The notes under the pieces are model-generated. The model was not told the origin of the DNA and did not search any database. It was given only the letters and a program-made list of their open reading frames with translations. DNA of 32,000 nt from an archaeon (GTDB lineage: Archaea > Iainarchaeota > Iainarchaeia > Iainarchaeales > CSSED10-239): assembly GCA_035400625.1 (NCBI GenBank), contig DAOMZT010000001.1, forward strand, positions 1-32,000, written 5' to 3'. How positions within the stretch are numbered: position 1 is the stretch's first letter; each line of letters opens with the position of its first letter. This document shows positions 1 to 32,000 of this stretch, piece by piece. A program made the translations under genes and the position numbers.

Positions 1-3000
1 ATGTTCCTGGTGCTTCTACTGGAATGCCTCTTGCTTTACCAAAGAATTTTAATTGTGCGGTGTTACCATTTATCACTACTTTGGCATTCGATACGGTAAC
101 CTCCCCACTTAAGTTGCCAGAGGTTAAATTAACTATTCCACTTAGCTTTTTATCGCTCATATCTAATTTTATGTTACCACTTGCAACATCAACTATTCCG
201 CTGACATTACTCGTAAATAGAGGTGAAACTAACGCGGTTAGAGCTGCGCTTACTTGTACTTTTCCACTAGATATTGTTAATTTTGATGTATTAGAACTAA
301 TTGAACCTTTTCCAGAAGATTTAGATTTTGCAGCCTTTAAATTATCTATTCCTTTAGTTAATTGGTTTATTAAATTTTCTAAAGTTGTTTTTTGTTCTTG
401 TAGTTGATCTAATTTTGTCTTATTCGCATCAGAACTTATTTGATTATTTTTTTCTAGAGCTACAATTTCTGCATTTACATTTGCTAATTGTTTTTGTGCA
501 TCAGATAATGATTTCGTTGTTTTATTTATTGCATCATCTATTTGACTAGAGGTCATAGTTGATATTGTTGATGAATCTAAAGATCCCTGACCAACACTTG
601 CAGTAGCTATTGCTATTGCAATCGCTGTAGCATTGGATGTTGATGTTGTGCTTTCACTAGTTGTTACACTTGTAGTGTCCCCAAATGATGTTCTTAAAGG
701 ATTATACCATAAATAAAATCCATTATTAAAATTGAAACACATTTTTTCGCTTGAGATGCCATTAACCATTGTTTGTACTGAACTTGTTTCTTCAGCTGTG
801 AAATTACTAGAGCTTGTTATGTCCTTTAATACTCCATAAACATGTGTAAAGTTCTTTGTAGCACTTAATGTTGTTGGAACAATATTAAACCTCATATCTA
901 AGTTTGAAGAGGTCTTTAATTGATAGTCAGCACCTTTAGTTGATTCATTTATTTTCTGGAAAATAAACAATGTATTTTTCAGCTCAGAAGTGTCTTTTGA
1001 AGAATATTTGCCGTTTGCTATATATTCTATCTTATAAGCTCCTGAAGATAATACTTGTAATGGCCTTATATCTTTAAATGATATCATTACATTATCCTTT
1101 GGAACCTTTAATATTATACCATCTTGTACTACATCCCAGCCATTGTTGTAATTGTCAATAATTTGTGTAGTTTTTGACAATCCTGTCTTTGCGATCTTAA
1201 ATGGCACACCAAAGTAATGGAAATAATAAGCATTTGTAGGGTTTGTAAAGAATGTGTTTGCTTTATAGCCTGCATTATTATTGTAATAATCTAATAAATT
1301 AGAATTTACTTTTTGAACAGTATATGTTAGTTGTTTATTGTTTGCTGTGCTTTTTAATGCAATGCTGTATGTTCCAGGTGTTGCTATCTCTGTTACTGAT
1401 GAAGCAGGATCTAAAGTTAAAGTCCATGCTCCACTCATAAACTGAACAGCACTAAATATTGTTTTTGTTGTTCCTGAATTTAATGGCCCGTAAGTTTTAG
1501 CATTAATAATAAATGGGCTTATTGTGTCACCATAATATAATCTCATAGTGTTTAGATATTGATTTAAGAACTCAGCAATAATTGCTTGCTCTTGTTGAGT
1601 AGTTGATGCATTATTAATCTTTGCCTCTAATTTTGTCTCACTTCTTAAGAACGAATCTACTGTTGTTTGATAGACATCTCCATCTTGCTTTACATTCTTT
1701 GCAAAGTCATTATCTCCTAATATTGTCATATATTCTTTTATTTTCTCAGAAGACAAGTTTGCAGGAGTTGGTTCACTTGTAGTTGTTGCACCAATCTTTG
1801 CTTCAAGTATTGTAAATTTCCTTAAATCAGTAGGCACTCTGCCTATTACTGCCTTTAGTGCTTGCAATATAGAGTTAGGATCACGATTATTAAATGATTG
1901 ACTTGCAACAATGACTTCTATTGCATCTTTATCTAATGGATTTTCATCTAATAGATATGGATTCTCGGCAATCTTATTTCCTTCAAGTAAGAAATATACT
2001 CCATCTAATAGATAGGTTCTGTGTGAACTATATAAATCTGCTTTTTTAGATATCGCAATCCTTAATTGATCTTGATCACAATATACTCTTCCATAATCAC
2101 AAATGTTATGGGTTATATCTATATCATTATATGTAAATAATAATCTATTAAAACCAAACTTCTTGAAATTCTCTTCTCCTGTAAATCCGTATTTTCTAAA
2201 TCCTTTTGGATCATAACACTCGCCAGGATTTAGAGCTTCACTACCAACGAAATAATCTGTTAATGATGTGGCTTGTGTACCTGGGGTTGTGTCACTAGGA
2301 GTTGTGCCACCAGGGGTTGTTTGGCCTTCAAGAGCAGAACTGGTGTCTACAAGACTATCAACATAACTTAGCCATTGAAGCTTATCTATCAAAGTAATCT
2401 CAACTTCCATTTCGTCCTTTCCTAATCTTGGATTAGAATAGGTTATTCCAAGTAATGCTGTTAGATTTATGGCCTTGCCCACATCATAGTAATCTTTTCT
2501 TAATGCTGTTAATTTCTTAGCAACAGAATTATTGTCTTCACTATCAAGTCTAAATGTCTTTTCTGTAATTTCTGGATTTCTTCTTACTTTAATAGTCATT
2601 ATTTCTGTGGTTTTGCCATCAACATACCTGTATGTCTTCTTTGGCTTTAAATCTTTATTAACATCGCCAATATAGAAATATTGAATATCTCCAACAAATA
2701 AATCATCTACATTTAATACGCTTAGACCAGATAATGCATAGCCCATATCATAACAAGAGTTTATCACTGTTAATTTTCTCTCTACCGTATCTATTCCTGA
2801 GAAATCAAACTCTGTAGGAACAACACTGATACAGTTTTCTGGCAAAATACTAACTGGCCTGTTTACAGAAACAACAATGTCTTTAACATAAGTGTAATCT
2901 TCAATTGCATCGTCGTCGGGCTTGGCGTTTACGGAAATCTTGTATTGTCCAAGAACTTGTGAGCCTTGCACGCCTAACATTCCACTTGTCCCTTTCTTTA

Positions 3001-6000
3001 ATGTCATTTCTGAATTTTCTGGATTGGTGATTATTACTCCACCAAGATTGCTAAATTGTAAACTTAAATCTTCAGAACAATTGTTTCTAATTTGTATTTG
3101 TGCTTTTTCACAACCGAACATTCCGTGTGATGAAAATCCAAAAGAGTTAGGATATCCTTGTGGTGTATTTTCTCTGTAATCTGTATATGGCACTCCTGTT
3201 CCTAATACGCTTTGATAACCAAGCATATTTGATGGATATGTTGAACCTGATAACCAACTTTGATTAATTGATTGTGGAGCCACGCCGGCATATTGATAAT
3301 TATATTGACCCATTAAATAAGGATTGAAATTCATGGTGTTTGTTCCGCCAGCAAATAGACTATAACCATAGCCCATACAATAAGGAACTGTGATTAGAGA
3401 GCTTGGTGTTTCTATACAGCTAACATAATTGTTTAATATTATATTAGGCAAATGCTGTGATGCAATCACATCTACGCCATTTACATTTGGTCTATTTGAT
3501 GAAAATATAATAATTGGATTTGACAATCCGCTTTTTGCAGATTTGTTTGGCCTAAAGATTAATTTTATTGTTGCAGTTTCTTCTGCTACAATTCTGTTTG
3601 CAACTTCTACTTTTTCATCAAGTGATAATTTATGCTCTTTTCCAGAAACCACTACATAATAATCTCCTAGTTTCTTTGTGTTCTTATAGTCTGATTCAAC
3701 ATAAATTCTGCCAACATTTACTGGTTCATCATCTACTGTACAATTATTTTTAATCTTAATATTATATTCTATATCATTTGTATTTTCAACCCTTATTGTT
3801 GTTTCCTGAGGGTTAATTTCTAAGCATTCTACATTATCTACTGAATTACCAAATGTAATTCTTACTTTTATTGGAACTTTAATTATCCATACCTTTGCAA
3901 GAGTCGCCTCACTAACTTTTACTAAAAGATCTCCCTCTATAACTTTTTGTGTCATTAGATCTATTCCTTTCTCTGTTAATCTTGTTGAAACATTTATTTG
4001 TTGATGGATTGTTGGTTCTAAAATTGTGCCTTGTGCATCACTTTTCAGAGATATATAATCAGACCTTATGTTTGTTTCCATGCCTATAATTGTTAATGGC
4101 AAAATAGAATTATTTACCAATACCAAATCAGAATCTTGAGAATAGCCTTTTGAAATATCTAATTGTATATCTAATTTCTCAGGTATTGATTCGATTAGAT
4201 TTTCAGAAACAACTTGCTTTATTGTAACTGTACTATAGCTTTGTTTTTTAACAGTAAATTCCACTTCGTCTTTTATATCTGTTGATGGCAACATTACAGA
4301 ATATGTTCCGTCTCTGTCTGTCTTGCCGTTTGCTACTGTTTTTCCATTTATTCTTATAAAAACTATTGCATCTGTTACTTTGGCACCTGACTCTTCTGTT
4401 ACTCCAACAGTTACTACATTTGGCACAAATGGCACCATTGTTTTTGGAACAACATCAACTATCATTTTCTTTGAAGGCTTAAGATCAAAGTGTATTGTCT
4501 TTGATAATATGATGTCATTATTTGCATAAATATTAAATGTTAATTCATCAGTTATGTCATTAATTACACTTAAATCAATTGAACCATTTACTGTGCCGTT
4601 TGCATTTATATTTCCTAAACTGATATTTGAAAAATCAGTATCATTTATTGGTAAGCCACCACCAGAAGTTATGTTGTATTCGTTTAATACTATTGTTTGA
4701 CCGGTTGGCAAAACAACTAAAATTGCATCTGTTGCTGGCCTTTCAAAACTTAATCTAAAATTAAGTTGATAATCTGTTCCTTCTTTTGCTGTAAACTTAT
4801 CCATTACTTTTTTTTCTGCGCCTGTAGATTTGTCTTTGATTGTAAAAGCATAGCAAATGCCGTTTTCACAACTTGAAGAATCGCCTACAGAAATTATTTT
4901 CTTATTTGCATAAGCATAAAGTGCTTGTCTAGTTGAGGAACTTAAACTTGTTCCTAAAACATCATCTCTTGGAAATCTTAATATCGCGGAACCTTGTTGA
5001 TATTCTGCTCTGTAAAATATAGATTGGTCGGTTATTGCGTTGTCAGTAACTACAATATCTGCATCAATAATATAAGAACCCTCTATTGAGTTATCTAAAA
5101 TAACATTAAACCATTTGGCATCTTTGCGGACTATTGAAGAGGTATCTCTTGACTCTCCACCACAAGGAGTGTAATCAACAGAACCATACATTTTATTTCC
5201 TGCATATTTTATTTTCTTAATATATATTGAATCTTCAGTTACAGAATATGTTCTATTACCACAGGTTTCCCCATCTCCTGTTCTTATATGTGCTAAAACT
5301 TTAGAATATTTTCTATTAACATTTAATAAAAATCTTGCAGTTGCTGATTGACCTGCACTAACAGCTGGCAACTGTTCGCCTTTATCTGAAAAGTAACCAA
5401 CAAACTCTATGCTTGCAGAGCTTGAAGCAAAAGAAGGAATGACTATTGTGTCACTAGTCATGTTTTCTGCTTCTACTGAATATCTTTTTGTAATTATTGG
5501 ATTGCCATCTGTGATTACAGCAAAATACACTTCTTTATCTGCTCTAATAGGTAAAATTGCAAGGCCTGTCTCATTTGTGGTTGTTTGCTTTTCGGTCATT
5601 TCTTTATTTGTGTTTGCATCATATGCCTTTACTATTGCGTTTGAAATTGGAGATCCATCTGAATTTAAAATAGTCAAATTATAAGTACCATAACCAATTG
5701 AAACTAAAATTGGGACAGAAGTTTCTTCTCTTTCCTCTACAACAAAATTATTTGTTTTGCCAGTAAATGGTCCTACAATTGCTTCTGCAAAATAAGTTGA
5801 ATCAGCACTTAGATTAGAAACAATTACTCTGCCTGTTACATCTGTTGTTACAATTTTAACAACTGTGTTATTTAATGCGTCCCATATTTTTACTGTAGCA
5901 TATTCTAATGGATTTAGTTCTGTATCTGTTACACTAATCAACAAACTGGTCTTTGTTTCTGCATTCATGCTTCTTAAAGTAACTTCTGTTGTACTTTCAG

Positions 6001-7225
6001 AAACTGTTGCATTTCTGTTAGTGTAAACAAAATAACCTTCTTTATCAAAAGATAAAACATAGGTTACATTCTCTTTTACTCCAAACTCTACAAGGCCTGT
6101 AGTATCTGTTGTTTTAAGATCAATTGTTGAACTTCCTTTTGATAATTTTACTGAAACACCTTCTAGATATAATCCAGAATCGCTTTTTACTCTTACTTTT
6201 ATAAACCCTACAACATCTTTTTTTACTTCTAATGTTTTTTGATTTATTCCTGTAGTAATTGTTACTGGTGTTTGAACATTATTAATATAATCTAAATCAT
6301 TTATTCCTGCATAAATATTTTTTGGATCAGAAACTAATATTTTATAGCTCTTTGAAACTTGAACTAACTCTGTTGTAAAAATACCATTTGCATTTGTTGG
6401 ACCGCTATCGACCATTATTCCTGTCAAATCATAAATAGAAACTAACATGTCTGGTAGAACAATTCCCTTGTCTTTATCTTTTATTGTTATTGATAATGTA
6501 GCATAGTTTACAGAACTACTAAATATGATTTCTCCGCTTGTGCCTGTTGCTGGAATATTTATTTCATAATCGCTTCTGTTTTTTACAGTTACATCTAAGC
6601 TACCACAATCTGTTGGAATGTCATCTAACGTGTGAGAACCGCCTTTAACAATTACTGTTTTTTCATAGTCTGTTCCAAGACAACTAAACTCTACATTTAA
6701 TTCAGAAGTTATTGCTTCTCCTGATTGTGTTTTAAACAAAATGGTTTTTGTGGTTGAAAATGCACCTTCTTTTAGATGAACTACTTGCGATTTCTTGGTT
6801 GGATCAATTGTGTATTCTTCTCTATCTGAAAATAAATATTTAGTGTCTGCTAATTTTAAGATATAGGTTGAATCTTTACTTAAATCTTTAAAATAGAAAA
6901 AACCTTCAGTATCTGTTTCTAGAGTTTTGGATTGACCGTTTAGTTTTACTTTTAAGATAGTGTTTGCAATTGGGTTGTTTGTTTCATCTAGAAACTGAAC
7001 AGCTGTTCCGTGTGGTCCGCCTGTTATTCCAAAAACTGGGAGTAATAAGAAGATAATCAAAGCAATTATTGCAAGATTAAAAATTATAAAAAGAGGGAAG
7101 GTTGGTATTCCGTTTTTTTCTAGAGGATCAACTAGTTTATATAAATTAATTCCCTTTTCCTCTAGCCTATCAAGCATTGCAAAATATTTATCTTCTAATT
7201 TATAATAGAATTCTTTTAATCCCAT
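1..7225 (-). CDS. Giant membrane-anchored beta-sandwich surface protein, paralog A (N-terminal 2408 codons; 3' end lies beyond window start)
   Basis: Hand translation of the minus strand from ATG at 7225..7223 (codon first bases at 7225, 7222, ...) gives MGLKEFYYKLEDKYFAMLDRLEEKGINLYKLVDPLEKNGIPTFPLFIIFNLAIIALIIFLLLLPVFGITGG... The frame stays open to position 2 (...AQLKFFGKARGIPVEAPGT). Checked base by base at 1..58, 2270..2329, 3299..3421 and 7141..7225. It is missing from the ORF track because there is no stop inside the window; an ATG-to-stop ORF starting at 7225 would otherwise have been listed. Collinear similarity to the 3116-aa product of 9241..18591. Confidence 0.85.
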   Translation of the reverse strand, partial: MGLKEFYYKLEDKYFAMLDRLEEKGINLYKLVDPLEKNGIPTFPLFIIFNLAIIALIIFLLLPVFGITGGPHGTAVQFLDETNNPIANTILKVKLNGQSKTLETDTEGFFYFKDLSKDSTYILKLADTKYLFSDREEYTIDPTKKSQVVHLKEGAFSTTKTILFKTQSGEAITSELNVEFSCLGTDYEKTVIVKGGSHTLDDIPTDCGSLDVTVKNRSDYEINIPATGTSGEIIFSSSVNYATLSITIKDKDKGIVLPDMLVSIYDLTGIMVDSGPTNANGIFTTELVQVSKSYKILVSDPKNIYAGINDLDYINNVQTPVTITTGINQKTLEVKKDVVGFIKVRVKSDSGLYLEGVSVKLSKGSSTIDLKTTDTTGLVEFGVKENVTYVLSFDKEGYFVYTNRNATVSESTTEVTLRSMNAETKTSLLISVTDTELNPLEYATVKIWDALNNTVVKIVTTDVTGRVIVSNLSADSTYFAEAIVGPFTGKTNNFVVEEREETSVPILVSIGYGTYNLTILNSDGSPISNAIVKAYDANTNKEMTEKQTTTNETGLAILPIRADKEVYFAVITDGNPIITKRYSVEAENMTSDTIVIPSFASSSASIEFVGYFSDKGEQLPAVSAGQSATARFLLNVNRKYSKVLAHIRTGDGETCGNRTYSVTEDSIYIKKIKYAGNKMYGSVDYTPCGGESRDTSSIVRKDAKWFNVILDNSIEGSYIIDADIVVTDNAITDQSIFYRAEYQQGSAILRFPRDDVLGTSLSSSTRQALYAYANKKIISVGDSSSCENGICYAFTIKDKSTGAEKKVMDKFTAKEGTDYQLNFRLSFERPATDAILVVLPTGQTIVLNEYNITSGGGLPINDTDFSNISLGNINANGTVNGSIDLSVINDITDELTFNIYANNDIILSKTIHFDLKPSKKMIVDVVPKTMVPFVPNVVTVGVTEESGAKVTDAIVFIRINGKTVANGKTDRDGTYSVMLPSTDIKDEVEFTVKKQSYSTVTIKQVVSENLIESIPEKLDIQLDISKGYSQDSDLVLVNNSILPLTIIGMETNIRSDYISLKSDAQGTILEPTIHQQINVSTRLTEKGIDLMTQKVIEGDLLVKVSEATLAKVWIIKVPIKVRITFGNSVDNVECLEINPQETTIRVENTNDIEYNIKIKNNCTVDDEPVNVGRIYVESDYKNTKKLGDYYVVVSGKEHKLSLDEKVEVANRIVAEETATIKLIFRPNKSAKSGLSNPIIIFSSNRPNVNGVDVIASQHLPNIILNNYVSCIETPSSLITVPYCMGYGYSLFAGGTNTMNFNPYLMGQYNYQYAGVAPQSINQSWLSGSTYPSNMLGYQSVLGTGVPYTDYRENTPQGYPNSFGFSSHGMFGCEKAQIQIRNNCSEDLSLQFSNLGGVIITNPENSEMTLKKGTSGMLGVQGSQVLGQYKISVNAKPDDDAIEDYTYVKDIVVSVNRPVSILPENCISVVPTEFDFSGIDTVERKLTVINSCYDMGYALSGLSVLNVDDLFVGDIQYFYIGDVNKDLKPKKTYRYVDGKTTEIMTIKVRRNPEITEKTFRLDSEDNNSVAKKLTALRKDYYDVGKAINLTALLGITYSNPRLGKDEMEVEITLIDKLQWLSYVDSLVDTSSALEGQTTPGGTTPSDTTPGTQATSLTDYFVGSEALNPGECYDPKGFRKYGFTGEENFKKFGFNRLLFTYNDIDITHNICDYGRVYCDQDQLRIAISKKADLYSSHRTYLLDGVYFLLEGNKIAENPYLLDENPLDKDAIEVIVASQSFNNRDPNSILQALKAVIGRVPTDLRKFTILEAKIGATTTSEPTPANLSSEKIKEYMTILGDNDFAKNVKQDGDVYQTTVDSFLRSETKLEAKINNASTTQQEQAIIAEFLNQYLNTMRLYYGDTISPFIINAKTYGPLNSGTTKTIFSAVQFMSGAWTLTLDPASSVTEIATPGTYSIALKSTANNKQLTYTVQKVNSNLLDYYNNNAGYKANTFFTNPTNAYYFHYFGVPFKIAKTGLSKTTQIIDNYNNGWDVVQDGIILKVPKDNVMISFKDIRPLQVLSSGAYKIEYIANGKYSSKDTSELKNTLFIFQKINESTKGADYQLKTSSNLDMRFNIVPTTLSATKNFTHVYGVLKDITSSSNFTAEETSSVQTMVNGISSEKMCFNFNNGFYLWYNPLRTSFGDTTSVTTSESTTSTSNATAIAIAIATASVGQGSLDSSTISTMTSSQIDDAINKTTKSLSDAQKQLANVNAEIVALEKNNQISSDANKTKLDQLQEQKTTLENLINQLTKGIDNLKAAKSKSSGKGSISSNTSKLTISSGKVQVSAALTALVSPLFTSNVSGIVDVASGNIKLDMSDKKLSGIVNLTSGNLSGEVTVSNAKVVINGNTAQLKFFGKARGIPVEAPGT
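454..556 (-). repeat. Conserved nucleotide island shared with 10425..10527 (encodes coiled-coil motif MTSSQIDDAINKTTKSLSDAQKQLANVNAEIVALEKN)
   Basis: Ungapped hand alignment of 454..556 with 10425..10527 gives 75 of 103 identical bases, including 22 of the first 24. The surrounding paralog sequence is too diverged to align at nucleotide level by eye. Confidence 0.8.
7028..7225 (-). other. N-terminal anchor module of paralog A: conserved cytoplasmic motif plus single TM helix
   Basis: YYK-LEDKYFAMLDRLEEKGINLYKLVDPLEKNGIPTF aligns with AYKWLETKYYSFSDWLTKKGINLNKVNSFLEEKGIPAF of the 3116-aa protein (20 of 37 identical, one gap). It is followed by the hydrophobic stretch PLFIIFNLAIIALIIFLLLLPVF (about 7028..7102). 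Confidence 0.7.
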
Positions 7226-7250
7226 TTTTGAAAACCTTCTTTATTCTAGA

Positions 7251-7258
7251 TTTTAATA
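7251..7258 (-). promoter_or_regulatory. TATA-like box upstream of giant paralog A
   Basis: The minus strand reads TATTAAAA followed by 25 nt and then ATG(7225). This spacing recurs at other genes in the window. Low information content in AT-rich DNA. Confidence 0.3.
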
Positions 7259-7382
7259 TAATATATATATTATAATAGATTAAACAATTGTTTATAAAGA
7301 TTACCTTTTTTGCGTAATATATTTATTAACAAAAAGGTTTATAAAATAATATTAATTAACTGGTATAAGTTAAATCTTGTTA

Positions 7383-9191
7383 TTATTGCTTTTCTGGGCC
7401 ACAAGCCCTATTATCGCCACCTTTGACTTGACTGTAACATGTCCATCGTTGTATTCCATTTGCTGATGACACTATTGTTGTAGATTCAAAATTATTAGCA
7501 GAAACTGGATTTAAGTAGCCCTTATCTATAACACTCAGATTTGACCAATTATTGTCAGGAGTAAAATAAAACTCACTAAAATCTTCACGTAAACGTATTT
7601 CAATATTAGTGTTTACATCTTTATATTGGTCTTTTATTATATATCTTGGATCTGTTTCTTTAAATTGCAGAATTGTTATTGCATTGTCTATTTCTGAACA
7701 AGTCAATTCTGTCTGTTCCGCTACATTATTTTGTATTGTTATGTTATTTTGTTCATCATACCAACCTAAATTAACTTCCCAGATAGGAGCTGATTTACCT
7801 TCTTTTAAGAATAGACCTAATCCGCCTACAAGTGTTGGCATTTGGTTTATATTATCAAAAACAGTTTGTGTGTAATTATCGTTATAATTACCTGGAACGT
7901 CTGTAAAATAGTTTTTACTTTTTTTTGATTTGGCATTTACCTCAATTTCAGAGATATTAATATCTGGTGCTCCTTGGGTTTGCCCAAGCACTATGTTGCC
8001 TTTCATTATCAGCCCATTATTGTAAGTAATTGTTTGGCCGTGTCTGTTATTTACTAAATTTGCTATAAGAGATTGACTATAAAGCTCTTTAAAGGCATAA
8101 TCAATTTGGTGTTTATCATCATATGTTATTGAAGTATTTGAATTTGGACCAAAATTAACTTGCTGTATTGGAAGTAAACCTTGTGGCACATCACCATGTA
8201 AGGTTTTGGGGATTTCATGACAATATTTGCCAGAGGAACCTACTTTGTTAGGTGTTCTAAAGAAATATTCTCTTGGAAGACAGGTTCCTGGATCACAATA
8301 GCCAAGCCTTGCCTGCTCTAAGGTGTTATGGATTTTTGGGGAGAAGAACCCTGTATTTCCGTTTTCAGGGTCTGCAGGATTTACTGCTCTTTCTGTTTCG
8401 TTGTCTAAAACAATATTTCTTGCTGTTCTTAATGCCTGAAGACCACGCCATGGCATATATATCTTGTAAATCTGCCTACTTAATACTGGCCTTTGTATTA
8501 CTTGGTTACTTTTAGTTCTTAGAACAGTTACTATTGGCAAAAGTTCATAATTCTCATCAGCAAGCTGAGTAGTGTCTAATGTTAAAAAGAAAGAGCCATT
8601 ACAGTTGGTATCATTTTGACCACAATCAACAACATCTGCTCTCTCTCCTCCTGCCTTAAAAACATCAACAACTACACTAACAAATTTATCTTTTGCATCT
8701 TCATTTTCGCTAGCAGATTCAAGGTGACAACAACCAGGATCTCCATATTGACAACCCTCATCACATACTATTGTTGTACCGGCATTTGTTTCTGTTCTTA
8801 TATCATATCCTGGAGGATCCATTTTATATTTTAGATTAAAAAGTATGCCTTGAGCAAAGTATGCGGGAAATGCTCTTTCAAAAAAATTGTCTTTTATAAA
8901 CCATTGAGTAAAATCATCCCAGTTCATATCCATTTGACTTCTTCTTACTTCCATTGGATGTCTAGACATATGTTCTTCCCAATTGGATCTTAAGGTAATT
9001 ATAAATGTATTAAAGGCATCAGCTCTTGCAAGATCAGCCATGGTCATAAGATCTGACATTGCAGATTGATCTTGAATAAGAGAGAGATATGTGTCTTCTG
9101 TGTTAATCATATTAAAAATTAAAGCTAAGGCTACAGATACCAATAACAAAGAGATAAGAGCAGTAAATAATGTAAAGCCTTTTCTATTCAT
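7383..9191 (-). CDS. Large Cys-rich secreted protein with prepilin-type (class III) signal peptide; pilin-like or minor-pilin-like
   Basis: ORF track, 602 aa. The N-terminus MNRKG/FTLFTALISLLLVSVALALIFNMI has basic residues, then Gly, then about 22 hydrophobic residues, which is the prepilin cleavage pattern. Position +5 is Thr rather than Glu. The mature part has 12 Cys in local clusters (CDEGCQYGDPGCC, DCGQNDTNC, CDPGTC, WTC...ACGPEKQ). I recognise no other domain. A 49-nt spacer follows the giant gene stop. Confidence 0.75.
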   Translation of the reverse strand: MNRKGFTLFTALISLLLVSVALALIFNMINTEDTYLSLIQDQSAMSDLMTMADLARADAFNTFIITLRSNWEEHMSRHPMEVRRSQMDMNWDDFTQWFIKDNFFERAFPAYFAQGILFNLKYKMDPPGYDIRTETNAGTTIVCDEGCQYGDPGCCHLESASENEDAKDKFVSVVVDVFKAGGERADVVDCGQNDTNCNGSFFLTLDTTQLADENYELLPIVTVLRTKSNQVIQRPVLSRQIYKIYMPWRGLQALRTARNIVLDNETERAVNPADPENGNTGFFSPKIHNTLEQARLGYCDPGTCLPREYFFRTPNKVGSSGKYCHEIPKTLHGDVPQGLLPIQQVNFGPNSNTSITYDDKHQIDYAFKELYSQSLIANLVNNRHGQTITYNNGLIMKGNIVLGQTQGAPDINISEIEVNAKSKKSKNYFTDVPGNYNDNYTQTVFDNINQMPTLVGGLGLFLKEGKSAPIWEVNLGWYDEQNNITIQNNVAEQTELTCSEIDNAITILQFKETDPRYIIKDQYKDVNTNIEIRLREDFSEFYFTPDNNWSNLSVIDKGYLNPVSANNFESTTIVSSANGIQRWTCYSQVKGGDNRACGPEKQ

Positions 9192-9240
9192 GATTAGATC
9201 TAAATAAAAATATAAGAAAAAGATTTAAAAGGCATTAGGA

Positions 9241-12200
9241 TTATGACAAATTATTATTCATTGCAAAATTATCATAAGTTGCATAGCCACTTCTTGGAAC
9301 AACCACGAAAAATATTTTGTTTGTTGCATATGTTGAAAATAAAGGACTTAATTGTCCTTTATCGCCATTTTGCTGTAATATCATGTGTTCGCCATTTTCG
9401 TTTTTGCCAACATATAAAACAACATGAGGTGGTTGGCAATTTTTAAGTTTTTTGCTTGTGCCTTCTATGCCAATTACAACACCAGGCACTAACACATTAT
9501 CTATTGATTCAATATTATCTTTTCCTTTTTGCCAAACAATTCTGTTTCTTGTGCCGTAATTTTGACTTGTGCCTGTGTCATTATCACAAGCATTTCCTGA
9601 ATTGTAGTTTGCACCATATAACTTATTAGAAACTTCTGTAACAAAACTCGCACAATGATGTGGCACCATTGGTCCAACATCCACACACACAGAACCTAAA
9701 CCTTTCTCACTAAATGTACAACGTGCATAATCTTGTAATTTGTTTTCATGTTGGGTGTACATTCTCATTTGTAGTTCTTCAAGACTTGTGGAAACTTGGG
9801 TTGCATCTGTTTCGATTTTCTCTTCTATTATTTCTGACCAATCTTGAGATTGCACTTGAGGGGTATTTGCTTGTAATAGTTCTTCTTGGTGCTCAGAGGT
9901 TTGTATTTCTTTAATTTCTTTATTATCTGTATAATATATTGCTACATCATTACTTATTGCAGGTATTTCTTTTTCAATAATTACATCGTATTTATTTGCT
10001 TGTTTTATTACTGTTACTTTATACCACACATTCTTTTCAAATTCAGTGACTGGAATTCCAAGATATACTAGATTTGCCAATTGTCCATTCTCGTTTGATT
10101 GACGATTTAAATAATCTTGACCAGCTTGGTTTGATACTGCAACAATAATCATATCAATTGCAAACTTTCCAGCTCCTTTTAAGAATTTCTGAAGTTTAGT
10201 TGGTAATTTTAAAGATTTAATAGAGTCAACAGCATCATCCATACCTTTTACAATATCATCTGAAATGTCTACCATACCTGATCCACTAGCGCCCGCTTTA
10301 ACTTTTCTTAAATCATCAGCAGCATTAGTTAACTTCTGCCCTGCATCTTCTAAACCCAATTTTTGTTTATATAATGTCTCTAGTCTTTTCCTTTTAATTG
10401 CAGGAATTGCTATTCTGTTTTTTTCAAGAGCTACGATTTCTGCATTTATTTTTGTTAATTGCTTTCCAGCACTTGCTGCTGATTTTGTAGCTCTTGCTAT
10501 TGCATCATCTAATTGGTTTGTTGTCATTTTTGTTATTTCTGAGCTTTTGACCATGCCTGTTAAAGCAGAATTTGCAGAAGCAATATCTGTTTTGATTGTT
10601 GAAACATTTCTAATCTTGCCTTCTAAAGCACTATCAATAACAACATTTCCTGCACTATCTGGAGTTAATCCTCCTAGTCCTTTGCCTATATCATCTATTT
10701 GTGATTTTGCACTATTTAATGCGCTTTCATTTCTAACAAGTTCATCCCATTGTAGTTTTAATGCAGGATCTGTTGGAGGAACATTACCAAATGACTCCAT
10801 TTTAATTGTTGCGATTTCATCTAATTGAGATTGAATATTTGTACTAGTGCTTGATATTGATTTTTGCAAAGCTTGACTATCCGCAAGAGTCATTACTCTT
10901 GGACCACCACCTGAGCCAGAACTTATGTGCTTTAGTACTTTATCTATGTTGTCTAATTGTTTGTTTATGCTTCCAATTCCAGCGGAATCAATCCTTGTTG
11001 AAATACCACTGACATCTACTTGTCCGCCAACAATTGGTGCTCCATTAACTTGTAATATTAAATCATCGACCTCTGTTAAACGCGAAGATATTTGCTTTTC
11101 TTGATAAGTTAATATTCTTGATCTTTGTGTTTCTGCTACATTTTTTGGAGTACCAATTGCCTTTAGTTCGCTTTGAACTTCTCCTAGGCGTGTTTTTAAT
11201 TGATTACTTACTTCTGTTGCATCACTAATAAATCTTGTACGTTCAGCTTGTGTTATTGTTGTTGTAGTTATTGATGATCCCGAAGTTCTTAAGAAATCAT
11301 CAACATCTGCTTTAAAGCTTACTCCATTAGGTTTAAACTTACCATTAAGCGCTTTCTCATCAGGATAAGTTCTAGGATTTGCCCAAAACCCATCTTTTGC
11401 AGCTGCATTGAATCTTCCTGTACCGTAACTTGTGTTGTTTGCAATTATTTCACCAAATCTTTGTTGTTCTGCTTTTGTTAGTTTATAAAATCCTGATGTT
11501 AAATCTGAATTAGGTATACTTGCTTTAGTTGCACCTGTACTTAATGGATCAATACCAATCTTACGCAAAATTCTATTTAATTCCGTTTGTTCAGCTCTTG
11601 TTTTTGCATAGAACCAATATTGTGCATTTGGGTGCCTTGAAGTATATTCTATATATTTTATCAATTTTGCTTCGCTTTTTATAGGGGCAAAAGGAGTGCC
11701 TGTTGTTATTGTTTTTGGAGTTACATGGACTAATTTTTTGTCTAAAAACATAGTTGGTGTGCCACTGCCACCACCTGTTATGTTTATTGTATCTGGCAAA
11801 TCATCCATTATTCCCATTAATGGAGTTTCAAATTCTTCTATACTCATAGTATAATCAAATGGATCTACTTGACCTATGCCTTGTCTTGTAAGATCATGAA
11901 TACCAACTATGGTTTCAGCAGCCCCTGCATTCTCTGATAAATCTCCACTATAACCATCTTTGGCTAATTGCTGAGCCAAAGCATCTGCTTCTGCTTTACC
12001 ACTGCCTCCACCCATTATGGCATTTGCAACAGCACCCAACGCATTACCTACAAAGCCAAAGATTTTTTCAACAACCCTTGCAAGGTCTCCTACAACAGGT
12101 ATCTTATGAATAACATCCATAACTTTTTCTGTAATTCCTGTTTCATTACCATACATCGTTACTGTTGGAAGACCACAACCAATACCACAATTCCAAATCA

Positions 12201-15200
12201 AATCTTTCAATAATTTTGCATGACCAAAAATAGGAATAACTTTAGAAATTATATTAACACCTGATGTTAATGTTGCACAGCTTAACATACAACCAGTAAA
12301 ATATGTACCAGCTCTTTTTAACGCTCTTTTGTTTCTTGCGCTTTTCTCTGATTGGGTTTCTTTAAATTCACATTCTTTTGGCTTTACAAACATTGTGGCC
12401 TTGCCACCTAAACTATCATAATATTTCTTTAAGGCATCACAATATTCTTCTTTGTCATTTTTATTATATTCTTTATTCCATGAAACAAAAGCATATATTG
12501 ACTGCTCATTACTTTCTGCATCTCCTGAACTTAATTTACCAGATATGTTGTCTCCAATTCCTATTAGTTGCATTGGGGTTATACCATAATTTAATAAAGT
12601 AATATTAACATCTGCTTTTCTTTCTGAATTTAACTTTCCTATTTTGAATTTACTCTCTGCAGTTATTTTTACAGTCTTATCAGACCAATGTGCAACATCA
12701 CCAATGTCGCCTAAGAAACAAACATTAAAATCAGTTGGCTTGTCTTTTTCAAGAACTAAAGATAATTCATTAGTATAGTCTTTTCCCTGATAAATTAATT
12801 TAGTTCTTACCCCGATTACCTCTTCTGCTTTTATTTTCACTTGTTCATCAAGTGCAGAATTTGCAGTAAGGACAACACATTTCTCTAAAGGTGCTAATTG
12901 CAATTTATTGTTCTGTGCCTTTAAAGACAATGCACCATAATCTGCTGCTTCAAAAGATAATATCAACATATAGTTTTTATCTTTGGAGATACAGATATCT
13001 GCGGGAGTTCCATTGATTATGTCTTTTACATTTTCAGAAACTTGCTTAATAAATTCTTCTGAATATTTTGATTCCTCTCCTTCTTTGTTTATTGAAAATG
13101 TATCATTAACTATTAAATTTATCTTTTCTGGACGAGGGCTTGTAACTGCAACTGGATCATTAAAATATAGTTTTGCGATAGCATTTTCATTCTCTTTAAT
13201 TGTTCCAATTGAAACATCTAGTTGACTGAAATTTTTGACATTGTCTGTCCTTAACTGGAATCTTTCATCGCTATCAAACACTTGTTTTGCAATTGTTTTG
13301 CCAAACTTTTCATCACCACTAATCAATGTTAACCAAGTATTGCCCATATTTGATTTTTTGAAAAAAGTAGTGTCTTTTGGCAGGTACATTCTTACATTTT
13401 CTATACTTTTTGCACAAGGACCCGTCTTATTATAATCTATAGTTACATAGAAATATGCTTTTTCTGGTGCCAGAGTTTTTTGATCCTTTGTTGCAATCCT
13501 GCCATCTATTGTAATTTTATATCTTCCACAACCCTGCATTTTATTATCTACATGTATGATATTACCAATCATCTGCAAACCGCCAGAAGTTGGACCGACA
13601 TATTCTCTTATTTCATAGTTTTTAATGGTTGGATATTTTGCTACTTCTTTGGTGTTTTTTAAAACAATATCTAAGGTTCTTTGAGATAGTGAATCGTTCT
13701 GTAGATAGATAGGAATATTCTTAAATGGCTTTAATTGATCTGACTTTAACAAATCAGAAATCGCACAACCATTCTGTTGTGCAGTTGCAATAGAACAACT
13801 TGTTTGTGCAAGTTCATTATTTAGTTGTCTTGAAGCATCTATGACTACTTTATGTAATTCTTGTATTTTTTCTAATATAAGTTCTGCTGCACCCTCTGCA
13901 TCACAATAGCCATCATCTTTACAATCAGTAACAATCTTTGGCATTGGAATGTCCATTTTTTCATCAGTATCACAGATTTTTACAGCTATATCCTCGTCAA
14001 TTCTTTCTAAATCTGCTACTGTGTCCTCATCAGGTGCTTCTACTTCTGTTGAAATCCAAATAATTTCTGAAGTTACCATGCTTAATGCCGTTCCATTTAC
14101 TGGATAACCAATTAATGTAAATCTATTCTCTGTTCTAGGAGTAAAATACCTGGTTGGTTTTACTTTCAAATAGAAAGCAACTGTTTGACCAACACCAATA
14201 AACGGAACAGGAGTTGCAGGAACTAAAGCAACACCTGTGCCCTCGCCAAACACCATAGTAAAGTCATTAGGTGACTTGTATGGGTGTGGATCATAATCTA
14301 TGTATGCAATAGGCTCTGCACATTGGTTAGTGACTCTAATATACATTGGTTTTTCTTCTCCTATTTTTGTGTGGAAAGTAATTTTTTTCTGATCAACTTT
14401 TAAACAACTAGCTGATGAGATTCTAAAATCAACAGTAAATTTTGCAGTTATTGGGTCCTTTGTACCAGGGGAAATTGCAGAAACTTTATAATACATAGTT
14501 GCTGTTGTTGCATTACTTACTTTGCCTTCATAGATAACACTTACTTGTTTTGTTTGACCAGGCTTTATTTCCTCAAAAGTTAATGGCTCAATCTTATCTT
14601 GAATATTAGAAACATATTTCTCCTCTAGCCTTGATATCTGTATGTCTTTTAATGGATATTTTCCTGTATTTGTTATAGAAAAAATAGTTTTATTTGAGGC
14701 CATTATCTCTTCATTATATTGGCTCATTGAAACAACTGAAACTGGAGGAGTTATTTTTATAGTTTTTGAATAATCAACCAAATCAATATTTAATTTTGTG
14801 TTTGGTAAAGCATAATATGCATTTCTCCAAGCAATCTCAAAGGCATAGCTTTTTGTTGTTTTTCTGGCTTTGTTGTTTTTAATAGTTATTGTGTAATCTG
14901 TTATCTCTTCGTTTGGTTCTATTGTTACAGAAGGGAGAATAACTTCTAGGTTCTCATCTTTCTTTATTACCGTGCCTTTTGCTTTTAATAGCTCTGGAGT
15001 TATAGTTATTGCTTTTTTACAATTGTTGACTAATGTTGCGGTTATCTCATTTTCAGAACCCTCACTAATGCCAACATAACTATAGATCACAAGAGGTTTT
15101 ATATCTAAACAATTTTCTTGCACTTGCCCCTTATAAATATTAATTTCAATATCTTTTGCTACTTGCTTGTTTCCGACAAAACCAAATATTGTTAAAACAT

Positions 15201-18200
15201 ATTTTGCTGTTGTAAACTTAATTTTTGGATCAATTACAGAAACAACTTCTATTTCTGAAGGGGTTGTTGGGTTAAGTGCTACTGGCAAATGAGCTTCTAT
15301 AGTTAATTCAGCAACTTCATCAATTGGTGTAATCTTGTAGGTCAAATCTGTAATCTTTGCATTGCCTTTATTCACTAACTTTATAATCTCTATTTCTTGA
15401 CTAATTTCATTTCCAAAGTTTATTGAGATGCTATCAGGGCCAGAGATAATGCCTGTATCGGCAATCATTAGTTGTCTTGTGTATGGTGCATAGCCTGGAG
15501 CAGTAACTTCAAGATTTGGTCTTGTGCTAGAAAAATTTTGATTAATTATGTATTTCCCTGCCTTTGCTTTTTTAGTACTTGAAATTAGATCCCCAAACTC
15601 ATCTTCTAATTTTACTAATGCGTTGTTTATTGGGCTTTTGTTGTCTGCATCTTTTACTTCTACTGTTATTGGGGTGTTGTATGGCAAAACATCTAAAACA
15701 TTTACTTCTAAGTTTCTTTTATTCTTTATTTCAAAAGTTAATCTTTTTTCTGTAACTTTGGAGTTAAAGGTGGATCTTACATCAATGTGAGTTACGCCTG
15801 TGTTTTTTGCATTAAATAATAAATATTGTTTTTTATAAATTCCTGATTGTAATAAAACAGCCATAGAACTTAATTTTGTTTCTTGAGAATCCAATTTTGA
15901 ACTTGGAAACAAATCTGTGTCTTGATAGTTTATTAGGCCAATAATAGGATGACTTGCATCAGTTTCAGTATCAATTGCTAATTCTCCTGATTGAGTGGTA
16001 TAATAATTTAATTCTAATAAATACATCTCATCAACAGTTCCAAAAAAAGTTTCATTAGAATAGTCAAAGCCACCTTTGTCTAAAAACCTATATTCTACAC
16101 AAAGGTTGTCTGAACATTCAGCAGGAGTTTCAAGGACCTTGAATACTTTTTCCTTTGTTTCTGCATATAGGCCTTGTCTTGAAGAGATGTTTCTTGCGGT
16201 TCCTAATGTTGAGTCTTCTGGATCTCTATGGATTTTTCCTTCACTATCTTCACACCATGCCCTGTACTTTAAAAGCAAATCGCCAATCTCTGTTGCTTTA
16301 ACCTTTAACATTATTTGTTTGTTTGTTACTGACTCAGATGGCCAATATAACTCTAGCCATTTGTTTAAAATATTAGGAGAACCAACATTATCATAATCAA
16401 TGGACTGTTGTCCTTCACGATAGGTTGTAGAATATTTGAAATTTGTAGTGTCTGCCTTAAAGCCAGTTATACCATAAGTCATGTTTTCAGAATCATCTTC
16501 AGAATCATCTCCTGCTCTAAAATGCACTCCACATTTTTTTACATCTATTGGCAATTGCAAATCAAATACCAAATAATAATCATTGTCTTTACTTAATATG
16601 CTTGTTGATTTGTTTTGTAAATCCCTAATCTCTAAAAAAGAAACTATTGGATTAAGATCCTCAATCATTGGTTTTAAGCTTACTGATAAATTCTCCCCAT
16701 CCCCTACTACTCCAGAAGCAACAGTAACATTTCCTTCACCATCTATATATTCCACAATCAAATCCTTGTAGCCTTTGGTTAAAAATTTTGCTGGATTTTC
16801 AGAATCAATATAACCTTCATAAAGAATCTCTCCTGTTTTTGTTTTTACTGTTACATAACCATCAGTTACTGGGTTACCATAAATGTCTTTTAATTGCAAG
16901 GTTACTTCTTTTGATGCATCATTTATTATTAAGATTACCTTGTTATCTTTAAATTGATCAATAGTGATTTCTTGAGAAGCATTTGAATCTCCAGCAATGC
17001 CTACCACCTTATAGGTTTCATCTTTTTGTGTAAAGACATAAGCATAACCTGTTATGTCTACCTGTAATGGACCTAAGCCTATCGGCACATATTTGCCATT
17101 TAATAGTTTATAAATTAAGACATTTGCTGAAGAAAGTGGCATGTTTGCCCCATCATAAACATATATTGAAAGTTTGTAGGTTTCTGCAGAACCAAACTTA
17201 ACAAGCCTTACTTCTAAGTCATTACTAGTATCTATATTCGCAAAATATTGTGAACAAAGATAATCCTCTTTACATGCAGTAACAACATAATCTTTATTTT
17301 TATCAAGGCCTGTAAATGTAACTTCGCCATCAAGTAAGGTTGTTTTTTCAGAAATTAAATTCCCATTAAGATTATATAAAGAAACATCAGCATCACTTAC
17401 TGGGCCAGCCACACTTTCTACAACCATAACTCTTAAATCTGAACTGCCTTTTTTTAAGGTTGCTGTAAAAGTGTCTTCGCTTTTTTGTAATCTAAATGTT
17501 TTGTCCTCTTGGTCACTATCGTATGTTCTGTAATCTTTTTTTGTTACAACAAATCTTATTACAGAACCTGCTTTTTCTGTAAATGTGAATTTGCCTAGTT
17601 GGGTTATGCCATATGCTATTTTTTCGCCAGCAACATTATAGACTGTAACTTCACAATCATCTAATAAATCTCCAGTGTCTGATACTGCCAAGATTGTGCC
17701 CCTTGCATCAAGTCCTTCTAATTGAGCTGAACCCAAATCAAACTGTAATTCTATAGGTATTATTTCATCATTACTTGATATAGTTATAGATTGAGAAACT
17801 GTTTGGTAGCCATCAGCCTCAACAACTAATGAGATAGACTTACCTAATGGTGCATCTGTAAAACTAATTAAGTTTGAGCTTCCTGGTGTTGCTATTTGCT
17901 CTTCTGATTTTCCACTGACTGTATAGTTTAAAGTCGCTTTGTATTTTGAAATGGCTTTTTTTGTTTCTGAATCTGTTACTGTTAATTTGAAATTACCACG
18001 AGTCACATTTTCTGAAAATTTTATTATTATTGGTTCTCCTCTTGTAAACAGGTGACTTTTATCAAAATCTGCAAATCCTGATTTTGTGGCTATAATTGCA
18101 TAATCTGCTCCTGACTTAAGAGCAAGCCTTGCCTTATGACCATCACTTATTGTCCCACTAAATTTTGTCTTGTTTTTTAAATCATAAATCTTAACATCTA

Positions 18201-18591
18201 CATCTGATAATTTGTTTCCTGAAAAATCAGTTAGTGAAAACTCCACTGTTGTTTTTGATGCAAAGTTAATTATTAAGAGAATTATAATTGCTAAAATGAC
18301 AATTGTAAGACTAGCCACAACCACAAAAGCAGGAATTCCTTTTTCTTCTAAAAAGCTATTAACTTTATTTAGGTTTATTCCTTTTTTTGTTAGCCAATCA
18401 GAGAAAGAATAATATTTAGTTTCTAACCATTTATAGGCCTTGCCAAAAATGTTGTTTTCTTTTTGCTTGCCTATGTTTTCTTCTGAGAAATCTTCATCTA
18501 TTTCTGAATAATCATCAATTTCAGTATCATCCTCAAAATCTATTTCTTCTTTGGCTTTAGAGCCTCTAGGTTTTGATTTAGTTCTTGCCAT
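9241..18591 (-). CDS. Giant membrane-anchored surface protein, paralog B (3116 aa) with C-terminal NlpC/P60-CHAP-like domain
   Basis: ORF track. Architecture read from the translation, N- to C-terminus. (1) Basic then acidic cytoplasmic tail (res 1-50). (2) Conserved motif plus TM (res ~50-111). (3) Six ~85-aa beta-sandwich repeats with a carboxypeptidase-regulatory-like pattern (res ~115-640). (4) Many further Ig-like modules with recurring [IV]xNx[GC] strands (LVNKGNAKI, LVNNCKKAI, ITNTGKYPL, VTNQCAEPI). (5) A Cys-rich hydrophobic/Gly-zipper patch (res ~2091-2199). (6) A Ser/Ala/Gln-rich coiled-coil region (res ~2430-2800). (7) A papain-fold C-terminal domain. Confidence 0.95.
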   Translation of the reverse strand: MARTKSKPRGSKAKEEIDFEDDTEIDDYSEIDEDFSEENIGKQKENNIFGKAYKWLETKYYSFSDWLTKKGINLNKVNSFLEEKGIPAFVVVASLTIVILAIIILLIINFASKTTVEFSLTDFSGNKLSDVDVKIYDLKNKTKFSGTISDGHKARLALKSGADYAIIATKSGFADFDKSHLFTRGEPIIIKFSENVTRGNFKLTVTDSETKKAISKYKATLNYTVSGKSEEQIATPGSSNLISFTDAPLGKSISLVVEADGYQTVSQSITISSNDEIIPIELQFDLGSAQLEGLDARGTILAVSDTGDLLDDCEVTVYNVAGEKIAYGITQLGKFTFTEKAGSVIRFVVTKKDYRTYDSDQEDKTFRLQKSEDTFTATLKKGSSDLRVMVVESVAGPVSDADVSLYNLNGNLISEKTTLLDGEVTFTGLDKNKDYVVTACKEDYLCSQYFANIDTSNDLEVRLVKFGSAETYKLSIYVYDGANMPLSSANVLIYKLLNGKYVPIGLGPLQVDITGYAYVFTQKDETYKVVGIAGDSNASQEITIDQFKDNKVILIINDASKEVTLQLKDIYGNPVTDGYVTVKTKTGEILYEGYIDSENPAKFLTKGYKDLIVEYIDGEGNVTVASGVVGDGENLSVSLKPMIEDLNPIVSFLEIRDLQNKSTSILSKDNDYYLVFDLQLPIDVKKCGVHFRAGDDSEDDSENMTYGITGFKADTTNFKYSTTYREGQQSIDYDNVGSPNILNKWLELYWPSESVTNKQIMLKVKATEIGDLLLKYRAWCEDSEGKIHRDPEDSTLGTARNISSRQGLYAETKEKVFKVLETPAECSDNLCVEYRFLDKGGFDYSNETFFGTVDEMYLLELNYYTTQSGELAIDTETDASHPIIGLINYQDTDLFPSSKLDSQETKLSSMAVLLQSGIYKKQYLLFNAKNTGVTHIDVRSTFNSKVTEKRLTFEIKNKRNLEVNVLDVLPYNTPITVEVKDADNKSPINNALVKLEDEFGDLISSTKKAKAGKYIINQNFSSTRPNLEVTAPGYAPYTRQLMIADTGIISGPDSISINFGNEISQEIEIIKLVNKGNAKITDLTYKITPIDEVAELTIEAHLPVALNPTTPSEIEVVSVIDPKIKFTTAKYVLTIFGFVGNKQVAKDIEINIYKGQVQENCLDIKPLVIYSYVGISEGSENEITATLVNNCKKAITITPELLKAKGTVIKKDENLEVILPSVTIEPNEEITDYTITIKNNKARKTTKSYAFEIAWRNAYYALPNTKLNIDLVDYSKTIKITPPVSVVSMSQYNEEIMASNKTIFSITNTGKYPLKDIQISRLEEKYVSNIQDKIEPLTFEEIKPGQTKQVSVIYEGKVSNATTATMYYKVSAISPGTKDPITAKFTVDFRISSASCLKVDQKKITFHTKIGEEKPMYIRVTNQCAEPIAYIDYDPHPYKSPNDFTMVFGEGTGVALVPATPVPFIGVGQTVAFYLKVKPTRYFTPRTENRFTLIGYPVNGTALSMVTSEIIWISTEVEAPDEDTVADLERIDEDIAVKICDTDEKMDIPMPKIVTDCKDDGYCDAEGAAELILEKIQELHKVVIDASRQLNNELAQTSCSIATAQQNGCAISDLLKSDQLKPFKNIPIYLQNDSLSQRTLDIVLKNTKEVAKYPTIKNYEIREYVGPTSGGLQMIGNIIHVDNKMQGCGRYKITIDGRIATKDQKTLAPEKAYFYVTIDYNKTGPCAKSIENVRMYLPKDTTFFKKSNMGNTWLTLISGDEKFGKTIAKQVFDSDERFQLRTDNVKNFSQLDVSIGTIKENENAIAKLYFNDPVAVTSPRPEKINLIVNDTFSINKEGEESKYSEEFIKQVSENVKDIINGTPADICISKDKNYMLILSFEAADYGALSLKAQNNKLQLAPLEKCVVLTANSALDEQVKIKAEEVIGVRTKLIYQGKDYTNELSLVLEKDKPTDFNVCFLGDIGDVAHWSDKTVKITAESKFKIGKLNSERKADVNITLLNYGITPMQLIGIGDNISGKLSSGDAESNEQSIYAFVSWNKEYNKNDKEEYCDALKKYYDSLGGKATMFVKPKECEFKETQSEKSARNKRALKRAGTYFTGCMLSCATLTSGVNIISKVIPIFGHAKLLKDLIWNCGIGCGLPTVTMYGNETGITEKVMDVIHKIPVVGDLARVVEKIFGFVGNALGAVANAIMGGGSGKAEADALAQQLAKDGYSGDLSENAGAAETIVGIHDLTRQGIGQVDPFDYTMSIEEFETPLMGIMDDLPDTINITGGGSGTPTMFLDKKLVHVTPKTITTGTPFAPIKSEAKLIKYIEYTSRHPNAQYWFYAKTRAEQTELNRILRKIGIDPLSTGATKASIPNSDLTSGFYKLTKAEQQRFGEIIANNTSYGTGRFNAAAKDGFWANPRTYPDEKALNGKFKPNGVSFKADVDDFLRTSGSSITTTTITQAERTRFISDATEVSNQLKTRLGEVQSELKAIGTPKNVAETQRSRILTYQEKQISSRLTEVDDLILQVNGAPIVGGQVDVSGISTRIDSAGIGSINKQLDNIDKVLKHISSGSGGGPRVMTLADSQALQKSISSTSTNIQSQLDEIATIKMESFGNVPPTDPALKLQWDELVRNESALNSAKSQIDDIGKGLGGLTPDSAGNVVIDSALEGKIRNVSTIKTDIASANSALTGMVKSSEITKMTTNQLDDAIARATKSAASAGKQLTKINAEIVALEKNRIAIPAIKRKRLETLYKQKLGLEDAGQKLTNAADDLRKVKAGASGSGMVDISDDIVKGMDDAVDSIKSLKLPTKLQKFLKGAGKFAIDMIIVAVSNQAGQDYLNRQSNENGQLANLVYLGIPVTEFEKNVWYKVTVIKQANKYDVIIEKEIPAISNDVAIYYTDNKEIKEIQTSEHQEELLQANTPQVQSQDWSEIIEEKIETDATQVSTSLEELQMRMYTQHENKLQDYARCTFSEKGLGSVCVDVGPMVPHHCASFVTEVSNKLYGANYNSGNACDNDTGTSQNYGTRNRIVWQKGKDNIESIDNVLVPGVVIGIEGTSKKLKNCQPPHVVLYVGKNENGEHMILQQNGDKGQLSPLFSTYATNKIFFVVVPRSGYATYDNFAMNNNLS
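9244..9720 (-). other. C-terminal papain-fold NlpC/P60-CHAP-like hydrolase domain of giant B
   Basis: GPMVPHHCASFVTEVSNKLYG (Cys codon 9652..9654) lies upstream of LVPGVVIGIEGTSKKLKNCQPPHVVLYVGKNENGEHMILQQNG (His codon 9424..9426), with the His 76 residues after the Cys. Cys-then-His order, the xCxxFV context, the pGxxv...HVxxYxG strand, and a polar His/Gln 13-18 residues later fit the NlpC/P60-CHAP pattern. Confidence 0.6.
10425..10527 (-). repeat. Conserved nucleotide island shared with 454..556 (encodes MTTNQLDDAIARATKSAASAGKQLTKINAEIVALEKN)
   Basis: See 454..556: 75 of 103 bases identical, ungapped. Confidence 0.8.
11995..12320 (-). other. Internal hydrophobic, Cys- and Gly-rich patch of giant B (possible membrane-inserting hairpin)
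   Basis: RAGTYFTGCMLSCATLTSGVNIISKVIPIFGHAKLLKDLIWNCGIGCGLPTV...VVEKIFGFVGNALGAVANAIMGGGSG contains two hydrophobic segments about 20 residues long. The second is a GxxxG/A-type glycine zipper. There are five Cys within about 50 residues. Confidence 0.4.
16669..18249 (-). repeat. Six tandem, diverged ~85-aa prealbumin-fold (carboxypeptidase-regulatory-like) repeats (protein level)
   Basis: Repeats begin at TVEFSLTDFSGNKLSDVDVKIY, GNFKLTVTDSETKKAISKYKATL, RGTILAVSDTGDLLDDCEVTVY, DLRVMVVESVAGPVSDADVSLY, YKLSIYVYDGANMPLSSANVLIY and VTLQLKDIYGNPVTDGYVTVK. Each is followed by a ...G.f.f......Y.v.a.k.GY... pattern. No nucleotide-level repetition is visible. Confidence 0.6.
18259..18444 (-). other. 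N-terminal anchor module of giant B: conserved cytoplasmic motif plus single TM helix
   Basis: GKAYKWLETKYYSFSDWLTKKGINLNKVNSFLEEKGIPAF is followed by VVVASLTIVILAIIILLIINFA (about 18259..18330). Homologous to 7028..7225. Confidence 0.7.
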
Positions 18592-18756
18592 ATATTTTTC
18601 TTTCTTTTTATTTTTTAAAATATATTTAAGCTATATAAATAAAAGCAATATATATTTATATATCTTTCATTAATTACAATGAATGAAAAATATTTTAAAT
18701 ATTAACCATTTACTAGAAAAAGTTATTTTGTTATGAAAAAACATAAAAATAGAAAT

Positions 18757-18778
18757 CCAAGAAAAAGTATTTTCTTGG
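18757..18778 (-). terminator. Hairpin plus T-rich tract just downstream of the LemA gene
   Basis: CCAAGAAAA (18757..18765) and TTTTCTTGG (18770..18778) form a perfect 9-bp inverted repeat with a 4-nt loop, 3 nt after the LemA stop. On the transcribed strand it is followed by ATTTCTATTTTTAT. Confidence 0.45.
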
Positions 18779-18781
18779 GAA

Positions 18782-19339
18782 TTAAAAAGAAACCTTGATG
18801 TTCTTTTTTTCTTCAGCTGTTGCTTCTAGGAAAGTTTCTTCTTTGAAATTAAACATCTTAGCAAAGACGCTGTTCGGGAAAACTTGTAGCTTGTTATTGT
18901 AGTCCATTATTGTGTCGTTGTAATATTGTCTTGCATATGCTATTTTGTTTTCAATACCTGATAACTCCTCTTGAAGCATTAAGAAATTCTGGCTTGCTTT
19001 AAGGTCTGGATAGTTTTCAACAACAACATTTAAAAGACCGCCAATTGCCTTAGACAACTGATCGTTTGTTTTCATTGCTGCTTTTATGTCTTTTGTTTGC
19101 ATAGCTTGATTTCTTAATTCTGTAATTTTTGATAATGTGCCTGCTTCGTGCTTTGCATAGCCTTTAACTGTCTCAACAAGGTTTGGTACAAGATCATATC
19201 TTTTCTTTAGCTGAACATCAATCTGGCTCCAGCCGTTTTTTACCTTGTTTCTCATAACAACTAGGCTATTGTAAATGAATAAAGCCATTAGCAAAAATAC
19301 ACCAAGAATCACCAGAATAACTATTAGTGCTATTGACAT
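18782..19339 (-). CDS. lemA: LemA family membrane protein
   Basis: 185 aa with an N-terminal TM helix, then YNSLVVMRNKVKNGWSQIDVQLKKRYDLVPNLVETVKGYAKHE, the characteristic LemA motif. Confidence 0.9.
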   Translation of the reverse strand: MSIALIVILVILGVFLLMALFIYNSLVVMRNKVKNGWSQIDVQLKKRYDLVPNLVETVKGYAKHEAGTLSKITELRNQAMQTKDIKAAMKTNDQLSKAIGGLLNVVVENYPDLKASQNFLMLQEELSGIENKIAYARQYYNDTIMDYNNKLQVFPNSVFAKMFNFKEETFLEATAEEKKNIKVSF

Positions 19340-19413
19340 TTTTGAATCACCATTTTATTGTTATAACTAGATAATATATAAGATGTTAATGTTTATAAAG
19401 AAATTGTTTGAAA

Positions 19414-19875
19414 CTATTGAAGTTTTTTTGAAAGATTATTACAGCCTTCTTCTATTTTTTTTATTGCTATTCTTATATATTCTTCAGATTTTTCTTTAGA
19501 ATTGGTTTCTTGAAGTATGTCTGAATAATCTAGAAAATCTTCATTTTCATAAAAGCAAAGCTCATTAAAAAGAACAGAATCTCTATTGAATTTTTCTTTT
19601 AAGAAACCCTTGTGAAAATTAGTCATTGAGACTACAACATCAGAAGAATCAAGAATTTCTTTTGTAACTTTTCGTTGCTTGTGTTTAGAATAGTCTATCT
19701 TTCTTTTGTTTAGCTCTTCTTTGACTACAGGGTGTATTTCTTGTTGTCTTGCAGTTATGCCTGCTGAAGAGACTTTTGTTTTTTTATGATCTTCAAGAAG
19801 AAATTTTTTCAGCAAAAGCTCTGCACACATGCTTCTGAAGATATTTCCTGCACATACAAAAAGTATTGATTTCAT
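19414..19875 (-). CDS. Low-molecular-weight protein-tyrosine phosphatase / ArsC-like phosphatase
   Basis: 153 aa with the P-loop ILFVCAGNIFRS (CX5R[ST]) at residues 4-15. The start ATG overlaps the upstream frame's TGA (ATGA). Confidence 0.8.
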   Translation of the reverse strand: MKSILFVCAGNIFRSMCAELLLKKFLLEDHKKTKVSSAGITARQQEIHPVVKEELNKRKIDYSKHKQRKVTKEILDSSDVVVSMTNFHKGFLKEKFNRDSVLFNELCFYENEDFLDYSDILQETNSKEKSEEYIRIAIKKIEEGCNNLSKKLQ

Positions 19876-20476
19876 CTTACTCTAGGCTTTACTCTTACTA
19901 CTTTTTGCTTATTTGGTTTTTTTGTTTTAGATTTTGGTCTAGGTTTAGGCATGTTTGTGCCTGCTCTTGCTCTTGCTATTGCTCTATTAGATTGTACAAC
20001 TCTATTTAAAGAATTAAATAAGCGTTTATGAACCTTTTGCACACCTTCAGGAATTCTATTTAATTTTTTTCGCTTTATAGTCGGATCTGGACTTTCATCT
20101 AAACAATGAAAATGAATTTTATTTTCTTTTGGATTTTTACCTATTGTTCCATGAAAAGCATTTTCAAAAAATTCAGTTTTATAAGTTCCAGTTTTCTTCT
20201 TATGTCTGCTTTTTGAATACCAATCAAATTAAATGCTATTTCCATAAGATCAGAATGTGTTGCAAAATCACAATTCCAATGTTTTGGTGCTACAAGAACA
20301 TAATCTTTTCCTTGATAGCTTGTACTAAAAAACTTGTACTCATTATGGTTTTTAGATTTTTTATGAACAACAAATATTGAATTCCCTATTTCTGCTTTGT
20401 TGTAATATGTTTTTAGAATTTCTTGCATAGACATATTTTTTTGATAATCTGGAAGTCCAATATTTTTACTGCTCAT
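19872..20476 (-). pseudogene. Frameshifted gene (or -1 frameshift site); hypothetical protein with a weak HIT-like motif and a basic C-terminal tail
   Basis: The listed 111-aa ORF (20141..20476) overlaps a second open frame with no start codon, 118 sense codons at 20228..19875 plus a TGA at 19874..19872. It reads FDWYSKSRHKKKTGTYKTEFFENAFHGTIGKNPKENKIHFHCLDESPDPTIKRKKLNRIPEGVQKVHKRL...KPRVR* and its TGA overlaps the phosphatase ATG. That frame is -1 relative to the 111-aa frame. VLVAPKHW plus KIHFHCL loosely resemble HIT-family motifs. Confidence 0.6.
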
Positions 20477-20486
20477 TTTCTCACAT

Positions 20487-22901
20487 CTATTTCTTTAAAC
20501 TTTTTTCAAGCTTTGCTATTGCAATTCTTGTTTTTATCATAGTATCTGGGTTTAGGCTCATGGACTTTATACCCTCTCTTACCAAGAACTCAGCAATCTC
20601 TGGATAATCTGATGGTGCCTGACCACAAATACCAATATACTTTTTTTTCTTGTTTGCAATCCTTATGACTTCTGCCAACATCTTTTTTACTGCTGGGTTT
20701 CTCTCATCATAGATATTACTTAAAAGTTCAGAGTCTCTATCAAGGCCAAGAACCAACTGTGTCAAGTCGTTACTTCCAATACTAAAACCATCAAAGACCT
20801 CTAAGAACTCTTCTGCAAGTATGACATTAGATGGAATTTCACACATACAATGTACCTTTAAGCCATTCTTGCCTTTCTCAAGACCGTTCTTTTTCATTTC
20901 GCCAAGAACTTTCTTTGCTTCATCTATTGTTCTACAGAAAGGAACCATTAGCTCTAGGTTTATTAGGCCAAACTCTTCTCTAACTTTTTTAATTGCTAGG
21001 CATTCTAAAGCAAAGCCAGCAACATAGTTTCCTTGGTAGTATCTTGAAGCACCACGCCAACCTATCATTGGGTTGTTTTCTTCTGGCTCATAATCTTTGC
21101 CACCTATCAAGTTAGCATACTCGTTTGATTTAAAGTCTGATAGTCTTAGTATTACTTTCTTTGGATAGAAAGCAGCAGCAATCCTTGCAATACCTTGTGC
21201 AAGTTTATCAACAAAGAATTGCTTTTTGTCTTTATAGCCAACGGTTAGGGCAGCTATCTTTGATTTTGTTTCTGGATCTTTTATTTTATTGTAATTTATA
21301 AGAGCAAGAGGGTGAATCTGTATCCAAGAGTTTATAATAAACTCCTCTCTTGCCAGACCTACACCTTCATTAGGAATAAAACTTAAATCAAAGGCCTGTT
21401 CTGGGTTACCGACATTCATTGTTAATTGTGTTTTTGTTTTTTGAATCTCTTTTAGATTTACTGTTTCTTTTGTAAATGGGATTTTACCCTTATAAACAAA
21501 ACCAGTATCTCCACTTGAACAGTCCATTGTTACTTCATCTCCAGTTTCTAATTTTGCTGTGCCATCAAGTGTTCCAACAATACATGGTATTCCTAGCTCT
21601 CTTGAGACGATCGATGCGTGGCAGGTTCTTCCACCTTTGTTTGTAATTATTCCTGAAGCAATTTTCATGATTGGCTCCCAATCAGGATCAGTCATTTCTG
21701 TTACTAAAATTTCCCCTTTTTTAAATTGATTAATGTCTTTTACATTTTTAATGACCTTTACTTTGCCTGTTGCAATCTGTTGACCTACACTTTTACCTAT
21801 TACTACTGGCTTTTTAGTTGTTGAAAGAGTATAAGTTGTGTAGCTGTTTAGGTTCTTTTGAGACTGGACAGTTTCTGGCCTTGCCTGAACAATAAATAGT
21901 TCGTTTGTTTTACCATCAAGGGCCCATTCCATATCCATTGGTTTAAATCTTCCTGCTTGATTAGAATAGTGGTCTTCAATAATGCAAGCCCATTTTGCTA
22001 GAAGCAAAGCTTGGTCATCAGTTATTGAAAACTTGTTTCTATCATTTAGCTCTACAGCAACATTCTTGGTTGGTTTGTTACCTTGAGTATCATAAATCAT
22101 TCTAATTGCTTTCTCACCAAGAACTTTAGAAATTATTGGTTTTTTATTTTGCTTTAAGGTTGGTTTAAAGACAATAAACTCATCAGGATTAACAGCACCT
22201 TGGACAATGTTTTCTCCAAGGCCGTATGTTGAATTGATTATTACTGCATCTTTAAAACCAGTTTCTGTATCTATTGAAAACATAACACCAGAAGAAGCCA
22301 AATCACTTCTAACCATTCTTTGAACAACAACAGAAAGAGCAATACTGAAATGATCAAAGTGCTTGTCTTCTCTATAGGAGATTGCTCTGTTTGTGAAAAG
22401 AGAAGCAAAGCATTTTCTTACGGATTCTAGTAAATCTTCTTTTCCTGTAATATTAAGATAGCTTTCTTGTTGTCCAGCAAAGGATGCATCTGGAAGATCT
22501 TCAGCTGTTGCACTTGAACGAACAGCCACATCTAAATTTTTTATTTTTTCTATTTTACATAATTTATCATATGCAGCAAAAATGTCTTTTTCTAATTCTT
22601 TTGGAATTTCTGCGTGTCTTATCAGATGTCTAATCTTACTGCCTTTTTCTGCAAGAGAATTTATGTTGTGAGTATCTAGATCTTTTAGGATATTTTTAAT
22701 TTCAGATTTTAAACCAGATTTTTCAAGAACATATCTGTAGGCATATGCTGTTACTGCAAAACCATATGGGATCTTTACTCCTTTTTTTCTTAAGTTTTGA
22801 TACATCTCTCCTAAGGAGGCGTTCTTTCCCCCAACATAAGGAACATCCTCTATCCCAATTTCATCAAACCACATTATGAACTTTTTATCTTTAGAAACCA
22901 T
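20487..22901 (-). CDS. ppsA: Phosphoenolpyruvate synthase (pyruvate, water dikinase)
   Basis: 804 aa. N-terminal WFDEIGIEDVPYVGGKNASLGEM, phosphohistidine swivel motif GGRTCHASIVSRELGIPCIVG, and a C-terminal PEP-utilising barrel (FSIGSNDLTQL). AGGAG lies 12 nt upstream of the ATG. Confidence 0.95.
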   Translation of the reverse strand: MVSKDKKFIMWFDEIGIEDVPYVGGKNASLGEMYQNLRKKGVKIPYGFAVTAYAYRYVLEKSGLKSEIKNILKDLDTHNINSLAEKGSKIRHLIRHAEIPKELEKDIFAAYDKLCKIEKIKNLDVAVRSSATAEDLPDASFAGQQESYLNITGKEDLLESVRKCFASLFTNRAISYREDKHFDHFSIALSVVVQRMVRSDLASSGVMFSIDTETGFKDAVIINSTYGLGENIVQGAVNPDEFIVFKPTLKQNKKPIISKVLGEKAIRMIYDTQGNKPTKNVAVELNDRNKFSITDDQALLLAKWACIIEDHYSNQAGRFKPMDMEWALDGKTNELFIVQARPETVQSQKNLNSYTTYTLSTTKKPVVIGKSVGQQIATGKVKVIKNVKDINQFKKGEILVTEMTDPDWEPIMKIASGIITNKGGRTCHASIVSRELGIPCIVGTLDGTAKLETGDEVTMDCSSGDTGFVYKGKIPFTKETVNLKEIQKTKTQLTMNVGNPEQAFDLSFIPNEGVGLAREEFIINSWIQIHPLALINYNKIKDPETKSKIAALTVGYKDKKQFFVDKLAQGIARIAAAFYPKKVILRLSDFKSNEYANLIGGKDYEPEENNPMIGWRGASRYYQGNYVAGFALECLAIKKVREEFGLINLELMVPFCRTIDEAKKVLGEMKKNGLEKGKNGLKVHCMCEIPSNVILAEEFLEVFDGFSIGSNDLTQLVLGLDRDSELLSNIYDERNPAVKKMLAEVIRIANKKKKYIGICGQAPSDYPEIAEFLVREGIKSMSLNPDTMIKTRIAIAKLEKSLKK

Positions 22902-22975
22902 ATTTTATCTTTTCTCCTAATTTAAATTGTATAATTAGAAATAAATAAGAATAAAGGATTTATAAACAATTTGTT

Positions 22976-24817
22976 TTAGCGGGCACCAGCACCACCACCG
23001 CCACCGCCACCACCGCCAAAGCCACCTCCACCACCGCCACCTCCACTACTTGAAGAATAACCTAAAGATGTAGAAAAACTGCTGGTTGCAAATGTTGAAT
23101 AACTTACAAAATCTTGATTTTCTGATAATTGCTCAGGCATAGCAGTCTTTAATGCCTTTGCTGTTTCTTTAGCTACCCCAAAAGCAGTAGCATAGACCAT
23201 GTACTCTTCCCAGAGAATTACGTGCTTTGGAGGGTGATCTTTAATTAAAGAAAAGTCAGTAATGTACTTTTTGAAATTACTCCATTGAAGGTTTTTTATT
23301 CTGCCCTCTTTTGAGAAACGACCAAAGATTGTATTAAAAGTTGTTTTTGATTTCACAAACCCAATAGTTGTTTTTGATCTTATAAATCTTATACTTATAT
23401 TACTTATAATAATAAATATAAGCAAGAAAAAAAACAAAAAGGTCCAATTTGGAAAAATATATGAAGTAAAAAAAGTCAAAAATACAAAGGCAAATAAAAA
23501 CAAATATAATGCCATTACTACTTTTGCAACAACAACTCCAGTATTATTAAAATAATTGTTCTTCTTTGACCATTCTTTTAAATCGGTCCTTATCTCTTTT
23601 TCTAGCTCTCTAAATGAATTTTGAAATTCTAGAGTTTTGTCAAAATTAGCAAACAACCCACCAGTGCTTTTTTTAGAACTTAAATAACCAGTTCTAAAAT
23701 CATTTAAATTAACAACACCATCAGGATAATAAACCCAAAAGAAATCAGCAACTTTTGAAACATATGTTGGCAATTTTACTTTTTTTGCATTTTTAATTTT
23801 AATAAGATTATATTTTTCTAAAGCAAATAATGATTTCTCACTTACCTTTACCAACTCATATTGTTTTTTACAAACCAGATACAATATGGCTGAAGAAAAC
23901 CAATGATCTGATAATTTACCAGTGATAAAATAATTTGCCTGAAGAGGATCTTCTGGACCTGGCAAATCTCTCTCATAAACTCCAAAATATCCTGTTTTAT
24001 TTTCTGGAATATCTCTGCCAAAAATTAACCAGATAAAAAATAGCAACAATATTGGTAGACCAACCATTAAAAAAAAGAATAATGCGATTACTTGTGGGGT
24101 TGCTTCTTTTTTTACATATTCTGTGGTATATTTATCATAGTCCTCTTGCCAGTTTGGTTCCTCATTGATTATTTGTTCTTTGGTGTATGTTCTTTCTGGG
24201 TAGTGATAGAGATTATCTTGATTGAACCATTCTTTTGGCATAAGAATATTTACTTCTATTATCTCATAGGCATAAACATGTTTTGAAATATTCAAAATGT
24301 TTTCTGTGATGTTTGATTGGTAGTTTTTAGAATGAATGAACCTGGTTGTTTGGTTTAGATCACCAGGAAAGATAATGTTAATGTTTGCGTTTGTTGAAAC
24401 ACTTGTTTTTCCTGGATACACTTGATAATAGAATTGAGTTCCGTCTTCTATAGCCCTTATCTGATGCGCAATAGAATAATTGAAATTTGCTGTAACTGTT
24501 GTATCACAAAATTCACCTTTAAGTATTAACTCAGGATCACCAGATTCTGTGTTTTTTTGTTTATACTCAAAGGAACACTCTGCACCTTGGCAATAACCGC
24601 TTGGGTCTATAATTTCTAGATTTGGCCTTTGAAGGAATAGCTCTTTATAACAACCGGACAACTTATAATCTAACTTTTCAGAAACAGAAATTAAGCCTGA
24701 TTGCTCAAGAGTGTAGTTGATGTCGTAATTTGTTATTTCAAAGGACCTAGCAGAAACTGTTGGAAAGATAAATAATGCAAAAACTAGAAATAATAAGATC
24801 TGGTTTCTTTTTAACAT
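22976..24817 (-). CDS. DUF2207-type membrane protein with poly-Gly C-terminal tail
   Basis: 613 aa with an N-terminal signal/TM, an extracytoplasmic domain, central TM helices, and the tail SSSSGGGGGGGGFGGGGGGGGGAGAR. This architecture is typical of DUF2207 proteins, which often accompany LemA genes. Confidence 0.7.
   Translation of the reverse strand: MLKRNQILLFLVFALFIFPTVSARSFEITNYDINYTLEQSGLISVSEKLDYKLSGCYKELFLQRPNLEIIDPSGYCQGAECSFEYKQKNTESGDPELILKGEFCDTTVTANFNYSIAHQIRAIEDGTQFYYQVYPGKTSVSTNANINIIFPGDLNQTTRFIHSKNYQSNITENILNISKHVYAYEIIEVNILMPKEWFNQDNLYHYPERTYTKEQIINEEPNWQEDYDKYTTEYVKKEATPQVIALFFFLMVGLPILLLFFIWLIFGRDIPENKTGYFGVYERDLPGPEDPLQANYFITGKLSDHWFSSAILYLVCKKQYELVKVSEKSLFALEKYNLIKIKNAKKVKLPTYVSKVADFFWVYYPDGVVNLNDFRTGYLSSKKSTGGLFANFDKTLEFQNSFRELEKEIRTDLKEWSKKNNYFNNTGVVVAKVVMALYLFLFAFVFLTFFTSYIFPNWTFLFFFLLIFIIISNISIRFIRSKTTIGFVKSKTTFNTIFGRFSKEGRIKNLQWSNFKKYITDFSLIKDHPPKHVILWEEYMVYATAFGVAKETAKALKTAMPEQLSENQDFVSYSTFATSSFSTSLGYSSSSGGGGGGGGFGGGGGGGGGAGAR
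22979..23056 (-). repeat. GC-rich GGN/AGY codon microsatellite encoding the Ser4-Gly8-Phe-Gly9 tail
   Basis: ccagcaccaccaccgccaccgccaccaccgccaaagccacctccaccaccgccacctcc is an obvious GC island in AT-rich DNA. Confidence 0.9.
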
Positions 24818-24820
24818 ACT

Positions 24821-25294
24821 TTATTCTTTCTCAAATTTATCCCAAGGAAAACCAACCCAATGGCTTACAACCTTGCCATAATATTCAGGAACAATTTTGT
24901 GATGCTCTTTGTTTAGGAAAATTGTAGCACACTTTACTGATTTTACCTTATATGTTTTTAAAAGGTCTTTTAAAAAGATAAGAATATTACCTGTATCACA
25001 AATATCATCAATAATCAGAACATTCTTGCCTTTAAGAAGAGACTTGTCAGGAGCAATCAATAGCTTTAGTTCTTTTTGTTTCTTTTTCTCATAAGAGGAA
25101 ACAGAAACACTCATTATTTTTTTTGTATTAAGAAGGCGTGCAAAGATTACTGCAGGGACTAAACCACTGACCGCAACACCAAGGATATAGTCTACTTTAA
25201 AGTTTGATTTTTTTATTTTTTTTGAAATTTTTTCACAAAGATTTTCTATATCTTCATAGCTATAGTTTATAATTTCCACATTTCTCACCATCAA
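24821..25294 (-). CDS. Purine-type phosphoribosyltransferase
   Basis: 157 aa with the PRPP-binding loop NVLIIDDICDTGNIL. The 4-nt start/stop overlap with the upstream gene (25291..25294) suggests translational coupling. Confidence 0.75.
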   Translation of the reverse strand: MMVRNVEIINYSYEDIENLCEKISKKIKKSNFKVDYILGVAVSGLVPAVIFARLLNTKKIMSVSVSSYEKKKQKELKLLIAPDKSLLKGKNVLIIDDICDTGNILIFLKDLLKTYKVKSVKCATIFLNKEHHKIVPEYYGKVVSHWVGFPWDKFEKE

Positions 25295-26115
25295 ATTATT
25301 TCTTTTTTTAATCTTGTATATCTTCTGTATTTTTCTGTTCTGTTTATGGACTTGTTATGTATTGCTTTTTGTGGGCAGAAATTATAGCATCTTGTACAGA
25401 ACACACAGTTGTTTTTAAAAGTTAATTTGCTTTTTTCTTTTTTGATTGTTATGTTTTTTGTCGGGCATATTTTTTGACAAAGCCCACAATAGTTGCAGGC
25501 ATCTCTATTCCACACAAAACGGTTTTTTTGTGGTTGCATGATTTTGAAAAAGAAAAACTTAGATATTGGTGCAAATAAAGACCAAAAAAAATTTGCTTTT
25601 TTAAATTTAGATTTGCCTGAAATAAGGACCTTAAAATCTTGCTTTATCTTTTCTATTGTGTTACTTATAGATAACTCTATTTGCTCATCTTTGTCAGTGT
25701 CTTTTCTAAACACAAAATAAACATTGTCTGGCATAATGTATGCAAAATTAGAAATAACATTGTATTTTTTCTTCTTAAGGATCTTTTCAAGAACATTAAA
25801 GCTTATGCCTGTTGTTAGGCCAGCTGTTGCAAAAAGAATAACAGGCTTATCTTTTACTTCTGGTAGCTTTTTTACAAAATCAACAACAAGGTCTGGAGGA
25901 TAACAAGCATAGACTGGAAAGCCAATCATTAGAAAATCATATTTGCTTTGGCTTGAAACTACATCTATGTCCTCTATTTTAAAAAGATCAACAGAGACAT
26001 TTGCTTTTTTGTAGTTCTCTTGAAACTCTCCTGCAACAAAGGCCGTGTTGCCAGTTCCTGAGAAATAATAGATTGCACCATTTCCTGGTTTAAACTGTTT
26101 TAACTGTATAGTCAT
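25291..26115 (-). CDS. EFR1-type flavodoxin-like / 2x[4Fe-4S] ferredoxin fusion protein
   Basis: 274 aa. N-terminal IYYFSGTGNTAFVA, and two C-terminal ferredoxin motifs, CNYCGLCQKICP and CVFCTRCYNFCP. Confidence 0.8.
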   Translation of the reverse strand: MTIQLKQFKPGNGAIYYFSGTGNTAFVAGEFQENYKKANVSVDLFKIEDIDVVSSQSKYDFLMIGFPVYACYPPDLVVDFVKKLPEVKDKPVILFATAGLTTGISFNVLEKILKKKKYNVISNFAYIMPDNVYFVFRKDTDKDEQIELSISNTIEKIKQDFKVLISGKSKFKKANFFWSLFAPISKFFFFKIMQPQKNRFVWNRDACNYCGLCQKICPTKNITIKKEKSKLTFKNNCVFCTRCYNFCPQKAIHNKSINRTEKYRRYTRLKKEII

Positions 26116-26136
26116 ACAAAAGAGAGAACAAAAGAA

Positions 26137-26144
26137 TTTAAAAA
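26137..26144 (-). promoter_or_regulatory. TATA-like box upstream of the EFR1-type gene
   Basis: The minus strand reads ATAAACCTTTTTAAA followed by 21 nt and then ATG(26115). The 10-mer ATAAACCTTT is shared with the box at 26547..26554. Confidence 0.4.
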
Positions 26145-26147
26145 GGT

Positions 26148-26525
26148 TTATAATTCTTCAACAGAAGCAGAAATATCTTCAAAGATTACTTTGTCTTTTG
26201 CTATTTCTATTATGTCTTTTGATTTTATTATATCAAAATATCTTATTGGCTTTCCATATTGTTTTGCAAGTTTTATCTCTGCAAAAACACCATCACTTAC
26301 TTGCCCAAACACCCAAAGCTCATCTGCCTTTTTTACCATTGAATTGTTTGCATTTCTTACTAAATCTCTATCTACTGTATCAGACAGAAAATAATCAAAA
26401 ATCATAAATGGGTTCAATGGAACAAAACCCTTTTCTAAAACAAACTTTGAAATATGTTGCCTAAAATAAAAATTTAATTTTGAATATGCGGGATATACTA
26501 ATTTCATATCTGTGCTTTTGTACAT
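26148..26525 (-). CDS. Hypothetical protein, possibly nucleoside 2-deoxyribosyltransferase-like (DUF4406-like) fold
   Basis: 125 aa. The pattern KLVYPAY...GFVPLNP...ADELWVFGQVSDGVFAEIKLAKQYGKPIRYF resembles that family. The true start may be Met7. Confidence 0.35.
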   Translation of the reverse strand: MYKSTDMKLVYPAYSKLNFYFRQHISKFVLEKGFVPLNPFMIFDYFLSDTVDRDLVRNANNSMVKKADELWVFGQVSDGVFAEIKLAKQYGKPIRYFDIIKSKDIIEIAKDKVIFEDISASVEEL

Positions 26526-26546
26526 ATAGAAAATAGAACATAAGCA

Positions 26547-26554
26547 TTTTTAAA
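26547..26554 (-). promoter_or_regulatory. TATA-like box upstream of 26148..26525
   Basis: The minus strand reads ATAAACCTTTAAAAA followed by 21 nt and then ATG(26525). Confidence 0.4.
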
Positions 26555-26666
26555 GGTTTATCACAGAAATTAACAACATTTTTTTTAACATTTCCCGCAG
26601 ATACATTTTCTTTTAGAATTAAAGCAATTTATATTTATTTTGTTTTGCATTGGACAGCTACTCCCG

Positions 26667-26685
26667 AAACACTTAAATAGTGTTT
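26667..26685. promoter_or_regulatory. 19-bp palindrome AAACACT-TAAAT-AGTGTTT upstream of the XPD gene
   Basis: Perfect 7-bp arms with a 5-nt spacer, 72 nt upstream of ATG(26758), in the divergent intergenic region. Confidence 0.25.
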
Positions 26686-26757
26686 TTGGTACTAGTATTA
26701 TAAAAGAGAAAAAAGAAGAACAAATAATCAAAGATTAAAATAACGGATTAAATATAA

Positions 26758-28647
26758 ATGACAGAGCTTATATATTTTAGACATGATTCTTTCAGGAAAG
26801 GACAAAAAGAAATTATTAAAGATATTTATCAATCTGTTTCTTTAGGCAAGAACATCTTAGTGCATGCACCAACAGGAACAGGAAAAACAGACTCTGCTCT
26901 TTCGGCAGCAATAACTTTTGCCTTGAAAAAAGACCTAAAGGTTCTTTTCTTAACACCTAAAATTTCTCAACACAAAATTGCTATTGAAGTTATTGATGAC
27001 CTAAATGACAAATATAATCTAAAGATAAAAGCTGTTGATTTTGTTGGAAAGAAAAACATGTGTATTGATCCTGTAATCTCAAAAACAGACTCTAACTTTT
27101 ATGAAATCTGCAAGATGGCTTGCAAGAAAAAACAATGCCCTTTTTTTGAGAATATTAGGCCAAGTAACAAAGGACAAAGAGACCTTCTTTCTTACCTTCT
27201 TGAAAAAAAACTATCAGAAAAAGAAGTTTTGACACATTTAGAGATTAAAAATATGGCAAAAGAACTAAAAAGCGTTGCAGGAGATAGACAACCAGTTTGT
27301 GCTTATGAACTTGCAAAGTTATTTGCTAAAAGTTGCAGAGTAATTATTGCAGATTATTATCATGTCTTTTCTTCTAAGGTCATGGAATCTACACTTTCTG
27401 AAATTGGCATAAACTTAGAAGATTGTATTGTTGTTATCGATGAGGCGCATAACCTTGAAGACAGACTTTTGAAACTGCTTTCAAAATCACTAAACACAAA
27501 CATGCTTCATAGAGCAATCAAGGAAGCAAAAGAAATAAAGAATAATAAACTAAAAAACTTGTTAGATAAGCAACTTGATCATGTTGAGAAAATAGCTGAA
27601 GAAAAGCTTAAAAAAATAAAAGAAGAAAAAATAGGAAAAGATGAATTTTTGATAAAAGAGATTAAAGAAGATGTTATTTCAGTTATCGAAGAACTTGAGG
27701 AATCAGGACTTAAGTATATTGAAGAGCTAAAAGAAAGTAGCTCTGCTCTTATCTCTGTAGGGCTGTTCCTAGAAGAATGGATAAAAGAAAAAGATGCACA
27801 TATAAGATTTATTAGAAAAGAAAAAAACGCAATTAGTGTCAAGTATAATGCACTTGATGTTTCGCCATTAACAAAAAAAATATTTGAAAACTGCTATTCT
27901 TCTGTCTTGATGTCAGCAACATTAACACCACTTGCAATGTATGCAGACATTTTAGGCTTAAAAGAAGGGACAATAACTAAAGAATACCCTTCGCCATTTG
28001 ATAAAGAAAAAAGACTTAACCTCCTTATTAATGATGTTTCTACAAAATTTACACAAAGAACAGAAGAAGAATATAAAAAGATTGCAAGGCATGTAGAAAA
28101 ATGTGTAAATGCTATACCAGGAAACTGCGTGGTGTTCTTTCCAAGCTTTGAAGTATTGGGTGACATATATCGGTTGATGAGAAACATAAATAAACCAATT
28201 ATTGTTCAAGAAGAAAGAATGGATAGCTCTGATTTTGAAGAAATGATTCAGGGGTTTAAGAAACACTCAAAGAAGTTTGGAAGTATACTGATGGCGGTCA
28301 TGGGGGGAAAAGCTTCTGAAGGAATTGACCTGCCAGGAGAGCTTTTGATTGGTGCAGTTATTGTTGGGATACCTTTGGCAAAGATGGAATTAGAAACTAA
28401 AGCAAAGATTGACTATTATGAGATTAAATTTAGGAATGGCTGGAACTATGCATACATACAACCAGCTATACAAAAAGTCATACAGAGTGCTGGAAGAGTC
28501 ATAAGAACAGACAATGACAAAGGCGTTGTTGTTTTTATTGACTCTCGCTTCCATTGGGAAAACTATAGAAGATGCTTTTCTAAAGACACGCAGTTTGTTA
28601 TAAGTAAAGACCCTAAAAAAGAAATAGAAAGCTTTTTTGAAAATTAG
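26758..28647 (+). CDS. xpd: XPD/Rad3-family Fe-S DNA helicase
   Basis: 629 aa. Walker A HAPTGTGKTDSAL and DEAH box VVIDEAHNLED, with a Cys-rich Fe-S insert between them (NMCIDP, YEICKMACKKKQCPFF, QPVCAYE). C-terminal motif VIQSAGRVIR. Confidence 0.9.
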   Translation: MTELIYFRHDSFRKGQKEIIKDIYQSVSLGKNILVHAPTGTGKTDSALSAAITFALKKDLKVLFLTPKISQHKIAIEVIDDLNDKYNLKIKAVDFVGKKNMCIDPVISKTDSNFYEICKMACKKKQCPFFENIRPSNKGQRDLLSYLLEKKLSEKEVLTHLEIKNMAKELKSVAGDRQPVCAYELAKLFAKSCRVIIADYYHVFSSKVMESTLSEIGINLEDCIVVIDEAHNLEDRLLKLLSKSLNTNMLHRAIKEAKEIKNNKLKNLLDKQLDHVEKIAEEKLKKIKEEKIGKDEFLIKEIKEDVISVIEELEESGLKYIEELKESSSALISVGLFLEEWIKEKDAHIRFIRKEKNAISVKYNALDVSPLTKKIFENCYSSVLMSATLTPLAMYADILGLKEGTITKEYPSPFDKEKRLNLLINDVSTKFTQRTEEEYKKIARHVEKCVNAIPGNCVVFFPSFEVLGDIYRLMRNINKPIIVQEERMDSSDFEEMIQGFKKHSKKFGSILMAVMGGKASEGIDLPGELLIGAVIVGIPLAKMELETKAKIDYYEIKFRNGWNYAYIQPAIQKVIQSAGRVIRTDNDKGVVVFIDSRFHWENYRRCFSKDTQFVISKDPKKEIESFFEN

Positions 28648-28683
28648 TTTTTTTGTTCACTTTACTTGGTTTATAAAACTAAA

Positions 28684-28953
28684 TCAAACTTTGTTTTTTA
28701 ACCACATATCATATTCTTTATGATTTGCAAAACAACGATTGAATATTAATACGTCTCCATTTATTTTATAAGTTAATCTCGCAGAAGCAGTTACTTTTTC
28801 TACAAAATACGGACAACCATAATGCATGTGTTTTCTTGATAATTCTTCTCTTTTTATTTTTTCTATTTTTTTGTAAAATAATTTTTGTAATTCTAGGGGT
28901 AATTTCTTTAAACTTTAAAAGAACATATCATCATATTGTATTTTATATACCAA
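28684..28953 (-). pseudogene. RelE/ParE-superfamily toxin interrupted by an in-frame TAA
   Basis: Hand translation from TTG(28953) gives (M)VYKIQYDDMFF*SLKKLPLELQKLFYKKIEKIKREELSRKHMHYGCPYFVEKVTASARLTYKINGDVLIFNRCFANHKEYDMWLKNKV*. The TAA is at 28915..28917. No ATG lies upstream of the stop, and the only ATG after it is internal (HMHYG). The pattern matches small RelE-like toxins (YKI.Y...f...LKKLP......i...I..l ... RL.Y.i.....i). Confidence 0.55.
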
Positions 28954-28959
28954 TGCTAC

Positions 28960-29073
28960 TCACTTCTTTAAATATGAAAAAATTTTTTGAAAATCCTTCT
29001 CAGAATGTAATTTTGATTTACCTTGTTTGATTTTTTCCATATCCCTTTCTATGGCTTTTCCTAAAAGTTCCAT
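28960..29073 (-). CDS. 37-aa ORF, probably the detached C-terminal half of the antitoxin
   Basis: MELLGKAIERDMEKIKQGKSKLHSEKDFQKIFSYLKK*. Adding one A to the A8 run (genomic T8 at 29080..29087) fuses it in frame to the RHH ORF, giving a 93-aa ParD-like antitoxin. Confidence 0.4.
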   Translation of the reverse strand: MELLGKAIERDMEKIKQGKSKLHSEKDFQKIFSYLKK

Positions 29074-29075
29074 TT

Positions 29076-29240
29076 CTAATTTTTTTTATCAACTTTATGC
29101 TTGTGGGCAAGTTCCAAGATGCCAGCTCTAACAACTTCGCTTTTTGTAGCATAATAACCTTTATCTACAAAATCAGAAAGGTATTTTGCTTGTTTGCCTT
29201 TTAGTCTTACCATAAACTCTATTTCTTTTTCCTTAGCCAT
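29076..29240 (-). CDS. Ribbon-helix-helix (CopG/ParD-like) antitoxin, N-terminal part
   Basis: Hand translation gives MAKEKEIEFMVRLKGKQAKYLSDFVDKGYYATKSEVVRAGILELAHKHKVDKKN* (54 aa, below the ORF-track cutoff). The beta-strand plus YATKSEVVRAGILEL helix fits an RHH fold. Confidence 0.6.
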   Translation of the reverse strand: MAKEKEIEFMVRLKGKQAKYLSDFVDKGYYATKSEVVRAGILELAHKHKVDKKN

Positions 29241-29279
29241 AAATAATCACAAATATCTTAGAAACAAAGCAAATTTAAA

Positions 29280-29309
29280 TTGATATCATTTTGATATCTT
29301 TTTGATATC
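29280..29309. promoter_or_regulatory. Three direct repeats of TTGATATC at exact 11-bp spacing (candidate operator)
   Basis: GATATC occurs at 29282..29287, 29293..29298 and 29304..29309, each preceded by TT. The repeats sit immediately upstream of the TTTAAATT box of the antitoxin gene (minus strand) and overlap the last codons of the Lrp/AsnC gene. Confidence 0.45.
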
Positions 29310-30317
29310 AGATGATTTTTTGCTTTTATTTTCAGGAAGTAGAAGATCTCCAGGAAAGTAATTGAACAGATGCTCTTTGTGGATAGGGGTTGTTTCAAAT
29401 TCTTTGATTAGATCTTTAAACTTTTCTCTTACTGTTCTTGTAAAATATATCATCTCTTCTGAGTTTTTAACCTCAAAGTCAATTTCAAAATCCCAATAGC
29501 CAATAACTTTTGTAATATCAAAGACACACAGGTTGTTCTGAAGGAAAATAATCAACTGCTCTTCTTCTTGTTCTTTAATGTTATTGAACTTAATTAAAGA
29601 CTTATAAGCAAATCTCCCTGTCTTTTTAATATTAAGATGAGGCTTAAAGCCACAAATTATGTTTCTATCTTGCATACTTTTTATTCTGTAGATTACTGTG
29701 TTAGGAGATGTTTTAACTTTTCCTGCAAGCTCCATTGCCCCAACTCTGGCATTTTTGGAGATTGCAAAAAGAATCTTTAAATCTAAGTTGTCTAGTTTTT
29801 CGGTTGCTAGATAATCTGTGTCAATAAATGATTTCTTATTTATCTCTCTGTATTTTTTTGCAAAATAGTCCCTACCGAAATATATGTTTTCAAGAGTTGT
29901 TAAAACATCTAAGCTTCCTATATTTTCTGGAAACTCTTCTTTTATAGATTTTATAAAAGAATAATATTGAACAACATTACTTGCAAGATAATCAACTATT
30001 ATATCCCAATGACCTGTGCATTCTGCAAGATAAGAAACATTGTTGTCTTCTTTTATAAAAGAAATTAACTGTGCTTGAACCTCTGGAGAAATATTTGTTA
30101 ATCTTATCATTGTTCTGTAACTGGTATAGCCTAATTTTACAAAATTAATAACTGTGTAATAGCCTAGAATAATTTGGCGTTTTTCTAGATTGATTAGACG
30201 ATAGCTTAAGACCTGCTGGGAGGTTTTAAGAAGCTTTGCGATATTAGAGATCGGTTGCCTTGAATCTTTCTCCAATTCCAGTAAAAAGCGCATATCAAAT
30301 TTGTCTATTTCCTGCAT
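29286..30317 (-). CDS. Tandem (double) Lrp/AsnC-family transcriptional regulator
   Basis: There are two HTH plus ligand-domain modules. The first begins DKFDMRFLLELEKDSRQPISNIAKLLKTSQQVLSYRLINLEKRQII and the second DNLDLKILFAISKNARVGAMELAGKVKTSPNTVIYRIKSMQDRNII. The ORF track starts at 30401, but Met29 (ATG at 30317) is preferred because the first 28 codons read through a TATA-like box. Confidence 0.8.
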   Translation of the reverse strand: MQEIDKFDMRFLLELEKDSRQPISNIAKLLKTSQQVLSYRLINLEKRQIILGYYTVINFVKLGYTSYRTMIRLTNISPEVQAQLISFIKEDNNVSYLAECTGHWDIIVDYLASNVVQYYSFIKSIKEEFPENIGSLDVLTTLENIYFGRDYFAKKYREINKKSFIDTDYLATEKLDNLDLKILFAISKNARVGAMELAGKVKTSPNTVIYRIKSMQDRNIICGFKPHLNIKKTGRFAYKSLIKFNNIKEQEEEQLIIFLQNNLCVFDITKVIGYWDFEIDFEVKNSEEMIYFTRTVREKFKDLIKEFETTPIHKEHLFNYFPGDLLLPENKSKKSSDIKKISK

Positions 30318-30339
30318 ATTTGTATTTATGAGAAAAATG

Positions 30340-30347
30340 CATATAAA
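30340..30347 (-). promoter_or_regulatory. TATA-like box upstream of the Lrp/AsnC gene
   Basis: The minus strand reads TTTATATG followed by 22 nt and then ATG(30317). Confidence 0.35.
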
Positions 30348-30357
30348 TATTGCGATT

Positions 30358-30374
30358 TCACAAAAATTTTGTGA
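30358..30374. promoter_or_regulatory. 17-bp perfect palindrome TCACAAAA-A-TTTTGTGA in the divergent promoter region
   Basis: 8-bp arms. A third half-site, TTCACAAAA, at 30397..30405 abuts the TATA-like box of the 496-aa gene. Confidence 0.35.
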
Positions 30375-30404
30375 GAAAGATATATAAAGCTTCAAATTCA
30401 CAAA

Positions 30405-30412
30405 ATATTTAA
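30405..30412 (+). promoter_or_regulatory. TATA-like box upstream of the 496-aa gene
   Basis: ATATTTAA followed by 22 nt and then ATG(30435). Confidence 0.35.
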
Positions 30413-30434
30413 TTCAAGCCAAAAGTTTTCAAAT

Positions 30435-31925
30435 ATGAAAACAATCCTTGTAATTCCCCCCTACTTTCCGTTAATCGCTACGGAAGATGAGAATATTGAC
30501 AAAGAACCTAACAACGACCTACCAAAACCCCTTCTGCTTATGCCATATTTTCCGTTTTCTCTTAAGTCTTTTTCTTTCTTGTTCCTTGATTTTGAGATAA
30601 TGCATTCTAAAAAACCAAAAACACTTGATTCTTGTCTGGAATTGATAATGAAACAAAAGCCTAAAAAAATTGTTTTTGATTTCTTGCAAGAACAACAATT
30701 TGAAAAATACAATCAAAATCTGCAAAACATTATTGAAAAAATCAAAACACTATATCCTGAAATTAAAATTGAAGAATTGAAAAACAACAAAGAAGGAAAT
30801 TTTGAAGAAAAGAATTTAGAAAAGATAAAGGAAATTAGAAAATATGCTGTAAGAAATGAACAAAAGCTTTTTGTCATACAGGATTTAGCGAATTTAAAAG
30901 ATGTTTACAAAATATTAAACCAAGAAATTTATGACTTCTGGTTTTTTAACTTTAGATCTCATTCTTTAAAAGAAATATTAAAATTAAAAAAAGACTATTT
31001 TGATCTAAATTATTATCTTACTTGCGATTTTGAAAAACTTAATTGCCAAGATGCAAGATTATTATCAGAAAATGGGCTTGAAAAACTATATTTGAAATTA
31101 AAGATAAACAACAAATCTTTTGATTGTTTTTCAGAACATTTAGAGAAACTAAAAAACATCTCTTCTTTTTGTAAAATTGAGCTAACGATTATCCCTGAAA
31201 TCTCAGAAATAAAAAATATTGAACTGATTGATTTTCTAAACACCTTAGATTTAGAAAAAATAAAATATACTATTAAGCAAACAACAAGAAAAATAGAAAC
31301 AAAAACAGAATTTATTAATTTCGGGGTGTTGGCTTTACTTAATGCTCTTGAAAAAAAAGAAGAACTTAAAAAGAGGCTAATAGAAATACCAAAAATAAAA
31401 GACAAAACAACATTTGAACAAATTATTTCTTTTATTTTCAAAACAGAAAAGAAATATTTGGAATTTTATATTGACATCATACATTTCCTTGATGGTTTTT
31501 TCACAAAAGAAGAAATTATTGATTATCTAAATAGATTACACCCAGAAACCAAAAAAGAAAATATTGAAAAAATCGTTTATAATTTTATATCGCTTTTAGA
31601 AAAAGAAATGTTTATCGATTATGTTGATTCTAAAAAAGAACAGAAATCACATTATATAAGTGCACTGCCAAGAAATAACAATCTTTTTTACATGTACTCC
31701 TGTTCACAAAAAGGATATATCTTGGGGAAAAACCAAAAACTGGAAGAAGTGCCAAAAGATGTTTTCTTTTTCTTTGTGTTCTCTAAAGGAATCTTCATGC
31801 TTAGAGAAATTGCAAACAAGCTTCGTCTTCTGTTTAAGGACAAAAAAGAGTTTAGCAAGGACAACTACCTTAAGAGCACAGAGAAGATATACAATACTCT
31901 TAAACAATATGGGCTTTGCAAATAA
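30435..31925 (+). CDS. Hypothetical 496-aa protein (orphan); possible PqqD/RRE-like winged-helix modules at the C-terminus
   Basis: ORF track. Lys/Glu/Ile-rich. The N-terminus MKTILVIPPYFPL recalls the B12-binding-type N-terminus of some radical SAM enzymes, but there is no CxxxCxxC. FTKEEIIDYLNRLHPETKKENIEKIVYNFISLLEKEMFI and the final ~70 aa loosely resemble PqqD-like domains. Confidence 0.6.
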   Translation: MKTILVIPPYFPLIATEDENIDKEPNNDLPKPLLLMPYFPFSLKSFSFLFLDFEIMHSKKPKTLDSCLELIMKQKPKKIVFDFLQEQQFEKYNQNLQNIIEKIKTLYPEIKIEELKNNKEGNFEEKNLEKIKEIRKYAVRNEQKLFVIQDLANLKDVYKILNQEIYDFWFFNFRSHSLKEILKLKKDYFDLNYYLTCDFEKLNCQDARLLSENGLEKLYLKLKINNKSFDCFSEHLEKLKNISSFCKIELTIIPEISEIKNIELIDFLNTLDLEKIKYTIKQTTRKIETKTEFINFGVLALLNALEKKEELKKRLIEIPKIKDKTTFEQIISFIFKTEKKYLEFYIDIIHFLDGFFTKEEIIDYLNRLHPETKKENIEKIVYNFISLLEKEMFIDYVDSKKEQKSHYISALPRNNNLFYMYSCSQKGYILGKNQKLEEVPKDVFFFFVFSKGIFMLREIANKLRLLFKDKKEFSKDNYLKSTEKIYNTLKQYGLCK

Positions 31926-32000
31926 CCTCACATAATAGCTTTTAATATGTTTCTATTATATGATATTTATAATAAAAGTGAAACATAACATGTCAGAAGA

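Follow-up and report, generated by a model that had tools for sequence, protein, structure and literature searches.

Three minus-strand genes occupy positions 1-18591 of the window, by which is meant the whole 32,000-nucleotide stretch of DNA that was analysed. They encode giant B, a 602-aa protein and giant A, and are separated by spacers of 49 and 157 nt (Table 1). Given their length in DNA of 31-33% G+C, the open reading frames are not chance products, and full-length orthologs at 30-77% identity exist for giant B, the 602-aa protein and giant A alike. The frame of giant A runs past the window edge; the full gene, present in an identical contig (L002), encodes 2448 aa. Beyond that edge the locus goes on with giant C (1542-1741 aa), a secreted protein of 978 aa and giant D (2484 aa). 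In place of the two stalk proteins envisaged by the first-pass annotation, the locus thus holds at least four paralogous giants plus one 978-aa protein. Scans of the window for tRNAs and Rfam families returned no match, and a promoter/terminator scan gave background level only, with models that are bacterial and not applicable to archaea.

Table 1. Features of the three-gene locus, with positions in the window and the evidence for each.
Feature	Position	Strand	Evidence and remarks
Giant B	9241..18591	-	ORF, 3116 aa; predicted type-II (N-in) membrane-anchored surface protein; orthologs 2362-3182 aa
Giant B cytoplasmic N-terminal module, aa 53-89	18325..18435	-	BLASTP E 2e-5 against giant A, and alignment; common to giants A, B, C and D
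Giant B TM helix, aa 90-110	18262..18324	-	Kyte-Doolittle peak 3.45; sole TM in giant B
Giant B prealbumin/CarboxypepD_reg-like repeats, four, aa 118-447	17251..18240	-	Iterated HMM, Pfam
Giant B central module, aa 764-1115, collinear with giant A 725-1077	15247..16302	-	hmmsearch with giant A ortholog profile, domain E 4.7e-8
Giant B fifth prealbumin-like repeat, aa 977-1037	15481-15663	-	Iterated HMM, Pfam
Giant B coiled-coil region, aa 2662-2774	10270..10608	-	Helix-former-rich window; kept in B orthologs
Giant B Gly/Ala-rich hydrophobic segment and small beta domain, aa ~2800-2885	9937..10194	-	Comparison of ortholog C-termini
Giant B predicted papain-like (NlpC/P60/CHAP-like) domain, aa 2935-3116	9244..9789	-	Alignment, AF2, Foldseek, hhalign
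602-aa pilin-like protein	7383..9191	-	ORF; class III-type N-terminus, globular part, 8 invariant Cys
Prepilin-like signal of the 602-aa protein, aa 1-29: leader MNRKG, then FTLFTALISLLLVSVALALIFNMI	9105..9191	-	Alignment, N_methyl, ComGF
Giant A	1..7225	-	Translation; first 2408 of 2448 aa, open frame runs past window edge
Giant A N-terminal module (aa 7-43) and TM (aa 44-66)	7028..7207	-	BLASTP, TM scan, alignment
Giant A prealbumin-like repeats, five, aa 76-574	5504..7000	-	Pfam, iterated HMM
Giant A sixth prealbumin-like repeat, aa 940-1000	4226-4408	-	Pfam, iterated HMM
Giant A coiled-coil insertion, aa 2198-2309	299..634	-	BLASTP; matches giant B orthologs only

Gene order and distribution

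More than 15 Iainarchaeota genomes share the order giant/pilin-like/giant/giant, with identities reaching down to about 30%. As B/pilin-like/A/C this order is present in loci L001-L009, in all GTDB loci whose length allows it to be seen and in distant relatives (L032, L033 and L035), with the pilin-like gene always directly downstream of giant B and, in all loci, between B and A. The complete genome of Ca. Forterrea multitransposorum (CP045477.1; locus L023) has genes for 2671, 559, 2323 and >953 aa in the same order and with the same N-terminal modules, its 559-aa pilin-like protein being 30% identical to the 602-aa protein. A lack of synteny in related genomes had been named at the outset as grounds for abandoning the system; instead, the three genes prove to be a real syntenic unit. 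The island is lineage-wide in Iainarchaeota (Diapherotrites, cluster-1 DPANN archaea) and probably measures 35-42 kb, about 5% of a 0.8-1 Mb genome. Allelic variation at the cluster takes the form of a coiled-coil copy, differing numbers of KEPDPN repeats and swapped tip domains.

A corresponding region has been described before, as a 42-kbp stretch of Ca. Forterrea multitransposorum that encodes five membrane-anchored proteins of >1,800 aa and was independently assigned to cell-cell interaction (Probst & Banfield 2018, Genome Biol Evol; PMC5905446); the organism lacks synthesis of nucleotides, lipids and vitamins. Its genes are orthologous to those of the window and stand in the same order. 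That paper gives the region a single sentence and a figure legend and uses neither the word pili nor the word pilus; its passages on the region mention neither hydrolase nor paralogy nor synteny. The first-pass description of the locus as undescribed must therefore be given up for the giant-protein region and its proposed role, and holds for the pilin-like gene and the hydrolase tip, which those passages leave unmentioned.

Architecture of the giants

Alignment of HMMs derived from orthologs places giants A and B collinearly over A 7-1163 (E 2e-41), bearing out the proposal that they are collinear paralogs, while BLASTP of B against A detects just the N-terminal motif (E 2e-5) and the coiled coil (E 2e-11). 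Two motif pairs on which the proposal had drawn, B776/A738 and B825/A785, fall within the HMM-aligned block, and the motifs beginning YRAW and ECSDNLC sit inside the central module of giant B. The [IV]xNx[CG] strands, likewise put forward as a shared feature, are no more frequent than chance predicts (3 observed, 2.2 +/- 1.5 expected). Giants A and B have no recent internal or tandem repeats.

Each giant has one N-terminal TM helix in a Kyte-Doolittle scan. The Pfam domains of giant B comprise CarboxypepD_reg, bMG3 and SdrD_B, and PF13620 (CarboxypepD_reg), present in several copies, reaches 58 bits in B and 73.7 bits in A at a cut-off of 32.3. An iterated HMM seeded with these CarboxypepD_reg matches counts five prealbumin-fold repeats in B and six in A, in agreement with the earlier figure of about six per giant; together, the TM scan, Pfam and the iterated HMM support N-terminally anchored proteins made up in large part of beta-sandwich repeats. 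Searches of giants A and B in Pfam, NCBIfam and PDB returned generic beta-sandwich domains or nothing, and across giants A-D and the 978-aa protein roughly 60% of the residues fall outside any Pfam domain. Two further candidates were discarded: a second TM in giant B, in the Gly/Ala-rich segment near aa 2805-2825, did not reach the TM score, and a role of the giants as prepilin-peptidase substrates (KG/IPAF in B, NG/IPTF in A) is not general, giants C and D having no Gly/Ala there.

The coiled coil shared by A and B is indeed present in both, but it does not belong to their ancestral collinearity. The giant A segment (2198-2309) matches giant B orthologs only and is missing in other giant A alleles, namely P0078 (97% identical, 2353 aa) and L004 (2354 aa), and is thus a strain-specific copy from B to A.

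The pilin-like protein

The 602-aa protein opens with a class III-type signal, a short basic leader (MNRKG) followed by about 20 hydrophobic residues, and is the sole match among window proteins to a FlaFind-like regex of our own design. This N-terminus is the best-conserved part of the family, with G/A at -1 and the next 22 residues among the top positions. Nearly or fully invariant are G5, F6, L8, F9, T10, A11, L15, L17, S19, N27 and M28; distant relatives retain [KR][GA]F[TN]LFTAL, and all inspected relatives keep G/A at -1 and K/R at -2. By virtue of the conserved -1 position and the 22 residues after it, the N-terminus behaves as a class III/prepilin signal and not as a Sec signal. The label 'prepilin-like' is thus sound at the level of the motif and falls short of the curated Pfam threshold, N_methyl (PF07963) giving 15.0 bits (E 0.019) at a cut-off of 21.2, with 18.8 bits for the best relative; NCBIfam ComGF gives 17 bits (E 0.005) at a cut-off of 80. 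The NCBI product name of one ortholog (P0012) is 'prepilin-type N-terminal cleavage/methylation domain-containing protein'. Position +5 is Thr, not Glu (F1 T2 L3 F4 T5; alignment consensus KKGFTLFTAL). Glu5 is dispensable in archaeal pilins and tip pseudopilins.

In the AF2 model (pLDDT 82, pTM 0.78), a predicted N-terminal helix of 70 residues (aa 8-77; window 8961-9170) leads into a mixed alpha/beta part. Foldseek of the model against PDB found no pilin fold, nor any other fold, at E < 0.9, and the globular part (530 aa) has no match in Pfam or PDB; with neither fold nor sequence to compare, any role given to it is a guess. Eight Cys are invariant across the family alignment and would fit an extracellular signature. 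Comprising 57 clusters at 90% identity and 213 clusters at 50% identity, the family offers a clean marker gene for the system and, with a confident predicted fold that is unmatched, a structural target.

Type IV pilins and pseudopilins, in particular GspK and other large minor pilins that lack Glu5, and minor pilins of ComGF type, resemble the 602-aa protein in the basic leader up to Gly/Ala, the hydrophobic segment of about 22 residues and the long helix. The 602-aa protein differs from type IV pilins in its sub-threshold scores, the Thr at +5, the unmatched globular part and the lack of assembly genes nearby: the 10-kb surroundings of about 30 loci encode no pilus ATPase, platform protein or prepilin peptidase, and the prepilin-peptidase motif GxGD[..]K is absent from 618 kb of DNA around cluster loci. 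The model of the first-pass annotation, in which the 602-aa protein would be a tip pilin or minor pilin in a type IV filament whose machinery is encoded elsewhere, presenting or cooperating with the giants as adhesins of the pilus in the manner of PilY1 and minor pilins or of the GspK tip complex, is quite unlikely in our assessment. A prepilin-like N-terminus that has no Glu5, a trait shared with GspK and other tip pseudopilins, the long alpha-1 helix of the AF2 model, weak N-terminal matches to ComGF, ComGE and GspH, and a canonical class III pilin adjoining giant B in the distant locus L032 all speak for such a filament, whereas a major pilin, like the ATPase, platform protein and peptidase, is missing in or near every locus, Foldseek gives the model no pilin fold, and the giants possess TM anchors of their own, so that a pilus is not needed. 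We favour a different part for the pilin-like protein, of about 560-600 aa across the family: its hydrophobic helix would most likely be kept in the mature form as a membrane anchor or assembly helix, and the protein could act as a fixed-stoichiometry organiser or partner of giants B and A, unlike the subunit of a long filament.

The end of giant B and the possible role of the island

The C-terminus of giant B is predicted to be a divergent papain-like Cys-His-Gln domain. Cys2980, His3056 and Gln3074 are invariant in 10 giant B orthologs, and the AF2 model (pLDDT 83, pTM 0.84) arranges them in a catalytic-type layout, with C2980 at the N-terminus of a helix (H46-58) and H3056 and Q3074 on successive strands (E122-129 and E135-141). 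The best Foldseek matches of this model are NlpC/P60 and CHAP lysins (Ly7917, NlpC2, Acd24020, LytE, PlyC and phage C51 proteins) at E 3.6e-3 to 0.1, with modest scores throughout: E 0.013 (probability 0.94) in PDB, E 3.6e-3 (probability 0.99) in BFVD and TM 0.35-0.5. With NlpC/P60 (MEROPS C40, PF00877) and CHAP (C51) the domain shares the order of the Cys-His-polar triad and its placement on the secondary structure; it differs from them by extra conserved Cys residues and by the lack of a significant match in Pfam (PF00877/PF05257) or in a PDB sequence search. Three giant B orthologs (P0063, P0068 and P0069) carry a Pfam NLPC_P60 domain (PF00877, E 6e-25) at the same position, closest to Firmicute autolysins (7cfl, E 7e-23); in hhalign the Cys and His of the window domain align with those of the orthologs' NlpC/P60, at a probability of only 6.6%.

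The C-terminus of giant B takes at least five forms across orthologs, which end in the window-type domain, in NlpC/P60, in both, in some other domain or in no such domain at all. In those without the hydrolase, the Gly/Ala-rich segment and small beta domain form the end of the protein, and in locus L033 the tip domain is encoded as a separate small ORF. The alternative C-terminal domains of distant orthologs (P0072-P0076) have no Pfam match; a likeness to lytic transglycosylase, seen by eye, was rejected since the catalytic Glu-Ser motif is missing. A scan of viral contigs found no window-type C-terminal domain. Of the giant B orthologs examined, about half lack the hydrolase, among them the 2671-aa giant B of Ca. 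Forterrea. The hydrolase is therefore not the core of the mechanism, and the tip domain is accessory and polymorphic. Of the envelope-degrading domain that the first-pass annotation had placed on one giant, what survives is a predicted papain-like domain at the NlpC/P60 position.

A conserved giant B scaffold with exchangeable C-termini recalls polymorphic toxin/CDI systems, and the detached tip ORF of L033 could be taken the same way. The corresponding explanation, contact-dependent antagonism in which giant B is the delivery stalk of a weapon, its exchangeable C-terminus kills competitors and the rest is accessory, strikes us as decidedly improbable: no cognate, co-varying immunity gene lies downstream of giant B, where the next gene is always the conserved pilin-like one, and the tip domain is missing altogether from many lineages. 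A murein hydrolase calls for no immunity in an archaeon, so that the classic toxin/immunity logic says little at the level of sequence. Less probable still is surface-tethered scavenging, with giants that would capture polymers or debris and a peptidase tip that would free peptides from peptidoglycan necromass for uptake. The minimal biosynthetic capacity of the organism, as portrayed in PMC5905446, and a murein-type peptidase in an organism without murein would suit it; small secreted enzymes would be far cheaper than stalks of 3000 aa, however, and the hydrolase is dispensable in many lineages.

Since the giants always flank the pilin-like protein and one of them ends in a peptidase-like domain, the cluster is plausibly a contact apparatus, and the whole reading, a surface-protein island that serves as a cell-to-cell contact apparatus binding another cell, stands for us at about an even chance. 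Three to five paralogous giants would each be held in the archaeon's own membrane by a short cytoplasmic module and an N-terminal TM, pointing outward as chains of 1500-3100 residues composed of beta-sandwich and unclassified domains and acting as long adhesive fibres. In the sub-lineage of the window strain, the distal end of giant B would carry a papain-like cysteine peptidase of the NlpC/P60/CHAP kind, coupling contact to local cutting of a peptide-cross-linked wall, either bacterial murein or possibly pseudomurein. Swapped or lost among lineages, the tip domain would fit the apparatus to its partner and lie outside the core machine. Gene structure, paralogy, synteny, the predicted topology, the conserved prepilin-like N-terminus, the polymorphic end of giant B and its predicted Cys-His-Gln fold are shown by the analysis. 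We infer physical association of the proteins, an adhesive role, a wall target and any symbiotic or predatory lifestyle; the penetration device of an episymbiont, as first proposed, is likewise an inference. The more specific version, a previously uncharacterised machine specific to cluster-1 DPANN in which three to five paralogous giant fibres, anchored at their N-termini, form a bundle that is nucleated or capped by a pseudopilin-like protein with a novel fold, one fibre bearing an exchangeable, bacterial-type murein endopeptidase at its distal tip, is tentative and, to our mind, doubtful.

The same inventory could instead be part of the cell's own envelope, as an S-layer-substitute surface coat of Iainarchaeota without a specific cell-binding role, which we deem unlikely. 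As would be expected of housekeeping envelope genes, the cluster occurs throughout the lineage in conserved order; the genomic investment is very large (PMC5905446), the core giants have no enzyme domain in many genomes, and the window holds no canonical S-layer gene. Against a coat stand the N-terminal anchoring and the heterogeneous, non-lattice-type domains of the giants, which in contrast to archaeal S-layer proteins have an N-terminal signal-anchor only and neither a C-terminal TM nor S-layer Pfam domains. The rapid allelic variation (coiled-coil copy, KEPDPN number, tips) is more typical of interaction or arms-race proteins, and a murein-type endopeptidase would have no substrate in an archaeal envelope.

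Other small-genome organisms and DPANN archaea provide parallels to the proposed contact apparatus. A role in host interaction has been proposed for type IV pilus loci of cluster-2 DPANN and Undinarchaeota that encode CpaF and TadC along with coiled-coil proteins (Hamm et al. 2024; PMC11291902). Both settings are DPANN and combine pilin-type with long coiled-coil surface proteins; the island, found in Diapherotrites/Iainarchaeota as far as named records show, has no assembly genes, unlike the loci with CpaF/TadC. A DPANN comparative-genomics paper mentions neither pili nor peptidoglycan. Giant SPEARE proteins of Nanohaloarchaeota were reportedly presented by Hamm et al. in 2019. Giant1-5 of Apilactobacillus kunkeei are giant multi-domain surface proteins of a reduced-genome symbiont (PMC12863079). 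SPEARE and Giant1-5 resemble the Iainarchaeota island in consecutive genes for proteins of 1500-8000 aa that take up about 5-6% of a small genome, in elongated repeat architecture, in recombination within the locus and in the proposed cell-interaction role. No sequence relationship to either was detected, the island differs in anchoring by an N-terminal TM and cytoplasmic module, and neither SPEARE nor Giant1-5 is known to come with a pilin-like gene as obligatory partner.

To our knowledge, no member of the Diapherotrites/Iainarchaeota is in culture, and the locus bears on whether these archaea live free or depend on hosts; at about 5% of the genome and with lineage-wide conservation, it is an obvious place to look for interaction machinery. 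The polymorphic tip domains provide a sequence-based hint at the wall chemistry of the partner, tips of Firmicute-type NlpC/P60 pointing to murein and thereby to a bacterial partner. Should the more specific version, with a pseudopilin-like protein and a murein-endopeptidase tip, be true, these archaea would attach to and breach bacterial or pseudomurein-containing partners, and a cross-domain DPANN-host interaction would have its dedicated apparatus. A free-living habit has been argued for some Diapherotrites (cited in PMC5905446) and would equally suit a structural envelope role of the cluster.

Extent, gene order and distribution

The locus at 1-18591 is only the first half of its island, because giant C, a 978-aa protein and giant D continue beyond the window's left edge. 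Its three minus-strand genes, encoding the surface giants B and A and a 602-aa pilin-like protein between them, are separated by the 49- and 157-nt spacers reported in the first-pass annotation; no other credible genes lie within 1-18591, where the DNA has 30-34% G+C and a steadily negative GC skew. Scans of the window for tRNAs and Rfam families found no features, and short plus-strand ORFs within the giant genes were read as antisense noise.

NCBI JAKQTP010000138.1 (599 kb) matches the window at 100% identity, an 813-kb JGI contig differs from it only slightly, and at least 21 public contigs encode the 602-aa protein without any change. Matching longer contigs complete giant A at 2448 aa and place the start of giant C, with an N-terminus of the same kind, 52 nt after it. 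In a 97%-identical strain, giant A is followed by giant C (1553-1639 aa), the 978-aa protein (Sec signal, Gly-rich hydrophobic stretch, no Pfam match) and giant D, a fourth N-anchored giant of 2484 aa with CarboxypepD_reg, SpaA and PEGA repeats. Giant C, of 1542-1741 aa across near-identical strains, ends in KEPDPN tandem repeats and a Cys-rich domain; in the homologous locus L010, the gene is frameshifted inside these repeats.

Coordinates of island genes and neighbouring features
Feature	Position	Strand	Remark
Giant B	window 9241-18591	minus	3116 aa
602-aa gene	window 7383-9191	minus	
Giant A open frame	window, from 7225 off left edge	minus	2408 aa within window
Giant A coiled-coil segment	window 299-634	minus	aa 2198-2309
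LemA	window 18782-19339	minus	directly upstream of giant B
DUF2207 membrane protein	window 22976-24817	minus	4 kb beyond LemA
Giant C	L010 17115-21774; L011 17115-22034		beyond window's left edge
978-aa protein	L010 22203-25139		downstream of giant C
Giant D	L010 25256-27062		downstream of giant C

The genes at 18.7-32 kb are ordinary archaeal housekeeping, with LemA, a low-molecular-weight phosphatase, PEP synthase, DUF2207, a phosphoribosyltransferase, a flavodoxin/ferredoxin protein, an XPD-type helicase and an AsnC-type regulator as products. LemA is probably outside the system, because its adjacency to giant B, seen also in L009, is absent from the homologous loci L007, L008 and L023. L007 (655-990) and L008 (1099-1434), from lineages without LemA at that site, encode a conserved polytopic membrane protein of 111 aa upstream of giant B; it has no relation to the soluble 111-aa ORF of the window (20141-20476). 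The sole match of a 496-aa plus-strand ORF (30435-31925) is a weak xRRM (E 0.004).

At 90% identity, the homologs of the 602-aa protein fall into 57 clusters, and a profile search against 1.84 billion representatives yields 213 at 50% identity; all named records are labelled 'archaeon', Candidatus Iainarchaeum/'ainarchaeum' or Candidatus Diapherotrites. Genomic context was viewed in L007-L009 (33-41% identity), 19 GTDB species-representative loci and the distant L032, L033 and L035. The giant/pilin-like/giant order is kept across these loci, with giant B, the pilin-like gene, giant A and giant C in succession wherever the contig is long enough; the sole exception is L021, in which a 780-aa gene takes the place of giant B ahead of the pilin-like gene, with A and C in their usual positions. 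The complete genome of Candidatus Forterrea multitransposorum (839,632 bp) carries one such locus, previously noticed but without analysis (PMC5905446): the words pili and pilus are absent from that paper, and its passages on this region make no mention of a hydrolase. The literature thus mentions the island, and its component parts are so far undescribed.

Paralogous giants and an exchangeable tip

A BLASTP comparison of giants A and B picks up no more than the N-terminal module (E 2e-5) and the coiled coil (E 2e-11). With profiles built from four orthologs each, the B-profile matches giant A at E 2e-41, collinearly across A 7-1163, which upholds the proposal that they are collinear paralogs and places both motif pairs quoted for them inside the aligned block; the A-profile matches giant C at E 4e-86 (span 1-1331). 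Each giant has exactly one TM helix, preceded by a conserved cytoplasmic module of ~40 residues (consensus roughly G-[LF]-K-x-F-Y-Y-x-L-E-x-K-Y...L-Y-K...[ED]-K-x-G-I-P-x-F), from which an N-in topology with a giant ectodomain is predicted. An iterated HMM seeded with Pfam CarboxypepD_reg matches counts five copies of the prealbumin-like repeat in B and six in A, in line with the 'about six' first suggested; the [IV]xNx[CG] strand motif is no more frequent than expected by chance.

The coiled coil is indeed present in both giants, but it is not ancestral. The giant A segment matches solely giant B orthologs (42-46% identity), and every other giant A allele lacks it, even one that is 97% identical and 2353 aa long; the segment is a recent, strain-specific, intra-locus copy from B, which accounts for giant A alleles of 2448 versus 2353/2354 aa.

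The last 182 residues of giant B, suspected from the outset to be enzymatic, have no Pfam or PDB sequence match. Cys, His and Gln are invariant in this domain across 10 orthologs, and an AlphaFold2 model (pLDDT 83, pTM 0.84) puts the Cys at the N-terminal end of a helix and the His and Gln on successive strands; in this predicted fold they are arranged as in papain-like enzymes of the NlpC/P60 and CHAP kinds. The best Foldseek matches are such enzymes, with modest scores: a phage NlpC/P60 protein (E 3.6e-3, probability 0.99) and Ly7917 (E 0.013, probability 0.94), with NlpC2, Acd24020, PlyC, LytE and several C51/CHAP proteins also among them. The strongest argument for the papain-like assignment is position, because canonical PF00877 occupies the same site in the giant B orthologs P0063 and P0069 (E 6e-25); P0068 has the window-type domain and PF00877 in tandem. 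Firmicute autolysins are the nearest match to the orthologs' canonical domain (7cfl, E 7e-23).

Roughly half of the inspected orthologs of giant B, that of Forterrea among them, have no enzyme domain and end right after the coiled coil, a Gly-rich segment and a small beta domain, and others bear unrelated, unclassified C-terminal domains. Since the enzyme domain is lacking or replaced in so many orthologs, the predicted hydrolase is an exchangeable tip of giant B, not part of the core. In L033 (9443-9922) and L007 (9695-9886), small ORFs separate giant B from the pilin-like gene. The 159-aa L033 ORF is similar to the unclassified domain at the C-terminus of giant B in P0073, so a tip domain can also be encoded on its own or be what is left after a frameshift.

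The pilin-like partner

The 602-aa protein begins MNRKG, then FTLFTALISLLLVSVALALIFNMI; residues 5-28 rank among its most conserved (31 aligned homologs), and relatives at only ~20-25% identity elsewhere still start [KR]-[GA]-F-[TN]-L-F-T-A-L. A class III (prepilin-type) signal is favoured, since its helix stays in the mature protein and would be conserved as seen, whereas a cleaved Sec h-region would not. AlphaFold2 on the 602-aa alignment (pLDDT 82, pTM 0.78) gives a single helix at residues 8-77. Curated models only graze the N-terminus (Pfam N_methyl 15 bits, under the 21.2 cut-off; NCBIfam ComGF E 0.005), and the +5 residue is Thr, not Glu; 'prepilin-like' applies to the N-terminal motif only. 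The remaining ~530 residues contain eight invariant Cys and have no match in Pfam, PDB sequences or PDB structures.

None of the loci has a gene for a pilus ATPase, a platform protein, a major pilin or an A24 peptidase within 10 kb. The pilin-like protein is single-copy, large and without nearby assembly genes, and the giants are self-anchored, which would favour a membrane-anchored organiser of giants B and A over a filament subunit.

Several relatives carry additional genes. Just upstream of giant B, L032 (588-1834) encodes a canonical archaeal class III pilin (199 aa, MMNSKGQAFSTFQLLISAIIAL...) and a membrane protein of 210 aa that weakly matches the exosortase/archaeosortase family (PF09721, E 2.8e-4). 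In L034 (4095-8543), VapB/PIN and RHH/PIN toxin-antitoxin pairs separate two tandem pilin-like paralogs of 529 and 479 aa from the giant that comes after them, and in L031 (1399-2467) an NTase/HEPN pair lies directly upstream of the pilin-like gene.

A candidate cell-contact apparatus

A cell-contact apparatus fits the data best: the island is syntenic throughout the lineage, its paralogous giants share one kind of cytoplasmic/TM anchor, a pilin-like partner gene is obligatory, and variation within the locus is rapid (the coiled-coil copy, KEPDPN repeat number in giant C, swapped tips). A static cell envelope built from the same cluster fits less well and is a less likely alternative. A murein-type tip, as predicted, would imply a partner with a peptide-cross-linked wall, most simply a bacterium, with pseudomurein-containing methanogens as the alternative.

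Among small-genome symbionts, the SPEARE proteins of Nanohaloarchaeota form a giant surface-protein cluster. Other examples are Giant1-5 of Apilactobacillus kunkeei, five consecutive genes making up 6% of the genome (PMC12863079), and the pilus/coiled-coil loci of cluster-2 DPANN (PMC11291902). The island resembles all three in kind, but differs from them in having no assembly genes, an invariable pilin-like partner of novel fold and an N-terminal anchor module of its own.

What the first reader, a model, noticed from the sequence alone, without database searches (positions are those of the whole stretch)
7383..9191. Unusually large, disulfide-rich prepilin-like protein wedged between the giants
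MNRKG/FTLFTALISLLLVSVALALIF fits a class III signal peptide, but the mature protein is about 575 aa, far larger than a structural pilin. It carries 12 clustered Cys and lacks Glu at +5. Established: large pilin-like proteins lacking Glu5 (GspK/PilX-type minor pilins) cap or prime fibres rather than polymerise. Inference: this may be a fibre tip or adaptor presenting a binding domain, functionally tied to the flanking giants.
Basis: partly seen in the sequence, partly recalled or inferred. Interest (0 to 1): 0.7.

Follow-up and report, generated by a model that had tools for sequence, protein, structure and literature searches.

The report
Pilin-like partner of archaeal giant proteins
This gene encodes a 602-residue surface protein of a tiny DPANN archaeon that starts like a type IV pilin, has a body unlike any solved structure, and always sits between giant surface-protein genes, so it is probably a dedicated part of a large and costly cell-surface apparatus.

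Summary
The ORF is real: window 7383..9191, minus strand, 602 aa, 12 Cys, N-terminus MNRKG|FTLFTAL. It belongs to an unannotated family with 185 representatives at the 50% clustering level. All named members come from Iainarchaeia/Diapherotrites, including the complete Ca. Forterrea genome.

In 176 family members with intact N-termini, position -2 is K/R in 95%, -1 is always G or A, and +1 is always F. Position +5 is T/S and never E/D. The leader is about 5-7 residues and is followed by about 26 uncharged residues. This is the archaeal class III (prepilin) signature. Lack of Glu5 is normal in archaea.

AlphaFold models are confident (pLDDT 89 and 92) and show a 75-residue N-terminal helix plus an alpha/beta body. 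The body has no Foldseek relative in PDB or BFVD and no GspK, PilX or PilY1 profile match. Eight Cys are invariant. The other four lie in a lineage-specific insertion.

The order giant A, this gene, giant B, giant C holds in almost every locus with enough flanking sequence, even for the weakest homologue examined. No pilus ATPase, platform or peptidase gene lies within 10 kb.

Best reading: a prepilin-processed, pilin-like subunit dedicated to a giant adhesin module. Whether it caps a fibre or anchors the giants is untested.

The parts
7383..9191 (-). Whole ORF of the pilin-like protein (602 aa plus stop)
   Evidence: It is 100% identical to NCBI 'hypothetical protein PK655_00010 [archaeon]' (P0001).
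9177..9191 (-). Predicted class III leader, MNRKG (residues 1-5), with the cut expected after G5
   Evidence: Family statistics: -1 is G in 137 and A in 39 of 176 members; -2 is K in 112 and R in 56; leader length has mode 5 and median 7.
9114..9176 (-). Hydrophobic H-domain, FTLFTALISLLLVSVALALIF (residues 6-26). Positions +1 to +8 (FTLFTALI; family consensus F-[T/N]-L-F-T-A-L-[V/I]) are almost invariant
   Evidence: Sequence logo: 3.2-4.3 bits at +1..+8 against mostly about 1.8-2.4 bits in the middle of the segment, apart from three conserved positions. Weak, sub-threshold hits to ComGF/GE/GD/GC and N_methyl cover only this region.
8961..9185 (-). One continuous predicted N-terminal alpha-helix (residues 3-77)
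   Evidence: AlphaFold2 model m78ebb1429cbd, pLDDT 89.4. The 369-aa homologue has the same helix at residues 8-81.
8202..8960 (-). Conserved alpha/beta core of the ectodomain (residues 78-330). It holds the motifs YKIYMPWRG and LEQARLGxCDPGTCxPR and Cys 190, 197, 299, 304, 324
   Evidence: Distant homologues align mainly to residues 1-330. Invariant columns are listed.
8682..8801 (-). Lineage-specific insertion (about residues 131-170) carrying the four clustered Cys (143, 147, 154, 155)
   Evidence: It is present only in the closest relatives in alignment A1. pLDDT is 62-69 here and above 80 elsewhere, apart from the first 10 residues and residues 401-410.
7386..8201 (-). More variable C-terminal beta-rich domain (residues 331-602), with Cys 498 and the terminal pair Cys 585/597
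   Evidence: This domain is shorter in the 369-aa homologues.
9241..18591 (-). Giant A (3116 aa), upstream partner 49 bp away. It has a single N-terminal membrane helix at residues 90-108 and beta-sandwich repeats
   Evidence: A giant sits directly upstream of the homologue in nearly all loci.
2..7225 (-). Giant B (2448 aa; the window holds the first 2408), downstream partner 157 bp away. Its N-terminal membrane helix is at residues 46-64
   Evidence: It is followed off-window by paralogous giant C (1741 aa; 24% identity over about 800 aa).

Best explanation
The gene encodes an archaeal pilin-like (class III signal peptide) surface protein that is a dedicated component of a conserved giant-surface-protein module of Iainarchaeia.

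Shown:
- The N-terminal signature is conserved across the family.
- The models show a 75-residue N-terminal helix followed by an alpha/beta body with no detectable structural relative.
- Eight Cys are invariant.
- The order giant A, this gene, giant B, giant C is near-universal. All genes are on one strand, usually with gaps of about 50-260 bp.

Inferred:
- After Sec insertion, the archaeal prepilin peptidase cuts between G5 and F6.
- The almost invariant FTLFTAL helix stays in the membrane, or enters the base of a short type IV filament-like stalk assembled by machinery encoded elsewhere.
- The disulfide-stapled ectodomain binds or organises the three giants, which are anchored by their N-termini and look like adhesins. 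The protein would thus act as an anchor, adaptor or assembly nucleus for a host- or surface-attachment apparatus.
For: - Class III signature in 176 of 176 intact N-termini: -1 is G or A, -2 is K/R in 95%, +1 is F in 100%, leader median is 7, and the uncharged stretch has a median of 26 residues.
- Positions +1..+8 are far more conserved than most of the rest of the hydrophobic segment, which argues for specific recognition rather than a generic anchor.
- The signature matches the criteria for archaeal prepilins in PMC4371748.
- One homologue is named 'prepilin-type N-terminal cleavage/methylation domain-containing protein' by NCBI.
- 65 of 83 members give weak N-terminal ComGF hits.
- The models are confident, with a long N-terminal helix.
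- Gene order is conserved in 19 GTDB species loci and in further metagenome loci, down to the weakest representative hit, P0202.
- Each giant has a single N-terminal membrane helix and Ig-like, MG or CarboxypepD_reg repeats.
- One relative's giant A ends in an NlpC/P60 domain.
- The four genes come to about 2.7% of the 839,632-bp Forterrea genome, taking the giant C length from a close relative.
- Diapherotrites reference genomes are reported to carry type IV pilus genes (PMC8561730).
- Archaeal T4P loci often pair class III proteins with large adhesin or S-layer-like proteins and conserved Cys (PMC4858521).
Against: - No prepilin peptidase, FlaI/PilB ATPase or TadC/PilC gene was found within 10 kb of the module in any locus, in the 32-kb window, or in its 10-kb right-hand extension.
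- I could not check the rest of the genome.
- The matches to pilin N-terminal models are all below curated cut-offs.
- The globular part does not resemble any solved pilin head.
- No physical interaction with the giants has been shown. Gene order proves linkage, not mechanism.
Confidence: 0.5

Rival explanations
1. It is a true tip or priming minor pilin, in the manner of GspK/XcpX or CofB/TcpB. It would be the first subunit of a type IV fibre built from small pilins encoded elsewhere, and it would present its large head, and perhaps the giants, at the fibre tip.
For: - The same class III signature applies.
- The protein is large and occurs once in the only complete genome scanned (one locus in CP045477.1).
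- +5 is never acidic in any member. If the cognate machinery were of bacterial type, this would fit a cap subunit.
- The N-terminus resembles the bacterial GFTL motif more than archaeal pilin models.
Against: - No GspK, PilX, PilY1 or CofB-like sequence or fold match was found.
- No small pilins or assembly genes were found in about 550 kb of related loci.
- A non-acidic +5 residue is common in archaeal pilins (PMC4371748).
- The partner giants have their own membrane anchors, so they do not need a fibre to be displayed.
Confidence: 0.2
2. It is an ordinary Sec-dependent membrane protein. The N-terminal segment would be an uncleaved signal anchor, or would be cut by signal peptidase I, and the resemblance to prepilins would be coincidental.
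For: - The hydrophobic stretch is long enough to span the membrane.
- The window protein has A21-L22-A23, which could pass for an AxA site.
- No peptidase gene is nearby, and the pilin-model hits are below threshold.
Against: - In the family, the residue equivalent to A23 is L, V or I in about 82% of members, so no signal peptidase I site is conserved (offsets 16-18).
- A generic anchor would not keep [K/R]-[G/A]-F-[T/N]-L-F-T-A-L nearly invariant in a family that is otherwise about 25% identical.
- G and A alternate at -1 with K/R fixed at -2, which is the pattern prepilin peptidases require (PMC4371748).
Confidence: 0.2
3. It is a maturation or assembly factor for the giants, such as a chaperone, an isomerase or a Cys/His enzyme, rather than a structural subunit. 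It would be tethered to the outer face of the membrane by its N-terminal helix.
For: - It is always co-encoded with the giants.
- It has invariant polar residues, including R68, R249 and R307, and near-invariant ones such as H288, N289, E216 and K426, plus two invariant Cys (324, 498) that are far apart in sequence.
- The fold is novel, so an enzymatic function cannot be excluded.
Against: - No enzyme or chaperone family matches in Pfam, NCBIfam or PDB.
- Eight invariant Cys are most simply read as four disulfides. This is an inference, because I could not inspect model coordinates.
- Short homologues keep only 2 Cys.
Confidence: 0.1

Closest known systems
Large class III signal-peptide proteins of archaea: Sulfolobus bindosome sugar-binding proteins and the 'relatively large pilins' linked to H. 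volcanii PilB4/PilC4 (PMC4371748)
   Same: All are archaeal proteins several times the size of a pilin. They carry a prepilin-type processing site and a hydrophobic N-terminal helix, which is used to hold a functional globular domain at the cell surface.
   Different: The body here is not a substrate-binding protein and matches no known family. The gene is tied to three giant surface proteins, not to a bas- or pil-type ATPase/platform operon.
GspK/XcpX and PilX-type tip minor pilins of bacterial T2SS and T4P
   Same: They have a pilin-like N-terminus without Glu5 and are much larger than the major subunit.
   Different: There is no T2SSK or PilX profile match in 83 members and no structural match. 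The organism is an archaeon, where a non-acidic +5 residue is ordinary. No neighbouring minor-pilin set or secretion machinery was found.
CofB/TcpB-type large initiator minor pilins of type IVb pili
   Same: A pilin-type N-terminal helix is followed by extra beta-rich C-terminal domains. These are the nearest analogue for 'a pilin that carries a large head'. This comparison is from my own knowledge.
   Different: No Foldseek or sequence hit to these structures was found. CofB and TcpB keep Glu5 and are encoded inside pilus operons.
Competence pseudopilus minor pilins ComGF/ComGE/ComGD (NCBIfam NF041002, NF041013, NF040982)
   Same: These are the best-scoring known models. They align to residues 3-54 in 65 of 83 family members.
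   Different: Every score is far below cut-off (17 bits for the window protein, against 80 needed), and only the N-terminal helix aligns. ComG proteins are about 100-150 aa and bacterial.
Adhesin and S-layer-like accessory proteins in archaeal T4P loci (Makarova, Koonin and Albers 2016, PMC4858521)
   Same: Class III signal proteins are co-encoded with very large secreted or membrane-anchored proteins, and conserved Cys are expected to form disulfides.
   Different: Those loci are defined by an ATPase plus TadC. Here no such genes are near, and the giants (2,200-3,100 aa each) dominate the locus.

Membership tests
Archaeal class III signal-peptide (prepilin-like) proteins | Small residue (G/A/S) at -1 of the processing site | tested here: met
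   G5 in the window protein. In the family, G in 137 and A in 39 of 176 members. Criterion from PMC4371748.
Archaeal class III signal-peptide (prepilin-like) proteins | Charged residue at -2 | tested here: met
   K4 in the window protein. K in 112 and R in 56 of 176 members, which is 95%.
Archaeal class III signal-peptide (prepilin-like) proteins | Short leader at the extreme N-terminus, followed by a hydrophobic H-domain of about 20 residues | tested here: met
   The leader is 5 aa (family mode 5, median 7). The window protein has 26 uncharged residues after the cut site, ending at E32, and the family median is also 26.
Archaeal class III signal-peptide (prepilin-like) proteins | Extended N-terminal alpha-helix | tested here: met
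   Helix at residues 3-77 (pLDDT 89.4 model) and at 8-81 in a 369-aa homologue.
Archaeal class III signal-peptide (prepilin-like) proteins | Match to curated pilin N-terminal models (Pfam N_methyl PF07963; archaeal pilin models) | tested here: inconclusive
   N_methyl scores E=0.5 for the window protein. 21 of 83 members hit it, all below cut-off. No archaeal pilin model appears in the list.
Archaeal class III signal-peptide (prepilin-like) proteins | A prepilin peptidase (PibD/FlaK/EppA) in the same genome, and actual cleavage | not testable with these tools
   Only about 45 kb around the gene could be read, and none was found there. PMC8561730 reports type IV pilus genes in Diapherotrites reference genomes.
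GspK/XcpX or PilX tip minor pilins | Sequence match to the T2SSK or PilX families | tested here: not met
   No such family appears for any of 83 members at E<=1, and there is no PDB sequence hit.
GspK/XcpX or PilX tip minor pilins | Structural similarity of the globular domain | tested here: not met
   Foldseek against PDB gives a best E of 1.0 for the full-length model and 0.033 (probability 0.09) for the minimal homologue. No pilin is among the hits listed.
GspK/XcpX or PilX tip minor pilins | Encoded with other minor pilins and T2SS/T4P assembly genes | tested here: not met
   No other class III-like ORF and no assembly genes in the fetched loci.
PilY1/PilC tip adhesins | Match to PilY1/PilC beta-propeller or DUF2341 domains | tested here: not met
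   No Pfam hit and no Foldseek hit.
Bindosome-type class III substrate-binding proteins | Body homologous to solute-binding proteins | tested here: not met
   No SBP family in Pfam or NCBIfam and none in PDB.

The most novel reading that the evidence does not exclude
The pilin-like protein and the three giants together form a previously undescribed surface organelle of Iainarchaeia. In this organelle a prepilin-processed subunit with a new fold nucleates or anchors a bundle of multi-thousand-residue adhesins. Some of these may carry lytic tips, such as the NlpC/P60 domain in one relative. The organelle would serve as the host-attachment or feeding apparatus of these reduced-genome archaea and would borrow the type IV pilus machinery only for processing or insertion.
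Probability: 0.25. Interest if true: 0.75.

Novelty: new variant of a known kind. Interest (0 to 1): 0.55.

Why it matters
Iainarchaeia/Diapherotrites are uncultured archaea with genomes of about 0.8 Mb, and it is debated whether they are free-living or host-dependent. A four-gene module that takes roughly 2.7% of such a genome must be central to how these cells meet their surroundings. This is especially so because it is conserved in gene order across the whole family of pilin-like proteins.

The pilin-like gene is the smallest and best-conserved part of the module. It gives a high-confidence structure model with no known relative. That makes it a practical marker for finding the module, and a practical target for antibodies, proteomics or co-folding.

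The family also adds to the repertoire of non-pilin proteins that use class III signal peptides in archaea.

Tried and rejected
- Pfam, NCBIfam and PDB sequence searches on the protein and on an 83-member alignment gave nothing above threshold.
- Foldseek of the full-length model against PDB and BFVD, and of a 369-aa minimal homologue against PDB, gave no meaningful hit.
- I tried to see what lies beyond giant C. A homologue search with its N-terminal 814 aa returned nothing. The metagenome scan returned one contig that ends inside giant C.
- I searched for small pilins sharing the N-terminus with a 45-aa query and got nothing.
- A scan of about 550 kb of related loci found no further class III-like ORFs of note and no GFTLIE-type (Glu5) pilins.
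- The 10-kb extension to the right of the window holds no pilus genes.
- I considered whether the giants' 'KGIP' motif before their membrane helix is a class III site. I rejected this because the -1 residue is not conserved; giant C has M, A or L there.
- I tested whether the window's giant A tail is NlpC/P60-like, as in a relative. Motifs line up, but Pfam, a PDB profile search and hhalign (probability 0.7%) do not support it.
- Literature searches found no description of this family or module.

Full report
**1. Observation**

The window has about 31% G+C and carries archaeal genes: an XPD helicase, an AsnC-type regulator, PEP synthase, LemA and DUF2207. The ORF at 7383..9191 on the minus strand encodes 602 aa. 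It begins MNRKGFTLFTALISLLLVSVALALIF and contains 12 Cys.

The ORF lies 49 bp downstream of a 3116-aa ORF (giant A, 9241..18591). It lies 157 bp upstream of a 2448-aa ORF (giant B) that starts at 7225 and leaves the window. The protein is identical to an NCBI 'hypothetical protein [archaeon]' that is found on contigs up to 813 kb long.

- The mature length would be 597 aa, not about 575 aa.
- Only eight Cys are family-invariant.
- The four tightly clustered Cys belong to an insertion seen only in close relatives.

**2. The family**

The word-indexed search found 66 homologues. Of these, 53 are full-length (30-73% identity, 529-608 aa). The exhaustive search of 50%-identity representatives found 185 hits, of which 122 have E<1e-10. 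Distant members (about 330-640 aa) align mainly to residues 1-330.

All named sources are archaeal: 'archaeon', Ca. Iainarchaeum/ainarchaeum, Diapherotrites, GW2011_AR21, and the complete genome of Ca. Forterrea multitransposorum, CP045477.1. No Pfam, NCBIfam or PDB sequence family matches above threshold.

**3. The N-terminus**

Among 202 family proteins, 176 have an intact N-terminus. The other 26 look like truncated gene calls. In those 176:
- Position -1 is G (137) or A (39).
- Position -2 is K (112) or R (56).
- Position +1 is always F.
- The next residues are [T/N]-L-F-[T/S]-A-L.
- Position +5 is T (164) or S (12) and never acidic.
- Leader length has mode 5 and median 7.
- The uncharged stretch after the site has a median of 26 residues.

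Information content is 3.2-4.3 bits at +1..+8 but mostly about 2 bits in the middle of the hydrophobic segment. This argues for specific recognition rather than a generic anchor.

These features match the published criteria. All prepilins need G/A/S at -1. A charged -2 residue is critical for archaeal prepilin peptidases. [quoted passage not shown]

A signal peptidase I site is not conserved. The window's A21-L22-A23 corresponds to positions where the would-be -1 residue is L, V or I in about 82% of members.

Weak, sub-threshold hits to ComGF, ComGE, ComGD, ComGC and N_methyl cover only residues 3-54. NCBI named one homologue a prepilin-type cleavage/methylation domain protein.

I conclude that a class III signal is likely, at about 0.75. 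Cleavage itself, and the presence of the peptidase in this genome, could not be tested. One paper reports type IV pilus genes in Diapherotrites reference genomes (PMC8561730).

**4. Structure**

AlphaFold2 with an 83-sequence alignment gives mean pLDDT 89.4 and pTM 0.83. The model has one helix at residues 3-77, an alpha/beta region, and a beta-rich C-terminal part. Confidence is low mainly in the Cys-rich insertion at about residues 131-170. A 369-aa homologue gives pLDDT 92.3 with the same plan.

Foldseek finds nothing credible in PDB, with best E values of 1.0 and 0.033 and TM-scores at or below about 0.13 normalised to the query. It finds nothing in BFVD either. GspK, PilX, PilY1/PilC and CofB-like membership is therefore not supported.

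The eight invariant Cys (190/197, 299/304, 324/498, 585/597) are most simply read as four disulfides in an extracellular protein. The protein has nine N-X-S/T sequons, against 6.8 expected from composition.

**5. Gene context**

Where flanking sequence exists, the gene order is as follows:
- Giant A, about 2,500-3,100 aa.
- The pilin-like gene.
- Giant B, about 2,200-2,560 aa.
- In distant lineages only, a membrane protein of about 160 aa.
- Giant C, 1,576-2,826 aa.

All genes are on one strand, usually with gaps of about 30-260 bp. The order holds in the 19 GTDB species loci. It also holds for distant homologues P0054, P0059, P0065 and P0066, and for the weakest representative I looked up, P0202.

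There are few exceptions. One contig (L032) has giant A and the pilin-like gene but no giants B or C. One locus (L007) has housekeeping genes inserted. Another (L009) has giant A split.

Each giant has a single N-terminal membrane helix that follows a conserved cytoplasmic motif (YYxLEDKYYxxLDxLxxKGIxLY...). Each also has Ig-like, MG or CarboxypepD_reg repeats. Giants B and C are paralogues.

No ATPase, platform or peptidase gene, and no further convincing class III-like ORF, occurs in any locus or in the extended window.

**6. Mechanism**

The shown facts are the class III-type N-terminus, the novel ectodomain and the obligatory linkage to three membrane-anchored giants.

My preferred inference has confidence of about 0.5. 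In it, the protein is processed like a prepilin. It uses its conserved helix to sit in the membrane or in a short filament base. It serves as the anchor, adaptor or nucleus of the giant-adhesin assembly.

**7. Comparison and novelty**

Large archaeal proteins with class III signals are known, for example the bindosome subunits and the large Haloferax pilins (PMC4371748). Archaeal T4P loci often include large adhesin or S-layer-like proteins and Cys-rich components (PMC4858521).

What is new here:
- The family itself, which is unannotated and has a fold without relatives.
- Its strict pairing with three giants away from any pilus machinery.
- Its apparent restriction to Iainarchaeia.

I found no paper describing it. 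I rate it a new variant of a known kind, with interest 0.55.

Noticed in passing
window 9244-9774 (C-terminal ~175 aa of giant A); L004 648-9938: In a relative (L004), giant A ends in a clear NlpC/P60 peptidase domain (residues 2979-3065, E=2.7e-23). The window's giant A tail lines up by motif (HHCASFV; LVPGVVIGI...PPHVVLYVGK). However, Pfam, a PDB profile search and hhalign (probability 0.7%) do not support homology.
   Followed up: partly
window 18310-18591 and 7030-7225; L001 19366-19530: All three giants share a conserved cytoplasmic N-terminal motif (YYxLEDKYYxFLDxLEEKGIxLYKxVDPLEKxGIPxFP) directly before their single membrane helix. No Pfam or NCBIfam model covers it.
   Followed up: partly
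L007 20214-20699; L029 19048-19536; L031 18535-19035; L033 19311-19787: In distant lineages a protein of about 160 aa sits between giants B and C. The L007 copy looks like a multi-pass membrane protein. This gene is absent from the window's clade.
   Followed up: no
L005 655-990; L006 1339-1674; L020 1362-1697; L021 369-704; L025 1087-1422: In the Forterrea-like clade a conserved 111-aa membrane protein lies just upstream of giant A. The window's own 111-aa ORF (20141..20476) is unrelated. In the window's clade LemA sits upstream instead.
   Followed up: partly
L003, L004, L028 (contig ends): At least three independent metagenome assemblies end inside giant C. This suggests internal repeats that short reads cannot resolve. 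The called length of giant C also differs between otherwise identical contigs (1741 against 1669 aa).
   Followed up: no
window 12250-12330 (giant A residues ~2090-2115): Giant A has an internal uncharged stretch preceded by KRAG (KRAGTYFTGCMLSCATLTSGVNIISKVIPIF) within a Cys-dense region (Cys 2051-2139). It scored below the membrane-helix threshold I used.
   Followed up: no
window 22976-23046: The DUF2207 protein (22976..24817, minus strand) ends in a poly-glycine tail (SSSGGGGGGGGFGGGGGGGGGAGAR), encoded by a GGN tandem repeat.
   Followed up: no
window 30325-30410: Two copies of a 41-bp unit lie in the divergent region between the AsnC-type regulator gene and the 496-aa ORF. The regulator's listed GTG start (30401) is probably too far upstream; a contig carrying the same genes has it called at 274 aa.
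   Followed up: no
L029 857-1420: In the GW2011_AR21-like lineage, a 187-aa protein with a weak Exosortase_EpsH hit lies about 900 bp upstream of giant A.
   Followed up: no

Follow-up and report, generated by a model that had tools for sequence, protein, structure and literature searches.

A predicted, divergent NlpC/P60-superfamily domain terminating a giant membrane-anchored protein of an Iainarchaeota archaeon

The closest described systems for the domain reported here are the NlpC/P60 enzymes (PF00877, MEROPS C40), such as MepS/Spr of Escherichia coli and LytE of Bacillus subtilis. Another related group is formed by the CHAP domains (PF05257), found in LysK, PlyC and the autolysins of Staphylococcus aureus. 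In this superfamily the catalytic cysteine always stands at the N-terminus of a helix and the permitted third residues are defined; Gln, His and Ser are all documented in this position among papain-like enzymes (PMC10318531). A 'GD' motif is carried by strand beta1 in the NlpC/P60/CHAP/amidase cluster II, its Asp pairing with an Arg of strand beta5 (PMC10318531). The LRAT/HRASLS (PF04970) and YaeF/YiiX (PF05708, C92) families are circularly permuted, with the His first and the Cys close to the C-terminus (PMC3142127). Terminal papain-like wall-cutting domains, which open a wall locally from a membrane-anchored or structural protein, are also known from the two-domain hydrolases of Gram-positive conjugative elements (Tn916 type, Orf16/17 of the Clostridioides difficile CTn) and from phage tail or tape-measure lysins. 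These are bacterial or phage proteins of a few hundred to about 2000 residues, which cut the murein of the producer or of the infected cell.

In archaea, modular peptidoglycan hydrolases are encoded by about 5% of the genomes, prominently those of Nanoarchaeota, and the killing of a bacterium was demonstrated for two such enzymes (Strock et al. 2025, PMC12352652). Murein-degrading enzymes were also reported in DPANN MAGs (PMC10936187), and a literature search for DPANN together with NlpC/P60 returned no paper. Surveys of archaeal wall hydrolases rely on Pfam domains (PMC12352652). With regard to protein architecture, the nearest counterparts are the 'SPEARE' proteins of Nanohaloarchaeota, which reach 6000-9400 residues, include a VirB4/TraG-like ATPase part and display huge, Ig-like-rich, membrane-associated ectodomains proposed to contact a partner cell; the protease domain claimed for them is disputed (PMC10266531).

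The window, namely the whole stretch of 32,000 nucleotides analysed here, belongs to an archaeal contig of the Iainarchaeota (DAOMZT010000001.1), and every feature located below lies on its minus strand. According to the ORF list and its translation, positions 9241..18591 encode a protein of 3116 residues, referred to as giant protein 1. The only segment exceeding 1.5 in a Kyte-Doolittle scan is a helix at residues ~87-110 (18262..18333), with a mean hydropathy of 3.45 over 19 residues. The description of a 3116-residue anchored protein, given in an earlier note on this DNA, is thus borne out by the reading frame and by one hydrophobic helix, with no second one. Giant protein 1 is predicted to be a type-II membrane protein, with ~86 residues in the cytoplasm, a single helix and an ectodomain of ~3000 residues that would face the outside. 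Its N-terminal cytoplasmic module (residues ~45-86, 18334..18459) gave no match in a Pfam scan; it is common to the second giant protein of the locus (51% identity over 37 residues by BLASTP) and is also kept in the orthologs. Over the remainder of the protein, Pfam detected Ig-like or beta-sandwich domains only. A CarboxypepD_reg-like beta-sandwich forming part of the stalk (residues 975-1042, 15466..15669) matches PF13620 with an E-value of 1.3e-15 and 58 bits, above the cut-off of 32.3, while the bMG3, SdrD_B and Invasin_D3 matches fall below their respective Pfam cut-offs. None of the cell-wall-binding modules LysM, SH3b and PG_binding was found in giant protein 1 by the same scan. Full-length relatives of comparable size are P0003 (2978 aa), P0006 (3182 aa) and P0010 (2855 aa). 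Giant protein 1 resembles the SPEARE proteins (PMC10266531) by its huge, Ig-like-rich and membrane-associated ectodomain; no sequence relationship to them was found, and, unlike their disputed protease, the papain-like hydrolase at its tip is supported by several tests.

The C-terminal domain of this protein was modelled over residues 2944-3116 (9244..9762), and its Cys-rich globular core begins at Cys2958, position 9720 being the first base of the corresponding codon. Translation of the reading frame places Cys2980, within HHCASFV (9652..9654), and His3056, within PPHVVLYVGKNENGEHMILQQ (9424..9426), 76 residues apart, exactly as first proposed. Cys2980 is the predicted nucleophile and the first residue of the core helix, whereas His3056 is the predicted general base and the first residue of a beta-strand, both assignments being drawn from conservation, the structural model and the alignment with PF00877. 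A predicted third triad residue, Gln3073 (9373..9375), is located on the neighbouring strand, 17 residues after the His; it was identified from its alignment column and from the third His of PF00877. A Cys and a His at such a distance are meaningless alone, and they exceed chance here because of their conservation and of their register with PF00877, both of which are detailed below.

Direct profile searches, which the earlier note had proposed with PF00877, PF05257 and PF04970, were uninformative. The last 239 or 173 residues gave nothing against Pfam, including NLPC_P60, CHAP and LRAT, even at E<=10, no meaningful match in NCBIfam and PHROGs, and no match among PDB sequences with phmmer or hmmsearch. 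Nor was any of 24 family members recognized by the PF00877 HMM at E<=1, while the PF00877 domain of P0006 described below, taken as a control, scored E 1.5e-23. Since no match to this HMM rises above the gathering score, the domain falls outside PF00877/C40 in the strict sense. The relationship became apparent in profile-profile comparisons. With hhalign, the family alignment A3 matched an alignment of 81 PF00877 sequences with a probability of 93.6% (P 2.1e-7) and a score of 47.2, to be compared with 11.8 +/- 2.3 and a maximum of 20.3 in 100 column shuffles. The alignment A4 gave 88.2% (P 3e-6) against the same 81 sequences, and a separate profile of five NlpC/P60 sequences from the PDB gave 71% (P 3.7e-5), a score reached by 0 of 200 shuffles. 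In both cases, whether the PF00877 or the PDB-derived profile is used, the Cys, His and Gln are set on the catalytic C, H and H; Cys2980 falls on the Cys of DCSGF, His3056 on the His of SHVGIY and Gln3073 on the third catalytic His (miH) of PF00877.

Structure prediction, also proposed earlier, provided a concordant picture. An AlphaFold run with three close homologs only was discarded (pLDDT 33), and the AF2 model retained, built on 24 sequences only, has a pLDDT of 79.1 and a pTM of 0.79. In this model, a helix (model residues 37-49) starts at Cys37, corresponding to Cys2980, a strand (113-120) starts at His113, corresponding to His3056, and Gln130 (Gln3073) lies within the strand 126-132. 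The best PDB match retrieved by Foldseek was MepS (8xud_K, probability 1.00, E 4.6e-3, TM 0.46/0.54), followed by 7v6u, LytE (8i2d), 2hbw, 2evr, 5t1q and 4f88, all of them NlpC/P60 or CHAP proteins; an S. aureus CHAP amidase and PlyC are among the top matches. These scores are modest, with no E-value <=1e-3 and TM-scores of ~0.4-0.56. Among viral structures (BFVD), the top matches were CHAP, NlpC/P60 and C51 lysins. The model thus supports a papain-like alpha+beta fold akin to the solved members of the superfamily, at moderate rather than strong scores, and the profile comparisons support a placement by remote homology in the NlpC/P60 superfamily (Pfam clan CL0125, cluster II of PMC10318531). 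Taken together, the profile-profile comparison, the model and the conservation of Cys and His support the initial proposal of a papain-fold, NlpC/P60-type Cys-His domain at the distal end of the protein.

That proposal had left the choice open between NlpC/P60 and CHAP, and only the former was retained as the nearest group. The CHAP domains 5t1q and 4f88 stand lower in the Foldseek lists, alongside the viral CHAP lysins, and two motifs of LysK, the GNA after the Cys helix and 'ILEQNW' at His +17, resemble by eye the GNAC and ILQQNG of the window. The comparison with a CHAP profile of three sequences (LysK, 8h1i and 6ist), which is thin (Neff 1.9), gave an hhalign score of 9.4, at the null level, which is weak evidence; membership of the CHAP family is not supported by these comparisons. 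With NlpC/P60 enzymes the domain appears to share, in the model, the same succession of Cys helix, His strand and third-residue strand. Enzymes of the MepS and LytE type are also extracellular, as the domain itself would be. It differs from them by a Cys-His spacing of 65-81 residues across the family with an inserted loop, by a longer hairpin that brings the third residue to +17 (+12 in the PF00877 domain of P0006 described below), by a Gln instead of a His as third residue, and by additional Cys pairs. The 'GD' motif is also altered, with PGVVIGI in the window aligned with PGDLIF of PF00877. The Gly is nearly invariant in the family (P93-G94 in A3/A4), as in the variants PGVVIGI, PGNVIGL and EGSILGI, whereas the Asp column is occupied by Val, Asn, Gln, His, Ser, Ala, Leu or Met. 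The N-terminal 'Y.WGG' substrate lobe of PF00877 proteins is absent. Given the replacement of this Asp and the absence of this lobe, the specificity of PF00877 enzymes cannot be transferred to the domain. Finally, the host is, as far as we know, an archaeon without murein.

Cys2958 and Cys2969 (C-x10-C, 9685..9720), located before the core helix, are present together in the clade of giant proteins and in the small clade of the P0015/P0016 type, and they are missing together from the small clade characterized by GNYCTMYA; they probably form a disulfide loop. A second disulfide is probable between Cys3002 (9586..9588) and Cys3052 (9436..9438), which are kept in most members of the giant clade. 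These two residues are replaced (by Trp, and by Tyr or Pro) in P0010 and in all the small homologs, that is in the same proteins, and appear to have been gained and lost together.

The family was assembled in several steps. A homolog search by k-mers that started from one sequence alone returned two close relatives only, and the family surfaced with HMM and profile queries: an exhaustive HMM search yielded 13 representatives, to which a profile search added ~20 small anchored homologs. The resulting ~35 proteins all come, when labelled, from archaeal MAGs of DPANN, Iainarchaeota-type lineages, the related loci carrying the labels archaeon or Ca. Iainarchaeum. The family was present in every related genome examined, and no close bacterial relative was found by the homolog, HMM and profile searches. 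The C-terminal domain defines a small divergent family that escapes the public profile libraries tested here. This family is new within a superfamily already described, and the architecture in which it occurs is unusual. At 23-30% identity to the window, His3056 is present in 31 of the 31 sequences covering the site and is invariant in both A3 and A4, and Cys2980 is present in every family sequence covering its own site; P0011 and P0012, which are devoid of this Cys, are truncated or frameshifted at the N-terminus. The loss of Cys or His in homologs, which the earlier note had named as a sign against its proposal, was therefore not seen across this divergent family. The Cys comes before the His in every member, in the canonical, non-permuted order. 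In the third-residue column, one clade has Ser, and Gln or His prevails elsewhere. Comparison with the closest genome copy (L002) gave a dN/dS of 0.35 over 171 codons, which points to purifying selection on the domain.

The ~20 small paralogs are anchored at the membrane by an N-terminal helix or a signal peptide, and giant and small anchored versions coexist in one genome (L005 and L006). The small paralog L006 lies between the genes of a tRNA synthetase and of Kae1. A conserved partner was sought next to this paralog and housekeeping neighbours only were found; a 658-aa protein encoded downstream of it is unrelated to the 602-aa protein of the window.

The latter protein (7383..9191) is encoded directly downstream of giant protein 1. 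It starts with a prepilin or class-III-like N-terminus (MNRKGFTLFTALISLLLVS) and shows weak matches to the ComGF/ComGE pilins, limited to this N-terminus. Putative cleavage sites for the prepilin peptidase of the genome are KG|FTLF in this protein and KG|IP.F in the giants. An ortholog 38% identical occupies the same position in L005, and the same order, giant protein 1 followed by the pilin-like protein, is repeated in L002, L003, L004 and L008-L010. Further downstream, giant protein 2 (1..7225, within the open frame 2..7240) has at least 2408 residues and is cut by the edge of the window. Its N-terminal module and its membrane helix are those of giant protein 1, and it gave CarboxypepD_reg and MG4 matches of the beta-sandwich type; no enzyme domain was detected in it. 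Its complete orthologs in L002, L003 and L005 (2202-2563 aa) contain no catalytic Pfam domain and no obvious enzyme motif at their C-terminus. Judged from these gene orders, the genes of the two giants and of the pilin-like protein make up a conserved module of three. The gene of an XPD helicase that includes an HBB domain is found nearby and, like the labels of the related loci, indicates an archaeal host. Searches of the window revealed no tRNA or Rfam element. A polymorphic toxin of the CdiA or Rhs type was considered and rejected: the seven carriers that were examined share a single tip-domain family (window, L002, L003, L004, L005, P0003 and P0006), and the downstream gene encodes a conserved pilin-like protein of ~545-605 aa instead of a small variable immunity protein.

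Among these seven carriers, an extra tip domain was added in P0006 only, which makes this fusion a feature of one ortholog lineage. The P0006 locus is syntenic with the window, with PEP synthase, LMWPc, LemA, the giant, a 544-aa protein and giant 2 in the same order. Directly behind the conserved domain, P0006 carries a canonical PF00877 domain (E 1.5e-23), whose nearest PDB structures are cell-wall hydrolases of the Tn916 type and whose organism-labelled relatives are all bacterial. The idea that the wall of another cell is the target, which the earlier note had raised, is strengthened by this bacterial-type domain added behind the conserved one. The comparison with the Tn916-type and phage lysins has its limits, as the carrier is here an archaeal surface protein of ~3000 residues and the conserved domain itself constitutes a different, divergent family. 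The archaeal hydrolases already surveyed (PMC12352652) are likewise exposed or secreted proteins of murein-hydrolase superfamilies, with DPANN prominent among their carriers. They are small, secreted and of demonstrated activity, whereas the tip enzyme of giant protein 1 is predicted from sequence and a model; that survey needed a Pfam catalytic domain and a wall-binding domain, and giant protein 1 has neither.

On the basis of these results, the reading to which we give a probability of about one half is that residues ~2958-3116 constitute an extracellular, catalytically competent amidase or peptidase of the NlpC/P60 superfamily, acting as a tethered lysin on the wall of another cell. In such an enzyme, the attack on an amide carbonyl would come from the thiol of Cys2980, the residue that opens the core helix, with His3056 of the adjacent strand as general base, oriented by Gln3073 (His in many relatives). 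The two probable disulfides would make the domain more rigid outside the cell. Beta-sandwich modules and a helical region build up the ~3000-residue ectodomain that carries the domain at its far end and is anchored by a single N-terminal helix. As substrate, the peptides in the wall polymer of another cell are most likely, with bacterial murein as the first candidate, and the lysin would help the archaeon to fasten onto a neighbouring cell, to open it or to feed on it. Activity, substrate and biological role are deduced here, the murein of a neighbour being our best guess, and the architecture suggests, without proving it, a wall-cutting tool aimed at the neighbour's wall on a long tether.

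The same enzyme could act on the surface of its own cell, trimming or maturing envelope proteins, pilus-like fibres or the giants themselves, for example during division release or remodelling. Such a role fits an old archaeal family without close bacterial relatives, which is not a recent import; it fits equally well the ~20 small paralogs right at the membrane, one of them among housekeeping genes, and it is in line with the pilin-like protein that always follows the giant and with the lack of a wall-binding domain in giant protein 1. A distance of ~3000 residues from the anchor is, however, an odd design for a self-directed enzyme, and the tip of P0006 adds a murein endopeptidase domain of bacterial type for which no archaeal-envelope substrate is known; we regard this role as rather unlikely. 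The fold and the catalytic evidence would be identical for a scavenger cutting wall fragments, or gamma-glutamyl and isopeptide-linked peptides, from dead cells and detritus with no specific partner, and thereby providing a metabolically poor cell with amino acids and amino sugars. DPANN genomes are widely described as needing external building blocks (PMC10936187), and one genome holds small anchored as well as giant versions (L005, L006). Yet three conserved genes, two of them for giant tethered proteins, represent a high cost for this purpose, scavenging enzymes as a rule are soluble or lie near the membrane, and no linked transporter gene was found in the window, so that scavenging seems improbable.

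Two further possibilities concern the chemistry itself. A lipid-directed enzyme related to LRAT/HRASLS or YaeF, with acyltransferase or phospholipase activity serving to take or modify the membrane lipids of a neighbour, would belong to the same superfamily as the domain, and weak Peptidase_C92 matches occur over the His hairpin in 3 of 24 members (best E 0.0075). These matches are sub-threshold (E 0.0075-0.01) and cover the shared hairpin only, while the profile and fold matches point to canonical C40 peptidases. Above all, the Cys precedes the His by 65-81 residues in every member, and the kinship with LRAT/HRASLS that had been put forward as an alternative, like that with YaeF, is ruled out by this order, because those families are permuted (PMC3142127); a lipid-directed activity is very improbable. 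The Cys and His could finally be fortuitous, or vestigial in a non-catalytic binding or adhesion module, in keeping with the lack of a curated profile match, the lost Asp of 'GD' and the modest structural matches. This is hardly credible, as both residues are kept across clades at 23-30% identity while most positions vary, the three triad positions are in register with PF00877 with a score far outside the shuffle nulls, and the dN/dS is 0.35.

The tethered lysin can be extended to a wider scheme, possible though doubtful, in which Iainarchaeota-type DPANN archaea would possess a contact apparatus made of two tethered proteins of ~2500-3100 residues and a pilin-like protein, whose tip enzyme opens the murein or pseudomurein of the partner. 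Just as tentatively, this scheme takes the tip enzyme as an ancient archaeal branch of NlpC/P60.

For most DPANN archaea, neither the partners nor the means of contact are known to date, and the domain described here occupies the presumably exposed end of one of the largest proteins of the cell. Surveys based on Pfam miss this family. Should it cut murein, it would offer a testable handle on whom these archaea touch, bacteria rather than archaea, and it would represent a new specificity class in the NlpC/P60 superfamily and a new source of lysin-type enzymes. If the contact apparatus were real, the enzyme would be a cross-domain lysin, used by an archaeon on a bacterium, and would imply bacterial hosts or prey for this DPANN lineage. 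If it serves instead its own surface, it would rank among the earliest proposals of a cysteine peptidase that processes the envelope of DPANN cells. In both cases, the family could be annotated with a profile derived from the alignment A4.

The domain under study forms the C-terminal ~160 residues of giant 1, an ORF of 3116 codons (9241..18591, minus strand) in a window of about 32% G+C. The earlier note is correct in placing it distally on a giant protein with a membrane anchor, a hydropathy scan having placed the sole membrane helix at residues ~87-110. The ORF list and the translation also bear out the catalytic candidates exactly as claimed: Cys2980, inside HHCASFV (codon 9652..9654, minus strand), and His3056, inside PPHVVLYVGKNENGEHMILQQ (codon 9424..9426, minus strand), lie 76 residues apart. 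Position 9720, the upper coordinate of the finding, opens the codon of Cys2958, at which a C-terminal region rich in Cys starts. In the long middle part, Pfam sees beta-sandwich/Ig-like modules only, with CarboxypepD_reg significant and bMG3, SdrD_B and Invasin_D3 under their cut-offs. A Cys- and Gly-rich hydrophobic stretch at residues ~2095-2200 (about 11992..12309, minus strand; YFTGCMLSCATLTSGVNIISKVIPIFG...GFVGNALGAVANAIMGGG) falls under the membrane-helix threshold and might be a membrane-interacting segment.

Direct searches with the C-terminus were negative. With the last 239 or 173 residues as query, hmmscan returned no credible Pfam family even at E<=10; NLPC_P60, CHAP and LRAT, the profiles proposed for this check, were all unmatched, and NCBIfam, PHROGs and PDB sequences likewise gave no match to the domain. 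The idea of an NlpC/P60-type hydrolase nevertheless survives by other tests. Alignment A3 of the domain family was compared by hhalign with a small PF00877 profile of five NlpC/P60 sequences (four PDB chains and the extra domain of the related giant P0006), giving a probability of 71% (P 3.7e-5, score 34); shuffled columns scored 11.6 +/- 2.2, and none of 200 shuffles came as high. Against a larger profile of 81 PF00877-annotated proteins, the probability rose to 93.6% (P 2.1e-7, score 47.2; null 11.8 +/- 2.3, maximum 20.3), and a second family alignment, A4, reached 88.2%. Both PF00877 alignments place HCASF on DCSGF, PPHVVLYVG on SHVGIYxG and ILQ on the third-residue motif miH. A CHAP profile of only three sequences gave no signal against the family.

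Conservation was judged across family members that are 23-30% identical to the window sequence. The His is invariant, and the Cys is found in every sequence covering the site, P0011 and P0012, which lack it, being N-terminally truncated or frameshifted. The residue at His+17 is Gln in the window clade, P0006 and one small clade, His in most other members and Ser in one clade; all three are on record as third residue in papain-like enzymes, that of NlpC/P60 being His (PMC10318531). Two pairs of Cys, 2958/2969 and 3002/3052, come and go as pairs from clade to clade, a pattern that suggests disulfides and an extracellular domain.

The AlphaFold model, with a pLDDT of 33 from three sequences, reached 79.1 (pTM 0.79) with a 24-sequence alignment. 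In this model Cys2980 opens the core helix, His3056 opens a strand and the Gln belongs to the strand that follows, a predicted placement that is papain-like as defined in PMC10318531. The first Foldseek match in the PDB was MepS/Spr (probability 1.00, E 4.6e-3, TM 0.46/0.54), and the next dozen include LytE, a staphylococcal CHAP amidase, PlyC and two cyanobacterial gamma-D-Glu-diamino-acid endopeptidases; CHAP, NlpC/P60 and C51 lysins came on top among viral models. These scores are moderate, but the match lists are consistent. The profile match, the model, its likeness to MepS/Spr and the conserved Cys and His thus support the NlpC/P60-type reading, and the superfamily fold can be assigned with high confidence.

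The domain has no direct HMM match, and it differs from known NlpC/P60-type families by a longer Cys-His spacing (65-81 residues) and a longer His hairpin. In the cluster-II 'GD' motif the Gly is kept and other residues stand in for the Asp, PGVVIGI aligning with PGDLIF, and there is no counterpart to the N-terminal Y.WGG lobe that C40 enzymes have. LRAT and YaeF/C92 are circularly permuted families whose Cys is close to the C-terminus (PMC3142127); here the Cys precedes the His, and this topology rules out both, including the LRAT-type membership raised earlier. The few weak C92 matches in the family span the shared His hairpin only. It follows that the domain forms a divergent new family of the NlpC/P60 superfamily, outside PF00877 and LRAT in the strict sense and probably outside CHAP.

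A word-indexed search across 5.8 billion proteins yielded only two close relatives. Searching 1.84 billion representatives exhaustively by HMM gave 13 proteins with the domain, comprising the C-termini of the giants P0003 (2978 aa), P0006 (3182 aa) and P0010 (2855 aa), fragments, and four small proteins that stand alone. With a profile as query, the family grew by about 20 more small proteins of 170-260 aa labelled 'archaeon' or 'Candidatus Diapherotrites archaeon', each with an N-terminal membrane helix or signal peptide. When one genome per GTDB species was scanned, the domain turned up in archaeal MAGs only, the carriers including Ca. Iainarchaeum sp. in kingdom Nanobdellati, the NCBI name for the DPANN group; the family is so far known from DPANN-type archaeal MAGs only. 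The closest metagenomic relative of the window, the syntenic locus L001 (ENA ERZ2647914 contig, coverage 1.08x), has its giant gene split into many short ORFs, most likely through frameshift errors of a very low-coverage assembly and not by pseudogenisation.

The order giant 1, ~545-605-aa protein, giant 2 is kept in the window and in loci L002, L003, L004, L005 and L008-L010. The middle gene (window 7383..9191, minus strand; L002 10578..12368; L003 1816..3525; L004 1604..3427; L005 10536..12353; L008 14558..16192) encodes a pilin-like protein with a near-invariant N-terminus of prepilin/class-III type, xxKG|FTLFTALxSLLLxS. It belongs to no Pfam family, shows weak N-terminal ComGF/ComGE matches, is 38% identical between the window and L005, and may be an adaptor of the apparatus. 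Giant 2 (1..7225, minus strand; at least 2408 aa, cut by the window edge; 2202-2563 aa in complete orthologs) has beta-sandwich domains, no detectable enzyme domain and a repetitive, Ser/Thr-rich C-terminal part. Both giants share an N-terminal module without Pfam match (18334..18459 and 7088..7225, minus strand), Y..LE.KY...L..KGI.L.K....LE[EK][KN]GIP.F, predicted to be cytoplasmic directly before the membrane helix; on sequence grounds, KG|IP.F and the hydrophobic stretch resemble a site for prepilin peptidase whose leader, at 45-86 aa, would be unusually long. They also share a coiled-coil-like stretch, QLDDAI..TKS...A.KQL..NAEIVALEKN, at 46% identity (giant 1 residues 2693-2761, about 10309..10515, minus strand; giant 2 residues 2233-2301), outside which they are barely alignable. 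The remaining neighbours (18782..26115, minus strand; 26758..28647, plus strand) are ordinary: LemA, a low-molecular-weight phosphotyrosine phosphatase, PEP synthase, a phosphoribosyltransferase, a flavodoxin/4Fe-4S protein, DUF7768, a DUF2207 membrane protein with a poly-Gly tail, and an XPD/Rad3 helicase with an HBB domain, a protein that fits an archaeal source. The window holds no tRNA and no Rfam match.

As to function, the preferred reading, with a probability of roughly 0.5, is an extracellular Cys-His-Gln amidase/peptidase at the end of a ~3000-residue tether, which would cut the peptide part of a neighbouring cell's wall. Archaea, notably Nanoarchaeota, encode peptidoglycan hydrolases, some of which kill bacteria (PMC12352652), and murein-degrading enzymes are present in DPANN MAGs (PMC10936187), which makes a murein-cutting tip plausible; giant surface proteins rich in Ig modules are already familiar from DPANN archaea (PMC10266531). 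The best, if indirect, argument for murein as the target of the tip comes from P0006, a positional ortholog of giant 1 (loci L008-L010), whose locus runs, as in the window, PEP synthase, LMWPc, LemA, giant, 544-aa protein, giant 2. Directly behind the studied domain, at its extreme C-terminus, residues 3065-3151 form a textbook PF00877 domain (E 1.5e-23), most like Tn916-type wall hydrolases in the PDB. Its organism-labelled relatives are all bacterial, with identities reaching ~50%, a sign that this extra domain may have come from bacteria, and the tandem of papain-like tip domains recalls bifunctional lysins.

Action on the archaeon's own surface proteins, to which small membrane-proximal paralogs in housekeeping neighbourhoods point, is a less favoured though tenable idea. 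Scavenging of wall debris appears improbable and lipid acyl transfer quite improbable, while a non-catalytic relic is hardly credible; comparison with the closest genome copy gives a dN/dS of 0.35. One MAG (SRP067234_co1_315; L005 and L006) carries the giant P0010 as well as P0015/P0016, a small paralog with a signal peptide that is encoded between tRNA synthetase and Kae1 genes, and the family thus has two distinct deployment modes within a single cell. What is new is an unannotated family of a known superfamily, found in a giant protein of unusual architecture that belongs to a conserved module of three genes.
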